Program-made: the position numbers and the translations under genes
Shown: one piece after another, positions 1 to 64,000 of the stretch
Layout: every line of letters starts with the position of its first letter
How positions within the stretch are numbered: the first letter of the stretch is position 1
The notes under the pieces: generated by a model
Told to the model about the DNA's origin: nothing
Databases searched by the model: none
The model's input: only the letters and a program-made list of their open reading frames with translations
Assembly (NCBI RefSeq): GCF_963676685.1
Contig: NC_092351.1
Coordinates: 25,358,001 to 25,422,000 of the forward strand
Length of the DNA: 64,000 nt
Origin: Mytilus edulis
Taxonomy: Eukaryota
Reading direction: 5' to 3'

Positions 1-58
1 TTAGAATATGTTTAGTTATTAAAACAAAGCAGATAATTGCACGATAAATCTGTTATAG

Positions 59-186
59 CTAGACGAAAAGAAGCGGTCTCGCTTGTGTGAGTTACCAGAT
101 ACTGTCACTATACCATTAGAAGACTATGAAGACATGAGGAGAAAAATGAGACTTCAAAAACTAGAGCTCGATGAATTAAATTCTAG
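59..186 (+). CDS. Gene A exon (equivalent to exon 3): coiled coil LDEKKR...LELDELNS(R)
   Basis: ttatag acceptor at 58, AG|gtag donor at 187; ends like exon 3 of B (NELRSR) and C (DELRNR), phase 2. Confidence 0.75.
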
Positions 187-3100
187 GTAGTGTAACATTT
201 CAAATTAACTCTATAAGTAATCACATGAAGAAAATTTATCTCATTGGCAATCAATTTAAATCTTTAAATTCGATTTTATTACATATAGTAGAATTTTGAA
301 ATGTTAAGTATTTCGGGTCACAAATAAATATTTCAGTATAATTATGTAAAGGATATTTAATGAATGCATAACATATAACAAATAATCTTTAGTGCATAAA
401 ACATTAGTTCTTATTAAATTGTGCTTTAAGATAACATTTATGTAACATAAATTGAATCACAGCATTATATTATTGGCTCATTCGAGTCTACCTAGTCATC
501 AAATGTGACGTAACTATAAAGCTGTTTTATATTTACATATTAAGGTCGAGTAGAAGACAACACCACGGACAATACCTTGAACTTGGTACTAGTAACCCAA
601 TACGACCTACAAGAATAGGAGATATGTATGATGGTTTGTTTGACATACAATGGCACGAAGCACTGCCAGTAGTAATGGGACTGTATCCAGAAGAATCAGA
701 AGCATTTATATTTCTAAGAGACTTGCTATTGGTATGGTTTCCATTAAGAAATAACCCTGCGATTTCAAATACATTTTGGTTATTTGTATGATATTCGATT
801 GTATATGTAAACAAAGGGAAGATAAAACCATAACTCTGTACACAAATAAAATTAAAACAAGTTTAATGGTGAGATGCTCAATACTGATGCCCGCTATATG
901 TGTTAGGTTAAAATAAAATTTAATGAGTGATAAACGTGAACATGCACAAGGGCAGATACATTTTTAAAAGGGGGTTCTAACCTTATGTCCCCATTCAAAC
1001 GCATTGGTCGTCCAAAATAATGGGGTTGCAACCCGCGTACTCCTCTTGGATCCGCCACTGTTGCATACTGTGGTAAAGTATTACCACAAGAAGCTTACTT
1101 TCAAGTTTCAGGAATCTCTGAATTATAGTTCATTAGAAAAATGCGACAAAAAGTTTATTGGACAGAGGGATAAACATACGAAAGAAAAAAAAAGACCAAA
1201 AAAACTAATGATTTTATAAAACGGACGCCATCTAAACCAATGTAGATATGTGCATCAGAAGGGAAAGCAAATTAAGAACCACTAAAGACACCCGACCGTT
1301 TGATCGTGATCAGGATTAAAAATTCAGTGTTTGAAAAACCGATAAAGCTATGCACACTTACAAAATGTGGAAAGGAAATAACATTATTTTAACAAAAAGA
1401 ACCGAAAATCGGTAAGACCAGACTGAAAACAGATTAGACTTATAGCACGAGGAGGAAAGCAGACCAATAAATGTTACACCTTTCAAAACAAAGACATGAT
1501 GTGTCATTTGTTAACAAAAGAAAATAGAACATCTATTATATTCATTTTATGACACAGGTTATATAACATTGGTTAAATGACTGGTCATCAGTCTAGTAGT
1601 TATTCATTCTTTTTTCATATGAAACATGAAGTGAAAGTCACAAAAACACTTTTACTAAATTTAAACAGATACGCTTATACAAATCTTATATTTTCAATCT
1701 AGTAAGGAAAAGGTATCCATTTAATGTGTTTTCATTTAGAAAGCCTACGACTTTAGTTCAGACATTGCCAGAGACGAGCAGGAGAAATTGGTCAGTCATC
1801 TTAATAAATCTGTTTTAGAACCTACCTTACACATGGAAGGACAGGTAAGGGTCATTTACACATGACATAAATAATGAATAGAAGGTCGGTTGAAAACAAA
1901 ACTTTACGACAAAAGACATGATTTTAGCTTCCCAATTGTGAACTTTCCATTTTTATGCAGCAACATTGCAGCATCACCTGCATACGGAGTATATGTATCT
2001 CCCAATATATACGATATTCCCGGGCTTGTATTTCCTATCACGAGTTGGTTGACCGTTATGGAATAACCGTTTGACAGATGATATCGAATATGTCCCTTAT
2101 GTCCCAACTACAATACACTCCCCTTTTCACGAATGTGATCTTCCGAATTATAGTCTATTTACCGGGTTTGTAATATCATAAGCAAGACAACTGGTGCTAC
2201 ATTTGGAGCAGGATCTGTTTACCCTTCCGGAGCACCTGAGATCATCCCCAGTTTTTGGTAGCGTTCGTGTTGATTAGTTGTTAGTTTTCTCTGCTCTGTC
2301 TCCTGTATTTTATGTGTTTGTTTGTCTTTTTATTTTTAGCCATGGTGATGCCAATTTATTTTCTATCTATGAGTTTGACCGTCCTCTGGCGTGCCTCTAT
2401 GTGATGCTTGTTGCAACTATTTTAAAGCTCAAGATGAAAATCAAATATTTCTCATTTGGAAAATAAGCAAATATAATGTGACTGCGTTGTATATTGTTTA
2501 CTCGATAACAAGTACCTGCACAGTTAAAAACAAGAATTTGATGCGACTGTCATGCAAGTGTGAGGGTAAGCTAGCTTTAAAACCATGTTTAATACACCAT
2601 TTTGTACTGTGTAACCAAGTCAGGAATATGACAGTTGTTGTCCATTCGTTTTGGTGTGTTATAGTTTTTTATTTTGCCATTTGATAAGGGATTTCCTTTT
2701 TGAATTCTGCTCGAAGCTCAGTATTTTTATATTCAAGTATACTATCTCCTTTTCTTTTTGTAGGAATATCGTAAAAGGGCCAAAGACGATGCTGAAGTCA
2801 CTGCGCAGAACGAAATGTATGCAAAAGAAGTCAGAAAAGCAACAGCTATGAAATCTTTGCCATCTCTCTTTTCTGTAAGTTTATCTTCTTAAAGAAACTT
2901 TAAACTTATTGAACATTCATATAAAAAATGATATCTACTACGGTAGCGTTTTTAAAAATGTAAATACATAACAACGTTAGAAAGATCGATTCTGAAGATT
3001 AAATTCAACGTGAATATATATATACATTAAATATACAAATGCATATGCTTTTCAATTTTATGCACACGGTTTTAACTAAGATTGTATTTAGATCATAGTG

Positions 3101-3498
3101 AATAAATATGTAATTGTTTTCATTTCTCTAGTTCAGTTATGATTTTGTCTGATAGTACATGTAAACAAAACACAAGAATTATCACTATTGCTTTATTTTA
3201 GCTGTTTAAAAAGCTCTACCTCCAGGAAAACTTGAACTGGTCCGAATTTCAGCTTGTAGATAAACTAAGTAACTATTTGGATAAATGTGTTGAGATCACA
3301 TGGTTAATGAGTGTTTATGATCCGCCTCTGAGATTTGTGTTAGCCAGACATGATGAGCAAATAGACATGAGCAAATTTATGTATTTCCGGGTAAAAGGCA
3401 AGGTGACAGATTACACAATTTGGCCGGCACTGGTGTTATATCATGGTGGCCCAGTAATACGACATGGTCATGTTGTTCCGAAACGTCATACCAAATAA
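59..3498 (+). CDS. Gene A: MIEAP/SPATA18 C-terminal-domain coiled-coil protein, 5'-partial; join(59..186,545..731,1740..1844,2764..2874,3202..3498)
   Basis: Five AG/GT-bounded exons splice into one open frame (phases 2,0,0,0). Motifs RPTRIGDMYDGLFDIQW and YLDKCVEITWLMSVYDPPL...WPALVLYHGGPVIRHGHV match the MIEAP-like pattern and the equivalent exons of genes B and C. Confidence 0.85.
545..731 (+). CDS. Gene A exon (equivalent to exon 4)
   Basis: taag|G acceptor, gtatgg donor; SNPIRPTRIGDMYDGLFDIQWHEAL aligns with DKNRPTKIAENFHAVYDDEWTNAL in gene C. Confidence 0.85.
947..1060. mobile_element. Degenerate short MITE (CAGGGGCGGATCC-type termini)
   Basis: caagggcagatac...ggatccgccactg; flanks atgca/ttgca; same family as 8213-8364, opposite orientation. 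Confidence 0.55.
1740..1844 (+). CDS. Gene A exon (equivalent to exon 5): KAYDFSSDIARDEQEKL...EGQ
   Basis: ttcatttag acceptor, CAG|gtaagg donor, 35 codons in frame. Confidence 0.8.
1885..2390 (+). mobile_element. 3' fragment of a Penelope-like retroelement (RT thumb region plus 3' UTR)
   Basis: + strand translation LYDKRHDFSFPIVNFPFLCSNIAASPAYGVYVS..IRYSRAC is the C-terminal RT motif of Penelope-like elements. Confidence 0.7.
2764..2874 (+). CDS. Gene A exon (equivalent to exon 6): EYRKRAK...YAKEVRKATAMKSLPSLFS
   Basis: Polypyrimidine tract plus tag acceptor, gtaagt donor, 37 codons. Confidence 0.8.
3202..3498 (+). CDS. Gene A last exon: MIEAP-like C-terminal domain
   Basis: ttttag acceptor at 3201; contains ORF 3232-3498 with W-x-M-x3-DPP and WPAL motifs; TAA stop; AATAAA at 3578. 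Confidence 0.9.
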   Translation: MFKKLYLQENLNWSEFQLVDKLSNYLDKCVEITWLMSVYDPPLRFVLARHDEQIDMSKFMYFRVKGKVTDYTIWPALVLYHGGPVIRHGHVVPKRHTK

Positions 3499-4167
3499 AG
3501 TTCAGCTAAAATACAGGGAACGTTGAAAGTGCAATATAGATTTTTACTTGGCTTCAATCATTTTAATGTCTTATCACAATAAAAATGTAATATAAATGTT
3601 AGAATGATACAAAAAGATATGCACTTCAATACTTATATAATTATTAACTTTCGGTGTATACAGGTATCGAGACTAAATGAGAATGTTTAATATAAAAGGA
3701 AAAGATGTATATGATTTGTATAAAATTTCAAATGAAAGACCATCACGTTGCTTTAGTATTACTTTTAATTGTAAACTATAATTTTGACATGATTGATTTC
3801 TGGGCATTTGGCTTAACACACATTATCAAATGTAAGGTTGTTTTCCAATTTATGCAAAATAACCTGGAAAAAGTGGTTTCCAATGACAAAATTCATTACT
3901 AAATGAGTATCAGTTGCTTTGACTTATCGTTTCTTGAAACATATTGTTTGCTACTTCAAAATCACATTCTTGTAAAGCATCCTCTATGGTCATACTTTTT
4001 ATTACTATTCTTACACTTAACGTATCTAGGTTTGACGAATTGTGTATATGCCATTGTTTTATTTAGAAAGAACACCACTTGATTGATAAGTGAAGAATTT
4101 GAAATATACAAATAACTAATCTCATAAATAATAATATGTTTCAACTTTTCAGTGTTCAGTCTTCAAA

Positions 4168-5783
4168 TTAAATAAAACATGTTCGTCATCCATGACGAAC
4201 TTTAATACCGAGTATGATAAAAAGAACATGCTCGTCATCCATGACCGGTTTTATGCCGAGTACGATAATTACAACATGCCCGTCCTGTATGACCTGTTAA
4301 ATACCGAGTAGGATGATTAAACCATACCCGTCTTCTATCACCTGGTTAACGTCGAGTAGACAAGACAAGACAAGACAATATTTTATTTGAGTCTCACCTC
4401 TTCTAAAACATTTACATAATATTACAATTTAAATATTACAATATAAAACAAGAGCCACTCTAAAAAGAGTTATGAGAGACTATAAAAAAAAAGGTATATA
4501 CATTTACATATATATATTTACATACATAAAACATAAAACAAATTAAAAGTATACAAATGTTAAGAATAACATAAAACAGTTTAAAAGTAAACACATTTTA
4601 AGAATATAATAAACATTTTCTTTTCAGTAAAATATCATAGCAGATTTTGGCAGTGTAAAAATAAACATTTTCATCACTAAATAAAAATACAAATTTATCA
4701 TCATCTGACATACTATTAAAATCATGACAAAAAGAATTAGCATGACTAAACAACACAGCACGAAAATCTGCATATAGTGGACATTTCAAAATTACATGTT
4801 TCTCATCTTCTATGGTTTCATTACAACTAAAACATATTCGTTCATTAATAGGTAAGTTCTGATACCGGCCCGTTTCAATTTTTAGGGGCGCAACACCACA
4901 ACGAAATTTTGCAAAAGCACTTCTATATTTCCCTGCAATAGTTTTACAAATGTAATTTTCTACCTTAAATTCTGTTTTAAATAATTTATAAGTACGAAGT
5001 TTGGCATATTCATTCGAAACCAACTTATTATGCCATTCAGTTTTATATAAATCAATAGCTAAGCATTCTATATCCTTAATTACATGTTTAGTTAACAATA
5101 TATCACAGTTACAATATGGTTCAAGATTATACTCTTTAAACTTAGTCATCACTCTGAAGCACCAGTTTTTAATTGGCTTATTTCCATACTTATATGACCA
5201 TATAAATACTCTTTTGTTCAATCTATCATTGTCCATTTTACAAAATATGGACCATAATCTAAAAAGTATCGAGTATGATAATTACAACATGCTCGTCATC
5301 CATGACCGGTTTAATGCCGAGTACAATAATTACATGCTCGTCCTCTATGACCTGTTTAATGCCGAGGATGATAAAATGAACATGCCCGTCATCCATGACC
5401 GGTTTAATGCCGAGTATGATAAAAAGAACATACCCGTCATCCTTGACCTGTTTAATGTTGATTTTGATAAATAGAACATGTTCGTCATCCATGACCGGTT
5501 TAAGTCCGAGTATGATAAATAGAACATGCTCGTCATCCATGACCGGTTTAAGTCCAAGTATGATAAATAGAATATGTTCGTCCTCCATGACCGGTTTATT
5601 GCCGATTTTGAGAAATAGAACATGCTCGTCATCCATGACCGGTTTGATGCCGAGTAACATAATCGTCTTTCATGACCTGTTTATTGCCGAGTATGATAAA
5701 TAGAACATGCTCGTCATCCATGACATGTTTAATGCCGAGTCGATGAATAGAACATGCTCGTCCTCAATGACATGTTTATGACG
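4168..5783. repeat. 48-bp minisatellite (ccgagtatgataaatagaacatgctcgtcatccatgaccggtttaatg), split by a LINE insertion into 4168-4358 and 5269-5783
   Basis: Visible tandem units; the 16-aa periodicity of spurious ORFs 5259-5660 and 5395-5703 agrees. Confidence 0.9.
4359..5268 (-). mobile_element. 5'-truncated non-LTR retrotransposon (ORF2 C-terminus with CCHC motif, (TCTTG)n tail)
   Basis: ORF 4598-5236: KLRTYKLFK...KFRCGVAPLKIETGRY...RICFSC...EDEKHVILKCPLY; AATAAA and microsatellite tail at 4359-4387; candidate 7-bp TSD tcgagta (4352-4358 / 5269-5275). Confidence 0.9.
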
Positions 5784-6163
5784 ACACATTCATTGTTATG
5801 AAGTCTGGTGTGCAAACTTATATACGTTCAATTTTATGAAGCATTATGGATAGAATAACTTTTTTTCTAATACATTAAGCGATCTCTGTTTTTGCAGCTT
5901 TCAAAAGCGAATGACCACAAAATACTGTTTTTAATAGAGTGTAATTATTGTACAAATAAAAAAAGTATAAATTTATATATAAAGTATATTTGACATGAAT
6001 TAAGGGAGATTTAAAATGGTGTAAATGAACGAGACAACAACAGAAAAGCCTGTGAGACAAAAACAAGAGATAGCAGTTCTCCAATTTTAATTTCAGTACA
6101 TAGATCATATTTTTAAATACAGTTTAAAATTCACAATTCGCTAATTGAATGTTCTTATCCAAA

Positions 6164-6468
6164 TAGTTATCAAAGGTACCAGGATTATAATTTAAAACGC
6201 CAGACGCGCGTTTCGTCTACACAATACTTATCAGTAACGCTCAGATCAAGATAGTTATAAAGCCCTACAAGAACAGAGCATTGAAAACCCAAAATTCCAA
6301 AAAGCTGTTCCAAATACGGCATAGCTATTTATTCCTGGGGTAAGAAAATCAATAGTTTTTCGAAAAATTCAAAGTTTTGTAAAATGGAAATTTACATTAT
6401 AAAAAAATGACAATGTATAATTGATATTCATGTCAACTCCGAAGTGCTGACTACTGCGCTGGTGAAAC
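6164..6468 (-). mobile_element. Retrozyme-like repeat copy; hammerhead motif 6198-6240 with mutated core (CUGAUAA)
   Basis: Reverse complement reads ctgataa-gtattgtgtagac-gaaa-cgcgcg-tc-tggcg. Confidence 0.7.
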
Positions 6469-6486
6469 CAAAAATTTTAAACTGTT

Positions 6487-6742
6487 AAATAAAATTGAGA
6501 AAGGAAATGGTGAATATGTCAAAGCGACAACCACCCGACCGTAGAGCAAACAACAACCGAAGGCAACCAATGGGTCTTCAATGTAGCGAGAATTCCCGCA
6601 CCCGTAGGTGTTCTTCAGCTGAACCGTAAAATATGCATAATAGTACAGTGATAATGGACGTCATACTAAACTCCGAATTATACACAAGAAACTAAAATTT
6701 AAAATCATACAACACTAACAAAGGATAGAGGCTCCTGACTTG
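6487..6742 (-). mobile_element. SINE-like interspersed repeat (family with aaataaaattgagaatggaaatgggg end)
   Basis: Similar to copies at 17903-18425, 19490-19870, 39865-39945 and 52640-52785. Confidence 0.7.
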
Positions 6743-7550
6743 GTTGTTTATTTCACTTGAATTTCTAAAATCAATGCAAATACAGAGAGTTATTCCTCTT
6801 TAAACAATTATATCAGAATTCCAAAGTTACAGCGATATCATTACTTGTTGACAAAATCAATACAGTATATTTGCGTTTACTTTTTAATCTATTTATTAGA
6901 ACAAAATGTTATCGTGAAAACAAATAGGTATGTAATTTGATTTTATGAACCCATTTAACAAGGTTATAAGCCATTCAATACATCAATAAAATTGTCTAAC
7001 AATACATAGTTAAACTTTCTTTTTATTTGCTTTGTTGGCCTTTTCTGGTTGTCATACAGATCATGTATTTTAGACAATGGAAGTTTATATTGATTTGTCA
7101 AAGTATATCTAATTTGATTCAAAAACATTGAAAGTGTTAAACATTCATTTAGTCGATATTTTCGATATTAAGTTTCAGTGGAACTTTAAAGATTCTAACA
7201 GAAGGTAAGGAAACAATGCCAGGATTTAAACACAATTAATGTGATGCATGAACATGTATTCAAAATATTCATTTGCATATGTACAATTAGTAGAATAATG
7301 TATCAATCTAATATTACTTTCTCTAAATTAATTAAAACGAAATTGAATGCCAAAGTCAGTGAAATTTTAAAGATCTTCTGACTCTTCCAGAGCATTGGAG
7401 ATTATCTCGGTTTTCGGTGGGGATCTCTTGTCCAGTCTGTAGTTTTCGATGTAGTGTTTTGCGGACTTGTTTGTCTTGTTGTCGTCGTTTTTTAGTCAGT
7501 TTCTCTTCAGCTGATTAATTTTGAATATCTCTTTTTGAATGATAAAAAGG

Positions 7551-7706
7551 TGAAATTTGGCTAAGCGCGCCTCAATTATAAACACCGCAATGAACCATTT
7601 CAGTTATTTTTTGTAACATTCACATTCGTAATAATTGGTTACGTGCTCACTTAGAGTTGCTTAGCATTGTGATGTTAATAATTGAGGCGTGCTTAGTCCA
7701 ATTTCA
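7551..7706. mobile_element. Small MITE / inverted repeat
   Basis: tgaaatttggctaagcgcgcctcaattat ... ataattgaggcgtgcttagtccaatttca (imperfect arms of about 40 bp). Confidence 0.7.
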
Positions 7707-8080
7707 TGATTTCCGCCAAAATTTATGTGATTTAGTTTATATAAGGAGAGAGGACCCGGAAAGGGTAAATAATGCTCTCTTATATGAAACTGCACTCGTC
7801 TTAGACTGAAGTTCTGACGACAAAATTGATGCCATACATAACTAGTCTTTCATGATTATCCAGATGTTCATAATTGTTTTGTATATTTTCTACTCTGATC
7901 CTTGATGTCTTCGCAGCCTTTTTCATTGTCATTATAGTTCACTAGCAATGTTTCGCAAACGACCTTTACACTGTCAAATTCTTTGAATACTTAGAATTTG
8001 GCACAACTTTTTGGAAATTTTGGATCCTCAATGCTCTTCAACTTCGTACTTCTTTGGCTTTATAAATATTTTGATATGAG

Positions 8081-8122
8081 AGTCACTGATGATTCTTATA
8101 TAGACGAAACGCGCGTCTGGCG
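8081..8122 (+). ncRNA. Type I hammerhead ribozyme motif in retrozyme-like repeat (7995-8156); first stem II pair disrupted
   Basis: agtca-CTGATGA-ttcttatatagac-GAAA-cgcgcg-TC-tggcg. Confidence 0.65.
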
Positions 8123-8212
8123 TACTAAATTATAATCCTGTTACCTTTGATAACTATGTTAACTATTTACGTAAATAACCTATCAGTTAAGCAGGTTTCT
8201 TCTTGTTCTTCC

Positions 8213-8364
8213 CAGGCGCGGATCCAGAGGGGGGGTTCCGGGGGTTGGAACCCCCCTTTTTTTTGACGATCAATGCATTTGAATGGGGACATGTAATTGG
8301 AACCCCCCCCCCCTTTGTCCTGGGTTAGTAACCCCCCTTTTTAAAATGGCTGGATCCGCCCCTG
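8213..8364. mobile_element. MITE with CAGG(C/G)GCGGATCC TIRs and 5-bp TSD
   Basis: caggcgcggatcca...tggatccgcccctg flanked by cttcc on both sides. Confidence 0.8.
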
Positions 8365-9737
8365 CTTCCACAGCACCTGCTTTCACCTGTTATAGGGTTT
8401 GTGTTGCTGAAACTTAAGTTATTTTCTTTGAAGTGTTTGGTGAACCATTCGAATTTTTTTTTGTTTGTTGTTGCTTTATCGTCATGATTGTGTGTTCTTA
8501 TTTTTCGTCAATTAATATAAAACATTTGTAGAACGTTGATAACTACATTAATAATTCACTATCGGCATAATTGGGTTAAATACATGTTATGTAAACATAT
8601 TGCAAGCAGCTCCTTAATTCTTCACTAAACGCCTTCATACATATACAAACTAGTTGAACTTCCGATATCTAAGAACTGTTCCTAAGATCTAATGCCTAAT
8701 TATACCAAATACAGCAAATATTTAAGTAACGATTCTTGGGCTTCTTAATTGTTGTTTAATTTCAAAAATGGGTTTTGATCGATATCTAAATACCGTATCT
8801 AATCGCAGTATAGATTTCTTTTTTATGTTTCGAAACACTGTTTTTAAATATTATTAACTATTTTTTAATTTTACCTAAACTAAGACAATAATGTGTATGC
8901 CTGCCTTTCCCATCCAAATCAATTTTACCAAAACAATCTAACGATTGAAGGTAATCGTTACTAATAAAAGGTTCAAATCAAAATGTTCCAACAACATATT
9001 TCAATTGTATCACAACTTGTTCAAACAAAAATCTTATTTGGCTTCATTATGGTTGTTCCTTCTCTTGGGCAAAATATTGCAAATTACATTTTATTTTAAA
9101 CACATTCACCCTATCTTCCCCTCGATTTTTTGTGTAATTAATTTTATGAAGTACTAAATATTCGATTATGGGGGTTGGTATATATTTGTTTAATTAAATA
9201 TTGATAGCTAGAAACAGTAAGAAAGAAAAAACGGATTGCCCTTTTCCATTTCTATTTGATCAATTTAATGAATGAATGCAAATTCATGGTTTGCTAATGA
9301 AAACCCCTAAGTTTATTCAAACATAAGGTTACTGCTACAAGTGTGTCACAATGACATTATGACCACCTTAAGATTTTGTGAAACGAGATGAGGTAAGTAT
9401 CTAAATTCAGCAGGAAAGATGAATCTGCAAACATACCTAAATTACCCTCTGTTCTAGTATACCACCACTTCACAAACGGTTGACGAAAATAGTAATATTA
9501 AGCACTCCATTAACATTTTGGACTGTTTTTAAATTTCTCAGAAAATTATATATTAAAAGTATGTTGCATGCTTCTCAACCAATGAATGTTTATCATACTC
9601 ATTCAAATTTTGTCCTTAGGAGTTATAGGTTTCCATTGTTCCATATGAATGTTTACAATAGCAGAATCATCCCTATGTTTTGTTCTTATTTTATAGGCGA
9701 CCTGTTTTATCTATTCGTATATCATTGAAAGTATAAA

Positions 9738-9929
9738 ATGTCTGTAATACAGCCTGTAGGTCGGGGAGATTATTTCATTCCCCGAGAGTACAGGCGACGG
9801 CCTAACATTGAGGTGATTCTTCAAGATATGGAATCGTATATCAACAAGCGGACATTAGACGTGGCCGACCGAGAATATGTCACACTTATGGATAATGAAT
9901 ATCATCTCCTCAAGAAGTATCGAGATAAG
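9738..9929 (+). CDS. Gene B coding exon 1
   Basis: ttatag acceptor at 9696, aaaATG start, AAG|gttaga donor; PVGRGDYFIPREYRRRPNIEVIL homologous to gene C exon 1. Confidence 0.85.
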
Positions 9930-12900
9930 GTTAGATGGTTATCTTATATTTGAATACAGCATTCATTATGAATTTAATTAATTAAACTTGTTAATATAAT
10001 TTTAATCTGATAGTAGTTGATATTGTTTTATATAATTTAATGGGTTGTGAAATAAAATCTTGAAAACAAGGTAAGAAATAAATAGTTTTTTATTGGAAAA
10101 TAAAGATTTACAATATTTAAATCGAAAATAACTGATAAAAAATACACTTTTAAACACTCAAAGCGATACACTTAGATATTTTTAGCATCTGTCAACGTAA
10201 AGTTTGAAGTAGTAAACTTCTCTGTTCCAACTAGCTTTACCTAAAACAAATATTTTCGATTTTAACTGTTATATTCAAATTTCAATCATCTTATGATCAT
10301 TATAACCATAATACATGCAATGATGTATACATGCTCAATTAAATACTATACACCTCACCAATTCTAAACCTGTTCAAAGTTATTTATACTTGTTATTTGA
10401 GTGAAAGAGAAGAGACATCTTGATTTACTTGTCACTAATAGCGAAGGAATCTTAACTAATTTATGACAAAAGTCACGATTTTTGTAATTTATTTGGAAAC
10501 GGTATAAAAAAGGGGGAAAAACAGTTGTCATTTAATTCAAGATAGTAGCAAGGATATTCATGACAGATTTTGGTACCCACTAATACAAAGTAACATACAT
10601 TTGTCATTTCAGTATAATGCATATGTGCAAAACATACAAAGAATAGATAAGCAAATAGCAGCTGATTCCGACTTTTTGACTGCCAGTAACCTGTATGTAG
10701 TTCTAAAGAAAGCTTGTGATAACTGGCGCCCTAAGGGGAAAACTGCCATGGAAGAGTTTAGAGAACTTCAGAATTTTACAAAGCTTTATAGTGACTTAGA
10801 GCGTTCATATGTGAGTGTTATTAGAATTTAAAAGAATATTTCAGATGAGATCAGATTAACTAAGTAATTTGAGCTTAATTGTATTTATCAGATTATGAAA
10901 GTAGGTAGTCGTAGAGACTGATATGTATTTTTATATAGTCGTTTGATGTTCAGATTTTGAATGAGTATGGTATCGCATGGCGAGGTGATACACATAGCAT
11001 GAGACTTGTTACCTATTGACAAATTAGCTTTGCTTCTTTAGAGTTTATGCGATTCCGAAACATTTTTGTTTGTACTAATTTGTATATCATCAATACAAAG
11101 GATTTATTACACTTTAAACATCGATGAAAGACTGTTGCATTTTATTCTTAGACTAATTATGGTTCAAGAGGCACGACTTCAAAATTTAAATAAGCATCCA
11201 GATATAAAAGATGAAAACGTTTTATTGATAAATATTGTAGTAATGCTTCAGTACAAGTTTACTCTTTAATTTACCAAACATTGCAGGGTAAAGATGGTGG
11301 AACCTACAAATCTATTCCTAACGTCCATACCTCCATAATAGGGCAGCAACCCAAAGATCAATATAGTCCCCGTAGTCAGAGTTATGAATCTCCAAGATCT
11401 GATTCTAAGGCTTTGTCCATCTCGTATGTTCCGATAGAAGCTTATGAAAAGTTAGAAAGAAAATTGGGTAAACAAGAAGAAGTCATTGCAAGAAAAGGAG
11501 CAGAAATAAATGAGCTTAGAAGCAGGTAGTAAAGGGATTTTCTTTAAATTCATTATTCATAGTGAAGATAACAATAATATAAGCAATGCTAATACAAATC
11601 TATGGTTATGTGGGTTTGAACAACATAATAACGAGTGATTCTAATCTTGATAAAATATCAAAAAAGGCATTAAAAATAATTAATATATTCAACATTTAGA
11701 TAAGATCATTTCAAAACAATTAAAAATTACATGATTGTATCAATACATTATGTTAATATTGCTAAGAAGTAACATAAACAGCGCCTTGTATATTTACCAT
11801 ATAAAAGGATTGGCAGCATCTCAGCTAGGGATTCTTTTCCTGAACATCTTAGTCCTACAAAAATAGCTGATAAATTTAAGAATCTGTATGAAGTAGAATG
11901 GTACGCTGCTGTGGGATTGATTGGTACTAAACAAGGACAACGGAGGCATCAAACATCAGAGGAGGAGGACTATGCAATATATAAACTACTTCGAATAATC
12001 AGAGTAAGTGACAGTATATCACTTATTTTAAATGTGCGCATAAACACTTTATTAATAATCAGAGTAAGTGATATTATACATCTAAAAATAAAATCTTCAC
12101 AAATATTTTATCAAGTCAACTTATTGTCGTATAAACGTTAATTACTGGTTAGATCTGAAAATGTCTACCAAAAAACAAATACATTTACTGACTTCATGAT
12201 TTTCCGGCTAAATACACCAACAGAGGAGTATAGTATTCTTGAGTTATTACTTCGGTACCGCTTACTACAAACATGTACGATTAAAGGGCATGCACTCGCA
12301 CATATGTTTAACCCCGCCACATTAGGCATGTGCCTGTCTTAAGTCATGTTATTCAGTGGTTATCGTCTGATTCGTCGTTATTGTTCATTGTATCCCGTCA
12401 TGTTTTATTGTATTTTGTTTCCATTCAGTATTTCTTAAATGAAAATGCAGAGTTGAAGTGTTATTTAGTGAATTAGGTGAAAAAAAATAGAGATAATCCT
12501 GGTTTATCTGAGCTTAATGTAAAATAGTGAGATAATCCTAGTTTATCTGAGAAAATCCTAGTTTATCTGAGATAATCTAGGATTATCTATAAAAGTGGTT
12601 CAGGCGTGCCGTAGATATTGATATTTGTTCTGATTTTTTATGCATTTTGATGACCTTAATATAACATTGATCTTTTATTATGCATTTTTTTAACGAAATA
12701 GCAAACCAAAACAACCATGAAACGAATCATATACCTGAGTGTATTTTTCGCAATCTCCAATAAATATAAGAATATGGGGTATGAGTGCCAATGAGACAAC
12801 TCTTCATTAATCTCAATACTTTTAAAAATATTCTAATTCAAACTTTAAAATATGACATATATTATTCTGAATGAAAAAAACTCACTAAATCATCAGAGTC

Positions 12901-15900
12901 AATGAATAATTATTTATAAATCTTGAAATATATCTGCAAAAACACGCTTATCAAGTTAGCTTATTGTTGTATGAATGTTTATTACTGATAAGATCTGAAA
13001 ATGCATACAACAAATATATTTACTGACTCTTTCCATGATTCTCCTGCTAAATACACCAACAATGAAGTATAGTATTCGTAAGTTATTACTTCGGTACGGC
13101 GTACTACGGACATGTTTGAATAAAGGGCATACACCCACAAGCATGTTTAATCCCGCTGCATCATCTGCATGTGCCTGTCTTAAGTCATGTAATTCAGTTG
13201 TTATCGTTTGATGCTGTATATCATATTTGTTTTTCGTTCATTGACTTGTATCTATACTATTAAACGAGAAGACCTCATTTTGTGTGTCGCTTCTCTTCCT
13301 TCCACAATAAATTAATCATCATGCCTCTGTGACCTATAGGTACCATGTATTGTCGCATTTGTCATCCATTCTTATGATTATTCAGTTTATGTTATTTTGG
13401 GGAAAAAAACGAAAAAATCTGCGTCCGGATATTTTTCCGTCATTGGACGAAATTTTAAGTCAGACTAGACATCCGGTTTGCGTTTTTCTGTACTTTGTAC
13501 ATAACAAAGACTACGAATAACGTGTATTTGCTATCTGCTATCATTTTCAAGTTTACTATCCACGGCGGTCACTGAGTTTATTAAATAGAGAGAGTCTATA
13601 TATTGAAATCAATAGGGAAAAAATATAGGAGTTTTGGAGGAAAAAAAATAGGAGCCGGGCTAGAAAAACAATTGTCATGTCCCAATAACTTTTGATACCT
13701 TTTCTGAAATTCTTCAGTCATAAAATCTTTTACAAACATTCATCGGGTCACAAAGTATATTAAATATAGAGTGTCTATATAATATATCAATGACCGCCGT
13801 GGATTGATTATATATATAGTTAACTGAGAATTGATAGTAAAAAGCAAACACACTTTATTTATAGTAATGTATGTTTATAACATACTAAACGTATGTTTAT
13901 ATTGAAATAAATAGAAAACAAAAAATTGGAAATTTTGGGAAAAAAGGAGAAGGAGTTGAAAAACAATTGTCCCGCTGTCCCAAAGTACCTATAACTTTTA
14001 TTACGTGACCTTTCCTGGATATCTCCAGTCATTATTTTTTTTTATAGTAAAAAGCAAACACACTTTATTTATAGTAATGTATGTTTATAACATACTAAAC
14101 GTATGTTCATATTGGAATAAATAGAAAACAAAAAATTGGAAATTTTGGGAAAAAAGGAGAAGAGGTTGAAAAACAATTGTTCCGCTGTCCCCAAGTACCT
14201 ATAACTTTTATTACGTGACCTTTCCTGGAAATCTCCAGTCATTATTTTTTGATAGTAAAAAGCAAACACACTTTATTTATAGTAATGTATGTTTATAACA
14301 TACTAAACGTATGTTCATATTGAAATAAATAGAAAACAAAAAAATTGGAAAATTTTGGGACAAAAGGAGAAGGGGTTGAAAACAATTGTCACGCTGTCCC
14401 CAAGTACATGTACCTATAACTTTTATTCCATGACCTTTCCTGGAAATCTCCAGTCATTATTTTTTATACAAAAATTCAACACAACACTTTACATACTTTC
14501 AACCACGCTCTGGATGCCCGCGGTTGTGTTCTAGCATTTATCATCCTTGCTTAAAGTATTTCAGTTTGGGTCATTTTGGGAGGAAAACGAAAATATAGGT
14601 GTCCATATATTGTTTCCGTCATCGGACTGACTTTTGAGAAATATAATTTAAGACTTCCGCTGCCCTTTAGGCCTGTTTTGAAATAAAACATAATTTGCAT
14701 AAGTACTTGGGACAGAACAATTATTTTTTGCGTTTTTCTGTATACTATGATCATACATATACTATAGATAAAGTGTATTTGCTATTTATATATATTATCA
14801 ATTCCGATAGTTTTCTATCCTCGGCGGTCACTGAAATATTTCTGTATACTACATACATATATACTATGAATAAATTGTATAAATTTGCTATAATTTACTA
14901 TAAATTCCCCTGAATAGTTTACTGGGGTGACTTATAATATATCAGTGACCGTTTTATATAGTAATGTATGTTCATAGTATACAGAAAAACAGAAAGAATA
15001 AAAATCGGTATTTGAAAAAAAGGGGGAGGGCAAAAAAATGTGTCCAGTCCCCAAGTACCTTTGACAAAAACATCAGAAATGTACAGATTTTGTTATATTG
15101 ATGGTCTATCTAAAATTTCATAATTAAAACAATTGTCCTCAAAATTGTTATTGACTCCCTTACACATGAAGTCTATTGCTGTCTGATTTTTTAAAGAAAT
15201 TTAACTAGATAAACTTACGGAAATATAATTAGGAATACACTTTACATTCATAAACAAAAAAAATAAGTTTCTATAGGTATAAGAATGTATAGACTAAACT
15301 TTGTCAGATGAAAAGGTCCAATTTGGACGGCAAATTTCAGCTTTTTATTGCTCCGCTTGGCTATGAAAAATATAAAATAAACTATCGCACCAACCTTGCA
15401 CCAAAAAGATTTTTTATCCGAAGTTTGATATGTATGAACTTGTCAAAATGTTAAAATTTCTAATTGGTGCAAGCATGGTGCGGTGGTCAAAATTTAGAAA
15501 AACCATCAAATTTTCGGTATTTTTGCTTATTTTCCCAATTATGACGTCATTTGCACCTACCATTGTGACGTCATTGAACCTTTTTTAGTTAAATAAAAAC
15601 ATTTTTTTAAAATCATTTTCTCATATTCTAATAATTTATGGAGAAAAATCTGCTCTGTTAGAATTTTCATTATCTTGTAAATCTGGGGCCATTTTAGGCC
15701 ATTAAAGCCCCTACTCCTTTGATATATATTAAGTATAATGTATATCGACTATCATTATAATAAATATACTATGCTCTTGATTGTAATATATGTAATGCTA
15801 TTTCAACAGTATGGCTACACTTGGTGTAAAAAGCTGGCTGCAGAGCAGTTGAATGAACTTTCTGATGCTATGTCACAACCTGTAGCAGATCCTGGTGTGA

Positions 15901-18900
15901 AACCTGCTTCACGATTGGTAAGATGGTAATATACTTACTTGAGATAGTTGTTTGAACTACTTGATGATTTTTGTTACTGTTCCGGACCATATGAGTATTT
16001 GGACCATACGCGTATGGTCATGACCATATGGGTATATACTCATATGGTCCGACCATACGCGTATGGTCGGACCATACGCGTATGGTCGGGGTAATTAACA
16101 CTCTGTTACAGTTTACTTTTAATACTTCTAAACTCTTAATATGGTATGACCGTTCATTCAAAAGACGCTATTATATAGGTAATTTTATCGTTATATTATA
16201 ATAAAAAGATAAGCTAAATAAAAATAAGAAGTTTCACATTGTTAATTTAACTTAATTGTCAAATTTAAAGTAAACACATTTTATACCGATGGTCATTACC
16301 GATGGGATGGTCATAACCGATTTGTTATTACGAGTAAATGGCAATATGTCGACTAAAAAATTAAATTCCAAAAATTTCTTAATGAACTGTTACATAAGAA
16401 GTCACTGGAAAGTAGCATACTATTAGTTTATTTAAGTTGTGTTGTGAAGATGGTGTATTGCAGTCAACCATTTTACGATATTTGAGATCTAAAGCTTCTT
16501 AAAAACACTGTAGACATCAGAATTGCCAAAGACCTCGGTATCACTGTACGCAGCTGCAAAAAAGGCTTGTTTTTCACTCGCAAACAAAATGTGTAAATGA
16601 AAAAGATCGTGCACAAAACTTGCAAATGCAAAAAAGCTATGATACCGTGTGGAAGTGAATGTCATCCAAGCCTACATGCACTAATGTAACTAGCGATGAA
16701 AACTAACTATGGCATCAATATTAAATTTTTACGTAGTTTTTTTTATTATAAAATTAAAAAATTGTCATGTTTTAAACCATCACTGTTTTTTTTAGATAAA
16801 GTTCTTGTATTATTGAAACGTTTATAATGTAATTTGGAAAAATAAATATACCTATATGGTCCAAATACTCATATGGTCCGGCCCGTTAATAACTAAACGA
16901 GTATTATACTCATATGGTCCGACCATACGCGTACGGTCGGACCATACGCGTATGGTCGGACCATATGAGTATACGCATATGGTCATGACCATACGCGTAT
17001 GGTCCAAATACTCATATGGTCCGGAACATTACCACTACTTCCTTGTATTTCAGAGATGTAATTTTTCAAAAGAAATTGATCTGCAAAATAGAGTTAATAT
17101 TATCAAGTATTTAGTACATATTTCTACATATTGATTACGACATAGGTTGCCGTTGCTTGTATTGTTAAAAATATCAAAGACAACGTATACTATACGTCTT
17201 TCATTTACAGACTGAAATAATGTATAATCTAGAAACGTGATCGCATGCAAAGTTTAATTGGTTTAGGAAACTCCCTTGGTTTAGAATGAAATGTATTTTT
17301 ATTTTTTTTTTATATTTCCAGTCGTAAAAGATCACTAAAGAGGGGAATTGATTTGATGTAAATAAAAAATATTGTGTTTATTTCTAGTGCAAGAAATGTG
17401 TACAATGTTTATAACTTGCAGAGTAACACAGTAGCAAAAACCCCAAGAACAGGAAGACTGTCGTCCAATCTAGTTTTACAACAAGCCAGAGATTTTAGGA
17501 AGCAGATGGCTGTCTCATCAGTTGATGCTGTGGTAGATGTATGTTGAATAACTAAATAACAATCGGAATCTTGATAAAAACTTATTTTCTGTAACACTGT
17601 TGACTTTTTCACAACATTTCAAAGTTTTCCTGCGTGACTGGCCTGTTACATGGAAAAATATCGAAAATTAGATATAGTTTGGGCCTAGACGACTTTTCCT
17701 TTCAGAAATTATTGAAACTAGGCGGTTACGTATACTGAATATTTTCTGAAACTAATTGAAAGAACATTAAACTGCACGAGGAAAACTGTTACCTACTTTG
17801 TTCCTTTTATGATATTTTTTTACTGTTTGTTTATTATCTAACCAGTAACTTATATCTCGTACTTGATGACTGGTGTACCCTTCTTTTGACAAATTACTTA
17901 TTATAAAATTGAGAATGGAAATGGGGAATGTGTCAAAGAGACAACAACCCAACTATAGAACAGACTACAACAGAAGGTCATCAATAGGTCTTCAATACAG
18001 CGAGAAATTCCCGCACCCGGAGGCGTCCTTCAGTTGGCCCCTAAACAAAGATATATATACTAGTTCAGTGATAATGAACGCCATACTAAACTCCAAATTG
18101 TACACAAGAAAGTAAAAAAATTAAAATTAAAAATGATACAAGACTAACAAAGGCCAGAGGCTCCTGGCTTGGGACATGCGCAAAAATGTGGCGGGGTTAA
18201 ACATGTTTATGAGATCTCAACCCTCCCCTATACCTCTAGCCAATGTAGAAAAGTAAACGCATAACAATACGCACATTAAAATTTAGTTCAAGAGAAGTCA
18301 AAGTCTGATGTCAGAAGATGTAACCAAAGAAAATAAACAAAATGACAATAAATACATAAATAACAACAAATACTAGAAGTTAACTGACATGCCAGCTCCA
18401 GACTTCAATTTAACTGATTGAAAGATTATGTCTGTTTTATTTACGAATCGTTGTCAATATAATGGAATTTGATGCGACTATCATACAAGTGAGAAGTCAA
18501 GCGCTATAAACCAGGTTCAATCCACCATTTTTTACATCAGAAAATGCCTGTACCAAGTCAGGAATATGACATATGTTGTCCATTTGTTTGATGTGTTTTA
18601 TCTTTTGAGTTTGCCATTTGATTAGGGACTTTCCGTTTTGAATTTTCCTCGGAGAACAGTTTGTTTATGATTTTACTTTTTGTTAATCGTATTATAACCA
18701 TTAATTTATAAAAGTAGCTTTATTTTATTGCAGCGGTTTAAAATTGAAGTGATAAAAGACGAGCTTGGTATGGATACCCAACAATTGTCACCTACAGTGA
18801 TCAAGTTTATCCACAAAGCAGCTGAGTTATTGTGGTACATGTGTATACTTGATCCTCCAATGTACATTGCCTGGCCTGAATATAACGAACCATTTGATAC

Positions 18901-19024
18901 AACAAAATATATATTTTATAAACAGAAAGATAAAGGACGGAAAGTAAAGGTTCCTGTCTGGCCAGCTCTTTACCTACAAGAGAAGGGACAGCTTATAACA
19001 AAAGGTTTTGCAAAAGGATACTGA
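9738..19024 (+). CDS. Gene B: MIEAP-like domain protein, 446 aa; join(9738..9929,10613..10810,11287..11525,11808..12003,15810..15917,17422..17538,18734..19024)
   Basis: Seven GT-AG exons total 1341 nt in one frame (phases 0,0,2,0,0,0); exon-by-exon similarity to A and C; C-terminal WYMCILDPPM...VWPALYLQEKGQLITKGFA. Confidence 0.9.
10613..10810 (+). CDS. Gene B coding exon 2
   Basis: tttcag acceptor, gtgagt donor, 66 codons. Confidence 0.85.
11287..11525 (+). CDS. Gene B coding exon 3 (S/P/Q-rich linker plus coiled coil)
   Basis: ttgcag acceptor, AG|gtagta donor, phase 2. Confidence 0.85.
11808..12003 (+). CDS. Gene B coding exon 4
   Basis: aaag|G acceptor, gtaagt donor; SPTKIADKFKNLYEVEW. 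Confidence 0.8.
12085..13250. repeat. Diverged ~320-bp direct duplication in gene B intron 4 (about 12085-12400 and 12925-13250)
   Basis: Shared blocks agatctgaaaatg...gctaaatacaccaac...gttattacttcggtac...gcatgtgcctgtcttaagtcatgt. Confidence 0.75.
13251..14534 (+). mobile_element. Non-autonomous Helitron-like element with internal ~210-bp tandem repeats
   Basis: 5' A|TCTATACTAT, 3' imperfect hairpin then CTAG; three units starting atagtaaaaagcaaacacac at about 13834, 14044 and 14252; related sequence continues to about 15060. Confidence 0.65.
15810..15917 (+). CDS. Gene B coding exon 5
   Basis: caacag acceptor, gtaaga donor; YGYTWCKKLAAEQLNEL. Confidence 0.85.
15978..17028. mobile_element. 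Non-autonomous DNA transposon, TGT...ACA termini, 4-bp TSD (Ginger-like)
   Basis: TIRs of about 110 bp (tgttccggaccatatgagtatttgg...); ttac on both flanks; arms built from the palindrome gaccatacgcgtatggtc. Confidence 0.85.
17422..17538 (+). CDS. Gene B coding exon 6
   Basis: ttgcag acceptor, gtatgt donor; QQARDFRKQMAVSSVDAVVD. Confidence 0.8.
17903..18425 (-). mobile_element. SINE-like repeat, longest copy of the family in this window
   Basis: Similar to 6487-6742 and, inverted, 19490-19870. Confidence 0.7.
18734..19024 (+). CDS. Gene B last exon: MIEAP-like C-terminal domain
   Basis: ttgcag acceptor; within ORF 18728-19024; TGA stop. Confidence 0.9.
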   Translation, partial: RFKIEVIKDELGMDTQQLSPTVIKFIHKAAELLWYMCILDPPMYIAWPEYNEPFDTTKYIFYKQKDKGRKVKVPVWPALYLQEKGQLITKGFAKGY

Positions 19025-19489
19025 ATTTTATCATATATATTTGTTTAATAAGATCAGGGCGACTGTTTCTGCATATGTCGTGTTGATTTTGAATTAATTA
19101 CCATGTTATTGCTTTTAATGGTTGACATTAATTACTTTTTACTGGTTATATTACAATTCCATAAAATTATTTTACAAGATTATAGGTGTTATTTCCGCTA
19201 TGCATTGGTTTCCTAGTAAAACAAATACAAAGCAAAGCATTGTACAGCCGACTTGTTTTACTGTATTTTGTTACCAATCAGGTGCTTTCTTGAATAAAGA
19301 TGTAGAGTTGGAGGGTTATTTAGCGAAGAAGGCTAATAACTTGTAAAAGATATACATGTCGTTATTTTGAAATGATGGTATTTCAGATGATATGGTTTTA
19401 TTTAGCTTAATAATAAGACCAAATATTATAGCGATAGTAGCATTTTTCTGAATTTATCATTCATTTTGTTGACCTTAATATAACTTCTT

Positions 19490-19870
19490 TTGAACTGAGT
19501 TTTACTGTGTGGTTGTTTTTACGACATTGGCTAGAGGTGTAGTGGGAGGTATTAGGTCTCAAAAACATTTTTTAACCCTGCCGCATTTTTACGCCTATCC
19601 CAAGTCAGGAGCCTCTGGCTTTTGTTAGTCTTGTATGATTTTTAATTTTAGTTCATTTATATATTTCGGAGTTTAGTATCATGACGTTCATTATCCCTGC
19701 ACTAGTACACATTTTTGTTTAGGGGCAAACTGAAGCAAACCTCCGTGCGTGCGATTTTTCTCGCTGTATTGAAGACTCATTGGTGGACTTCGAAGTTGTT
19801 TTCTGCTTTTTGTTTGGTTTGTTGTCTCTTTGACACATTCAGTCACCATTTCCATTCTCAATTTTATTTT
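19490..19870 (+). mobile_element. SINE-like repeat (same family, opposite orientation)
   Basis: Reverse-complement match to about 17903-18270. Confidence 0.7.
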
Positions 19871-20067
19871 GTATCTTTTATAATGCATTTTGTTAATGAG
19901 GTCAAGGGCAATGGACATGTGACAGACGGTAACTTCGTAACATATGGCATCTATATACAAAGTATGAAGCATCCAGGTCTTCCACCTTCAAAAATATAAA
20001 GCTAAAAACGAAATTAGTAAACTCCGCCACTGCCGCCGAATCACTATCCCTATGTCAAGCTTTCTGT

Positions 20068-20428
20068 ATAGAAAAAAACTTATCTTAATAAAGAAAAACC
20101 TCATCATAATAGAGAAAACCTCATCATAATAAAGAAAACCTCATCATGATAAAGAAAAACCTCATCCTAATAAAGAAAAACCTCATCCTGATAAAGAAAA
20201 ACCTCATCCTAATAAAGAAAAACCTCATCCTGATAAAGAAAAACCTCATCATGATAAAGAAAAACCTCATCCTAATAAAGAAAAACCTCATCATGATAAA
20301 GAAAAACCTCAGCATGATAAAGAAAAACCTCATCATGATAGAGAAAAACCTCATCATGATAAAGAAAAACCTCATCATGATAAAGAAAAACCTCATCATG
20401 ATAAAGAAAAACCTCATCCTGATAAAGA
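20068..20428. repeat. 21-bp minisatellite (ataaagaaaaacctcatcatg)n
   Basis: About 17 near-identical tandem units; source of the spurious heptad ORFs. Confidence 0.95.
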
Positions 20429-20807
20429 AGGAAGTACCATAAGGCAGTTACGGCGTTCCATAAAAGACCAGGACGATAATGGTTGTTTAGGCCAAAGCTT
20501 TTTTTCTTAACCACAGAACATCTGAAAATGGTTTAATGTTAGATCTGTCTTGTACATTCATTTAACTAGCAACGACTACAATTTTGATAATAAACTCAAT
20601 AAGTATGCTAATTTTACAGCTTTAATATATCTATACCTCAGATTCTGGTCAAACTGTTAAACAGAAAATTTATACATGTATATACATGGCAAAATCAACA
20701 TCATTGCTCCATAGCAACTAAATTTGCTCATAGCTAAGACTATTTATTATTTGTTAAAAAAATAGTATTGTAAAAAGTTTTTAAACTCCGAAAATAAATT
20801 TCTATAA

Positions 20808-21545
20808 AGAGCCTGTGCCGCTCACCTGGGTCTATGTGCAAATTAAAAAAAGGACACAGATGGATTCATGACAAAATTGTGTTTTGATGATGGTGATGTG
20901 TTAGTAGATTTTACTTTACTACTTACAATATTCTCTATCTATATAGACTTGGCCCTTTTAAATACAGAGGAAAAAATTACCAAATTAATGAAAAATGTTA
21001 AAAATTGACTATAAAGGGCAATAACTCCTCAAGGGGTCATCCGACCATTGTGGTCATGTTGACTTATAATAAGATCTCATTTTGCTGAACATTATTGCTG
21101 TTTACAGTTTATCTCTATCTTACAATAATATTCAAGATAACAAAAAACAGCAAAATTACCTTAAAACTACCAATTCAGGGGCAGCAACCCAACAACGGGA
21201 TGTCCGATTCATCTGAAAATTTCAGGGCATATAGATGTTGACCTGATTTTACACCTGTCAGATTTGCTTTAAATGCTTTGGTTTTTGAGTTATAAGCCAA
21301 AAACTGCATTTTACCCCTATGTTCTAATTTTAGCCATGGCGGCCATTATGTTGGTTGGTCGGGTCACCAGACACATTTTTTAAACTAGATACCCCAATGA
21401 TGATTGTGGCCAAGTTTGGTTTAATTTGGCTCAGTAGTTTCAGAGGAGAAATTTTTTGTAAAAGTTAACGACGACGGACGACGGACGACGGACGCAAAGT
21501 GATGAGAAAAGCTCACTTGGCCCTTCGGGCCAGGTGAGCTTAAAA
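20808..21545. mobile_element. Helentron/HINE (DINE-1-like) non-autonomous element
   Basis: Subterminal IR gctcacctgg / ccaggtgagc, (gacg)n microsatellite, terminal hairpin cttggcccttcgggccagg; second copy at 47960-48650. Confidence 0.75.
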
Positions 21546-21559
21546 GCTATGTCGCCGAT

Positions 21560-21760
21560 AAAAAATTGAAGTTTATTAAAGCGAGCAACTCTGAGAAAAA
21601 CACGCCGGTTCCTGCATTAAAAAGTAAATCGTGCAAAACAGAAAGGAAACGTTCTCGAATATCAATATTTGCTTGGCATTCCAACAGAAAATGTAAAACG
21701 GATTCTTCAGTGCAACACGTTTGACATGCATTACTATCTTTCAATATAATGCGGAATAAA
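21560..21760 (-). mobile_element. Degenerate LINE ORF2 C-terminal fragment
   Basis: CQTCCTEESVLHFLLECQANIDIRERFL resembles the CCHC motif at the end of non-LTR ORF2. Confidence 0.5.
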
Positions 21761-22734
21761 ACAGCAACCAAGGGAAGACAATTCGTTCTAGCCAAAAGAC
21801 GAGAGGCCCAAAAACCATCTAAATTTGACAAATACGATTATGTAATCGTTCATTAGATGAACACAACATAAATATATTTATTCTTTTTACTGATTGTGTG
21901 TCTCGTGTTGGAATGATTTCTTAAAGTTTTCTCATGCAACTTGCTTGAGGTGTATACTCTTATAGTTACATGCATGACATTATAATTCTCGTATGTGAAC
22001 TACTTTACTTTCTCTCTTTCTCTCTACGAATATTTGACTATCCAAACCACTATCTGACCGAATTATGAAATAATTGACCTCGTCAATGTCTTCGTACATT
22101 ACTTCTACTTAAAAAGTTGATTGGTACCATACGGCTTAAAGCCTTTGACCAATGAGTAAAACACATACCGTACAGTCGGCAATAAAATGCCCCAACACGA
22201 AAAAATATTTTCAAACGAAACCACCAATAGCCTGATATATGTACACATAATAAAAAAATAATAAACGAAGAACATATTAATAACAGACATCAAGCACGAC
22301 AAAAACTCAATAACAGGCTCCTGACTTTGGGACAGACCCATACCTAATTTAGCCGAATTAAACATGTTTGTGAGCGGTAACATCCCCCTATCTTGCCCAC
22401 TAACATAGTTCATATGTAATCGTCATTAATATGCAACCTGATATTCAGTAGTAGTCGTTTGTTGATATGGTTCATAAGTGTTTCTCGTTTCTCGGTTTTA
22501 TATAGAGTAGACCGTTGGATTTCTCGTTTGAATAGTTTCTACACTAGTATTTTTTGGGGCCTTTAATTTTTAGCTGTTTGGTGTGAGCCAAGGATCCGTG
22601 TTGAAGACCGTATTTTGACCTTTAATGGTTTTTCTTTTACAAATTGTGACTTGGATGTAGAGTTGTCTCATTTTCACTCATACCACATCCGCTATGGATT
22701 TTTTTTCTGGACAAACTTTTTTTTTTCGCCTTCG

Positions 22735-25700
22735 CACGGTGGGTATGGTTGTCCTGCGAGAGAACGTACTGTGCTGGTGATTCGGTCCTGACGGGTGCTG
22801 GTGATCAATGAAAAAATGTAAACAAAGACGAAAATGATGATTTTTGACGTTTTCACTCATAAAAAATGGAAGAAAACAGTTGAGATTTTTCAATTTCGTT
22901 TCTTATGGGTTCATATAAAAAAAATTAAAAAATTGACCCTCTAAACTGTTTCAGTAAGCGTAACACAAAAATGCTCATTTTCAGAAAATCTCGAACTGAA
23001 AAAATAAAACAAAAATGCTCATAGAGTCCGCTTTCTATACCGCAATCCACACGACAAAACAATTTTGTGAAAAAACATTGCAATTTCTTAAAATTTAGCA
23101 TTTTCTCAATTTATTCATGTCCTGATACTGTGCTGGTGGGTCCTGTCATTGTGCTGGTGGGTCCTGATACGGTGCTGGTGATTTTGGATAAGAAGTTGGT
23201 CATATTTGAAACAAATGTTACAAAATCAATAAAATTGGGCAGATAATTGTTGCCAACAGGATCTATGACTCCTATTTTAGCTCTTGTGCATCCATTTGGC
23301 TGTTTAATATGTGTTTTCAAATGATCTTAACTTGTATTACATAATAACATAAAAGGGCAACATCTTTCGTCCAATATCAGATAACAATATATAGTATCTA
23401 AAATAAGTTAAAAATTCCACAATACTATATAATTCATTTTATGTGTCAATTTGTTCGAAAAAAGTCGAAAAGAAGAGAGTTTAAGTTAATGTCATGATTA
23501 TCTGTCGCTTTCTAGATCTATGCTTAGCATTTATTTCAGATGACATGGACTCCTCACCCTGATGACCCTGCTGCCTTTTATAACTTCATCCGTATACATA
23601 TATTAATAGATAAACGAAAGACTGCAACTGGTATTTTTGTATTTAAAATGATTCGTTGTAACGAGAATATTTGTGGTGAATGGAAACTGTGAGGGTCAAA
23701 ATCTTAAATTGCTTATAAATGTTGCTGGACCTAGTTTCGTTATCTGATCCGAATTTTCTGAAATGTGCAAGGTAGATAGACATTTTGATTTGTTTACTCG
23801 GTAATGAACCCTTGTGTTGATCCCATGCTAAACATAACAAAAATCTCTGTACAAAGGTCTGTGAATTTTCTACAAAAATAATGATTTTATTTTCACTAAA
23901 TTCTCTTTTTTCTACTAAATACAATAATGAACTATAATAAATAATAATGCTTTGCAAGAAGTTTCCCCTTGATATATGCACATTTCGTAATTGACATTGT
24001 CATAAACCGTACACGAAAAGATAAAATATTGATATAAGTACTTAATTTGCATCTTTGAACCCCCACCCCGGCTTGTTTTTTAGGAGCCTGGGGTGTCTAA
24101 AAATGGTCGATTACAGACAGCCGAGTACGCATTTTACTTTCCAGGCGTGTTTATGTTTTTTTAAATATAAATTAAGGCTACATTTTAATATAATGATTCT
24201 ATGAATTCACAATATAAAAAAAATGCAGAAAAAAAATGAATGAAGTGAAATATCTTAGTAAGGAGTCATAACTACAGAGATGGTGTGTTTGACACACAAA
24301 ACTTAAAAGCTTAGTGATATTAAGAATATTAAAATAAAAGTGTATTTTAGTTGGGTATTTTTTCCATTTACTCATTTTCAATTATAATCAAGGCACATTT
24401 GATTTTTATTCATGAAAAATATTTAAATATAGAAAAGTAGGACACATTGTTCACTTCCTCCCCCGTAATTCTTTATCAAAAATATTTATTTTGAAATGAA
24501 AAAGCTAAGAAATCTTAGGTTTTTTAGTGTTTTCTAGGTTATCTCGTCTTCATTCTCTGCCATATTTTGGCTTGCCCTTTCATAAAATAGTGATTTTTTT
24601 AGTGTTTTATCGAATTTTCGAAAAACAAATACCTGATAACCGCTTAGACAAAAAAAAATATGTTGGAAAAATCTTACAGCAAGTGATTCTTAATAGCTAT
24701 AGCCTCGGTCACACCTTACCGGATAGCTCGAACGGACGACTAACGGATAAAAAAAAGTTATCCGTTGACAAAATTTGTATCTGTTGGGAGTCCGTTGGTG
24801 TACTAACGAACATGTAACGAATGCCAAACGGACACACAACGGACACTGAACGTACGTGAAACGGGTACGTACCGGACAGAATGGACGTCGAACGTACATC
24901 CAACGGACGAGTACCGGATAAAACAGACACCTAATGGAAGCGTAACGGATAAAACGGATGAACAAAATAATCTGAAAATTAAAGGCAATAAACCATCTAA
25001 AAATTAAAGGCAATAAACCATGAGAAATTTCAATTGGCATTTGTCCATTTTACATCCGGTAGTCATCCGTTTTATCCGTTATCCTTCCGTTAATATCCGT
25101 TTTACATCCGTTTTATCCGTTAGGCGTCCGGTAGACATCCGTTGGTGAATTGGTCTACCGGATCTCCAACGGATGCATAACGGATACGTAACGGATACAA
25201 AACGGACGAGTACCGTACAAAACGGATGCCTAACGGACGTTCAACGGACATTTTATCCGTTGGACGTCCGTTCAAAGTTTGAACATGCTCAAAATTTTCC
25301 ACCGGACAGAACGGACGTCAACGGATAAAACGGAAGCTTAACGGACATGCAACGGATATGGACGGACGCCTAACGAATAAGAACGGACGTCCAACGGACA
25401 TGAACGGATTGAGAAAAAGTTATCCGTTAGGCGTCCGTTCGAGCTATCCGGTAAGGTGTGACCAAGGCTAATATAAGATACATTTTTCTTTTACAATCCA
25501 CCTTTAAAATTTTACGGGAAACTATTCCAAGCTTTCACTGTAACCTCGCTCTAACTTATCCCCCTCCCTTCCCCCACCCTCCCCCCCAAAAAAACACCAA
25601 ACAAACAAACCCGCAATACTATTGTCATTCGTATAGTCAACACTCAATTGTTCACAAACAAATGTGTTTTAAGCTGCTAAAGACATGATTCAAACGCTCA

Positions 25701-26469
25701 GAAAGTCCTTTGTTCTATATTTATGCAAAACCTTTCACATTTTTATTTTATGGGTTATTGTTGAAGGTCGTACGATGACGTATGGTTGTTAACACATACT
25801 TCCTTTGGTTTCTTATGGAAATTTGTCCATTGACAACAAACATACCACATCATCTACATTATATTAAGTATTGTATAAATTACAACGTATTTTGGTGATC
25901 TTGCAAAATGATCGTATTACTAATCCCGAAAATCGTAAACATATTTTCTTATCTTTAAAGGGGGCAAGAAGGGTTCCATTAACAGGCCAATAAATAAGAT
26001 TACAGTTAATTTCAATTTTTTTTTTAAATAGGGGTATTTTTTCTCTCATAATAACAGTAAACAGATTCACAACAATGTCAATTTCAAGAAAGCAGACAAC
26101 AGCTAATTAGTCAACAACAGTACAGCATCAATGCTCTTGAATATATGCCACTTTTAACTAAAATATAAAAGCACAGAACCAGGACATAGGAGAACAGAAC
26201 CAGGACCGTTTTTCTTATCACCAGCACAGCGTCAGGACAATTCCGTTTAACGAACTTGCACGACTTTTGCAATATAATATTGTTGTAATATACTTTGCAT
26301 GGTACTTATGACACATCAGAGAAAAATTAAGCAACAAAACAGTCGTTTTATTGCCGTTCTGATACAATGTAAACAAACCCACCAGCACAGAATCAGGACC
26401 CACCAGCACCCGTCAGGACCAAATCACCAGCACAGTACGTTCTCTCGCAGGACAACCATACCCACCGTG
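22735..26469. mobile_element. Non-autonomous Transib/RAG-like DNA transposon (CACGGTG termini, ~70-bp TIRs, 5-bp TSD CTTCG)
   Basis: 22735-22804 is the near-perfect reverse complement of 26400-26469; cttcg at 22730-22734 and 26470-26474; subterminal gtgctggtg repeats at both ends. Confidence 0.75.
24701..25469. mobile_element. MITE with ~50-bp TIRs and internal aacgga repeats (possibly PIF/Harbinger), nested in the Transib-like element
   Basis: agcctcggtcacaccttaccggatagctcgaacggacg ... cgtccgttcgagctatccggtaaggtgtgaccaaggct. Confidence 0.85.
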
Positions 26470-27657
26470 CTTCGGCGAGAGACAATTATCTATTTATTTG
26501 GCGACAAGTCGAAAACAATTTTTTTCTTTCAATTTCAGCATTACATATAGTGGCAGCTGAGGGTGAAACAAACATTTTTTTTCGCAGGGTCAAAAACAAA
26601 TTATTTTTTTCTCCAAAAACTGGAAACAAACTTTTTTTTCCAAAAAAATCCATATCCACCCCCCCCCCCCCCCCCTCCACAGAAAATCAAATGGTTGCCG
26701 CCTTATGTCACAAACTTATTAATTCATCTTGTGTTTATCGTTTACTTTTTTGCAACAAGCGTCTTCCCAACCAACACACAGTTCTCCCATACAATGCCCC
26801 TATAGGTAAGTGAGGACCAAGTGGAAAGGAATGTATTAATCGATGCGTTAAAGTCAGTATAATTCAGTCTTATAAGCAATGACTTCTTGATGATATAATT
26901 TTTTGAAATTTTTGGCTAACAATACATTATCTTGCACCATTGAAAATATGTCAACTAACAATGCATTTCTAATTTTACTATTTCTAAATTTTATGAAAAT
27001 AGTTTTGTTTACCATCGGATGATGTCCGGTTGCCAAGTATAGATAATATTTATTCAACACTAGACTGGTGATATTTTTGTTCTTTTGCAATTTTTTGATG
27101 TTTTTATGCTATAATTTCATTTTAAATGCTTTAAATGCAACTCAACTAATTTTATCGAAACTAATAACCGATTAAAATATTACTAAATTCTACTTTCGCT
27201 TTAATCCGGAAATGAAGAATTGATTATTGGCCTTTCCGAATTGAGGTATCAAACAGGGTGGAAAGTTGCAGTTTTCCTGGTGAAATAGTAGTTGCAAAAA
27301 TTACACACTAGCACACAAAGAATTCTAGAAATATTCTAAATAAAAAAGGCTCGACGTTTCATCACACAATGTAAAATAGAATACAAACATAGCTAAGCAC
27401 TTGGTACATCATGATACTTTATAGCTCTGCAGGAATAACTTATTATACATGTTATAATTTCGATTTTAATTATTGAAAATTGATGGAAGGGAGGAAATAA
27501 TGTATTACGCGCTATATTTCAAATTTTACAATAAGTTATCACCAGAGACTCATGAAGGTGTCTTTCGATTCGGAAAATTATACTGAACCGAAACTTCGAC
27601 ATGTTTTTCTTATAGCAGCACATAGATGTTCAGCCAAAAGAACATACTAGTTTAGCC

Positions 27658-27813
27658 ATGCCAGTGGGTGGCTATTATATACCCCCTAGCCTTAGGAGTA
27701 GACCAGGCATCAATCAGATTTTGAAATATTACCAATATCATAGAGAAACAGAGAATGAGTATAAAAGCTATCTAGAGAAAGAAGTTGCTTTTAAATCAAA
27801 GTATCAAGCTGAG
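27658..27813 (+). CDS. Gene C coding exon 1: MPVGGYYIPPSLRSRPGINQIL...KYQAE
   Basis: gccATG start, GAG|gtaagt donor; homologous to gene B exon 1; too short for the ORF track. Confidence 0.85.
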
Positions 27814-30800
27814 GTAAGTTAAGTGTGTCATGATATCCGAAAAAAAGTATTGCAATAATGTATTTATTATATGAATGCATGCATGTAAATGTATTTTCAG
27901 AAATAGAAGGTGTGACAATAAATTTAGATAGGTATTATTTTGTTTTGGAAAATTATGAATATTATTCAAGACTCAAAATTACTTATTACTACATTTTACT
28001 GATAAATGAACATGATGATATAATCTTGAAATTTCAATGCAGACCCATTAACTGTGTCGGGAAATCATTAAAATGGGAAACGAAAACAAAACGCAAGGAA
28101 CGAAACAAAAACGAAACGAAACAAAACTCAGTGGAAAATTCACAATAGCGAAACGAAACGAAATATACATAACATTCTAAACCGAGTGGTCCTGATTTTG
28201 TTGTAACAATTATCTTAAATAAGATATACGAATAATAGGTTCAACCAGACACTACAGTGTGTGCAACTGGCTAGTTTTACAAGCGATTAGGGCCACTGGT
28301 CCGGCTGCAAATCTATTGGTCCTGCATACATGACATTCATTTGACAAGCACTGATATGAATGATAGATTTTTTTGTTTTATTTCCATGCTTTCTTTTACA
28401 TATGATAGACAAGAAATGCCGAGAGAGTCTCGATCCTGATTTTAATAAAGGCTTCAGTTTGATAATCTCAATGATTTCTTTATCCATATCAGGATCAAGG
28501 ACAGAAAAAATGTCAACGTTGTCTTCCACGTCATCACGACGACCATAGGATGCCTGACTGGGTCGTCTGGAGCGCTGCCCAGAAATGTTCTACATTTTAA
28601 TAGCCGGGACAATTTTTCACATGTTATATAATTCACTATATTAACTTGATCAATTGTAATATTAAGTACCCCCAGTACCGTGCAATTAATTTCGCAGGTA
28701 AATTTGTTTGCAAACAAACCGATATTGCGATACTTTCAGTGAGTTTTATCAAGGATTTGTATAGTATTACTATACAAATCCTTGGTTTTATCGACAAATT
28801 TCCACTGGTCCGCCGGACTAACAGCTGTCAAAATCTACTGGTCTCAGACCACCGGACCAGCGCCAATTTCGACCCCTGGATTGGGCACACATGCATGTAA
28901 CGCTTGTGTTAAAAAAAGAAAGGTATCTCCATCTTAGGTTCCAAAGACGAAGGAATAATACTAGTGAAACATCTGCATCACAAATAGGAAATAAACACCA
29001 GGCCTAAAGATCCTTTCGGTCCAGTTATCATTTTTGGTGGAAGAAGACGTCAAGCCTTCTGAAGACCTATGGGACCGACTTTAACTCATTGAGCCTCCGT
29101 ATGCCGCATTCGTTTCTATGTATTACAATTTCATAACAACTTAAGATTCCTGACACCGATTTTTACACATGATTAAGCATCTGAATCATTTAATTTGTAA
29201 ATTATGATTGAAAAACTATCACTATCGTAAATATGACCTTTTTATTTATGTAAATTAATAGATTTCATCTCATCCACATGAAATCCATGAACGTTATTTG
29301 TTTACTTGTAACCGGATGTTTTTACTGTAGATATTTGTAGTACGCATGCGTGAATTTGGTATCGGGACAACTCGCCCTGTTTACAAGTTCGCCCTTGAAG
29401 TTACGAATTTGCAAAATTTTGCAGACAAGAAGATTTTGTTTTTAATAAATAAAAAGGATCTATTTCTTATTAAATTGGTGTCTTTATTCATTTTTTTCCT
29501 TGTCATGTGATTTAGATACCTTTCTACTTTAAATGGTTTGAATCTATTTGTAAAATTATTCAAGACTCAGTTGAAAAGAGTTACTGTTGGGAGAATTTGA
29601 TTAAACTCTAAATGCTCATAGAATAAGAAATATAATTGAAACTGAATGTACCTCCTTCTGAATAATTTATTGCAATATAAATATCAATCCCTTTTGACAA
29701 GAGAAATCTGACTTTTGTCACAAATTTTTTTTCACATGTGCAAAGGTAATCACGTGTGGCGGCCATATTGGTTTGTTTACAAATATGTGAAGAAGCCTCT
29801 AGAACCATGACCTAAACATAAATAGTCTCTGAAAGCGTAAACTTTATGCAATACTATTTTATCAATCATGATTATTTTCATAAGTATAAATTTGATTATT
29901 TAAAGAAATAAAATTATAACAATTACGATTTTAGATTAGAGATTCTACTCAGACATGCTTTGATTCAAATTCCAAATTAGTTTACCTGTGTGAAAATGTA
30001 AACAATTTGTTTACTAAACAAGTAAAGACAAACTATGGATGGAAGATAATAATTTTCATAAATATTGCAGGACATTTGATTGATTTTAATAAATATAGGA
30101 TTTAAAAACTGCAAGTGGAAACAAATTTAATCATTAGCTACATAATCAGCTCATAATTTTTCTCGCAAACATCGTGGTGATGTAACTGATAAAAATCACT
30201 CCATCAATCCTCCAGCCCTTTCACATATTAAGCAATTAATAGATCTACTTATTATTGTAGAATATTCATTGAATATACATCCATCGTCTAATTGAACAGT
30301 AATTTATTGACATAATACTAGTTGTAACATATTTTATTTTTGTATTCAGGTTGGGACCCCCCCCCCCCCCCCCAATTATGAGTGGTGTCCCTTAAATAAG
30401 GGACTGTTCCTAAAACAAGGGGTCATTTTACTGTTGAAATAAAAGAAAGAACATTTTAAAGATTTTTATTAAACTCAAAAGTGGGAAAATTCTTATATTT
30501 GGAACAACTTTTCTAAATGAGGGGTCAAATTAATAAAGAAGATATAAGTTTAGAAACAACAGAAAACTCTTTTGACATATTTTGACCATTTAGTACTTAA
30601 TAGATGCATAGTTCTTGGGGGAATGTTTCATCAAATAATATAAATAAAAATGTGCTCATTTTTTACAGTGGGTTGTAATGTTCTTCCAATAAGGTTACCC
30701 CTCATTTGGAGTGTTGTTCCCAGCCTGTTAAAGGTCCATCTTTGTGTGCATAATTCAAAATTGGAAATTTCAACAAGCATCTAATATTCTTACGCAAGAA

Positions 30801-33800
30801 AATAAACCCTGATCTGCTAGCTTCATCTCTTCTACCGATTTAATAATTAGAATCATGCAAACAGACTTAAGAAAAAGGCATGTAAGTTCATCATACAAAT
30901 ATGACACTTTTTCTAGACAATCCAGATCGTGCAAAATACTTCGCTTAAAATTGTAACCTTAAAATTGTTGTTGTGCACTAAAAACCCCTATGGGAACTTT
31001 CAAAAGTTGGCGGGTATGTAACCAGCCTTACTATTTTTATGCTCCATTTATGGGCATTATGTTTTCTGGTCTGTCCGTTCGTCCTGCTTCTGGTTATAAA
31101 GTTTATGGTCGAGGTAGTTTTTGATGAAGTTGAAATCCAATCAACTTGAAACTTAGTGCACATGTGTTCCTTATGATATGATCTTCTTAATTTTACTGCC
31201 AATTTAAAGATTTTACTTAATTTTCACAGTCCACTGAACATAGAAAATGATTGTACGGATGGGAAATCCATGTACTTATGACCTTTTCTTGTTTGAAGGA
31301 AAAAAAAACATCATAACGATAATGGAACAAAGCAGCCTGGGTTAGTGGGGCTGCTTTTGTGGTAATTCAGGTTACCTTTTATTCACCTTCTTCCACCTCA
31401 GAGCTATCAGCTCTTTGATTTTTAAAAGTATTACACAATTATCAGTAATTTGGATATTAGACGAAATTTTAGACTCATTTTGTGATATATTTTTAAAACA
31501 TTTGCTTTTATATAAATTTAACAAAATAAAAATTAATGGCACTCTATTAAATTGGATTTCTCACTTTATTCGATCGTAAATAAAAATTCATTTATATTAA
31601 AAAATAATCAGTTGCATAAATTTTCTGATCCCTAATTTAAAACTTAATATCCATTAAGATCACTACTAAGGGTTAATAACATTGCAGTAAAAGATCAAAC
31701 CAAGGATATGTATTGTCATAAATCCTTTTTCAAATACCTGTCCTTTCCGTAAATTTACCGTGTTTTTGTTTTTACCGTGCACCAATGAAAGATTCGATTA
31801 CTTTAAGCTACAATGTATGCTATCATTAACTATACTGTGAGGATGAAAGCGGATTACAAATGATATTTAAGAGACTTTAAGGCTCATTTGATTGGACTAT
31901 AACTATTGGTAATTTTAAGCTGACCTCAATGAATGACCTCCTTGTTTCCGGATCCTATTGATTATTCAGTTGTATTAACAAATTAAAAAAAAAACAAAAA
32001 CGTTTAATTCGAATATGCAATGACCTAATCCAGAATTAACCAACTCTCAACCACCGTCTGCAGTTACATACCTTGTTAGATCTCCTTTTTTGATCTCATC
32101 AATTTCATGGTTGTGCTAACTTCTTATTATTTGACCCTCATCAATAAATTGTGGTCTAATACCATGCAAAATATATAATGTAAAACGTAATTATAGATAT
32201 AAAACAACTGTGGTGATGATTCATCATAATATTATATATTTGATATGTTTAATTGCAAGCAATATAATCATGATAATCTTCATTCTTTTTTCTATTAGTT
32301 CTCAAAGTTTATACGAGAATACAAACCAGAAAAGCCCTTAAATCAGAGCCACCTGAGAACCGATTTGTACAGAGCATTGCGTGAGAGGCAAAGTTCTTCA
32401 AACTATATAGAGGCAGTGTATGAATTTTATTTCTTATTTCGCCTAAGTGAAGAGTACGATCTTCTTGAGATGCAACATAAAAATCAAAATCAGGTTAGTT
32501 TAATTTATATAAATATATACTAGATAAAAACCGGGCGAGCGCGGATTGAATGTTTATGGTGATATATTGCAAACAGCCTCAGTCCGTGTTTCTCAAACAG
32601 TTTCATGCACTGATGAATTATGTTCTTAGTTTGATTAGTTAGTCAATTCTTCTTTTAACGGAGTTTGAATCACAGACACTTGTCTCAGAAAAAAATCCTA
32701 TATACCTTAATAATATGTTAAGGTATATTATAATTTTTTTTTTAGACAAGTGCCTGTCGTTTGAATGTCTAAGTTGTAGCTTCTGTCTCGGTAATGCAGA
32801 TGTGCTCGTAGAACGGAGGAAATAACTGAGAGGAGACGAAGACAACCTAGAACTCTGATGATTAAAACTTTTCTAAGTGGTGCTAGTTTGTAATGGTAGT
32901 ATATTGTTTTTCGAAAGGTGCGAATCAAGTTCTGTCCACAAACACTTGTTTCTTTCCATAGGAAGACCAACTATCAACGTATGATAGTGGGTCTTTAATC
33001 TCATGGATAGAAACAAGTGCCTTCGGTTCTGCCGGTCTCTCTGTGATACAGGTGCTCAAAGAACGGATAACCTACCTAAGAGAAGGTTATCTAGAACTCT
33101 CTGATGACATAAAACATTTCTTCAGGGGTGCATTGGTAGTACTTTTTATCAAGTGGTGCGAATTCCGTCTCTGCGTGACTTGGGTGCTCCAAAAAAGGAG
33201 GAATTTTGCTAATAGAAGAAGAACAAAATCTAATGATTAAAACTTGAGTTTTTTCTATTTCCTTTTTTGAGTGGTTGGAACTTCCAGTTTGATAAAGTGA
33301 ATCTGCTGCAAGTTGTAAGAGTGTTTGAGTGGTGCAAGTTGCAGTGTGGGCCGAGTTGTCATTATTTAAAAAAAAAATGAATACTTTTAGTTACCTAGCG
33401 TGAAAGTGACCTAGCTAATATGATATAATTATATGGGGGTTAGTAAATTCGAATTCCAAATGGGGATTCGCTCGAATTTGTCTTACCGACTATCTAAGCA
33501 TGTGGTATTTACATGTAGAATAGTGGCTTATCAAAGTAATTATATAAGTCTTCAATACTTTGTATTTAATAGGAAACTATAAATTCCCTCACTGAAAAAA
33601 TCGGTTTCATGCAAATAGTTGATGCAGGTCTGCAGCGAACTTGTTGCTGACCTGCAGCGAACATAAAGTAATGTCTGTATTTGCGGCATGTTTGCTACAA
33701 ATACGCTGCAGGTCTGCTGCAAACAATTTTCCATGCAAATGAGTGTTTGCTGCAGACCTGCAGCAAACATTTCTATGCAAATTAATATTTCACCTGCGTG

Positions 33801-36800
33801 TTTGCAACAGACCTGCTGCGTGTTTGCTGCAGACCTGCGACAAACATTTTTTTTCTCAAATAAATCTTTCTCCTGCGTGTTTGCTGCAAATTTGCAGGAA
33901 CTACATACATTATACAATTAACCAATGTCATGTTTGTGTACACATCACATTATATATATTACACAGCAAATTCTGAAAAAGTTAGGTTACTTACATACAT
34001 ACAATAATTCGAGCGTCACTGATTAGTCTTTTGTAGACGAAACGCGCGTCTGGCGTATGTACAAAATTTAGTCCTGGTATCTATGATGAGTTAATTTATA
34101 TTCAAATACTTTATCATTTGCAAAAATATGATAGCAAAATTTTAAACCTTTTTAAATTAATTTAAAGTTTTTTGTTGTTGTTTAAGTACGTGCTCAAATG
34201 ATATTGCATGCATAACTATCTTTTAAAAATACAAAACAAATTATTTAAAATGTATTGTGTAAGACATAATAGTGTCCTATGAAAAAGTGTCCACATGGAC
34301 ACTTTTTCATTGAAATTTGGTAATTAATAATGTCCATTGCCATGGAATGGTGTCTCTCAAAAGGACAGATTTTTACTGCTAACAATATGAAATAGTGTCC
34401 ACTCACAGGACAAATTTTCATAGTAGTTGCTATTAAATTGTGTCCTCCAAGGGAAGTAAAACAAAGGTCATTACAAAGTTTTATTATACTTGAATTTTAA
34501 ATAAAATATGAAGGATTGATGAGAAATTGATCGATATACAAATGTAAACAAATAAAAAATGGATGGAAGTGAATATAGAGAAATTTAAGTTCTAAGAAAT
34601 TCCCAGCAAATGGTAATGACAATAAAAGAATAACAATAAGAAGGAAGTGTAAAATCAAATATGAAGAACTTTATAATATTTATTATGTCAGAGAAGAAAG
34701 CAATTGAAAATAAATAATGTCCATTGCCATGAAATATTGTCTCCTAAGTGGACAGCATTTTACAGCAACAGTTATGAAATATGGTCCATCTGCAGAACAA
34801 ATTTTTGTAGTGAATGTTATTTAATTGTGTTCCTCAAAGAAAAAGAAAATGGAACAGCATCTAACATGTATATAATTATATTAAAATATATAGATATGAA
34901 GATAAGGATGGTATGAGTGCCAATGAGACAATTTTTATGTCAAAGTAACAATTAATTCAAGTTCGTAATTAAAGTTAAAATGCGTCCAGTAATAACAAGG
35001 CAATGGATATCATTTAATACTTTAATCATATCAAAAAATGCCCTGGCGGACACAATGTCCTGTGAAAAAAATGTCCACCTGGACAATATTATAGTAGTGA
35101 ATAATGTCCATGTTCATGGACACTTTTTCAATTGTGGCCATGACACATTTAAATAAGTAAATATTGTCAAAATGTGTCCGGTGGACATTTTTTCATGGAG
35201 GACATTATTAAATTCTACAGGAAAGGACCTTTATCGGGACTCGGGGATCGGGTGTTTTTAATCTCGGGTTTTCGGGATTGACCCTTTCGGGATACGAGAA
35301 TTCTTTTTTCGAATTTCGGGATGTCGGGATTTAAACTTATTTAAATTCGGGACCTCGGGATTTCGTGTTTTAATAAGCCCGGGATTTCGGGATCTGGACC
35401 CCTCCTACAGATCAGCTAAATTATCTATAGTAAAGGATTTTACAAACTAATGTAAGATACAGTCACAGAAATAATTATATTTATAAGTACGTCTGAACTA
35501 GTGACATCTCTACAACAAATTTATCCATCGGATCACCAGCAGTGATGGTGATACCTGGCTGTGTACATTCTGTATATACAACTCGTTTAAACATCAACCT
35601 AACAATGTTAGATCTGTGAATTTGCTTTCGCAAGTTTTTTGTACTTTCCTCGCCGGGATTCGAACCCATGCTACTGAGATATCGTGACAACAAATCGCCT
35701 GCACTGTAACGGGCGCGCTAGACCACACGACCACCTTGGCACTATAAAAATGAAGCTTTCGGTGGCCGGGTGTTATCTTTCCACGTCAGTTTTAATCTAG
35801 CGCCGTACTACAGTACATGATATATAAGGGCATGAAGATGTCATATGTATATAATAAGCGATGCAAGTTGAAGTCTTGTATAAAATCGTACGCATATATT
35901 AGTGAAACAAATATGAAGTCATTATAGTCTATGTTTTTATTCTTATTGATATAAAAGGAGTTCTTAGTTTTAAACGTGGAGTATTTTTATGGACGATTAT
36001 ATCTTGATTTTATTGACAATTATGTCATATCTGTGTTCCAAATGAATATGGATGTGAAACCCTTATCGAAGCTACAAGATTAATAAGCACGAGCATGGCC
36101 GAAAAAAACGACCAACTTAAGTCAATCAAATTATCTAAATTTACGGTCTCTTTAAACATCAACGTCAAAATTATGATGCCCGTTTGTAATAAGGTTTCTA
36201 CAAGTGCATCCATAATATCGAACCAAATTGTTTATTTTTATGAAAACAATAATCAACAGAGAGGCGAAAGATGTCAAAGGAACGTTTAAACTCATAGGAC
36301 GAAAATAAACTGACAACGTCATGTCTGAAAAAAAAAGACAAACAGGCAAACAACAATTCACAAACCATAGCACAGAAAACTGAAGTTTAAGCAATGCAAT
36401 ACGTACGAACCCCAACAAAAATTGGAGGGATCATAGATGATCCGCAAGATCATGCTCCACGTGTTACACCTTTCGTTTTGCTAATGTTAGTACAAACCCG
36501 ATGATAAATTTTATTGTTAGGTCACATACGGGGGGAAGGGAACATGATTGCAGTTACGACAATTGGAACATTTTCGTTGTCATCTGTGAAACAGCTACAT
36601 TGTATTCTATAACGGTTAGCTAACCTGTGAAGGCATCCGTAACTTTTATTAATTATTGCTTCCTAATGACAACCGTGTATCAAGACAATCATGGTAGGAA
36701 TTAAAAGCCCTTGAATATCGTATCAACTGGAAGATATATACCCCATATTATAGGCGCTACTGGAATATTGCTACATAGAAATGGAAAGTTCACAATTTGG

Positions 36801-39800
36801 AAGCTGAAATCTACTCTTTTATAATAAATTTAGTTAAGTTTTTAAGTAAATTGTGATAACGAAATCTGACTAAAGAATTTACTAGCATATATTTCTAAAA
36901 CAGAATAATAAAATGCTTCTTATCACGTAAAACTTTCTTGCCTTGAATTTTGTTATAAAAAAGTTTGAAAACATGAATGAATTCGCTTAAGTTGCAGAAA
37001 AAATAACATTGTAGTTTCTAAAACAGAATAATAAAATGCTTCATAAAACTGTCTTGCCTTGAATTTTGTTATAAAAAGTAGAAAGGTTTGAAAATATGAA
37101 TTAATTCACTTAAGTTGCAGAATAAATACTGTTCCGCTAACGTAAGAAAATCTTACCATGTTATGTGGACAAATCTGGTCACCTTCCTTTTTAGTTCATT
37201 TGATTCGTAGATTTTTTTATGAGTAAAAGTGGTGATTATCACATTTGTGTTTGAACAACAGTAAACTACTATTGTTTCTCATTTACAAGATATATACCAG
37301 TATTTATTAGCGTATGTTGTATACATATCATCCTTAACATATACGAAATATGTGACACTGACTTGACGTTAGGTAAATAATCAATTGTATATCAAATGTG
37401 TAAAACCATTATGTTAATATTTATTAAAGCATATGTCGGCAACAGTTGGCACTAACCAGCAACCTGCAGTCTCACAGTCAAGAGTTTCGAACTTAGCAGC
37501 TACTGTTCATACAACTGGAAGACAACAAAGTGTTGATTCTGCATTTCCACAAAATCACAATAATGTTAAAAGCATGGAAGAAGAAAACGCAAGACTAAAA
37601 GTATTAGTTGATAAGCAAGGCCAAGATATAATTTCGTTACAGAAAGCGAACAGAGACAACGAGCGGGTTATCGATGAATTAAGAAACAGGTACGTGTTCA
37701 CTTGATACATTTATTTCTATTGTAGTGAGAAGATATTCACTGTTTACACAGTTTATATAGTTATTTCATTGGTTATAGTAATAAGCCAGAATTATAGGTT
37801 TCATTACGAGTAAGAGTTGGATATCGCTTGATATGAGCTCGAGTTATTTAATTTCAAAACTATGATAAACGAGCCTTGTTGAAATAAGAAAAAAGTGAGA
37901 ATTTATATCAAGCGATATCCAATCCTCAAAAATTCTGTATTTGACCCCCCCCCCCCCCCCCCCCCCGGAGCGAAACATTTTTTTGTCTTTTGCACACATA
38001 AACATTTTGACACAATGAGTCTGTTTCTTGTGTCAACCATTAACAACTGACGCTTTAAAGTCTTTTTTTTCGTTCAAGAGTAGAATACAATATATTTTCT
38101 AATGATACATTTGAACGTTTTATATATAATTGACGACATTACAAATTACTGTTTCCAAGGGTGAAACGTAGTCCAATGAAAGTGATGCACTCAAATTGAC
38201 TTAACGAATTTTCAATAGAAATTTAAAAATTGCGTTACACTCTACAAAATAAGACAATGAGAGTAAAGTATTTGTCGTATTATTTAGGGAACGACCATTT
38301 GATATTCTGAAGGGACAAGGGGGATTTGTTTTGGCTCGGTTATTTATTTTTCTAAACTAAGAGGACATATTATTTATTTTATGCACTGTTGAAGCAAGAT
38401 TTTTCGTTTTCATTAAAACAAAGGACTGATTATTTATTTTCACAACTATATTTAAAATATTTGAAAACATACAATTTTTAAATTCACTAAAATGATACAC
38501 ATATAAGCGAGTCAAAATGTACCATTTAATCAGAATTAATCATCATCCTCTGCAAAAATGAATCTTCTGATTTCCAACTGCATTTGCCATGTACACATGT
38601 ATTGCATATATACATGGCATTAAATTTGGGCTGTAACTAGACTCTTTTAAAAGTTGTTATGCCGATCGGAGCGAGGCTTAAAAAAATTACTTAGGTATTG
38701 GGAGCCACTAAAGGCCCCGAGAAGCTATAGAACAAATGATGCAAAATCATGCTTTCCGGGCGTTTCCCAGACCCTTTCTTAGTCTTGAAACGCAAGTTCT
38801 GTTTAAAAAGTTTTTGACAATATTTGGGTCTCAAAGCATAATGTATCTAGATATAGTGTAAGACTTAAGTTTTAAGGGCCAACATCAAAATACAAATGTG
38901 TAGGATAACGCAAAAATGTAATTCACATATTTAAGTATGTGGCTGCTGTTTTGGTATGTTTTTTTGGGTGTTTATGCTTACATAATTTAAATCTTTTGCA
39001 CCTGTAAGTCATAATATGTTTCTATATAAAATTAAGCCAAGAGGGGGCTGAATATCACTGATACAAATATGCCAAGTAAGTTTTTATAACATATTTCAAT
39101 TACAACTTGATTAACTCCTAACTGGGATACAATTTAAAGTACAAGTTAAGTTGTAAAAATTAGCTAAAAGTCTTAAATAAAATAGAACTCATGATCAAGT
39201 TTAAAACAAAATTACTTAATTACAAAAGAAATGAAACTCTCAGAGAATACAGAAGGGTAATCAATGAACAAAAGACAAACCCGGGAACAGATAAAACAAG
39301 AAACAATAACACAAATATCACATGAAACATGGACCGTGAAAAAACAGGGGCTAAGTCCGAGAACGGAACTTTCTTGCATGACAATCGCCGTGAAAACAAT
39401 TTGATAAGGAGACAAGCTTTTGGTTTTGAATTTTCCTACATAAGGCAATTGCCTAAATGGAGTTACGACCCTTTAATAAAAAGTGAGGTAAGTGTTCCAG
39501 AGAATATAATAAAATAAAACCTATTTTCAGACATTTGAATAATATTTTTCTTTTATAATTAAAAGATTTGGGAAGTGTTCCCCGATTATTTTTTCGAAAA
39601 AAGATGTGATTTTGTGAAGAATCTGGTGCAATCTCATACTTTTGAATAACATTCTTAAAATTGCTTAAAAGACTTGTCGAGTTAGTTATTTTCATTAATT
39701 TGTAAGTCGGATTATTTATTTTCAAATTTCCATTTTTTTGGTGATTTTCAAGGCTGAATTATTTTTTTAAATCCTCCTCCCACCTCCCCTCACCAAACCC

Positions 39801-42800
39801 CCTTCCCCGAATATCAAATGGTCGTTCCCTTATTCATATAAACCTCAATTCAGTGTGAAACGAGAAATAAAATTGAGAATGGAAATGGGGAATGTGTCAA
39901 AGAGACAACCCCCCGCCCAAATAAAAAACAACAGCAGAGGGTCAATGTCTTCTTATGAGGAAAACAGATAACATGTACGTCAGGCGGGCGGACAGAAGGC
40001 TACCACAGGTGTCTGTTCATTTAGATGAAAACACATTGAAGGTTTTTTTTTCAAACCTTCAAAGTGTTTTCATGTAAATGAACGGATATGTAGTATCCTG
40101 TGACAAAATGAAGGTCAAGTTCAATTTTCATGATGTTATCTTTTCTCGTTGTTCAGTTATAGCCCTTTCCAAAGAATGCATTTTTTTGATGAATTAATCC
40201 ATTTCTGTACAAACGAAAATAACTCGTTCTTTAAAAGATCTTAAAAAGACATTGTATAAATCATAATTGACTTTTTGGAGACCGTGTTTATTCAATATTG
40301 GGTTAGTAGGGTTCCATATTAATTTAGGTTAGTAGGCGGGGCTTATTTCAATACACGGTTAATTAGTAGTGTTGTTATGTCCCTTAGGCTTTATACAATC
40401 GACACGGTTTTGAGTAAAAATCTTTTAGGTTTCAACAGACGATGAAACTGATAATTATAATTTCCAACGATTCGATAGTATAGTGGGAAATTACTGTAAT
40501 AACGGTACTAGTGAATACTATTGATACGGGTACTTCTTATGCACACGGTATATGTATATCACGTGATACTGATATTTAGCGGGAATGTTTTCCCTTGTTG
40601 GTCACTTCTAGCCAAGCATCAGACTGGACAACAGTGAAATATGACGGACCCCGGTTTAGATAATTCCGTAATGCAAGTTATTGTCCAAGAAGTACAAAAT
40701 GAAGTATCTGCTTCACAACAAGATACCCTTAACCAAATCACCGCTTTGATAGATAACAGGCTATCCACATTCCAGGGAAACATCCAGCAGTCTCAGCGAG
40801 ATATCAGTCAATCCCAGATGTCCAAGATATTGAGGAGACTTTATCGGAGAACTATACTTTCCAACGGAAGGGGAACGAAAATCAGTATAAGCACGAGGTT
40901 AAAGTCCTGACGAAGTTAACGGAAGCAAAAGCACAGTTAGACGGACCAGATTTATCCGTAGAATCCATTCATCAAGCTAGAGACAAGATTGTTGAAGGTA
41001 TGACAATTTTAAGAGACAGACAGAAACTCATTAAACTCACTGATTCATCCGAATTGGGTTGGAGAGTGGGGAAGGAGTACACAACTTATCCAATTGCCGA
41101 CGACTCCGAAGATGAAAAGAAGATGATAAGGGCGCAAAATAGAGCTGAACGTAGGAGCAAGTCAGATAAGATAAAAAAAAAAAGTCAACGAAGACGGTCA
41201 GGAAATTGCCCTATTCCACAAAAGAGAGAGATCCAACCCCTACTTGGAGAACAGGGATATGTTTTAATCGTGGAAACAAGCGCCATTGGGCGAATGATTG
41301 TCCTGAAAAGAAAGATAAGATAAGTATATTTAAAAATTTTGAATGTACTAATTTGTATTATAATATGAAAGAATGTTATATTGATCAAGCTGAAAATTCA
41401 TTCAGTGCAAATGTAAACAAACCAGAAGATAAACATACGACAGAAATTACTCAATCGAAACCAAGTGTCATTAGTGATAACTTTTAAATAGAAGTCGATA
41501 TACCTGTCATATATTTGAAAAATAACAGATCATCTTTAAACAATGCAGAATTTGTTGTTGAAGAGATTCACAAACTTCTTAAAAAAAAGGTGCATTTCTG
41601 AGGTTTATTCGAAACCAACTGTAGTAAATCCACTTACAGTAGCATTTAATAAAAATAAACCAATAGTAGTACTAGATTGTAGGCATTTGAATCCACATCT
41701 GTTTGAATTTAGGTACAAGTACGAGGATACCAAGATAGCAAGAGATCTCTTTCAAAAAGGATATTATTTATTTAGTTTCGATATTAGATCTGCTTATCAT
41801 CATTTGGAAATCTCAGATATACACAGAACTTTCTTAGGTTTTGTTTGGAATTTTGAAGGTAATACGAGATATTTTGTTTTCAATGTTCTTCCTTTCGGTA
41901 TATCAACTGTAGGGTACATATTTACAAAAGTACTTAGAGAAGTAGTTAAGCATTTACAATCAGAAGGCAAAAGGATAATAATGTTTCTAGACGATGGGTT
42001 GGGTGGAGATAGCAATTTTGAAAAATGCATAGAAAGCAGTCAAATAGTTAAATATAAAGTAGAAAATTTGGGATTTTTGTTCGCACATGAGAAGTGTTTT
42101 TGGTTACCAAGCCAGAGATTAAAATGGCTAGGGTATACTTGGGATACAAATATAGGTAAAATATTTGTTAATGGAGATAGAATTATGAGAACTGAAAAAA
42201 GATTAGATTTTTAATAGAAGAAACAAACGAAGGGGTAGACATTTTTTTATCTAGATTTTTATCTAGAATTGCAGGTCAGTTGATATCTATGCAGATACTC
42301 ATTGGTGACTAAGTTAGATTGAACACTAGATACCTTTATGATTGTATCATGGGTAGAGCAAGTTGGGATGCACCAGTCAGGATTTGCAAAAAAGCAATTA
42401 ATGAAATACATTTTTGGTCTATTTCATTGCAAAAGCTCAATGATGCTGGAGTCGACATTTGTAATGTCGATCAGCTCAGCTTAATATTGATAATATAGAA
42501 ATGTTTTGTGACGCCTCAGATGTAGGCTTTGGTGGTTATTTAACCTCAGATTTGAATGCAAAACTTTTTTGCAAGGAAATGTCCGGTAACTTTACAGAAC
42601 GAGAAAGGAACGAAAGTTCCACTTGGCGCGAATTAGAATGCGTCAATAGGTTTGTACAAACTTTTGATAATACATTTACTGACAAAACCGTCAAAAATTA
42701 TACAGACAATCAAAACGTACCTCACATATTGAGAGTAGGAAGTAAGAAACAGAAATTACAAGATATAGCTATTGACATTAAATAAACTTGTGTTGATAGC

Positions 42801-45800
42801 GATATAAACATAATTACACAATGGGTTCCGAGAGAGAACAACACACACGCAGACAAGCTCAGTAGACACACTGATCATGATGATTGGGCTATTCATTCTG
42901 AAATATTTGATGAAATCAATAGCTTATGGGGTCCATATACAATAGACAGATTCGCAACACACTATAATACACAGTGTTAACGATTTAACTCTAAAATATA
43001 GTATCCCGGTACGGAAGCAGTTGACGCATTTAGTCAAAACTGGAACACAGAAACAAATTAGTTAGTTCCACCACCATCACTCATTTCCATGGTCGTACGC
43101 AAAGTAGAAAACGACAAAGCTAACAGCACGCTTGTTATACCGGAATAGAAATCAGCTCCATTCTGGCCGTTGCTATTTGCATCTAACAATCTCACCAAAT
43201 TTATTAAAGGTACAAAGTTTTTACCAAAAGAATACTCAGTCGTTTAAGGTAGTGGTAAAAATGGCGAAATTGGTGAACATATTCTGAGATTTCATATATT
43301 AGCAATCAAACTAGAATTTTAATGTAATCAATATTGTTTGCAGGTTTAAGATTGGAACAAAACGTCCAGGCTGCCATAGACAACAGTTGTATATCCCCGG
43401 AAAACAAACTTAGGAGTTTAGCCAACAAGATGTCCAGCTTTATTGTGGGATCCAAAGCCGAAAATACCAGTAAAAAGTACTTTTATGGTTTCAAACGATG
43501 GAAAACTTTTATTAATGAACACAAAAAGTCAGAATTACTTGCTAACCCAGTTCATGTCGCACTTCATTTGACATATCTTTTTGAAAAAAACATAGTTCTC
43601 CCAGTGTAATAGACTCCGCTGTATATTCTATCAAATGGGCCCATGAGCTTACTGGCTTCAATGATCCTACTAACAATTTGTATGTTAAATCACTGACTGA
43701 ATCTGCAAAACGTTTGAACGGTAGACCAGTAGTAAAAAAGGATCCAATTAACAATACTATTCTTATTGATTTATGTTCATTGTACGAAAGTTCAGAAGAT
43801 TTATTGATAGTTCATGATTTGACCATGATTTGATAGGTTATTCAGGGTTTTTGCGTTACGATGAGCTTAGCTCTTTAAAATGTAAAGATATCACAGTTTT
43901 CGATGTTTATTTAGAGATACATATTTCACGTAGTAAAACTGATCAATACCGACAGGGTTATAAAATTTTGATTTAAAAGGTAGCACTTTAGGTTGTCCAT
44001 TCAATATGTACAATACATATATTCAGCTAGCTAGTCTAGATGAGAAATCTGAATTATTTGTTTTTAGACCTATATTTAGATCTAAGGGTATAGCAACATT
44101 GATACATCAGAATAAAAAGATGAGTTACACATCAGCTAAAGAAAATATTGTAAAAAAAATTAGAATTGTCGCCCCTAATCTTAATCTATGTTTACATTCT
44201 CTTCGTGCAGGCAGTGCTACCGCTGCTGCCCAGTCTGATGTGAACGAAAGGTTCATTAAGAGACACGGGAGGTGGAAGTTCGACACAAGTAAGGACGGGT
44301 ACATAGATGATACATTTGAAAAGAGAATGTCAGTTTCACAAACACTTGAGTTGTAAACTGAACTTTACCCGTCCTTTCTTTGTGGTTCTAGTATTGCTGG
44401 GCTATGGGCTATATAAAGAGTATTTTAGTATTTATTTATATGCCTAGAAATAGTATTTAGTAAAGTTGATACTTATAATTTCCTACGGTTCGATAGTATA
44501 GTGGGAAATTACTGTAATAACGGTACTAGTGCATTCTATTGATACTGGTACTTCTTATGTACACGTATATACATATCACGTGATACTGATATTTAGCAGG
44601 AATGTTTTCCCTTGTTGGTCACTTCTAGCCAAGCATCAGACTGGACAATTTTCAATTGAATTGTTATTCTAATTTGTATTTAGTAGGGATTAGATATTTT
44701 ACTAAACAGTTACTTGATTTATTACTTATTCCATATAGTATATTTAATTCAGTTATATACAGTCCAAGTGTAACTCTCGAGACCGTCTTCCGAGCATTTG
44801 GGTTTGGACACAGGTTTCCCACATTTTCCACTTTATTTAAAATGTAGTCTTTTGACTGCAGTTTGAATGGAGTTTGAACCGAGGTTACTCGTTTTTGTTG
44901 GTTTTTCCTGGCGGGAGGGATCGTTGGTGACAGAGCCCATATTTTTGAACACAATTTACTAGTTTTTCTATTGAATTCTTTAATGAAAGTTTTATTTATA
45001 GTGCATTGATACTTATGCTTCATGTATATTGTGTATATCTATTATATTTATATTAATAAAATATTGGGTCCACCAGTATTGCTGGGCTTTCGGCTATATA
45101 AAGAGTATTTTAGTATTTATTAATATGCCTAGAAATAGTATTTAGTAAAGTTGATACTCGGAGAGTTACAATGGAGATCAATGAATAACAATATTATTAT
45201 ATCCGGAATAAAACAGGAGCCAAATGAGGATACAGAGAACAACACTGATAGAGATTTTAGACTAAAAAAACTTGGAATCGGTGAAAATATCAATTTCGTT
45301 TCTGTTCATCGTTTTTTTAGAAAGCAAAGACAAAATATAAAAAAAATAATGACTAAGTTTGTATCTTTGAAAGATAAACAGTTAGTTATGAGGAACTATC
45401 ACAAATTAAAGGGGACAAATATTTCTGTCAGGAGCACAATTTCCTGTAAAAAATGAAAAGAAGAAGGAAAAACCTATATTCTGTGTCAAAGCAGGCAAAG
45501 AAAGGCCGAAAGAAAACATTATTGGTAAGAGATACACTTTTCATAGAAGGGGAATTATACGAACACAATGGTGACAGAGAACCAAAACATGCAGATTACA
45601 AAGAAACACCAAAATCTTGAAGCATATAGTTTATCTGATAAAAGTCCATTCATTACCAAACCCAGTGATTTTAACTCATTGAATCGTCCGATACCAAAAC
45701 AATGGAAAATGCTGAAGCAGAACAGAATTAATTCTGACGAACCTGATTCGTAAAGCCTGACCAATATAAAATTAATGTTAACTCTATTATTATTTATCTT

Positions 45801-48800
45801 GAAAATTTTATTCTACGTTTGTACTATCCTGAACTTATTTCATAAATACTGAAAAACTCTTTTTCACTCGTACTGATAAAAGGGTTGCGTTATTTTTTAT
45901 TTGTAAAATAATATTTATTGACCAATTTATTATTTTGTATACCACATTATGTTGCTCTAGTTGCACACAATATGTGCCTGGGTGTATTAAACTTGTCTTG
46001 ACTTGATAATAAACGATTGAAATAGATACAGTAAACACATTTAAAGCTAACAAGTTGTTATTGTTGGCATTTTTTTTATATGTATAGACCAATGGGAATA
46101 GATCATATTAATAATAACGGTATTGAAGACTTGATCCCTTTAATAGGCCACTAGTCTAAATACCACATGTTAAGGTACACGGTAAGATATATTCGTTACA
46201 TAGTGTGCTAGTGACCAAATACGATACATATGGTGTCCTAGTGTAATAATACGATATACATGATATATATTGGGTCAGTAAATTCCATATGAGGATTCGA
46301 GTTTCTTTGGCAGACTTTATAAAGCTTAAACAGTATCTGAGCGAAAAAGTTGATGAGCCAGGGATATGTCAAAAAAGAACTTTTCATAGTTTATTCTGTC
46401 AAGTCATGATACGGCATCTTCTTTTTTCTTATATATATCTGAGTAGCAGCCATATCATGTGCTGTTGGTATATAATATTGCTTCTAAGGTGGGGGATATT
46501 GATAATTTCATAATAAAAATTGTCTCGTTTGTCATAGATCCTGGACTAGTACTGAGATGACCGCTTATTTCAAATAAGAGGTATGAGTCTAAACATAAGG
46601 CAGTGGAAGCCGTGTCTATTGTTTTTTTTTAATTTCTAGTTCTTGTGGATATATTAATGGAACCAAATCAGAAAAGTTGGGATTGTTAATTTTAAAGAAC
46701 GTCATCACTTTATCTGAATGTGAATTTAAATGATCTGGCTTCTTTGATCTTCATGTTTTTGACAAGAGTATGAAGGAACCCCAACTCAACAGAACATACG
46801 AAGAGGTCGACAAGGAGAGCCACACCGTTTGTTCCCATATAGGAATGCCAAAAAAATAAACCAGGTGAGATCGTTTATTTGTTTGATGATGTTTCAGAGC
46901 ATTTTGTAAAATGATTTTTCCATATTTTTGAAAGATAATGTTTTTTGTTTTCTAGGTTAAGTGGGTTTGCCAGCAAACAACTTACAGAAGGAAATCCAAA
47001 TTTTACGGATTTGAGTGATAAAAACAGACCAACAAAGATTGCAGAAAACTTTCATGCCGTTTATGATGACGAATGGACAAACGCATTAGAAGTATTGTCT
47101 TCACCGAGGAAGGGAAAAATGATAGAAGATGAAGCAATCCACAAATTAATGAATCTTGTGAAGGTATGAACCAGTAATATTCTAGGTTACCTGAAGGTTG
47201 TATCAAATTGATAAAATGGTCAGATCATATTTGGAACTAAAATGGTCGCTATGGCAAAATAGAAGATTTACGAATATTACTCATGATACTATGGTGTATT
47301 TGATAAGCAGAATATTATTCTTGCATGAATTACGTTGAATGATTGCCTAGTATCCTTTTGCTATTTACACCACTGGGTCTATACCACTGTTGGTGGACGT
47401 TTCGTCCCCGAGGGTATCACCAGCCCAATAGTCAGCACTTTTGTGTTGGCATGAATATAATTTATATGATTATGTTTATAAATTCACTGTTTGAAAAAGT
47501 ATGAATTATTCGAAATATCTGTACTAAGTAATTTCTTATCCAAGGCACATATCACCTTAGTCGTTTTTGGCACAACTTATTGGAATTTTGGGTCCTCAAT
47601 GCTCTTCAACTTTATACTTGATTGGCTTTCCAAGTATTTTGATCTGAGCGTCACTGATGAGTCTTGTGTAGACGAAACGCGCGTCTAGCGTATCAAATTG
47701 TAAGCATGATACCTTTGATAAATATTCCTGATAATCCATTTGATTGTTTTGCTCCTAACTTCACCTAGTATAGAATAAAGGATATAAAGGAGGACCCAAT
47801 GATGAAAGAAAAATTGTATATCGAATACGCCAATTTTTGACTTTGGACTTCAAATTGTAGTGGTTTTGTTTTAAGAAGGGAAAGGTGCATTATCTTTAAT
47901 TTTGTCAATGTAAACAAGTGGTTCAAATCATAATATTACGGCTTCAATGAAATGATTTTAACACATGTTGGTGATGATGATGTATTTGTACATCTTACTT
48001 TACTCAACATTCTTGCTGCTTACAATTATCTCCATCTATGATTAATAAATAAAGGCAACAGTAGTATACCGCCGTTCAAACTTATAAATCCATGGACAAA
48101 AAAACAAAATCGGGGCAACAAACCAAAACCGAGGGAAGCGCATCAAATACAAGAGGAGAACAACGACACAACACCACAATGTAACACATATGAACTTGGC
48201 CCAGTAGTTTCAATGGAAAATGATAGTAAAAATTTACAAATTTTATGAAAATTTAAAAAAATTTCCTTAAAATTACCAATTCAGGGGCAGCAACCCAACA
48301 ACCGGTTGTCCGGTCCATCTGAAAATTTCAGGGCAGATAAATCTTGACCTGATAAACAATTTATCCTCGTCAGATTTTCTGTAAATGTTTTGGTTTTTGA
48401 GTTATAAGCCAAAAACTGCATTTTACCCCTATGTTCTATTTTTAGCCGTGGCGACCATCTTGGTTAGATGGCCTGGTCACCGGACACATTATTTTAACTA
48501 GATACCCCTAAGATGATTGTGGCCAAGTTTGGTTAAACTTGGTCCAGTAGTTTCAGAGGAGAAAATTTTTGTAAAAGTTAACGACGACGGACGACGGACG
48601 CAAAGTGATGAGATAAGCTCACTTGGCCCTTCGGGCTAGGTGAGCGAAAAATTATCCATTGTCAAGTAAAACACTCAATAATTATATTATAAATTTGCTT
48701 CGAAATGCTGTTGTAAGGTTTCTAATACGAAACTTTGTGATATTTACGTGATCATGATTTTTTACTGGGCAGAAAGTTGTCCATGCGAGTTCAATGCAAT

Positions 48801-51800
48801 CAAAAGTAATTTAAAGAAAAGGATTGCATGACTCCAAAATGGAACGACACCTGTTGCGTCGATATGATAAGCGTGTTCTGTCATGCATACATCACTTACC
48901 ACGCAAATCCAAACTCAGTCAAAATGTTACAATTGGGAAAAGGAAACACACGGTATTAATACAAATCACAAGACTTTTTTGGTGTCTACACATCTAAAAC
49001 CGCCAAAAATGTTGGTATTAAGTTGAGACACAGTCACATCGTTTCAACCAATTTGTGCTGTCGACCGTAACACCCACGTAGTGTCAATTTCAGTGGTTTT
49101 TCCTCTCAACTCTATTTCGAGTAATTTTCGGTTAGAAGCCTACTCCTGTAAGTGAAGTCCTTATAGTGTGTAAACATGAACGGACATAACATATTTATTG
49201 TGATATGCAAACGCCCTACAATTGTGGAAAGGTAATGTTACTGTTGATAAGATGGGAGATGACAGTTTAAGTTTTAATGTAGAGAATTTTTACCGTTTCA
49301 CTGGCTTCTCTTTAGACTGGTTTACGCCTGTTTAGCACTCATTTTGATAGGACCTAAAAATTGATAGTATTCAGTTTGTCAAAACTTAAGTATTAAAACA
49401 GAAGATCGCTCATGTCGAAAGTCTTCATTTCTCTTATATAATTACATAACAGGCTTAATTTTCCTTTGTTTTTACGACGGCTTAATAATTTTTAGTAGAA
49501 GAATTATGCCTATGTTCATAATCACTGGTGTCCGAATAACTATATATCCTGATTAATACAAAAATATCCACATACATCGCAAGTCAATATATTAAGTGAT
49601 GTAAAAATGTATAAACATTGTGTTTTATAAAGATCCGTTTTATCTTCAATCTATATATTTTTGTGTGTATTCCAAAACGCGGGTTGAAAGGGCAACACTA
49701 TGGCGTATTTGGTGTAGAATTTGGAGTGTTGGCTTTCGATATTGTCCTACAACTTATTCCTAGAGACTCAACGGGAATATATGTAAACAAATCATCGTAA
49801 TTTTGAACTTTAAAACCCCGGCATTTTGTTATTCCACCAAATCATCAAAGTTAGTTAAATTGTAACCATTCAAAAGGGAAATCGCTCGAATTTACATTCA
49901 TGTGAACATTTCTAGTTCTAACTCAAACCTTTTCTGTGGAATGACTTAATCATATCCTCAAATTTGGTTATTCTTAATTATCAGATGCAGTAATTCATTT
50001 GCGTGATAATTGAGAACACTCATCTTATATAAACGATGCATCTTTTGTAGGAGATATACAAGTTTTGTTGCAGTACCGCCACTGACCAGACCTTAAACAT
50101 CGCAATGAACATTTTAAAACCCTATGCAATTGATACAGTGAGTATTGCGTCTAATATTGCAATGTAGTATCCTTAATAAAAAAATTGTAAGGGTTCCGCG
50201 GAACCCAGTGTCTCGCCTACTTTTGCTGTAAATTGCAGGATCAACAAAAATGAGGGAAAAATCAATAAAAATATTCTGCTTGATACCATGTTTGGATTGT
50301 AGGAAGCTTCTGTCCAAGTTTGGTAAAAAATCCTGGATAGTTTATGAATCTAATAAATGTTTTAAAAACTTTAACTGCAGACTGGATGTAATGTTAACTG
50401 GAAGAAAAACAAAGTCCATTATAAGTAAAATACAGATACACAGGTACAAAATATTAACAAAATTTCCTTCTAGATACTAGCTTTTGATCATAAACAAGCT
50501 TCTGTCTTAGTTTGGTACAAATAAAAAATAGTATAAGAAAGGTCAAGAAAGTTATAAAAAATTTAAAAAATTTAACCACAGAGTGAATGTGTTGTTTCCT
50601 GGCAGAAAAAAAGTCCATTTAAAGTAAAATATGGAAAAAATGGATTTGTCATTTTACAAAATTTACTTCTGGATACTATCTTATGATCACAAACAAGCTT
50701 CTGTCCAATTTGGGTACAAACCAAGGATAGTTTAAGAAAGTTATTAAAATTTTAAAAACTACAACCACAGAGGGATGTAATGTTTTCCCGCAGAAAAACT
50801 AAGTGCATTTATAAGTAAAATACGGAAAAATTGGAATTTTATTTTCACAACATTTACTTCTGGATACTATCTTATGATCATAAATAAGCTTCTGTCCAAG
50901 TTTAGTAGAAATCCAGGATAGTTTAAGAAAGTTATATAAATTTTAAAAACTTTAACCACAGAGTGTATGTAATGTTTTCCCGCAGAAAAACTAAGTCCAT
51001 TTATAAGTAAAATACGGAAAAAATGGAATTTTATTTTCACAAAATTTACTTCTGGATACTATCTTATGATCATAAACAAGCTTATGTCCAAGTTTGGTAG
51101 AAATCCAGTATGGTTTAAGAAAGTTATTAAAATTTCAAAAACTTTAACCACAGAGTGAATATTTGTGGACGCCGCCGACGACGACGACGACGGAATGTAG
51201 GATCGCTTAGTCTCGCTTTTTCGACTAAAGTCGAAGGCTCGAAAAAAATGAAACACATATACAAGATTTTCAATTTCTTTTAATTCGTTTCTACCCTTTG
51301 CATATATTCACAAATGAGGTAAACGAATCTTGTATAGAAGAACTTCGTATACTTACAGATAGTAAATGCCATTTTTGTTTAAAAAGAAATTATGATCACA
51401 CATTTTGCTTGAAAATGCAATCTTTTAATTTTATTGATTCAAGTTCCGCAGTCAGAATACCCCCCTCCCCCCCCCCCCTTTGCTAAACCCGGCCCTCCAA
51501 CAAAAACAAACTGATTTGAGTAATGATAGATTTAGTACCAATACAGTGAACCTTGTTCAATTGTTTAGATTTATCTTAATGTGAACAGAGACTTTTATTT
51601 AATGAAAATGAAATTAGATTATTAGAATGAATGAACAATTAAGATATAAAATATGTTCTTTTTTTCTTTACCTTAAATGACAATATAGAACTTTATGCCA
51701 TGGAATATTTGTAGAATTTTTTTTTCTCGCAAATAGCCAAAAGATTTAAACAAAAACTTCTTTTTGCGTTTATGTCTAATGTATGATGACAAATAATTAC

Positions 51801-54800
51801 ACTCAACGGTGATATATCTAAATGGCAACCAATGTTGACCATATTTAAAATTGTCGCGTTTGTGAACTTCATTTAAATAAAAACAGACATAGAAATAGGC
51901 AGATGTGTTGTGAGTGCCAATGAGACAACTCTCCATCCAAATAACAAATTTTAAAAGTAAACCATTATAGGTCAATGTACGGCCTTCAACACGGAGCCTT
52001 GGCTGTAACCTAAATTTGTGAAAAACACATTATGAAACATGAAGATGTGTTTATGCGACCAGAACATAATGCTTTTTAGACTAACTTATATTTAAAGCGG
52101 TTCATAAAATGATTTTGAAACAAAGATATATAACTTTAGAATGTGTAAACTGCATTTTAAATTTGATTTGAAGTGTTAGTCATTCATGAATCTGGTGATT
52201 CTTCACTTCAACCATCAGTGTATAATAAAATACATCTGACCTAATATTATTTGGTAAAACATATTTAATGTGACAAAATTGCGAAAACATTCGCGGATTT
52301 TGATAGTATAGAGTATTGAATTAATTTATCGTTTAATTGATCCTAATCTGTTATTAAGATAATGCTTAAGTTAACTTTAAATATGTTCTTTATATAGGAT
52401 ATGGCACATAATTTTGTGTTTACAATATTGAACGTTATATTTAGCAGCAACCAGGTGGAAAAGACGATGGAAAAGTGTTCAGGCCTGGTTTAGAGCCTAA
52501 GATAAAGCTTTTGCGACGTGAATATTGTATGGAACCTATTGCAAACATCACAGAGGTTTGTGTCTACAATTACCATTTTGAGATAAGCACTTGGCGTTGA
52601 TGCATTTAATATATTGAAGGGTTAACTTGAAGTGAATCATTTAAGAGGCTAGATGAAGTCCACCTCCGGGTGCGGGATTTTTTCGCTGTGTTGAAGACTC
52701 TGGTGGTCTACGGCTGTTTTCTACTCTATGTTCGGGGGTTGTTGTCTCTTTGACATATTCACCATTTTCATTCTGAATTTTATGTAGTATCCAAATATAA
52801 AGTTGAACGGGATTTCATGAATTTTGAGTACTCTAAAGTTATTTAAATACAACGATCATAGATACCAGGATTAAATTTTGTAATCACGCCAGACGCGCGT
52901 TTCGTCTACAAAAGACTCATCAGTGACGCTCGAATCCTAAAAAGTTAAAAAGGCCAAATAAAGTACGAAGTTGAAAAGCATTGGGGACTAAAATTCCTAA
53001 AAGTTTTGCCAAATACAGCTAAGGTAATCTTTTCCTGTGGTAAAAAAACCTAAGTATTTCAATAATTCAAAAGTTTTGTAGACAGTTGATTAATCAAAAA
53101 TGCCTATATCAATGATACATAAATGCAACAGTAGTATACCGCTGTTCGAAACTCATAAATCGATAGAGAGAAAAAAAAAACAAATCCGGGTTACAAACTA
53201 AAACTGAGGGAAACGCATCAAATATAAGAGGAAAACAACGACCCAACAGAAACGCAACATTAAAATGTAACACACACAGAAACGAACTATAATATAACAA
53301 TGGCCATTTTTCTGACTTAGTTCAGGACGTTTTAAGAAAAAAATAATTCATGTCAGCACAAAAGTGCTGACTACTGAGCTGGTGATACCCTCGGGGGATT
53401 AAAACTACACCAGCAGTGTCATTGACCCAGTACTTGTAAATAAACTCATCATAGATACCAGGATTAAATTTTGTAATCACGTCTGACTCGCGTTTCGTCT
53501 ACAAAAGACTTATCAGTGACGCTCGAATCCAAAAAAGTTAAAAGGTCAAATAAAGTACGAAGTTGAAGAGCATTGAGGACCAAAATTCCTAAAAGTTTAG
53601 CCAAATACAGCCCAGGTCATCTATCGCTGAGGTAGAAAAACCTTCGTATTTCAAAAATTCAAAAGTTTGTAAACAGTTAATTTATAAATATGACTTTATC
53701 AATTTATAATTATATAATTTTTAATATATAATTCAGCTTAGGTTTTTTTCTGGTGAAAAGAGTAAATATTGAAAATGTGGTATTATTGCCAATAAAGCAA
53801 TTAAAAAAAAACCCAAGGAGAGTGGATAATTAATGGCATTGTACAATCTTGCATTTTACCTATTTGTTTTAAATGAGTTTTCAATCTTTAACGCAAAATA
53901 GAGTTTTTGATATTGAAAATGAGGTAGACATTCTGTATTTGTAACTTTTTATATGTATATCATCGATTTGAATTATTATCCGAATGATATTTGTTGTGTC
54001 TTATTTCAAGTCCCATATTTTGTTTTACTCACAAACGTAGACAGGCGCTTTTTTAGTAGAATATCGTCATACATTACTCCAATGATCTTAAAGAAAGTAT
54101 TCACAGACCTTCATTCACAGATTAACATTATATACCTCCTTTTTCTTTTTTTATTCAAATGATATATGGATTTCTTATATCAAAAAATAATTCGTAAACA
54201 CTATTAAGATCTATAAAGACACCAACTATTTGTTGTTTATATGACTGCAACGTACTGATCATCGACGTTGAGGTTAACCTTTTAATCGGGGCACATCGAA
54301 CTCAACAAACATTTTTACCATGCATGTTTTCAACAATATGCATGATGATGAGTCTCATTTAGTGTTTGAAAATCGATGAAAACAGGACGGGGTTGTGGTA
54401 ACGAGAATTATATGATATCCACAGTCATTTGTACTACATATATTCCATAAATTTCTACATACTCTCGATTTCGTTAGTCAAACTTTCGAACGAATCACCC
54501 CTCGTCTAAAAGCTTCCTCGATGTCACTGCTGGTAGAGTGTTTATTCCCCGAGGGTATCACTAGTCCAGTAGTCAGCACTTCTGTGTTGACATGAATAAT
54601 CATAGATATGGTCATAATTATAAATGTATTGTTTACAATACTTTGAATTTATGAAATACTAAGGCTTTTCTTCCGCAGGAATTAATTATCCTTGCTGTAT
54701 TTGGGAAACCATATATGAACTTTTGGTCCTCAATGCTTTTCAACTTCGTTCTTTATTTAGGCTTGTCAACTGTTTTTGATTTGAGCGTCACTGATCAGTC

Positions 54801-56057
54801 TTTTGAAGACGAAACGCGCATCTGACGTAAATACAAAATTTCCATCCTGATATCTATGATGAGTTTATTCATATATCCCCAGCTTTCAATTTTTGTTTTG
54901 TTTTGTTTAAACGTTTCCAATACAGGTATACGTATTCTGAAAGGCTCTTTCAGCGCTCCACATTTGTAACAAAATGTTTCATTTTCATTGTCTGGTACGG
55001 CTTCAGATTGAGTGTTCTTTTTGAGCTTATCACTAGAAGAAGGTGCATTAAAATGATTTATTACACACTTTTTAACATTTTTTGTTCATTAATTCAGTTA
55101 ATTTAAGAAACTTGAATTTCAACTTATTAGGGAAAGTTGACCCTAGATGGTTATAATTATTTAATTTGTCGGGTATATTGTTTACACACAACTTAATTTT
55201 TTTGTTTGTTTTTAACACTCCTGATAAATGTGAATCTAGCGCTTTAGACACACAAAATGTATTATCCGCGCTTTCAACAGCGAGTGGTGTACAGTGGAAG
55301 AATGACAAAACGACTTTAAGGACAGGCAATCATACTTTAGCATATCATGGACTTTTTAAGTTTCTTGCATTCATTATTAATTCAGAATACGTTGACTGTT
55401 CTGCAAAGTCTGAACACTTTTAGTAAATATGACCCATGTTGTGTATTTTTTTAAATTTAAATACATGCATAGTTTGGAATTTGGTATGTAATAAAAGATT
55501 AGATATCAATCAAACGACGCAAGTTTTCCTCAAATATACATTACGAGATCACCACAAAGAGTTCAGAGATGTACAGACTTAACACATCAAACACTAGCAA
55601 GACAGTCTTCACAACTAGATGCGATTCGAAAAAAAGATACTAAAAATCAGCAAAAGAAAACCACGAACGACAATTATACCAACAAAAGACTTCATCTATG
55701 GAAAGTCAAAATCCTGCATCAACTGTTTCTTTAAAGCTTATAAACCTCGATTATAGAATGATATTGTATCTTTTACTTTTTCAGAAATTTAAGAGAACAA
55801 GTGAAGATTTCAAAATAATGCAAAAGTACCCAGAAGTAGTTAAATATATAGAAAAATGTACAGAACTTTTCTGGCTTATGCGAACGATTGATCCCCCAAT
55901 GGTACTGAAATGGCCAGAAGGTGGCGAAGTCTTAAACGTTACTTTATATAACCATTACAACAAAAAGGGTGATAAGGTTTCATACGCTGTCTGGCCTGCT
56001 GTATTGTTACATGAAGGAGGAGCAGTAATGTATAAAGGGTTTGCCAAACCACAATAG
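27658..56057 (+). CDS. Gene C: MIEAP-like domain protein, 429 aa; join(27658..27813,32299..32493,37430..37689,46956..47163,50051..50137,52445..52555,55785..56057)
   Basis: Seven GT-AG exons total 1290 nt in one frame, with the same phases as gene B; each exon aligns by eye with its B counterpart; LSDKNRPTKIAENF and WLMRTIDPPM...VWPAVLLHEGGAVMYKGFA motifs. Confidence 0.88.
31035..31292. mobile_element. Short Helentron/HINE-like fragment
   Basis: tttttatgctcc...(gtcc)n microsatellite...cttgttt arrangement. Confidence 0.5.
32299..32493 (+). CDS. Gene C coding exon 2: FSKFIREYK...LRTDLYRALRER...EFYFLFRLSEEYDLLE...NQ
   Basis: Polypyrimidine tract plus ttag acceptor, CAG|gttagt donor, 65 codons. 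Confidence 0.8.
33590..33900. repeat. Fragment of a DNA-transposon end rich in (tg)ctgcag repeats
   Basis: Starts cactgaaaaaa; many tgctgcag/ctgcagca motifs; no matching right end found. Confidence 0.5.
34014..34055 (+). ncRNA. Hammerhead motif with mutated core (CUGAUUA), retrozyme fragment
   Basis: cgtca-ctgatta-gtcttttgtagac-gaaa-cgcgcg-tc-tggcg. Confidence 0.55.
34258..35219. mobile_element. Degenerate TGT...ACA non-autonomous DNA element with tgtcc/ggaca repeats
   Basis: Imperfect ~45-bp TIRs tgtaagacataatagtgtcc... / ...ggacattattaaattctaca. Confidence 0.55.
35225..35406. repeat. Short interspersed element made of (t)cggga repeats
   Basis: About 9 ttcgggat-like motifs in 180 bp. Confidence 0.55.
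35410..35830 (-). mobile_element. tRNA-derived SINE-like repeat (tRNA-like head 35648-35740)
   Basis: - strand gccaaggTGGTCGTGTGGtctagcgcg...GGTTCGAATCCcgg gives Pol III A and B boxes; the acceptor stem does not close. Confidence 0.65.
36255..36822 (-). mobile_element. Degenerate Penelope-like 3' fragment (same family as 1885-2390)
   Basis: Reverse complement of 36715-36820 encodes a frameshifted DFSF.IVNFPFLCSNIPVAP..GVYI.QLIRYS. Confidence 0.6.
36890..37125. repeat. ~122-bp tandem duplication
   Basis: tttctaaaacagaataataaaatgcttc...cttaagttgcagaa present twice. Confidence 0.75.
37430..37689 (+). CDS. Gene C coding exon 3 (Q/S/T-rich linker plus coiled coil)
   Basis: taaag acceptor, AG|gtacgt donor, phase 2; ORF 37433-37705. 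Confidence 0.8.
38287..39829. mobile_element. Non-autonomous PIF/Harbinger-like element (TTA TSD)
   Basis: Perfect TIRs gggaacgaccatttgatattc / gaatatcaaatggtcgttccc with tta on both flanks. Confidence 0.8.
40641..41330 (+). pseudogene. DIRS gag-like ORF1, frameshifted
   Basis: RQKLIKLTDSSELGWRVGKEYTTYPIADDSEDEKKM and degenerate knuckle CFNRGNKRHWANDC. Confidence 0.8.
41500..43320 (+). pseudogene. DIRS RT / RNase H / methyltransferase-like ORF, with stops and frameshifts
   Basis: FDIRSAYHH, VLPFGI, MFLDDGL; FCDASD, SSTWREL, TDNQNV, ADKLSR; WGPYTIDRFA...DAFSQNW...N*LVPPP...SAPFWP. Confidence 0.88.
43334..44356 (+). pseudogene. DIRS tyrosine recombinase, frameshifted
   Basis: GFLRYDEL, SKTDQYRQG, LHSLRAGSATAAA, RHGRW and KDGY supply the R-K-HxxR-H-Y residues. 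Confidence 0.88.
45159..45560 (+). mobile_element. Degenerate LINE ORF1-like fragment
   Basis: ELQWRSMNNNIIISGI...VHRF...IMTKFVSLKDKQLV...KLKGTNISV.EQFP...RRKNLY resembles the L1/L2-type ORF1 RRM-CTD. Confidence 0.7.
46956..47163 (+). CDS. Gene C coding exon 4
   Basis: tctag acceptor, AAG|gtatga donor; LTEGNPNFTDLSDKNRPTKIAENFHAVYDDEW. Confidence 0.9.
47649..47690 (+). ncRNA. Type I hammerhead motif with intact core and one stem I mismatch, in retrozyme-like copy 47362-47723
   Basis: cgtca-CTGATGA-gtcttgtgtagac-GAAA-cgcgcg-TC-tagcg. Confidence 0.7.
47960..48650. mobile_element. Helentron/HINE copy (family of 20808-21545) interrupted by a SINE-like fragment at about 48045-48188
   Basis: Long similarity to 20885-21545, including (gacg)n and the terminal hairpin. 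Confidence 0.75.
50051..50137 (+). CDS. Gene C coding exon 5: EIYKFCCSTATDQTLNIAMNILKPYAIDT
   Basis: ttttgtag acceptor, gtgagt donor, 29 codons; matches the Y-x-F/W-C-x3-A-x2-Q pattern of A and B. Confidence 0.8.
50185..51248. mobile_element. Helentron/HINE-like element carrying a ~191-bp tandem array
   Basis: 5' palindrome gggttccgcggaaccc; units with cttctggatactatcttatgatca at 50666, 50857 and 51049; (gac)n; terminal hairpin ttcgactaaagtcgaa. Confidence 0.75.
52445..52555 (+). CDS. Gene C coding exon 6: QQPGGKDDGK...IKLLRREYCMEPIANITE
   Basis: ttag|cag tandem acceptor, GAG|gtttgt donor, 37 codons. Confidence 0.75.
52856..53705 (-). mobile_element. Head-to-tail retrozyme-like dimer (monomer about 365 nt) with a 228-bp SINE-like insertion at 53118-53345
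   Basis: Two hammerhead motifs at 52887-52928 and 53480-53521; tandem repetition of the flanking sequence. Confidence 0.8.
52887..52928 (-). ncRNA. Intact type I hammerhead ribozyme motif
   Basis: Reverse complement cguca-CUGAUGA-gucu(uuugu)agac-GAAA-cgcgcg-UC-uggcg: stem I, stem II, full core, GUC site, short palindromic stem III. Confidence 0.8.
54786..54827 (+). ncRNA. Degenerate hammerhead motif (CUGAUCA) in retrozyme-like copy 54525-54870
   Basis: cgtca-ctgatca-gtcttttgaagac-gaaa-cgcgca-tc-tgacg. Confidence 0.5.
55785..56057 (+). CDS. Gene C last exon: MIEAP-like C-terminal domain
   Basis: ttttcag acceptor; within ORF 55698-56057; TAG stop; AATAAA at 56207. Confidence 0.9.
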   Translation, partial: KFKRTSEDFKIMQKYPEVVKYIEKCTELFWLMRTIDPPMVLKWPEGGEVLNVTLYNHYNKKGDKVSYAVWPAVLLHEGGAVMYKGFAKPQ

Positions 56058-56906
56058 AAAATTTTAGTTTACAGAACTTTGTCCATAAATACTGTACATA
56101 TTACTTTATTTATTAGATGTTCTTTTTTTTTTATTATTAAACTTGTTGCACATTTCTAACTACAGCTATAATATTGTTAGATTTATCTGAAGCGTTTTTG
56201 TAAAACAATAAAAATACATCAAAGCTTTCATGAATATTTCAGATTTCTTGTACCTGTTATCAATTTTCGGAATTTATTCCATTTTACCTTACCTACAATT
56301 TAAGTATATAAGATTCTGTCTATACTAGACTTCAATTTGCTTCTTTCGTCGCGTCATACCATCTAGATATTTAGGGATGAAAGTCAAAATTAATAACTGA
56401 AATAGTTCCAGGGATATATTTCTGTTGGTGTTTGAATTCGACTACTTGGATAAATCATATTGAATCTACCTATTATATATAAAACGTGTGTGTGAATGGT
56501 CTTTTTATTCGAAATAACGAATGCGTATAATATAGGATATAGAGTTAGATAGTCAACACGATATAAAAATTTAAACGTAAAAGTCACTCGAACTCGAACA
56601 TCTCAAATACAACAAGTTGAAGATTGCCATCACGACAAGCACATGAAATTCCTCTTCAAGAAAACTTAACATTCAACAGAGGAACCTGAAAAGACATTAC
56701 AAAAATAATTTCATTACAAATACTGCATCTTTATAACTACACGTATAAGACAGATAATTTAAGTTTTTACAAGGACGTTTCGTGGTTGGGTTTATAAATG
56801 TATGACTTGGAAGACATATCTGATCTTATACAACTTTTGGGAATTTTGGAACCTCAATGCTCTTCAACTTTGTACTTGTTTGGCTTTTTAACTATTTTGA
56901 TCTGAC

Positions 56907-56948
56907 TGTCACTGATGAGTCTTTTGTAGACAAAACGCGCGTCTGGCG
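56907..56948 (+). ncRNA. Degenerate hammerhead motif (GAAA changed to AAAA) in retrozyme-like copy 56829-56985
   Basis: tgtca-ctgatga-gtcttttgtagac-aaaa-cgcgcg-tc-tggcg. Confidence 0.5.
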
Positions 56949-57725
56949 TATTAAATTATAATCCTTGTACCTTTGATAACTATTTACTATTTTAAAGGCT
57001 CACAGTAAATTTTGTAAACTACTTTCATGTTTAAAAAGACACACCAAAAATATTGACATCGATAATTCTGGCGATATAACATTTGAAACTAAAATGGTAC
57101 CTCGAGTATAGTAACGTTTGAACGAAATGCAGTGTAAAACCTTCATATGTATATACTATGACAAAAGTAAATTTACACTCGACAAAAAACTCATTAAGTA
57201 TTGCATATTTATAATTAGCCTGACGCAAAGTTGACCTGACTAAAATCGGCAACTCTTGTTATGTCCCTTTGGTCATAAAACTAACAATTCTACGTACTTT
57301 TACACCCCTGATGTTCAAAAGCGTAGTTTTTAGCGTTCCTGATACCGCGCTGAAGTACGTACATTATTCATTTTTTATTATTCAAAATTCAATAATGAAT
57401 AACTAAATAGTTCACTATTCACTTTTCAATGTTAAGTGATGAATAATGAATGATGAAATAGTTTATATAATTTCATTATTCAAGTTGAAGTGATGAATAG
57501 CGAAATAAAGATAAAAAAAAAAATGTATGACACTATAGCTATATCTCTTATTTCTAAATTCGTCATTTTGATGTTATCTAACAAATATTCAAATCAATAT
57601 CAGAAAAAAAAAACACTCTTTAAATCTTTAATCTTATTTACTTATTTAGTTTCGGGGATAAACTAGTGGGGTTTCCTAACTATTTTTAACAGAAATTCCT
57701 TGGTTGAATGTATGGACGACCTCAG

Positions 57726-58546
57726 TACCAGAACATATATATCAAAATTAAAACACTCTACGTTGTCTTCTTTTATTTTCACTGGACCTTTGCTATTCTT
57801 CATCCTCTGATTAAAGATATAACAAGTCAACTGTGCAGCAATGACCATAAGAGGGGTAACGGAGGACCTAAATGGCAAAATACGCATGAAAATTAAGAAA
57901 TAGTCAATTTTAAATAATGAAATAGATATTTTGAATTATGGAATAAACTGCTGTGACCCTTCAGCCCCTAATTACAGATATATCTTATACCTTATTCGAA
58001 ACCTTATTAAGATTATTTTGCCATTTAGGTCCTCCGTAACCCCTCTCATGGTCATTGCGGCACATAGTGTTTATTCTCAGTTTATTACTCTATCAATAAG
58101 CTTTAATTTGGTGTATATGTTTTTCCTTAATTAGGAGCAGACGGCTTTCAGCAGTCCATTCCATTATTCAAAATAAACTATTTCTCAATGTTCACGCGTA
58201 TTTCGATATAAGTCCTCTAATATGCGTTGCGGAACGTATTGACTATATACATTTTGTTCCTCTGTTAATAAGCTTTCAAATGAGGTATATACCTGTAGGT
58301 ATATCTGTAATTAGGGGCTGAAGGGTCATAGCAGTCCGTTCCATTATTCAAAATATCCATTTTATTATTCCAAATTGGCTATTTCTTAATTTTCACGCGT
58401 ATTTTGGTCCTATGTAACCCCTCTAATGGTCATTGTTGCACAATCGACTTGTTATATCTATAGTCAGATGATGAAGAATAGCAAAGTTCCAGTAAAAATA
58501 AGAAAGACAACGTAGAGTATTTTAATTATATATATATGTTTTGGTA
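57726..58546. repeat. Foldback-like inverted repeat with ~255-bp imperfect arms
   Basis: 57726-57982 is the reverse complement of about 58300-58546; partial extra copies lie between the arms. Confidence 0.8.
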
Positions 58547-59807
58547 TAAATTACTTGGATGACAAATCTTGCAGTTTTTCTAAAGATGAATTTGTTGTAT
58601 GAGAACTAATAGTCGCGTTTTAAAATGTTAAAGTTTGAAATGACAGATGAACTATCTACAATACTAGGAATGAGGAACATACATATTTTTCCCTAAAGTA
58701 TCCCAACTCTCTTCATAAGATTATAATCGTAAAAGATCCCAACTGTAAGAAATACTGATAGCACAGGTTGACAATCTACAATAATTCTGCATGCTATATA
58801 AGAAAGAAAAAAATCTTAAACAATTTTAATGTTCGTGCATATTCGCTTAGAGTATAAAATTAACAGCTATATCAAAATATAACTAAATCCTTCGCTTATA
58901 GTTTTCTATTTTCTTCTATCATAAGTAAAATTTTGGTTAATTACCAACCACTTTGTCTACTGTTCTGAATTAAAATACAAAGACTGTTTTTGCACTGGCA
59001 TATATAATTATATAGGTCAATATCTTTACAAAATCCTTTTGTAGTCAATATCATATTGTGGAAAATGACTAGCAAAGATCAATTTTTATGTCACTGAAGA
59101 CAAAAGGTACTAAAACAAATTCTGATCATGATTCAAAGAATTTTCCTGAGGTGGTTCTGAAGAGCCTCTTGAGATTGATATACAAATATAAAGCTGTCGT
59201 CAATGTCACCATTCAATACGCTGTCTGTCTGAAATATAACTGCATAATCAATTGTTAAAGATAATGCTAAGCATATATTCTGTAACTACATGAATACAAG
59301 TATGGCTGGTACTAATAAAATAAAACAAGGAATTCAAAAGAGGGGCGAAAGATACCAGATAACCAATAAATAGAAAATAAACTGCCAATGTCATGGCTAA
59401 AAAGAAAAAAGACAAACAGACAAACAGACAAATAAAAAGTACACAAGACATAAAACATGTAATATAGAAAACTGAAGACTAAGCAACACGAACCCCACCA
59501 AAAACTGGGAGTAGAATTTTGCTAAATTCATAAACACTAATTTAAAGTAGTTAGATCAAATCAGGAATGTCATGGTAGTACATGTAGGTATTGTTTAATC
59601 GTAAATTTTCAGAAACAAATGAATATCATTTAAAGTCAGCTTAAGCAGATTTCGCAGTAAGTCTACTCATGATCGCCTCTTATCGTCTGTCTTCGTCGTC
59701 TGTTAACTTTTGCAAAAGTCTTGTCTTCGAAATTATTGTGTGAAATTGAAACCATTACATATCATTTTGATAACAGTTATCAAACGTACCAGGATTATAA
59801 TATAATA

Positions 59808-59849
59808 CGCCAGAAGCGCGTTTCGTCTACATAAGACTCATCAGTGATG
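59808..59849 (-). ncRNA. Hammerhead motif with altered stem III / cleavage triplet
   Basis: Reverse complement catca-ctgatga-gtcttatgtagac-gaaa-cgcgct-tc-tggcg. Confidence 0.5.
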
Positions 59850-60273
59850 CTCAGATCAAAATAGTGATAATATATTGATAAACAAAATTTAAGGGTTTAC
59901 AATTACACTGTAAAAAAAAACCCAACAAGGAACACGTCAGAATGGTAATTTGATTTTGCGCGTTTATTTGTTATATTATTCTAACCTTATTGTATCAATT
60001 TCACGCAAAAAATACCAGATGAATCATAAGTGAAATTCATGTGAAATTCATGCAAAATTCACGCCTCACGGTACCACATGTTAATGAAGGACCTAACTAT
60101 ATGATGAGAACCATGAGAGTGTGTTAAGGATGACATAGGCGGCTATTAAGGGAACTTTTGGACACGAAAATATACCATACATTTTCAAATTTGATGAATA
60201 ATTCTAAACAGTAACTAATTACTAACAGAATCTTCCTAATCCACATAATTTGATATCTCAGTAAGTTACCTAA

Positions 60274-60892
60274 AGGGCATACGATACTGTTTTGTTCCCG
60301 TATTGAAATTTCGATAAAATTTCCCATACGGACTATATTTTACTCATTAAATCAAATATGTAATACAAATTTACCTTCATGTTCTACTTTTTGAGTAAAT
60401 TGAGGTTGAAATTTAAGAGATTTCCTCAAAATTCGGATTTGTGGACGTATTTTTCCTTTCTACAGAAATACATAACTTTTTTGGGAAAAGATAAACACAA
60501 GCTGTTTTTTGTTAAATTATTTGTAATTTCCTTTTTATATAATTTGTTCTATAAATTTGTACATTTTATATTTACAAATAACTCATATTTATCAAATGTT
60601 CATGAATGTAGAAAAATAACGCAATTTAATTTTTCTGCTGTATATTTATCAAATTTAAAAAAAAAATTGCACCATTGACTTATTCATAACAGTTGGTATA
60701 CATAATCTTCAAACGATATCAAACTAAAAAAGAGAGGGTCCATCAATTCGTTTTCAAGTTAATATTAGTTTGAAATTATAAAAATCAGTCGAAAACTGCA
60801 TATTTTCGCGATAAGTCACAGTTTGATGTCGCGAAAATAACAATTTACGTCAGCAATGTCATTACCTCCCCTGTAAATGTATCGTATGCCCT
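60274..60892. mobile_element. Non-autonomous DNA element with short TIRs (possibly Kolobok-like)
   Basis: agggcatacgatac ... gtatcgtatgccct in a TA-rich context; TSD imperfect. Confidence 0.55.
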
Positions 60893-61580
60893 TAATGCAC
60901 TTCTGGCGTATTAAATTTTTTTTAAAACTTGTTGCTTTTTGTTAGCTATTATTTGTGTTAATTTGTCAATTGTGTTCTCCTATTTATTTATATTGTAGTC
61001 CTGTAATGTTGTGTTGTCATTTTAATGTTATATTTCACATGGCCATAAAAGAGGGAGGTTTGGTATGCCACAAAACCAGGTCCAACCCACCATTTTTTCC
61101 TTGAAAAATGTCCTGTACCAAGTCAGGCATATGGCCATTGTTATATTATAGTTCGTTTCTGTGTGTGTTACATTTTAACGTTGTGTTTCCGTTGTGTCGT
61201 TTGTTTACTATAAGACGTGTCACGGTACTTATCTATCCCAAATTCATGTATTTGGTTTTGATGTTATATTTGTTATTCTCATAGGATTTTGTCTAATGCT
61301 TAGTCCGTTTCTGTTTGTGTGTGTGTGTGTGTGTTACATTTTAATGTGTCGTTGTTCTCCTCTTATATTTAATGCGTTTCCCTCAGTTTTAGTTTGTTAC
61401 CCCGATTTAGTTTTTTGTCCATGGATTTATGAGTTTTTAACAGCGGTATACTACTGTTGCCTTTACTTAAACAGTTACTTTATTTCAACATTGAAGATAA
61501 TCAATACAATAAAAATAAACAAAATTTACCTGTGTGTTTGTACTATGTGCGGTGCAGTTTTACTTCCTGTCATTCACAAA

Positions 61581-62368
61581 ATGGCACAGATTCAATCAAA
61601 CAAATGTAAAACATGTGAAAAGGATAATGCTTCCTATTTTTGTTATGAATGTCAGTATTACTTATGCGAACCATGCAAATTATTACATGACAAGTTCCTT
61701 AAAAAACACACTGTTACAGAATCATACAAAATAGATAAATCAGTGTTTGCTTCGATACTTAAATGTGGACGACACGACCTTGAATTCGCACATTATTGTA
61801 AGGATTGTAAATGCTTGACATGTTCAGAATGTACAACTTCGGGTCACAAGAGTCATGAGTTCACTAACGTGTCAGAAGTAGCTGCTAATATTCGGACGGA
61901 TCTTAATGAAGCCAACTGCAAGGCGAAAGCGAAACTAGAAATTCTGTCGAGACTGATAGAAGAGATTCAAAATGTGAAGATGAAAAAAGTAAAAGCGGAA
62001 AATGATCAATTTGTAAAAGAAGCACGTAAAATTGAGAGAGAATTAATACGAATTATTGAAACCGTCACAGAGCAAAATGTCAATCGTGCGTCTGATATCC
62101 TTGTCTTGGAACAACAAAACTTAAACTCTGAAATTGCAAATTTAAAGAAACTACAAATGAACTGTAGATCGGTCACTGAGACAATAGAGCAGGTGATGAA
62201 AATAAAACATGACATGACATTTTATGTTCAGCATGAGTCGTTAACAAAAGACAAAGTAGAAACTGATAGTATCCCAACGATAAAAGATACAAATAAGATT
62301 GAAGATTTCAAAGCAGAAGAGTTTATTGGCCACGTTATTGAAAGCATTCAATCCAAGTACAGTATCAG
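61581..62368 (+). CDS. First coding exon of a RING-less B-box1/B-box2/coiled-coil (TRIM-like) protein, 3'-partial
   Basis: aaaATGG start; CKTC...FCYECQYYLCEPCKLLH...H (B-box1); CGRH...YCKDC..LTCSEC...GHKSH (B-box2); long helical region; CAG|gtaact donor at 62369. Confidence 0.85.
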
Positions 62369-64000
62369 GTAACTTCTTTAAGAATAGTAAACGTGACTTA
62401 GAAGAACGCTAAAATAGAGGCATATAGTTTCACTCTTTTTATTGATATTTCAGATGTGATGTATATATAGAATGAATCATTATTTCTTGGAGTCATGTTT
62501 TTTAATTGCGTTTGACCAAAACAAATGCTATTAAATTTGCAAACAGGAACACTAGTCTTACTTGATTAGAAAAATAATGAACGTTTAGAAAAAATTATAT
62601 GGGTTAAATTTGATTCACTTTATATTTTTTTTTTTTTATTTTCAATTACAAAAAAATACATATTCAAGGTGAAAAGAATTTAAAAACATATGATACTTCA
62701 ATTCACTAAAAACAAATTGAATAATATTTGTATTCTTGAATGGTTAAGTTTTATACAAATACACACGAACAAGGAGTTTCGTTTTAAAGGAAATTGTTCA
62801 TTTGATCAAAAATTTCTAACATGTATTACTTTTGAATTAGTGCCTCATGTACTCTGTTTTGACGGTAGCTTTATGTAATGACCTTAACCATGAGCCCTCT
62901 CGTTATTACTTCGGGACCCGCGCAATAAAAACAGCCGAGATCACAGAAAAGAATAAACGTGGAATTTAGAACATCTGTTGTTTAATTGATTCTAAAAGAA
63001 AAACAATCATTAACAAATCAATTAACTGCTGTTATTAGAAAGTTTTTTTTAACAAATAGAATAGAATGGAAACTATACAAGAAACAACACTGTATGCTGC
63101 ATGTTTATCATCTCAATTATTGTTCAGATGCTTCTTCCATGAATCTATTTTCATTGTGTATCAAGTTCAAGTTCGGTAAACTTCGTCAATAAAACAGGAA
63201 TGTAAATAAGCAAGCAAAGTTTTTACTGAATGAAATATGAAATATTATTTTAGCAAATAGCAACAACCGTGCACAGAAGCCTCCGTTTAATTCATCTCAT
63301 TGTGTTTCGTGTTAACATTAACGATAACATATTTGCTGCATCAGGTGAGGCGCTTTTCGACAGAGCGAAGAGCATTTTCCAACCTTAAAATACAGTAAAG
63401 CCAAACACGGGCGATAATTTAATTGACATTTTTGTTTTGAAGAATCTCGTTTTATATGATTTAATAATTTATTATTTCATTTGACTTGAAATGTATTACG
63501 ATTTAGATAATTGTCCTACGACCTTTAGAAAACACCTCAATTATCGTAAAACATATCGTTCAAATGATTTTTGGTCATAAAATCTAAGATCGCATGAGTT
63601 TACACCTTTTGTTGGATTTGAATGGCTTAATTTTTATGATTTATCGGTAATGCTTCTTGAACTGTTGTCTGTTAATCCTTCTTTAAATGTTAGTTCTTAA
63701 GGGGACTCTCGGGAATAAATCATGCCTTTTTTTTTAAATATAGGATTTCGCTATATTTTTCTATAAATGAACTTTATCATATACTTAAAAGAAAAATAAA
63801 ATAAAAAAAATGGGGTCATCGTTTATTTAAGCCCACAATTTTTGTACAAGTACTTTTTTTCTGTTGAACTAATAAAAATGAAATTGAGGTAATATCGAAA
63901 TAAAAAGAAATCTAAATTACAGAAATCGCTTTAATTTTACAATAGTTTAGTTTGAGTACAGCTTATTTGATTATAATGATAAAAAATATAGGTCACCGAT

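Follow-up and report, generated by a model that had tools for sequence, protein, structure and literature searches.

In the vertebrate protein MIEAP/SPATA18 (PF16026; PMC10845071), the MIEAP domain is C-terminal and is preceded by disordered stretches and a coiled coil. In humans SPATA18/Mieap is a target of p53, and sequence searches of the PDB return no solved relative; the human protein has been tied to cardiolipin condensates, in work that does not mention Hsp70 (PMC10845071). In bivalves, Regan et al. 2021 report a Mieap orthogroup, OG24, that averages 53.1 genes in bivalves as opposed to 0.6, and an Hsp70-family orthogroup, OG10, with 68.1 per bivalve, both with duplications dating to the bivalve ancestor (PMC8382680). 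We infer that OG10 consists mainly of HSPA12 genes, a point on which the main text of that paper is silent. HspA12 is elsewhere described, in the available text, as massively expanded in bivalves and of unknown function (PMC13580251).

The window analyzed here comprises 64,000 nucleotides of Mytilus edulis (NC_092351.1, positions 25,358,001 to 25,422,000), in which an initial annotation had joined 19 short exons into three same-strand paralogues with matching intron phases and intact frames. These gene structures stand: all 19 exons have AG/GT ends, and the joined frames of genes A, B and C, which lie on the same strand, have no internal stop (Table 1). Gene A has five exons within the window (59-3498) and exons 1 and 2 just upstream of it (L031:8889-9050 and 9382-9573); genes B (9738-19024; 446 aa) and C (27658-56057; 429 aa) have seven exons each. 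Genes B and C share the intron phases 0,0,2,0,0,0, and counting the two upstream exons gives A the same pattern. The last exons of the three genes are 27-43% identical, in line with the earlier estimate by eye of less than about 50%, and the whole proteins 25-30%. The MIEAP C-terminus claimed for them was confirmed, the last exons of A, B and C scoring 37.4, 49.4 and 54.5 bits against Pfam MIEAP, whose gathering cut-off is 27 bits. The RPTKIA..F..LY..EW segment said to characterize the genes holds as a consensus, with a full match in no single gene.

Table 1 Features of genes A-D in the window
Feature	Position	Strand	Remarks
Gene A coding exon 3	59..186	+	linker and coiled coil, phase-2 end
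Gene A exon 4	545..731	+	RPTRIG..Y..LF..QW helix, MIEAP domain start
Gene A exon 5	1740..1844	+	
Gene A exon 6	2764..2874	+	
Gene A last exon	3202..3498	+	helix and beta head; MIEAP 37.4 bits; one contig starts exactly at 3202
Gene B exon 1	9738..9929	+	ATG; N-terminal helical bundle
Gene B exon 2	10613..10810	+	N-terminal helical bundle; contig joint 10810-11287
Gene B exon 3	11287..11525	+	disordered linker and long helix (model residues 180-216), phase 2
Gene B exon 4	11808..12003	+	MIEAP domain start
Gene B exon 5	15810..15917	+	
Gene B exon 6	17422..17538	+	
Gene B last exon	18734..19024	+	helix and small beta head; predicted GrpE fold
Gene C exon 1	27658..27813	+	ATG matches M. californianus protein
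Gene C exon 2	32299..32493	+	
Gene C exon 3	37430..37689	+	linker and coiled coil, phase 2
Gene C exon 4	46956..47163	+	RPTKIAENF..VY..EW
Gene C exon 5	50051..50137	+	
Gene C exon 6	52445..52555	+	
Gene C last exon	55785..56057	+	MIEAP 54.5 bits
Gene D probable first exon	61581..62368	+	two B-boxes and coiled coil, phase-2 GT donor

Over its whole length of 446 aa, model B is 98.4% identical to M. galloprovincialis LOC143085440 (RefSeq), which itself scores 52.3 bits against Pfam MIEAP over profile positions 2-192, and model C is 86.9% identical across 429 aa to M. californianus LOC127714130. For gene A, no close full-length relative was found among the 152 proteins compared (best about 31%). 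The splice joints were borne out for gene B, with at least five of its six introns found among the joints listed from contigs of sequencing runs that are guessed to be RNA. They were not for genes A and C, for which no joint was found among those listed (mostly repeats in the case of C) and the contigs start at the acceptor or within 2 bases of it. Raw reads from two runs, of which about 6% were examined, gave almost no depth over the exons. An artefact or a set of pseudogenes was rejected in view of the open frames, the splice joints and the orthologues.

The description of A-C as a three-gene cluster was dropped, since the array to which they belong contains 22 MIEAP loci; the genome as a whole contains at least 83, compared with the OG24 mean of 53.1 (PMC8382680). 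The idea of an undescribed system was likewise abandoned, because the bivalve Mieap expansion is already in print (PMC8382680) and counterparts of genes B and C are annotated, if uncharacterised. The cluster itself is thus ordinary, being three members of a published expansion; its fold and partner, as discussed below, are not. What survives of the initial annotation is an old, lineage-specific expansion that is probably not made up of simple SPATA18 orthologues. In a tree of invertebrate sequences, with 96 columns and weak deep support, genes A, B and C group, weakly supported, with proteins of scallops and pearl oysters and lie apart from L037, the locus nearest to the Pfam model, which lies on another chromosome (C4:83.80 Mb). 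The pN/pS ratio between gene C and its own recent duplicate is 0.33.

It is possible, though we consider it unlikely, that A-C, like vertebrate Mieap/SPATA18, have their role in mitochondrial quality control or in cardiolipin metabolism during hypoxia and oxidative stress, independently of HSPA12. This is the interpretation offered in the main text on OG24 (PMC8382680), and it is consistent with the Pfam MIEAP scores, with the similar layout of disordered linker and coiled coil, with the mechanism described for human Mieap (PMC10845071) and with a Dreissena "SPATA18" spot that is altered under cadmium (PMC11036304). However, the function is carried over on the domain name only, A-C lie far below the best SPATA18-like locus in score (34-53 against 99 bits), and the GrpE fold, HSPA12 neighbours and fusion described below are left unexplained. 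Nor are the two readings exclusive, as the vertebrate phenotype could itself rest on a GrpE-like activity.

The initial annotation had proposed a structural comparison of the C-terminal domain, and this matched its predicted beta head to GrpE. The AlphaFold model of the gene B last exon (pLDDT 93.9) gave GrpE or GrpEL1 at all of Foldseek ranks 1-11 (probability 0.96-0.47, E 0.05-0.46), with the next family at probability 0.07. Among 48,161 chains compared with VIA-align, four reached Z of at least 5, all of them GrpE (6.1, 6.0, 5.8 and 5.0; next 2.8), and E. coli GrpE superposes on the model with an rmsd of 2.8 Å over 72 residues. In the model of full-length gene B (pLDDT 83.4), the coiled coil or long helix, the helices and the beta head follow the GrpE order, and residues 172-446 align with most of GrpE (144-147 residues, rmsd 8-14 Å). 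Of 640 chains re-aligned to this model, the five that rank highest are GrpE; in a wide structure search GrpE comes at ranks 2-3, level with helical bundles unrelated to it. Four helices, two of them long, separate the head of the MIEAP model from its long helix; the GrpE layout has fewer. The MIEAP beta head, in which W-P, DPP and KG are conserved, is therefore predicted, from these models, to have the GrpE fold.

Several results count against this likeness. No Foldseek match reached E of 0.001 or less (best 0.053), VIA-align Z stayed below 8 throughout, and identity to GrpE is 8-18%. Alignment of profiles with a 17-sequence GrpE alignment was not significant (hhalign probability 2.3%, E 0.02), the one protein of the genome found by Pfam GrpE (PF01025) was the true mitochondrial GrpE, and Pfam scans of MIEAP proteins gave no GrpE match. 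PDB sequence searches found no relative of gene B, coiled-coil noise only for the profile, and chance matches only for the gene C last exon; a structure search of the ESM Atlas with the MIEAP part returned molluscan MIEAP clusters only. Membership of the GrpE family proper was rejected for want of a sequence match. One reading, which we regard as very unlikely, is that MIEAP resembles GrpE through convergence or as a distant relic that does not bind Hsp70, and that both the HSPA12 neighbours and the fusion arose merely as two families duplicated on one chromosome, in an array evolving by birth and death. The non-significant profile match fits such a history; the sharp drop from GrpE to the next-best fold in the structure searches argues against it.

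An intact HSPA12-type gene of 579 aa (L031) ends about 3 kb before the first identified exon of gene A, on the same strand. Its intact frame contains the motifs DFGTT, EPEAA, GGGT and VGG, a profile of 20 of its paralogues matches BiP/DnaK structures (E 3.5e-8), and its last exon scores just 16.9 bits against Pfam HSP70. We take it to be an HSPA12, distant from canonical Hsp70, on the motifs, the profile, the low Pfam score and the match of a related domain found in the fusion. At two further loci an HSPA12 gene lies head-to-head with MIEAP within 2 kb (L055, at C8:28.92 Mb) or tail-to-tail within 3 kb (L052). On this chromosome (C8), four of 26 MIEAP clusters have an HSPA12 gene within 20 kb (null mean 0.58, p=0.002), or three of 26 when the query gene is left out (p=0.014); among the control families, the figures are 2/26 for B-box genes (p=0.19) and 0/26 for C1q. 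The HSPA12 set behind these counts is biased, since it holds the best 116 of 211 candidates for a C8 query, 76 of the 116 lying outside C8. An enrichment on C8 is seen for B-box genes too (41/150), so that sharing a chromosome is not specific. This enrichment, and the 22 of 26 clusters with no HSPA12 within 20 kb, would fit duplication without functional contact; the local excess for HSPA12, and none for the control families, speaks against it.

HSPA12-like first exons have at least 150 matches in this genome, and two long open HSPA12-like frames proved to be long first exons only. Among 80 short metagenome HSPA12 loci (385 kb in total, which makes this a weak test) none carried MIEAP, and none of the 80 had an intronless HSPA12 copy.

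The two families are also linked by a fusion. All four proteins returned, from M. galloprovincialis (two), M. trossulus and M. californianus, combine an HSPA12-like domain and MIEAP in one chain. The HSPA12-like domain, matched at 22-24% identity with E from 1e-22 to 1e-27, and for which a structure search of the ESM Atlas with the N-terminal part named HSPA12A, has lost its ATPase motifs. The fusion was seen in Mytilus only, and in the present genome every copy examined is broken, as might be expected of a by-product of duplication. Against that explanation, the frame is open in three other Mytilus species, the fusion cluster lies on C11 and not on C8, and the fused partner belongs to exactly the protein class that GrpE binds. 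A complex prediction for the M. galloprovincialis halves (MIEAP x2 plus HSPA12-like) scored 0.00 twice; alignments were unused and the controls unfolded, and it is evidence neither way.

The N-terminal parts of MIEAP proteins vary. The helical bundle of A-C matched no Pfam family and gave generic bundle matches only (Z up to 5.6 within the full-length model searches). A fourth gene, D, which combines B-box and MIEAP, probably starts in the window at 61581; its phase-2 donor is compatible with a second copy of gene C exons 4-7 that lies downstream, and splicing from 62368 to these duplicate exons would give a stop-free frame of 487 aa. B-box/coiled-coil modules have been joined to MIEAP by exon shuffling at a phase-2 intron. 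Such shuffling, the very divergent paralogues and the loss of ATPase motifs from the fused domain would also suit a rather unlikely alternative, in which MIEAPs keep the GrpE fold and are immune decoys, sensors or adaptors instead of exchange factors, binding host or pathogen Hsp70-type proteins and signalling through swappable N-terminal modules, with the dead fused HSPA12 as an integrated decoy. MIEAP is over-represented in gill transcripts of another mussel (PMC5549309), and bacterial conflict systems employ Hsp70 and GrpE, some with truncated Hsp70 (PMC7159879). Orthologues kept across Mytilus species at 98% and 87% identity, and a pN/pS ratio that does not exceed 1, argue otherwise, and the main text of Regan et al. 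2021 counts Mieap among the duplications that are old and conserved, as distinct from the recent expansions in immunity (PMC8382680).

The GrpE-like fold, together with the HSPA12 neighbours and the fusion, makes it likely that A-C are helpers that regulate HSPA12 chaperones. We give an even chance to the proposal that these three intact, spliced members of the bivalve MIEAP family act as dedicated HSPA12 partners, either exchange factors or related regulators. In the model we favour, the long helix would dimerise MIEAP and the beta head would grip the nucleotide-binding domain of an HSPA12, which would open and release ADP. Place, client or trigger may be set by the variable N-terminal modules, of which A-C have the helical bundle, D and others a B-box with a coiled coil, and the fusion its dead HSPA12 domain, and the divergence of MIEAP paralogues would follow that of more than 100 HSPA12 partners. 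More tentatively, and at somewhat less than even chances, MIEAP/SPATA18 as a whole may be an unrecognised animal branch of GrpE, a dedicated HSPA12 exchange factor of which bivalves amplified both halves combinatorially, and human SPATA18 may work via HSPA12A/B or mortalin. If so, bivalves would hold dozens of exchange factors and more than 100 Hsp70s, along with exchangeable modules for sensing and fusions that act as decoys. A single hypothesis would then account for two of the largest expansions of the bivalve ancestor, and both orphan families would be open to a simple biochemical assay in mussel and human.

As far as our literature search shows, the GrpE likeness of MIEAP and its link to HSPA12 are new. 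To our knowledge, GrpE-type exchange factors occur in prokaryotes and organelles only. OG24 resembles the present genes at the family level, in Pfam domain, lineage, tens of copies per genome and old duplications; the paper assigns it mitochondrial quality control by name, and its main text does not note the GrpE fold, HSPA12 linkage or fusion (PMC8382680). Compared with vertebrate SPATA18, A-C are probably distant paralogues, and their N-terminus differs. Of the Hsp70 motifs given for Hsp70-12, the neighbouring gene has four, DxGTT, EPxAA, GGxT and LxGG (PMC12692333); for this bivalve HSPA12A/B (Hsp70-12) expansion the available text of the two papers names no co-chaperone (PMC13580251, PMC12692333); the fused Mytilus copy differs from HSPA12A/B in lacking both the ATPase motifs and the C-terminal domain. 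The bacterial GAP1-N2 conflict systems (Kaur et al. 2020, PMC7159879) also repurpose an Hsp70-GrpE pair, the Hsp70 sometimes without its peptide-binding domain; they are prokaryotic operons around GTPases with a canonical GrpE, in a paper that does not mention Mieap or SPATA18, and the analogy goes no further. A further parallel is GrpE/GrpEL1 with DnaK/mortalin (1dkg, 4ani, 3a6m, 9bls), with which MIEAP shares the predicted order of long helix, helices and head, a superposable head and, as neighbours and fusion suggest, a partner class in the Hsp70 nucleotide-binding domain. It differs from GrpE in its low identity and non-significant profile match, its extra long helices, variable N-terminal modules and dozens of paralogues, and in a proposed partner, HSPA12, that stands outside the DnaK/mitochondrial branch.

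Genes A, B and C are real genes. A six-frame motif scan of the window finds three + strand sites with the W-x-M-x3-DPP and WPA motifs, and the initial reading of 19 exons forming three same-strand paralogues is confirmed, since every inner exon end carries AG/GT, the frames are open and the intron phases are 0,0,2,0,0,0. Gene A extends upstream of the window, and no start codon was identified for it. Between pairs of the three, identity is 25-30% over the whole protein and 27-43% for the last exon, the latter within the estimate of under about 50% made by eye. Model B is 98.4% identical to M. galloprovincialis LOC143085440 over its whole length and gap-free; model C is 86.9% identical to M. 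californianus LOC127714130. In contigs of two sequencing runs, presumed RNA, five of the six gene B splice joints are among those listed, whereas none is among those listed for A and C, for which contigs start at an acceptor or no more than 2 bases from one and carry extra upstream letters. Tandem arrays and retroelement fragments lie between and inside the genes. By our reading the element in gene C intron 3 is DIRS-type, and because a joint skipping it is present in 4/4 runs, an empty-site form exists.

Features of the window (bare positions) and of related loci in the mussel genome, G000 (C numbers are chromosomes)
Feature	Coordinates	Remarks
Gene A	59-3498 (+)	5 exons placed; two further phase-0 exons upstream
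Gene B	9738-19024 (+)	7 exons placed; 446 aa
Gene B splice joints	10810-11287, 11525-11808, 12003-15810, 15917-17422, 17538-18734	
Gene C	27658-56057 (+)	7 exons placed; 429 aa
B-box/coiled-coil frame	61581-62368	ends at phase-2 donor
Gene C exon 4-7 duplicate (L041-L042)	G000:C8:25433333-25445755	lacks exons 1-3
Tandem arrays	4169-5778, 13831-14465, 20073-20429, 50304-51157	units of 48, 210, 21 and 192 bp
Retroelement frame fragments	4598-5281, 21547-21837	
Element in gene C intron 3	40641-44648	~4 kb; reverse transcriptase, RNase H and recombinase-like frames
Four-exon Hsp70 gene	L031:1023-5966 = G000:C8:25349023-25353966	579 aa, intact; strand of gene A
HSPA12/MIEAP pair (L055)	G000:C8:28.920-28.930 Mb	head-to-head
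Intronless MIEAP genes (L034, L035)	G000:C2:4.59 Mb, G000:C5:38.14 Mb	
HSPA12-like single-exon copies (L036, L172-L174)	G000:C11:43.50-43.57 Mb	
B-box exons beside HSPA12 first exons	G000:C14:67.79-67.97 Mb, C8:29.16-29.18 Mb	
Full-length canonical Hsp70 genes	C8:35.81-35.83, 52.84, 57.14, 59.87 Mb	most of those in the genome

The three genes do form a tandem cluster, but as part of a single C8 array of at least 22 MIEAP loci (25.32-25.70 Mb, including the window at G000:C8:25358001-25422000). The genome holds at least 83 loci, 72 of them on C8; these are lower bounds from two merged searches (75 and 86 rows), minus four rows of the second that were extra pieces of counted loci. A phmmer search with gene B gave 596 clusters at 50% identity, and the sources of the ten clusters looked up include Mytilus, scallop, oyster, pearl oyster, zebra mussel and a unionid. 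The lineage-specific expansion that had been proposed is upheld by the locus count and by the three duplications in the bivalve ancestor given for the Mieap orthogroup OG24 (807 genes; 53.1 per bivalve vs. 0.6 in other molluscs) in the available part of PMC8382680. The expansion is therefore already known, and the suggestion of an undescribed system falls. Retention by selection agrees with a pN/pS of 0.33 between gene C and its recent duplicate, a value from few sites (12 non-synonymous and 9 synonymous).

Genes A, B and C all score above the Pfam MIEAP cut-off. In a tree of head domains (81 domains, 96 columns, weak deep support) they fall within a group of 33-35 rows that includes scallop and pearl-oyster proteins, while the best Pfam MIEAP scorer, also the best SPATA18-like locus (C4:83.80 Mb), lies apart from them and pairs, on long branches with support 98/95, with the MIEAP gene of L055. 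SPATA18-like mitochondrial upkeep, independent of HSPA12, is in our judgement an unlikely role for the family. In several C8 paralogues, L033 and L039 among them, the beta head is followed by a long low-complexity tail (last-exon open frames of 250-470 aa). Two intronless genes are probably retrocopies, and the 780-aa product of one contains B-boxes plus a long coiled coil.

The B-box frame of the window lies ~13 kb upstream of the gene C duplicate, and the two when joined give 487 aa free of stops. Together they are probably a chimeric gene, D, formed by exon shuffling, with a splice predicted from sequence; the database protein P0041 has the same layout and junction (E 4e-37), and an intronless B-box-MIEAP gene occurs on C2. 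Exon 6 of the duplicate has lost its first AG; the next AG would serve.

The AlphaFold2 model of gene B (pLDDT 83.4, 113 sequences in the alignment) has a helical bundle at the N-terminus (22-131); after a disordered linker come a long helix (180-216), four further helices (226-388) and a small beta head (394-445). Foldseek with the full model gave no match at E<=0.001, and the two top probabilities were GrpE. On re-alignment of 640 Foldseek chains GrpE took ranks 1-5 (Z 5.8-6.3, rmsd 8.2-14.2 A over 144-147 residues, model range 172-446), and against 48,161 chains it took ranks 2 and 3 (Z 5.8), level with unrelated bundles. A separate model of the last exon (pLDDT 93.9) matched more cleanly: Foldseek ranks 1-11 were all GrpE/GrpEL1 (probability 0.96-0.47, E 0.053-0.46, TM 0.43-0.53), with the next family at probability 0.07, and the four of 48,161 chains reaching Z>=5 in VIA-align were all GrpE (6.1, 6.0, 5.8, 5.0; 72-88 residues, rmsd 2.8-6.4 A), the next scoring 2.8. 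Because Z stays below 8 with 8-18% identity, and comparison with 17 GrpE sequences by hhalign gave a probability of 2.3% (still aligning a 'g..fd' stretch to GrpE 'g.pfDP'), membership of the GrpE family was dropped, and the MIEAP domain is predicted to be GrpE-like in fold. Decoys or immune adaptors sharing that fold are a doubtful alternative. Four database proteins, P0013 (Dreissena), P0031, P0051 and P0111, hold two to four tandem MIEAP stretches each and could form a GrpE-like dimer inside one chain.

An intact Hsp70 gene ends ~3 kb upstream of the earliest gene A exon identified. It bears the motifs DFGTT, EPEAA, GGGT and VGG, a profile of 20 of its paralogues matches BiP and DnaK structures, and it is called HSPA12-type. 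Genome-wide, 116 of 211 candidate HSPA12 last-exon matches and 150 of 187 first-exon matches were scored. HSPA12 lies within 20 kb of 4/26 C8 MIEAP clusters (circular-shift mean 0.58, p=0.002), or 3/26 without the query gene (p=0.014). B-box genes, also C8-enriched (41 of 150 scored, 3294 candidates), gave 2/26 (p=0.19), and C1q genes (7 of 150 scored on C8, 955 candidates) gave 0/26. Coincidence of fold, neighbours and fusion is improbable in our view. Adjoining MIEAP was seen in 0/80 short metagenome HSPA12 loci. At L055 less than 2 kb separates the HSPA12 start from the first detected MIEAP exon, and a shared promoter is possible; a second pair stands tail-to-tail, at most 3 kb apart. B-box exons alternate with or adjoin HSPA12 first exons at two sites, possibly as fusions or by linkage. 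Most full-length canonical Hsp70 genes are also on C8.

A single-exon frame on C11, interrupted here by one stop, encodes an HSPA12-like domain (21% identical, E 5e-24) together with MIEAP. It is one of four single-exon copies of this pseudo-ATPase domain (the three beyond L036 near C11:43.52-43.57 Mb). MIEAP is attached in at least three of them, and stops or frameshifts disrupt all four in this genome. A search for longer relatives returned four proteins from M. galloprovincialis, M. trossulus and M. californianus, each an uninterrupted fusion 632-732 aa long. Residues 1-427 match molluscan HSPA12A clusters (TM 0.54-0.60, Atlas structure search); the fused domain is without ATPase motifs and long helix. 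An HSPA12 domain occurs in 0/150 representative MIEAP matches.

Three mutually independent lines point to a common partner class. One is the predicted fold; another is the excess of HSPA12 neighbours, taken together with the fusion; the third is that OG24 and the Hsp70-family orthogroup OG10 both expanded in the bivalve ancestor, as given in the available part of PMC8382680. We infer that OG10 is mostly HSPA12, aided by the accessible part of PMC13580251. Our literature search found no paper tying MIEAP/SPATA18 to GrpE or HSPA12; subscription journals and structure-classification databases, outside its scope, may record the GrpE likeness. By term count, Mieap, SPATA18 and HSPA12 are absent from a 2025 GrpE review (PMC12987570), GrpE and HSP70 from the Mieap condensate paper (PMC10845071), and Mieap from a 2026 Hsp70 review (PMC13580251) and Kaur 2020 (PMC7159879). 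Neither the predicted GrpE fold nor the link to HSPA12 appears to have been reported before, and both are open to direct test. With the long helix and beta head, the GrpE dimer grips the Hsp70 nucleotide-binding domain, and its cleft is opened to release ADP. MIEAP proteins would act on HSPA12 in this GrpE manner, as putative exchange factors or close regulators, a reading to which we give an even chance.

Follow-up and report, generated by a model that had tools for sequence, protein, structure and literature searches.

The retrozymes of the mussel Mytilus edulis, non-coding repeats that carry a hammerhead ribozyme, are probably copied into the genome by the reverse transcriptase (RT)-endonuclease of one family of Penelope-like Naiad elements, Naiad-1, which would recognise a 70-nt block common to both and start synthesis 5-7 nt upstream of it. 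The Naiad enzyme is the likely copier because retrozymes and Naiad-1 both stop at the same point before the same 70-nt block. The repeat itself is already known, and what is added here is a likely helper and its signal: both the review by the discoverers of these repeats (PMC7761336) and a 2026 preprint treat as open which enzyme and signal insert animal retrozymes. The same review describes retrozyme repeats as free of any conserved motif that would point to a helper, whereas here such a motif was found; a literature search did not find a retrozyme-Naiad link through a shared block.

Retrozyme insertions in the window and arrays elsewhere in the genome

In the window, i.e. the whole 64-kb stretch of DNA that was analysed, self-BLAST and alignment recovered the nine hammerhead motifs of the original prediction at the predicted places and strands, each within the same repeat. 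The nine motifs do not, however, correspond to nine copies, as had been assumed, but to eight separate insertions of one 354/364-nt non-coding repeat (Table 1), because motifs 52887 and 53480 belong to a single dimer of 1.76 units, into which 225 bp of another repeat have been inserted. This split dimer is the only insertion with two motifs, and none of the eight forms a clean tandem. Two stop-to-stop frames of at least 90 aa overlap copy 54786, both running mostly outside it.

Table 1 Retrozyme insertions, their hammerheads and Naiad-1-type remnants in the window. Unit positions (+n) are nucleotides counted from the hammerhead cleavage site.
Feature	Position	Strand	Unit span	Hammerhead	Remarks
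Naiad-1-type Penelope-like element, decayed 3' end	1881..2384	+			RT C-terminus and 3' UTR; likely helper family
Family A insertion	6161..6469	-	+89 to +42	6197-6240, G8>A, stem II mismatch	5'-truncated
Family A insertion	7996..8157	+	+234 to +40	8080-8123, G10.1-C11.1 pair broken, stem I mismatch	
Family B insertion	34007..34098	+	+321 to +48	34013-34056, G8>U	
Naiad-1-type element, decayed 3' end	36255..36829	-			
Family A insertion, one whole unit	47361..47726	+	+37 to +41	47648-47691, core intact, stem I mismatch adjoining cleavage site	
Decayed copy of the block common to the Naiad-1 5' start	47372..47431	+			Predicted stem-loop, candidate RT-binding signal
Family B 1.76-unit insertion, 3' part	52844..53117	-	+140 to +48	52886-52929, only fully intact one in the window	
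Family X, another 5'-truncated repeat	53118..53342	-			Later insertion, splits the family B dimer at unit position ~+140
Family B 1.76-unit insertion, 5' part	53343..53711	-	+137 round to +142	53479-53522, G8>A	Naiad-shared block 53371-53431
Family B insertion	54518..54869	+	+60 to +46	54785-54828, G8>C, broken stem III pair	Begins inside the Naiad-shared block
Family A insertion	56830..56987	+	+241 to +44	56906-56949, G12>A	
Naiad-1-type element, short 3' UTR remnant	59336..59512	-			
Family A insertion	59772..59863	-	+304 to +41	59807-59850, core intact, stem III and stem I mismatches	

Rather than the nine working ribozymes that had been implied, the window holds one intact motif: the other eight have core or helix defects, with changes at G8 or G12 in five and helix defects in three. 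The window insertions are old and mostly 5'-truncated, and their defects show them to be passive remnants. With one of nine motifs intact and no insertion (0/8) holding two intact ribozymes, they are unlikely to yield circles themselves.

The covariance-model search proposed for these motifs gave a divided result: Rfam Hammerhead_1 (RF00163) matched five of the nine (the best, 52886-52929, with 32.5 bits and E = 3e-4; those at 47648, 59807, 34013 and 8080 with 24-28 bits), and a unit from a young array scored 33 bits (E = 1.3e-6), so that neither any window motif nor the young unit tested reached the gathering score of 34 bits. We regard this as a near miss that weakens the formal Rfam call, not the fold. 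The bare pattern CTGATGA-N8-30-GAAA, present in four of the nine copies, is alone barely above chance in the window (4 seen vs. 1.3 expected; 7 of 100 shuffles reach 4). Across the genome, the 32-nt hammerhead core has 12,566 exact copies, compared to 0 for the reversed control. The type I features (CUGANGA / GAAA / UH core, stems I-III, open stem I) are found in young arrays and in one of the nine window copies (52886-52929), and the family C hammerhead carries paired changes in stems I, II and III, the ribozyme being kept between families that are 69% alike. Assignment to type I hammerheads and to the non-LTR retrozymes already reported in mussels was thus correct (PMC7229834). By contrast, obligate cleavage as dimers, also part of the original prediction, is not supported: stem III consists of two pairs closed by a GCGC tetraloop (it is palindromic, so that dimers are still possible), and the cloned M. 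galloprovincialis monomer, for which cleavage after GUC is published, self-cleaves at ~0.1 per min (PMC7229834).

The predicted unit of ~365 nt describes subfamily B (360-368 nt; GC 35%) and not subfamily A (354-356 nt; GC 39%), both below 50% GC; a third family, C, has a 350-351-nt unit and 3,336 exact cores. Elsewhere in the genome, head-to-tail arrays contain 3-9 motifs at 354-368-nt spacing, with one type I hammerhead per unit; in one array, L036, units of 359 and 340 nt alternate as a higher-order repeat. In 18 of 20 arrays, units resembled one another more than they did those of the closest other array, a likeness expected from a single template, although local duplication gives the same pattern. 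Insertions from the window, from the sample and from selected loci gave no consistent target-site duplication; one of 20 nt is likely at L118. Family D, a ~540-nt hammerhead repeat, was considered as an autonomous partner and rejected, as it has no long ORF.

By unit size, family number and description, rather than by sequence, the repeat fits the non-LTR retrozyme published for M. galloprovincialis (Cervera and de la Pena 2020, PMC7229834). Common to both are non-coding tandem repeats of 350-390 bp and low GC that carry a type I hammerhead, a pair of related ribozyme families, copy numbers in the thousands and the absence of LTR, PBS and PPT; the published 353-nt construct is close to the 354 nt of family A (PMC7229834). 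The present repeats differ from that account in having a third family and in that most copies are shorter than a unit and truncated on the 5' side, with a single fixed end.

A fixed 3' end and a block shared with Naiad-1

All eight window insertions end, on the 3' side, at +40 to +48. In 600 kb of genomic DNA sampled at fixed intervals, 27 of 36 non-edge pieces had their 3' end at +38 to +56, compared to 2 of 36 5' ends (binomial p = 2e-27), and 32 of 39 sampled pieces span the cleavage site. Thus, in both the window and the sample, 5' ends are scattered, whereas the 3' end is fixed past the cleavage site. Nine of the 36 sampled pieces end elsewhere, four of them at most 8 nt from the cleavage site; a linear cleaved monomer as template, which predicts ends at that site, was rejected, given that only these 4 of 36 end there.

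Directly beyond the fixed 3' end lies the 70-nt block. Positions +46 to +115 of the family A unit match the first bases of full-length Naiad-1 at 59 of 70 positions (84%; blastn E = 1e-16), with comparable matches for families B (E = 1e-16) and C (E = 7e-19). This is the only significant match between retrozyme and Naiad-1, the next best against the 3.85-kb element having E = 0.048. Among families A, B and C, the block, ~85% identical across the three, is the best conserved part of the unit other than the ribozyme (87% of columns at +84 to +113 compared to 33-57% mid-unit). A short GGTAY motif before the end is also common to retrozyme and Naiad-1; apart from this motif and the block, no unit-wide homology to Naiad-1 of the kind expected for a pseudo-LTR, hammerhead included, was found. 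The hammerhead half of the retrozyme has no match in Naiad-1 and therefore came from elsewhere.

In Naiad-1, the block is the very start of the unit, just ahead of the ORF, and in 11 of the 12 Naiad blocks listed, the element's own 3' end directly precedes it. In terminal copies of A (n = 47), B (n = 33), C (n = 28) and Naiad-1 (n = 37), the match is 76-93% at 7 nt before the first helix of the block and falls to background 3-5 nt before that helix; all three retrozyme families and Naiad-1 end in the same register, 5-7 nt ahead of the block. In Naiad-2, a control family, the junction is a different one and nothing matches the block (best E = 1.7). A mini-Naiad, with a 201-nt unit made only of the last 72 and first 130 nt of Naiad-1 and no hammerhead, forms 5'-truncated tandem arrays at two independent places, similar in form to the retrozyme arrays.

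A stem-loop is predicted at +48 to +110, with the same predicted fold in A, C and Naiad-1 and one C-G to U-A change in a block helix between retrozyme and Naiad; over the four lineages, covariation amounts to essentially one compensatory event, that between retrozyme and Naiad. A pseudoknot was not supported (in its crossing helix, which is broken in Naiad, no change affects both sides), the block matched no Rfam family, and whole-circle folding was no better than in shuffles (z = -1.0 to -1.5). A metagenome scan for the block gave 108 stretches, of which three were copies of the same retrozymes and two were weak, with no new relatives.

Copies of Naiad-1 are 97-99% alike and have a single ORF, open for ~1,000 codons, with N-terminal GIY-YIG, CxC, DKA and RT; in L333, this natural frame occupies 2454-5453 on the minus strand. 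The Pfam matches, GIY-YIG at 135-172 (E = 0.036) and RVT_1 at 646-854 (E = 1e-4), are both under the cut-off, the CxC and DKA motifs are seen in the translations, and assignment to the Naiad clade is by domain order and motifs. No canonical hammerhead (CUGANGA...GAAA) was found on either strand of Naiad elements L332 and L333. The Naiads described by Craig et al. 2021 share with this candidate helper the N-terminal GIY-YIG, CxC, DKA, C-terminal RT and 3.4-kb body, as well as partial tandems, heavy 5' truncation and the lack of a canonical hammerhead (PMC8557442). That account describes non-autonomous partners for Chlamys, but in the sections consulted neither a structured 5' start signal nor a Naiad-dependent retrozyme or mini-element, both of which are proposed here (PMC8557442). 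The Penelope-like remnants originally noted at 1885-2390 and 36255-36822 are real and are the 3' ends of Naiad-type elements, and the shared block and end register lend support, as a class, to the Penelope-like helper suggested at the same time. Locus L091, a candidate Naiad with the retrozyme as terminal repeat, was rejected: it is the only locus joining both among 40 scored candidates, and there the retrozyme interrupts the Naiad 3' UTR.

A proposed route for retrozyme insertion and its alternatives

The route we favour would begin with ribozyme-sense transcripts of young tandem arrays, whose units measure 354-368 nt; RNA from a related or the same species shows such transcription for the family. 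Hammerheads would cut the transcript to monomers, to be closed into circles by a host ligase, as published for the M. galloprovincialis retrozyme. The Naiad-1 protein would then bind the predicted stem-loop at +48 to +110, nick AT-rich DNA and prime reverse transcription inside the RNA at +41 to +48; this step is suggested by the block and the end register that retrozyme and Naiad-1 have in common, together with how another Penelope-like RT behaves in vitro. Crossing the hammerhead junction, the RT would continue for a random length, from less than one to nine units, so that 3' ends are fixed and 5' ends scattered; this end pattern is observed, and the circular template is proposed. The copies would finally decay into passive remnants such as those in the window, as their defects show. 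A helper closer than Naiad-1 may exist among the other Penelope-like clades or the other Naiad families of the genome.

In stranded RNA runs, reads beyond the fixed end are sense-biased (~6:1), and head-to-tail joints stood at 387:52 and 355:76 in two runs; both observations fit circles and tandem transcripts alike. Most retrozyme RNA reads are only 90-95% alike to the reference. Four RNA runs contain few reads from the 5' half of Naiad-1 (depth 0-21 across its first kilobase), too few to map its start.

The circle is the weakest step, because insertion of the anole element needs no hammerhead cleavage and the ribozyme-free mini-Naiad also multimerises. Accordingly, the alternative that fares best, which we consider possible but doubtful, retains the Naiad-1 helper, its start and the priming and decay steps, with an uncut tandem or read-through transcript as template, the hammerhead a passenger as far as insertion is concerned and long arrays growing by local DNA duplication. 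It is consistent with the lack of effect of hammerhead mutants on anole element insertion in vitro (PMC11167929), the form of the mini-Naiad arrays, the higher-order repeat in L036 and the absence of a read-end pile-up at the cleavage site in the RNA runs. Against it stand the published finding that mussel retrozyme RNA is mainly circular (PMC7229834), the retention of the hammerhead with paired changes in all three stems and the likeness of units within arrays, as from one template, subject to the same reservation about local duplication.

Another reading, which we consider rather improbable, takes the block for an internal promoter or RNA-processing site at the Naiad 5' start and the fixed end for a real RNA 3' end, from which ordinary target-primed reverse transcription proceeds. 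The position of the block just before the ORF is where Penelope has its internal promoter (PMC8557442), and many non-LTR elements have a 5' self-cleaving RNA (PMC7761336). Yet the missing Rfam match speaks against such a site, the order of the block helices is unlike an HDV-like fold (by inspection against the topology of that fold), no pile-up of read starts or ends was seen at +41 to +48 in three RNA runs, and the published linear mussel RNA is of unit length, 350-400 nt (PMC7229834).

A further reading, in which the block is no more than a trace of a Naiad 5' end that was inherited or captured and the retrozyme is now moved by another Penelope-like element (e.g. a hammerhead-bearing Poseidon, Neptune or Hydra whose pseudo-LTR it resembles), appears improbable. 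Xenopus retrozymes do resemble the pseudo-LTRs of hammerhead-bearing elements (preprint 10.64898/2026.07.22.740005), and the hammerhead half is unmatched in Naiad-1; the block, however, has kept its identity in three families whereas the flanking unit has drifted, the retrozymes end in register with Naiad-1's own end, and all 16 hammerhead-descriptor matches in the 600-kb sample, the window and ten Naiad loci lie in retrozyme-type repeats. The literal original reading, in which nine active, dimer-cleaving ribozymes release a ~365-nt circle, is very improbable even with a palindromic stem III and one two-motif insertion, given the G8, G12 and helix defects, the G8>A change in the upstream motif of that insertion with 225 bp of foreign DNA inside it, and a mussel monomer that cleaves alone (PMC7229834).

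Relation to other Penelope-like elements and implications

A precedent for copying by Naiad-1 is the Anolis Poseidon element PAc (Frangieh et al. 2024), whose RT initiates inside its own RNA and needs ~60 nt downstream of the start (PMC11167929). In both systems the start lies downstream of the hammerhead cut, 3' sequence is needed and the genomic 3' end is fixed, features that we infer here from sequence. PAc is autonomous, has its own hammerhead and starts at two sites in an AC-rich stem-loop within the ORF (PMC11167929), whereas here we propose a single start zone, used in trans, in the U-rich RNA that immediately precedes a GC-rich block. The Xenopus retrozymes likewise have a sequence link to a Penelope-like element of the same genome, which in those vertebrates runs through the pseudo-LTRs of hammerhead-bearing clades (preprint 10.64898/2026.07.22.740005); in the mussel, it runs instead through the 70-nt block with which a Naiad lacking a canonical hammerhead begins, and nothing in this helper corresponds to the ribozyme half.

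We tentatively suggest, at somewhat less than even chances, a broader model in which the telomerase-like Naiad RT would accept a portable 70-nt stem-loop on any small RNA circle, start 5-7 nt upstream, roll round and write multimers into AT-rich DNA. Retrozymes would then be hammerhead circles that captured the signal, and the 201-nt mini-Naiad both a minimal substrate and a model of retrozyme birth. If this is true, RNA-templated DNA writing would gain from a cis signal that is portable and recognised by a telomerase-related RT. The question of the helper can now be put to a direct in vitro experiment, since the present result specifies a single protein for which natural open frames exist, a single RNA element of 70 nt and a start site placed within 3 nt; the 201-nt mini-Naiad offers a minimal substrate from nature, and Naiad-2 a negative control. 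A candidate helper without a canonical hammerhead parts two things that are usually tied, and fits the suggestion that hammerheads parasitise Penelope-like elements.

Hammerhead motifs and retrozyme families

All nine hammerhead motifs of the original prediction were recovered at their predicted positions (window coordinates, which also serve as motif names), and self-BLAST and alignment placed them in one repeat family. The Rfam Hammerhead_1 model matched five of the nine motifs, and the best score, 32.5 bits, was below the gathering score of 34. The loose core pattern by itself is near chance level in the window (4 observed vs. 1.3 expected); the genome (1.37 Gb) contains 12,566 copies of the 32-nt core and none of its reversed control. 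The motifs represent eight insertions, 92 to about 640 nt long and 81–97% alike to young units. Motifs 52887 and 53480 belong to a single 1.76-unit insertion, interrupted by 225 bp of another repeat. A paralogue that is 95% alike, ~31 kb farther on in the contig, is split in the same way.

G8 and G12 have well-established roles in the hammerhead. G8 is altered in four of the nine motifs (6198, 34014, 53480 and 54786), with three different replacement bases, G12 is altered at 56907, and helix defects are present at 8081, 47649 and 59808. The sole intact hammerhead in the window spans positions 52886–52929, and none of the eight insertions contains two intact motifs. The G8 changes may be due to chance or to selection against cleavage within host transcripts; an anole ribozyme is described as inactivated by G8C as well (PMC11167929).

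Young head-to-tail arrays of the retrozyme are present elsewhere in the genome, with units of 354–356 nt in family A (nine motifs in the L031 array, units 99.2–100% alike) and 360–368 nt in family B (82% alike to A). Family C units are 350–351 nt (69% alike to A; 3,336 exact cores genome-wide). This family, seen for example at L091 1–520, is very young (95–98% alike); its hammerhead has a CUGAAGA core and, relative to family A, shows paired changes in each of the three stems (I–III). The class had been expected to be a known one in mussels, and the repeat indeed fits the published description of the M. galloprovincialis non-LTR retrozyme (350–390-bp repeats); that description names two ribozyme families, and family C is a third (PMC7229834). 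According to the same account, the monomer self-cleaves at ~0.1 per min, and circles, ligated by RtcB, are abundant on northerns.

Sampling of 14 contigs at fixed spacing (60 stretches, 10 kb each) gave 39 retrozyme pieces that accounted for 1.4% of the DNA, which extrapolates to ~90,000 pieces genome-wide; the density in the window is about twice the sample average. Of 20 arrays selected for similarity, 18 have units that are more alike within the array than between arrays, as a single template for each insertion would produce, though local duplication would fit as well. One array (L036 3152–4901) alternates 359- and 340-nt units, i.e. is a higher-order dimer repeat. Family D, a ~540-nt repeat ending at (TA)n (L317–L331, e.g. 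L321 997 and 1545), has a hammerhead related to that of family C, whose stem III is closed by a CCGG tetraloop in family D; it showed no similarity to the Naiad-1 segment discussed below and may depend on a different helper.

A fixed 3′ end and the RNA reads

All eight window insertions terminate at positions +40 to +48, counted from the cleavage site, and their 5′ ends are dispersed across the unit. Among the 36 sampled pieces not cut by a stretch edge (three were), 27 have their end, and two their beginning, at +38 to +56 (p = 2 × 10−27); the remaining ends lie at most 8 nt from the cleavage site (four) or elsewhere (five). Among loci chosen by similarity, 44 of 69 pieces terminate in the same zone. 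Since copying begins ~41–48 nt past the cut and crosses it (32 of the 39 sampled pieces span the site), a cut linear monomer is ruled out as the usual template, and the template was therefore ligated or uncut. The insertions show no consistent target-site duplications.

The 70-nt segment directly beyond this end (the block) resembles the 5′ start of Naiad-1, a Penelope-like element of the same genome. For A, B, C and Naiad-1 (47, 33, 28 and 37 distinct terminal copies, respectively, pooled over loci of this genome), the match to the tandem continuation is 76–93% at 7 nt before the first helix of the block, 57–79% at 6 nt, and at background by 3–5 nt. GGTAY, located ~15–17 nt before the end, is common to all four.

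Two stranded RNA runs gave 5,427 raw reads (among 8.7 million records) and 6,135 (among 8.3 million) that map to one family A unit. Reads beyond the fixed end are ~6:1 in ribozyme sense, assuming the usual library direction, and head-to-tail joints are 387:52 and 355:76; the strand bias is absent from a third run. No pile-up of read ends was observed on the unit. Because most reads are only 90–95% alike to it, they reflect the retrozyme family at large, possibly that of a sister species, and not these copies. The 5′ half of Naiad-1 is scarce in four RNA runs.

The segment shared with Naiad-1

The Penelope-like remnants predicted in the window are real and represent the 3′ termini of one Naiad family. 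The full-length Naiad-1 unit is 3,361 bp, with natural open frames of ~1,000 codons, 97–99% alike, encoding an N-terminal GIY-YIG, CxC, DKA and RT, the architecture given for Naiads (PMC8557442); no canonical hammerhead was found inside the full-length copies examined. The block profile matches the first bases of Naiad-1, just upstream of the ORF; these hits, all on the ORF strand, are at 7 of 30 loci, with E values between 1e-15 and 1e-18, and most of the other loci are 5′-truncated. Pairwise, 59 of 70 bases are identical for A and B (E = 1e-16), with E = 7e-19 for C; no other retrozyme match in Naiad-1 was significant (next best, E = 0.048). Among 12 Naiad blocks from the first 30 loci listed by a pattern search, 11 have the 3′ end of Naiad itself ahead of them, i.e. 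form a partial-tandem junction.

A, C and Naiad-1 share one predicted minimum-energy structure of the block, a long irregular stem-loop. Over nine rows, 91.9% of cells pair, vs. 27–45% for slid partners, and one clear C-G to U-A change separates retrozyme from Naiad; this pairing weakly supports the modelled structure because the rows come from just four lineages and were themselves the source of the structure. An additional hairpin, in which A, B and C differ by paired changes, is specific to the retrozymes. A pseudoknot is unsupported, the crossing helix being broken in Naiad and showing no two-sided change, and nothing in Rfam matches the block.

Naiad-2, a second young family (4,031-bp tandem unit) with an unrelated junction, served as a control and does not match the block (best E = 1.7). 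Its ORF has an in-frame TGA (L398 7078–7080) where Naiad-1 has cysteine; both tandem units seen carry it, which fits the selenocysteine-coding Naiads described in clams (PMC8557442).

The mini-Naiad, a 201-nt unit without a hammerhead, joins the final 72 nt of Naiad-1 to its first 130 nt. It forms a 5′-truncated array of 2.9 units, 94–98% alike, on one contig (C1) and an older array (81–96% by piece), present twice via a larger duplication, on another (C12), i.e. arrays at two independent sites among five junction matches altogether. These arrays end at or near the same site as Naiad-1 and retrozyme copies, so that the Naiad-1 junction alone appears sufficient for insertion as a multimer. A different shortened unit, of 161 nt, precedes a long copy at L401 2631–2778.

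Several neighbouring repeats were also noted. Family X has GATTTATGAGTTT and GGTAT in common with the Naiad-1 3′ UTR, and is inserted at ~+140 of a family B array (L112 1337–1500), the position that it also occupies in the window, which may point to a preference for an AT-rich site. Retrozymes are inserted in the Naiad-1 3′ UTR or ORF (nested loci include L091 428–520 and L335 5591–6105), and the retrozyme insertions at window 6161–6469 and 52844–53711 each lie within 60 bp of a family Y copy. The inverted repeats at 15972–16102 and 16855–17036 resemble ends of a non-autonomous DNA transposon; MIR4380 matches at the palindromic repeats are spurious.

Coordinates of features in the window (W) and at other loci of the genome
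Feature	Position	Strand	Remark
Mini-Naiad arrays	L400 2845-3416; L404 1275-1583; L406 1235-1565		
Family X	W 53118-53342, 48037-48188, 61092-61469		5′-truncated, fixed 3′ end
Family Y	W 6487-6743, 17903-18298, 19483-19875, 39865-39944, 52641-52791		Naiad-2 3′ UTR
MIEAP exons (Pfam), three	W 3202-3498, 18698-19024, 55644-56057	+	Point to tandemly clustered gene paralogues
Coiled-coil exons	W 11215, 37418		
Decayed element	W 40449-44648	+	Gag-like, RT (RVT_1), recombinase-like frames; presumably DIRS/Ngaro-like by architecture
Its terminal repeats	W 40449-40631 / 44467-44648; 44390-44473 / 45075-45158		
TRIM-like open frame	W 61179-62372	+	Two B-box zinc fingers, coiled coil
Inverted repeats of 19-nt palindromic unit	W 15972-16102, 16855-17036; similar pair 24700-25470		
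48-bp minisatellite	W 4169-4360, 5267-5779		Flanks LINE-like remnant on both sides
LINE-like RT C-terminal remnant	W 4598-5281	−	

Naiad-1 as a putative helper

The anole Poseidon protein is reported to nick AT-rich DNA and begin reverse transcription inside its RNA, at a start that requires ~60 nt downstream and coincides with genomic ends, the hammerhead being dispensable in vitro (PMC11167929). By analogy, the Naiad-1 protein would likely bind the block, prime at +41 to +48 and run reverse transcription round the retrozyme circle. Tests around this link covered the end register in four families, Naiad-2 as a control, and the mini-Naiad. The copies with their defects, the arrays, the end pattern, the shared block and its register, and the controls are results of this analysis, and cleavage and circles are published for the family; block binding, use in trans and a circular template are inferred. 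We consider Naiad-1, with an internal start, the probable helper; a circle as the template is slightly favoured.

No account of the helper link turned up in the openly available literature covered. Within it, retrozymes and Naiads occur together only in PMC8557442 and a preprint (10.64898/2026.07.22.740005), neither of which gives the link in the passages covered, and according to the discoverers' review no motif hints at a helper (PMC7761336). The window copies are dead and the retrozyme itself is known; the proposed helper is specific and testable.

Follow-up and report, generated by a model that had tools for sequence, protein, structure and literature searches.

In the 64-kb window, by which we mean the whole stretch of Mytilus edulis DNA that was analysed, inspection of the sequence delimits a 3735-bp element at 22735-26469, running from CACGGTG at the left end to CACCGTG at the right (Table 1). 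A sequence-only reading of this stretch had described such an element, with terminal inverted repeats (TIRs) of about 70 bp and CTTCG on both flanks, which description we confirmed: the TIRs measure 69 bp, read CACGGTGGGTATGG, and are identical at 68 of the 69 bases, with one mismatch. The motif GTGCTGGTG occurs five times on the left side and, inverted, four times on the right, no copy beyond these nine being found in the window; the 21-bp spacing previously ascribed to it holds for the subterminal array, whereas within the TIR the spacing is 24 bp. An inverted match seems to reach past the TIR because the insertion split a host repeat at a TCGCC-TTC-GGCGA hairpin. Joints across the element site (22725-26488) were present in 4 of 4 DNA runs, which empty-site test is confounded because the flanks of the element are themselves repeats. 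As to the nested MITE, a MITE-free form is represented by the empty site in other copies and by a joint at 24698-25474 in the DNA runs, and the identical MITE insertion is carried by the sister copies L058, L059, L062, L068, and L208. Rfam gave no match for the element.

Table 1. Features of the element and of the host repeat around it, in window coordinates
Feature	Position	Strand	Remarks
TSD CTTCG, left copy, 5 bp	22730..22734	+	read from sequence; 5 bp is the family mode
Left TIR, 69 bp, begins CACGGTGG	22735..22803	+	two GTGCTGGTG motifs (22771, 22795)
Conserved left subterminal region	22804..23184	+	90-93% identity in old subfamilies vs 82-84% in the interior
Three 21-bp tandem repeats, GTCCTG-N4/5-GTGCTGGTG	23119..23180	+	putative transposase-binding sites; motifs at 23130, 23151, 23172
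Interior without coding sequence, derived by deletion from a ~5-kb master	23185..26060	.	about 1.1 kb lost near 23407, 0.74 kb near 23804
Nested ~770-bp MITE	24700..25470	.	51-bp inverted ends (TAGCCTCGGTCACAC...), many AACGGA repeats
Right subterminal region	26219..26400	-	further GTGCTGGTG motifs at 26219, 26380
Right TIR, 69 bp	26401..26469	-	motifs at 26401, 26425
TSD CTTCG, right copy, 5 bp	26470..26474	+	
Older host repeat of high copy number, interrupted by the element	22690..26705	+	split point is the small hairpin

The first 20 bases of the TIR had 792 exact matches in the genome (396 + 396) and the reversed control had none, so that this abundance is not a matter of chance; of the 792 exact ends, 100 were among the matches listed. 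The family consists of roughly 400 young copies with element sizes of 2.4-5 kb, spanning about 1.5 Mb of the genome by a rough estimate (400 copies x 4 kb), and a CAC start was found at both ends in 84 of the 93 copies in which both ends were read. Across the family the ends are better conserved than the interior: old subfamilies keep the TIRs at 91-99%, the subterminal regions at 86-93% and the interior at 82-84%, and one copy (L234) retains the ends alone. Within the family, a deleted, MITE-interrupted subfamily amplified; five copies have the deletions and the nested MITE in common, at 98.7-99.2% identity and with differing target-site duplications (TSDs), and therefore a non-coding copy multiplied. 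Since four sister copies with this structure occupy other sites and show about 99% identity, the mobilisation in trans must have been recent, as had been suggested from the single locus. Thus TIRs and a TSD recur at many independent sites in elements that multiplied without a transposase ORF, as befits a non-autonomous cut-and-paste transposon.

Following the proposal of the sequence-only reading that TIR matches be collected genome-wide and their TSDs tabulated, we classified 98 two-ended insertion sites, of which 72 had a TSD of 5 bp, 9 of 6 bp, 5 of 4 bp and 12 none, no site being classed as 3 bp; lengths of 4 or 6 bp thus make up 14 of the 86 resolved (16%). The 5-bp TSD proposed for this copy is therefore the predominant one, and the 4-bp duplication attributed to Chapaev indeed fits poorly. 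Chapaev TSDs are of 3-4 bp. The GC-richness taken as typical did not extend to the family: the 72 TSDs contain 25.6% GC (92 of 360 bases), which value lies below the genome level of 32% (p=0.005), so that the CTTCG at the studied copy is atypical of a family with AT-rich targets.

The interior of the element is non-coding filler and not a decayed transposase. The absence of a transposase ORF was correctly noted at the outset, but the interior could not be upheld as a decayed gene, for no stop-free frame of at least 120 aa exists in 20 full copies; in addition, a 5-kb copy has 82 short ORFs, none of which reached the Pfam cut-off. RNA reads over the element gave a low two-stranded cover with no splice joints listed and no transposase transcript. 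Several longer copies were considered as autonomous and rejected: the 1296-aa ORF of L208 (9.2 kb) belongs to a nested retroelement with a weak DUF1759 match, L230 and L231 (9.5 kb) as well as L234 (5.5 kb) are without a transposase-like ORF, and a weak CxC3/KDZ match in L263 (E 0.001) sits in a decayed Polinton-like insertion. Walks of 10 kb were started from unpaired ends, the best left-end matches, an older subfamily and most of the 98 CACGGTGGGTAVG matches; the Pfam scan took in 53 of the long ORFs encountered, not every one, and these 53 were host genes, repeats or, in nested retroelements, reverse-transcriptase or integrase genes.

The search for a partner enzyme was likewise negative. 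Transib HMMs gave no match at E<=1 in 234 loci of the same genome (1.81 Mb), and the genome protein search had as its sole query one insect-type Transib protein from a metagenome, with 0 matches among 8 candidates, so that distant Transib lineages could be missed. The Transib KWG.DG motif pattern matched the genome 13 times, against 11 in the control, without any match being a transposase; the RAG1L motif patterns had 4 matches (control 6) and 1 match (control 1), with no RAG1-like frame at any of them. Genome profile searches with PF12940 and PF06918 (DUF1280) returned no candidate and no match, respectively, both being weak tests because their controls were silent. Protein searches with Transib profiles retrieved close Transib matches—the named ones from arthropods and one from a rotifer—and no mollusc or RAG1L seed, nor did viral and prokaryote collections yield any. 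Hence, neither a RAG1L nor a Transib gene came to light, whether in the genome searches, whose sensitivity was limited, or in the 1.8 Mb around the copies.

What kind of enzyme moved the family has consequently to be judged from its ends, and on that basis our best guess would be a Transib-like one. Passages of PMC1131882 give CAC ends with 5-bp TSDs as the Transib signature; the mussel terminus CACGGTG resembles the CACAATG-like heptamer, the 5-bp TSD is the mode, and two real Transib elements (L105, L139) start with CACAGTGGG, of which 8 of 9 bases are as in the mussel element. Other Transib traits are missing. No nonamer is present at spacings of 11-13 or 22-24, the best match being 3 of 9, which result agrees with the lack of a nonamer at 12/23 spacing reported initially; no AA stands at nonamer positions 5-6 at any of six spacings, nor at TIR positions 34-35 or 35-36; the targets are not GC-rich; and the variable TSD lengths count against Transib, whose TSDs the same text describes as precisely 5 bp (PMC1131882). 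We therefore retain the Transib half of the original Transib/RAG-like label, with which the CAC ends and the 5-bp mode agree, and drop the RAG half: an active RAG-family transposase as mover finds no backing in any RAG1L or Transib gene, in a nonamer, or in the TIR consensus of protostome RAGL. We favor, with a probability of about 0.55, a non-autonomous TIR family whose cut-and-paste movement depended in trans on a distant transposase of Transib type (RAG1-core-like), itself not found. Such an enzyme would bind the TIR and the GTGCTGGTG repeats, might, in analogy to RAG and HzTransib, leave a hairpin on the flank upon cutting at the CAC tip, and would insert the ends into the target at a stagger of 5 nt, occasionally of 4 or 6 nt, probably preferring AT-rich sites with the weak palindrome ACY-ANNNT-RGT.

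TIRs that are long and symmetric, together with short subterminal repeats, resemble the anatomy of the CACTA type, and a tentative alternative is that the same non-autonomous family was moved by another enzyme of the CMCT clade—one related to Chapaev or EnSpm, or from a RAG1-fold lineage that has no name—with a stagger centred on 5 bp. The AT-rich targets, the 4-6-bp spread and the missing nonamer, all of which depart from Transib, would suit that enzyme, which our Transib searches would miss. According to passages of PMC12730594, CA..TG ends and 2-5-bp TSDs, such as those seen here, span the whole clade, and the relevant text of PMC10294476 has CMC elements in all the molluscs analysed. Against it, EnSpm TSDs are of 2-3 bp, and of the 2-4-bp lengths expected from Chapaev or EnSpm the family has 4 bp at 5 of 98 sites and 3 bp at none; DUF1280 (PF06918), with its silent control, was also without match. 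A further reading, which we regard as possible though doubtful, is that an unrecognised RAG1-fold lineage, neither insect-type Transib nor RAGL, drives a long-lived, recently active mussel family of hundreds, recognising in place of a nonamer the symmetric 69-bp TIRs and the subterminal repeats, and preferring AT-rich palindromic targets with a loose 4-6-nt stagger.

That the ends are instead GCAC..GTGC with a 3-bp TTC TSD, like EnSpm or Chapaev3, is just as compatible with the studied locus, since its target forms a small palindrome; the base before CAC over 76 ends, however, is T in 39, A in 19, C in 9 and G in 9, and G precedes both ends at only 6 of 98 sites, against 72 with exact 5-bp repeats, which counts refute that reading. 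An enzyme outside the CMCT clade making 5-bp TSDs, such as hAT5, is improbable: subterminal repeats are typical of hAT, but the conserved CAC..GTG tip with its 8/9 identity to Transib tips points to CMCT, and hAT5 termini are not known to be CAC. In favor of hAT5 would be its 5-bp TSDs (in passages of PMC12730594), the preference of hAT for AT-rich sites (likewise in PMC1131882) and its abundance in bivalves as reported within PMC10294476. Still more improbable is descent of the family, as a non-autonomous form, from a RAGL/ProtoRAG transposon with RAG1L and RAG2L, even though RAGL has the CAC tip and 5-bp TSD, the mussels Modiolus and Bathymodiolus contain RAGL pairs, pearl oyster contains RAGL of non-autonomous type (PMC7204232), and RAG itself occasionally yields 3-4-bp TSDs, as passages of PMC1131882 state. 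The TIR departs from CACTWMCAAACKTYKBB, the consensus of protostome RAGL, and has no AAA at positions 8-10 (PMC7204232), RAG1L motif patterns are at chance level in the genome, PF12940, its control silent, had no candidate, and RAGL copies are few, with short and often asymmetric TIRs in contrast to the symmetric 69-bp ones of the mussel family; Mytilus data sets figure in the species table of PMC7204232, yet its main text does not mention Mytilus.

Returning to the Transib-type reading, the family is, as it stands, an ordinary non-autonomous DNA transposon family: CAC-ended, probably of the CMCT clade and most likely Transib-like, its partner enzyme not having been found. No finding links the element with the RAG branch of immune recombinases, and the family says nothing yet on the origin of RAG or of V(D)J recombination. 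Transib ORFs are so rare in molluscs that hardly any are on record (1 of 14,275 DDE ORFs in the counts given within PMC10294476), yet a family with Transib-like ends spread recently, and therefore a mobilising enzyme exists or existed lately. The TIR as bait and the target rules of that missing enzyme are now defined, which is of modest value as a pointer; were a RAG1-fold lineage of this kind confirmed, a living marine branch would be added to the Transib/RAG tree.

Compared with hAT5, the family has the same 5-bp TSD and AT-rich targets (passages of PMC12730594), but CAC..GTG ends and no associated hAT transposase. With protostome RAGL/ProtoRAG (Martin et al., 2020, PMC7204232) it shares the CAC start, the 5-bp TSD and the bivalve host group, while differing in lacking the consensus CACTWMCAAAC, in copies without RAG1L or RAG2L within a genome where RAG1L was not found, and in its far higher copy number. 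The CMCT clade comprises EnSpm/CACTA, Mirage, Chapaev and Transib as well as Plavaka, ESTA and Lanisha, and the mussel family agrees with it in the CA..TG termini and in a TSD mode inside the 2-5-bp range, as these appear in passages of PMC12730594, but not in the 6-bp TSDs at 9 of 98 sites; the lineage within the clade, which only the enzyme can fix, is assigned here provisionally from ends and TSDs. Transposases of the CMCT clade are marked by C(2)C and H(3-4)H motifs. The non-autonomous TransibN1_AG and TransibN2_AG (Kapitonov and Jurka, 2005) differ from the mussel family, which lacks an A-rich nonamer at spacings of 12 or 23, has AT-rich rather than GC-rich targets with 16% of resolved TSDs at 4 or 6 bp, and combines 69-bp symmetric TIRs and GTGCTGGTG arrays in elements of 2.4-5 kb; they resemble it, on the description in passages of PMC1131882, in the CAC tip, the CAC(A/G)GTG-type heptamer, the 5-bp TSD mode, and the abundance of non-coding copies beside few autonomous ones or none.

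The element (the TIR-bearing transposon copy in the window) is bounded by TIRs of 69 bp with a single mismatch between the two, and the motif GTGCTGGTG occurs nine times within it, oriented inwards from either end, while being absent from the rest of the 64-kb window; the 21-bp tandem array at 23119–23180 consists of three of those copies. The structure proposed by the sequence-only reading—CAC ends, TIRs, and CTTCG on both flanks—is upheld, and so is its statement that a nonamer is lacking, the best match at 11–13 or 22–24 bases from the heptamer being 3/9. The insertion target was a small TCGCC-TTC-GGCGA hairpin inside an older high-copy repeat, for which reason the inverted repeat seems to run past the TIR; uninterrupted copies of that repeat are present as joints in 4/4 DNA runs, and further copies were seen in five of the fetched genomic stretches (L027, L230, L231, L271, and L273). 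Relative to the ~5-kb master, the main family form, the window copy lacks ~1.1 kb and ~0.74 kb and carries a nested MITE, abundant in the DNA runs, with numerous AACGGA/TCCGTT repeats and 51-bp inverted ends beginning TAGCCTCGGTCACAC, which ends we take to resemble those of PIF/Harbinger MITEs. The TSD of that MITE is irregular at this site, being either TA or an imperfect 3-mer.

Features of the window and their positions
Feature	Position	Remarks
Tandem array, 210-bp unit × 3	13831–14465	
Tandem array, 21-bp unit × 17	20073–20429	KEKPHHD repeats in one frame
Older high-copy repeat, split by the element	22690–22734 and 26475–26705	
Left TSD, CTTCG	22730–22734	Read from sequence
Element, 3735 bp	22735–26469	Starts CACGGTG, ends CACCGTG; read from sequence
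Nested MITE, 770 bp	24700–25470	
Right TSD, CTTCG	26470–26474	Read from sequence
ORF fragments resembling a decayed DIRS-type retroelement	40757–42211 and 43964–44353	By eye
Tandem array, ~192-bp unit × 4.4	50304–51157	

In the host genome (1.37 Gb, large contigs C1–C14), the first 20 TIR bases gave 396 forward and 396 reverse exact matches versus none for the reversed control, and therefore about 400 young copies are present; the pattern of a sister TIR variant gave 98 matches versus 17 in its control. The 65 two-ended copies measured range from 2.4 to 9.2 kb, those shorter than the master being internal deletions and those longer containing nested or duplicated segments. In L173 and L183 the interior is tandemly duplicated (master positions 865–2876 or 1114–2991 repeated). 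L237:100–1640 (G000:C2:62137546–62139085) is a fully palindromic derivative of 1.5 kb, with two left ends head to head and inverted rather than direct flanks, which may possibly be a product of hairpin or fold-back repair. The same flank (gtctacat; ggtgttta) recurs at element ends in different genomic places (L244, L272, L281, L285; also L023, L088, and L093/L309), suggesting copies carried within other amplified repeats or duplications.

We tabulated exact target-site repeats in L031–L068 and L170–L289 with both ends at five mismatches or fewer, in six short-locus pairs, and in the window itself, 99 rows that represent 98 distinct sites (L290–L309 left out), entering as 5 bp those sites that fitted 5 bp and another length. 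This tabulation, which the sequence-only reading had proposed along with the TIR count, gave 5 bp at 72 of the 98 sites, 6 bp at 9, 4 bp at 5, and none at 12; 5-bp TSDs made up 32/38 of a first subsample and 23/33 of a second. The alternative of GCAC ends with a 3-bp TTC TSD is ruled out because only 6/98 sites have a G immediately before CAC at both ends. Nor are the TSDs GC-rich, as had been claimed: the 72 five-base TSDs have 25.6% GC (p = 0.005 against 32%, about the GC of the window), so that the CTTCG of the window is atypical. A weak palindromic target bias, ACY-ANNNT-RGT, was found at four positions (p from 1e-4 to 2e-7; 144 half-sites).

The interior is non-coding. In 20 full copies no reading frame stays open for 120 aa, in keeping with the earlier remark that no intact transposase was visible, and none of the 82 ORFs of at least 33 aa in one 5-kb copy reached the Pfam cut-off; RNA reads cover the interior at a low level in both directions, with no splice joints listed. 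L058, L059, L062, and L068 share the structure of the window copy at 98.7–99.2% identity in different target sites, and L208 is a sixth copy of that structure. A deleted, MITE-interrupted, non-coding copy has thus multiplied recently, and its enzyme would therefore have been supplied in trans; of the proposal made in the sequence-only reading, the inference of recent mobilization stands, the RAG-family transposase does not. Mean identity across the family is 96.6% in the left 660 bp, and five old copies retain 91–99% in the TIRs, 86–93% in the subterminal regions, and 82–84% in the alignable interior, L234 retaining the ends alone; this better preservation of the ends fits a long-term selection on cis-acting sequences.

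For the partner enzyme, a profile was built from 19 long ORFs aligned out of 75 metagenome loci pulled with a Transib motif. The profile matched HzTransib with an E-value of 2e-192 and both RAG1 and BbeRAG1L with values near 1e-12, and recovered 4/5 held-out metagenome loci, broken ones included. As a reference, the metagenome contig L105 bears a complete insect-type Transib of 4184 bp (TIRs CACAGTGGGACAG, TSD CACCG, 585-aa frame). None of 234 own-genome loci (1.81 Mb) gave a match to the profile at E ≤ 1; one metagenome Transib protein matched 0/8 candidates in the host genome; RAG1L and Transib motif patterns matched the genome at control level without a transposase frame; and the PF12940 and PF06918 searches were empty, their controls being silent as well. 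No partner gene turned up on walking outward from some 180 stretches surrounding element ends (of the 792 exact ends, 100 were listed); the walk met repeats and nested retroelements, as well as a remnant of Polinton-like type. That remnant, a decayed Polinton/Maverick-like sequence at L263:690–5800, directly follows a family left end, contains by eye integrase-, packaging-ATPase-, and capsid-like pieces, and precedes a ~390-bp satellite. The negative results argue against the presence in the assembly of a canonical insect-type Transib or of a bivalve RAG1L; for an enzyme that is distant or rich in introns they carry no such weight. The identity of the mobilizing enzyme is the point worth pursuing for this family.

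The feature is real and its kind ordinary, and it is most safely called a non-autonomous CAC-ended TIR transposon, probably one of the CMCT clade. That clade has CA..TG ends and TSDs of 2–5 bp overall; TSDs of 5 bp are made by hAT5 too (PMC12730594). The literature searched yielded no description of the family, which may be catalogued already in Repbase or Dfam; PMC4411706 and PMC10462144 furnish general background. The RAG-family attribution is unsupported: the RAG1L patterns matched at control level, and the family TIR does not match the protostome RAGL TIR consensus, CACTWMCAAACKTYKBB (PMC7204232). The same paper reports RAGL in Modiolus and Bathymodiolus and includes Mytilus in a species table. 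As to Transib, a count of 14,275 mollusc DDE ORFs included one Transib ORF (PMC10294476), subgroup II has symmetric TIRs among its members (PMC9435367, whose supplement gave no match to Mytilus or CACGGTG), and the metagenome Transib elements L105 and L139 start CACAGTGGG, identical to the family tip in 8/9 bases. Four traits define Transib in PMC1131882: CAC ends and 5-bp TSDs, both of which the family shows, together with an A-rich nonamer-like tract and a preference for GC-rich targets, neither of which it has. The element thus behaves as a non-autonomous Transib would, yet is not assignable as a member.
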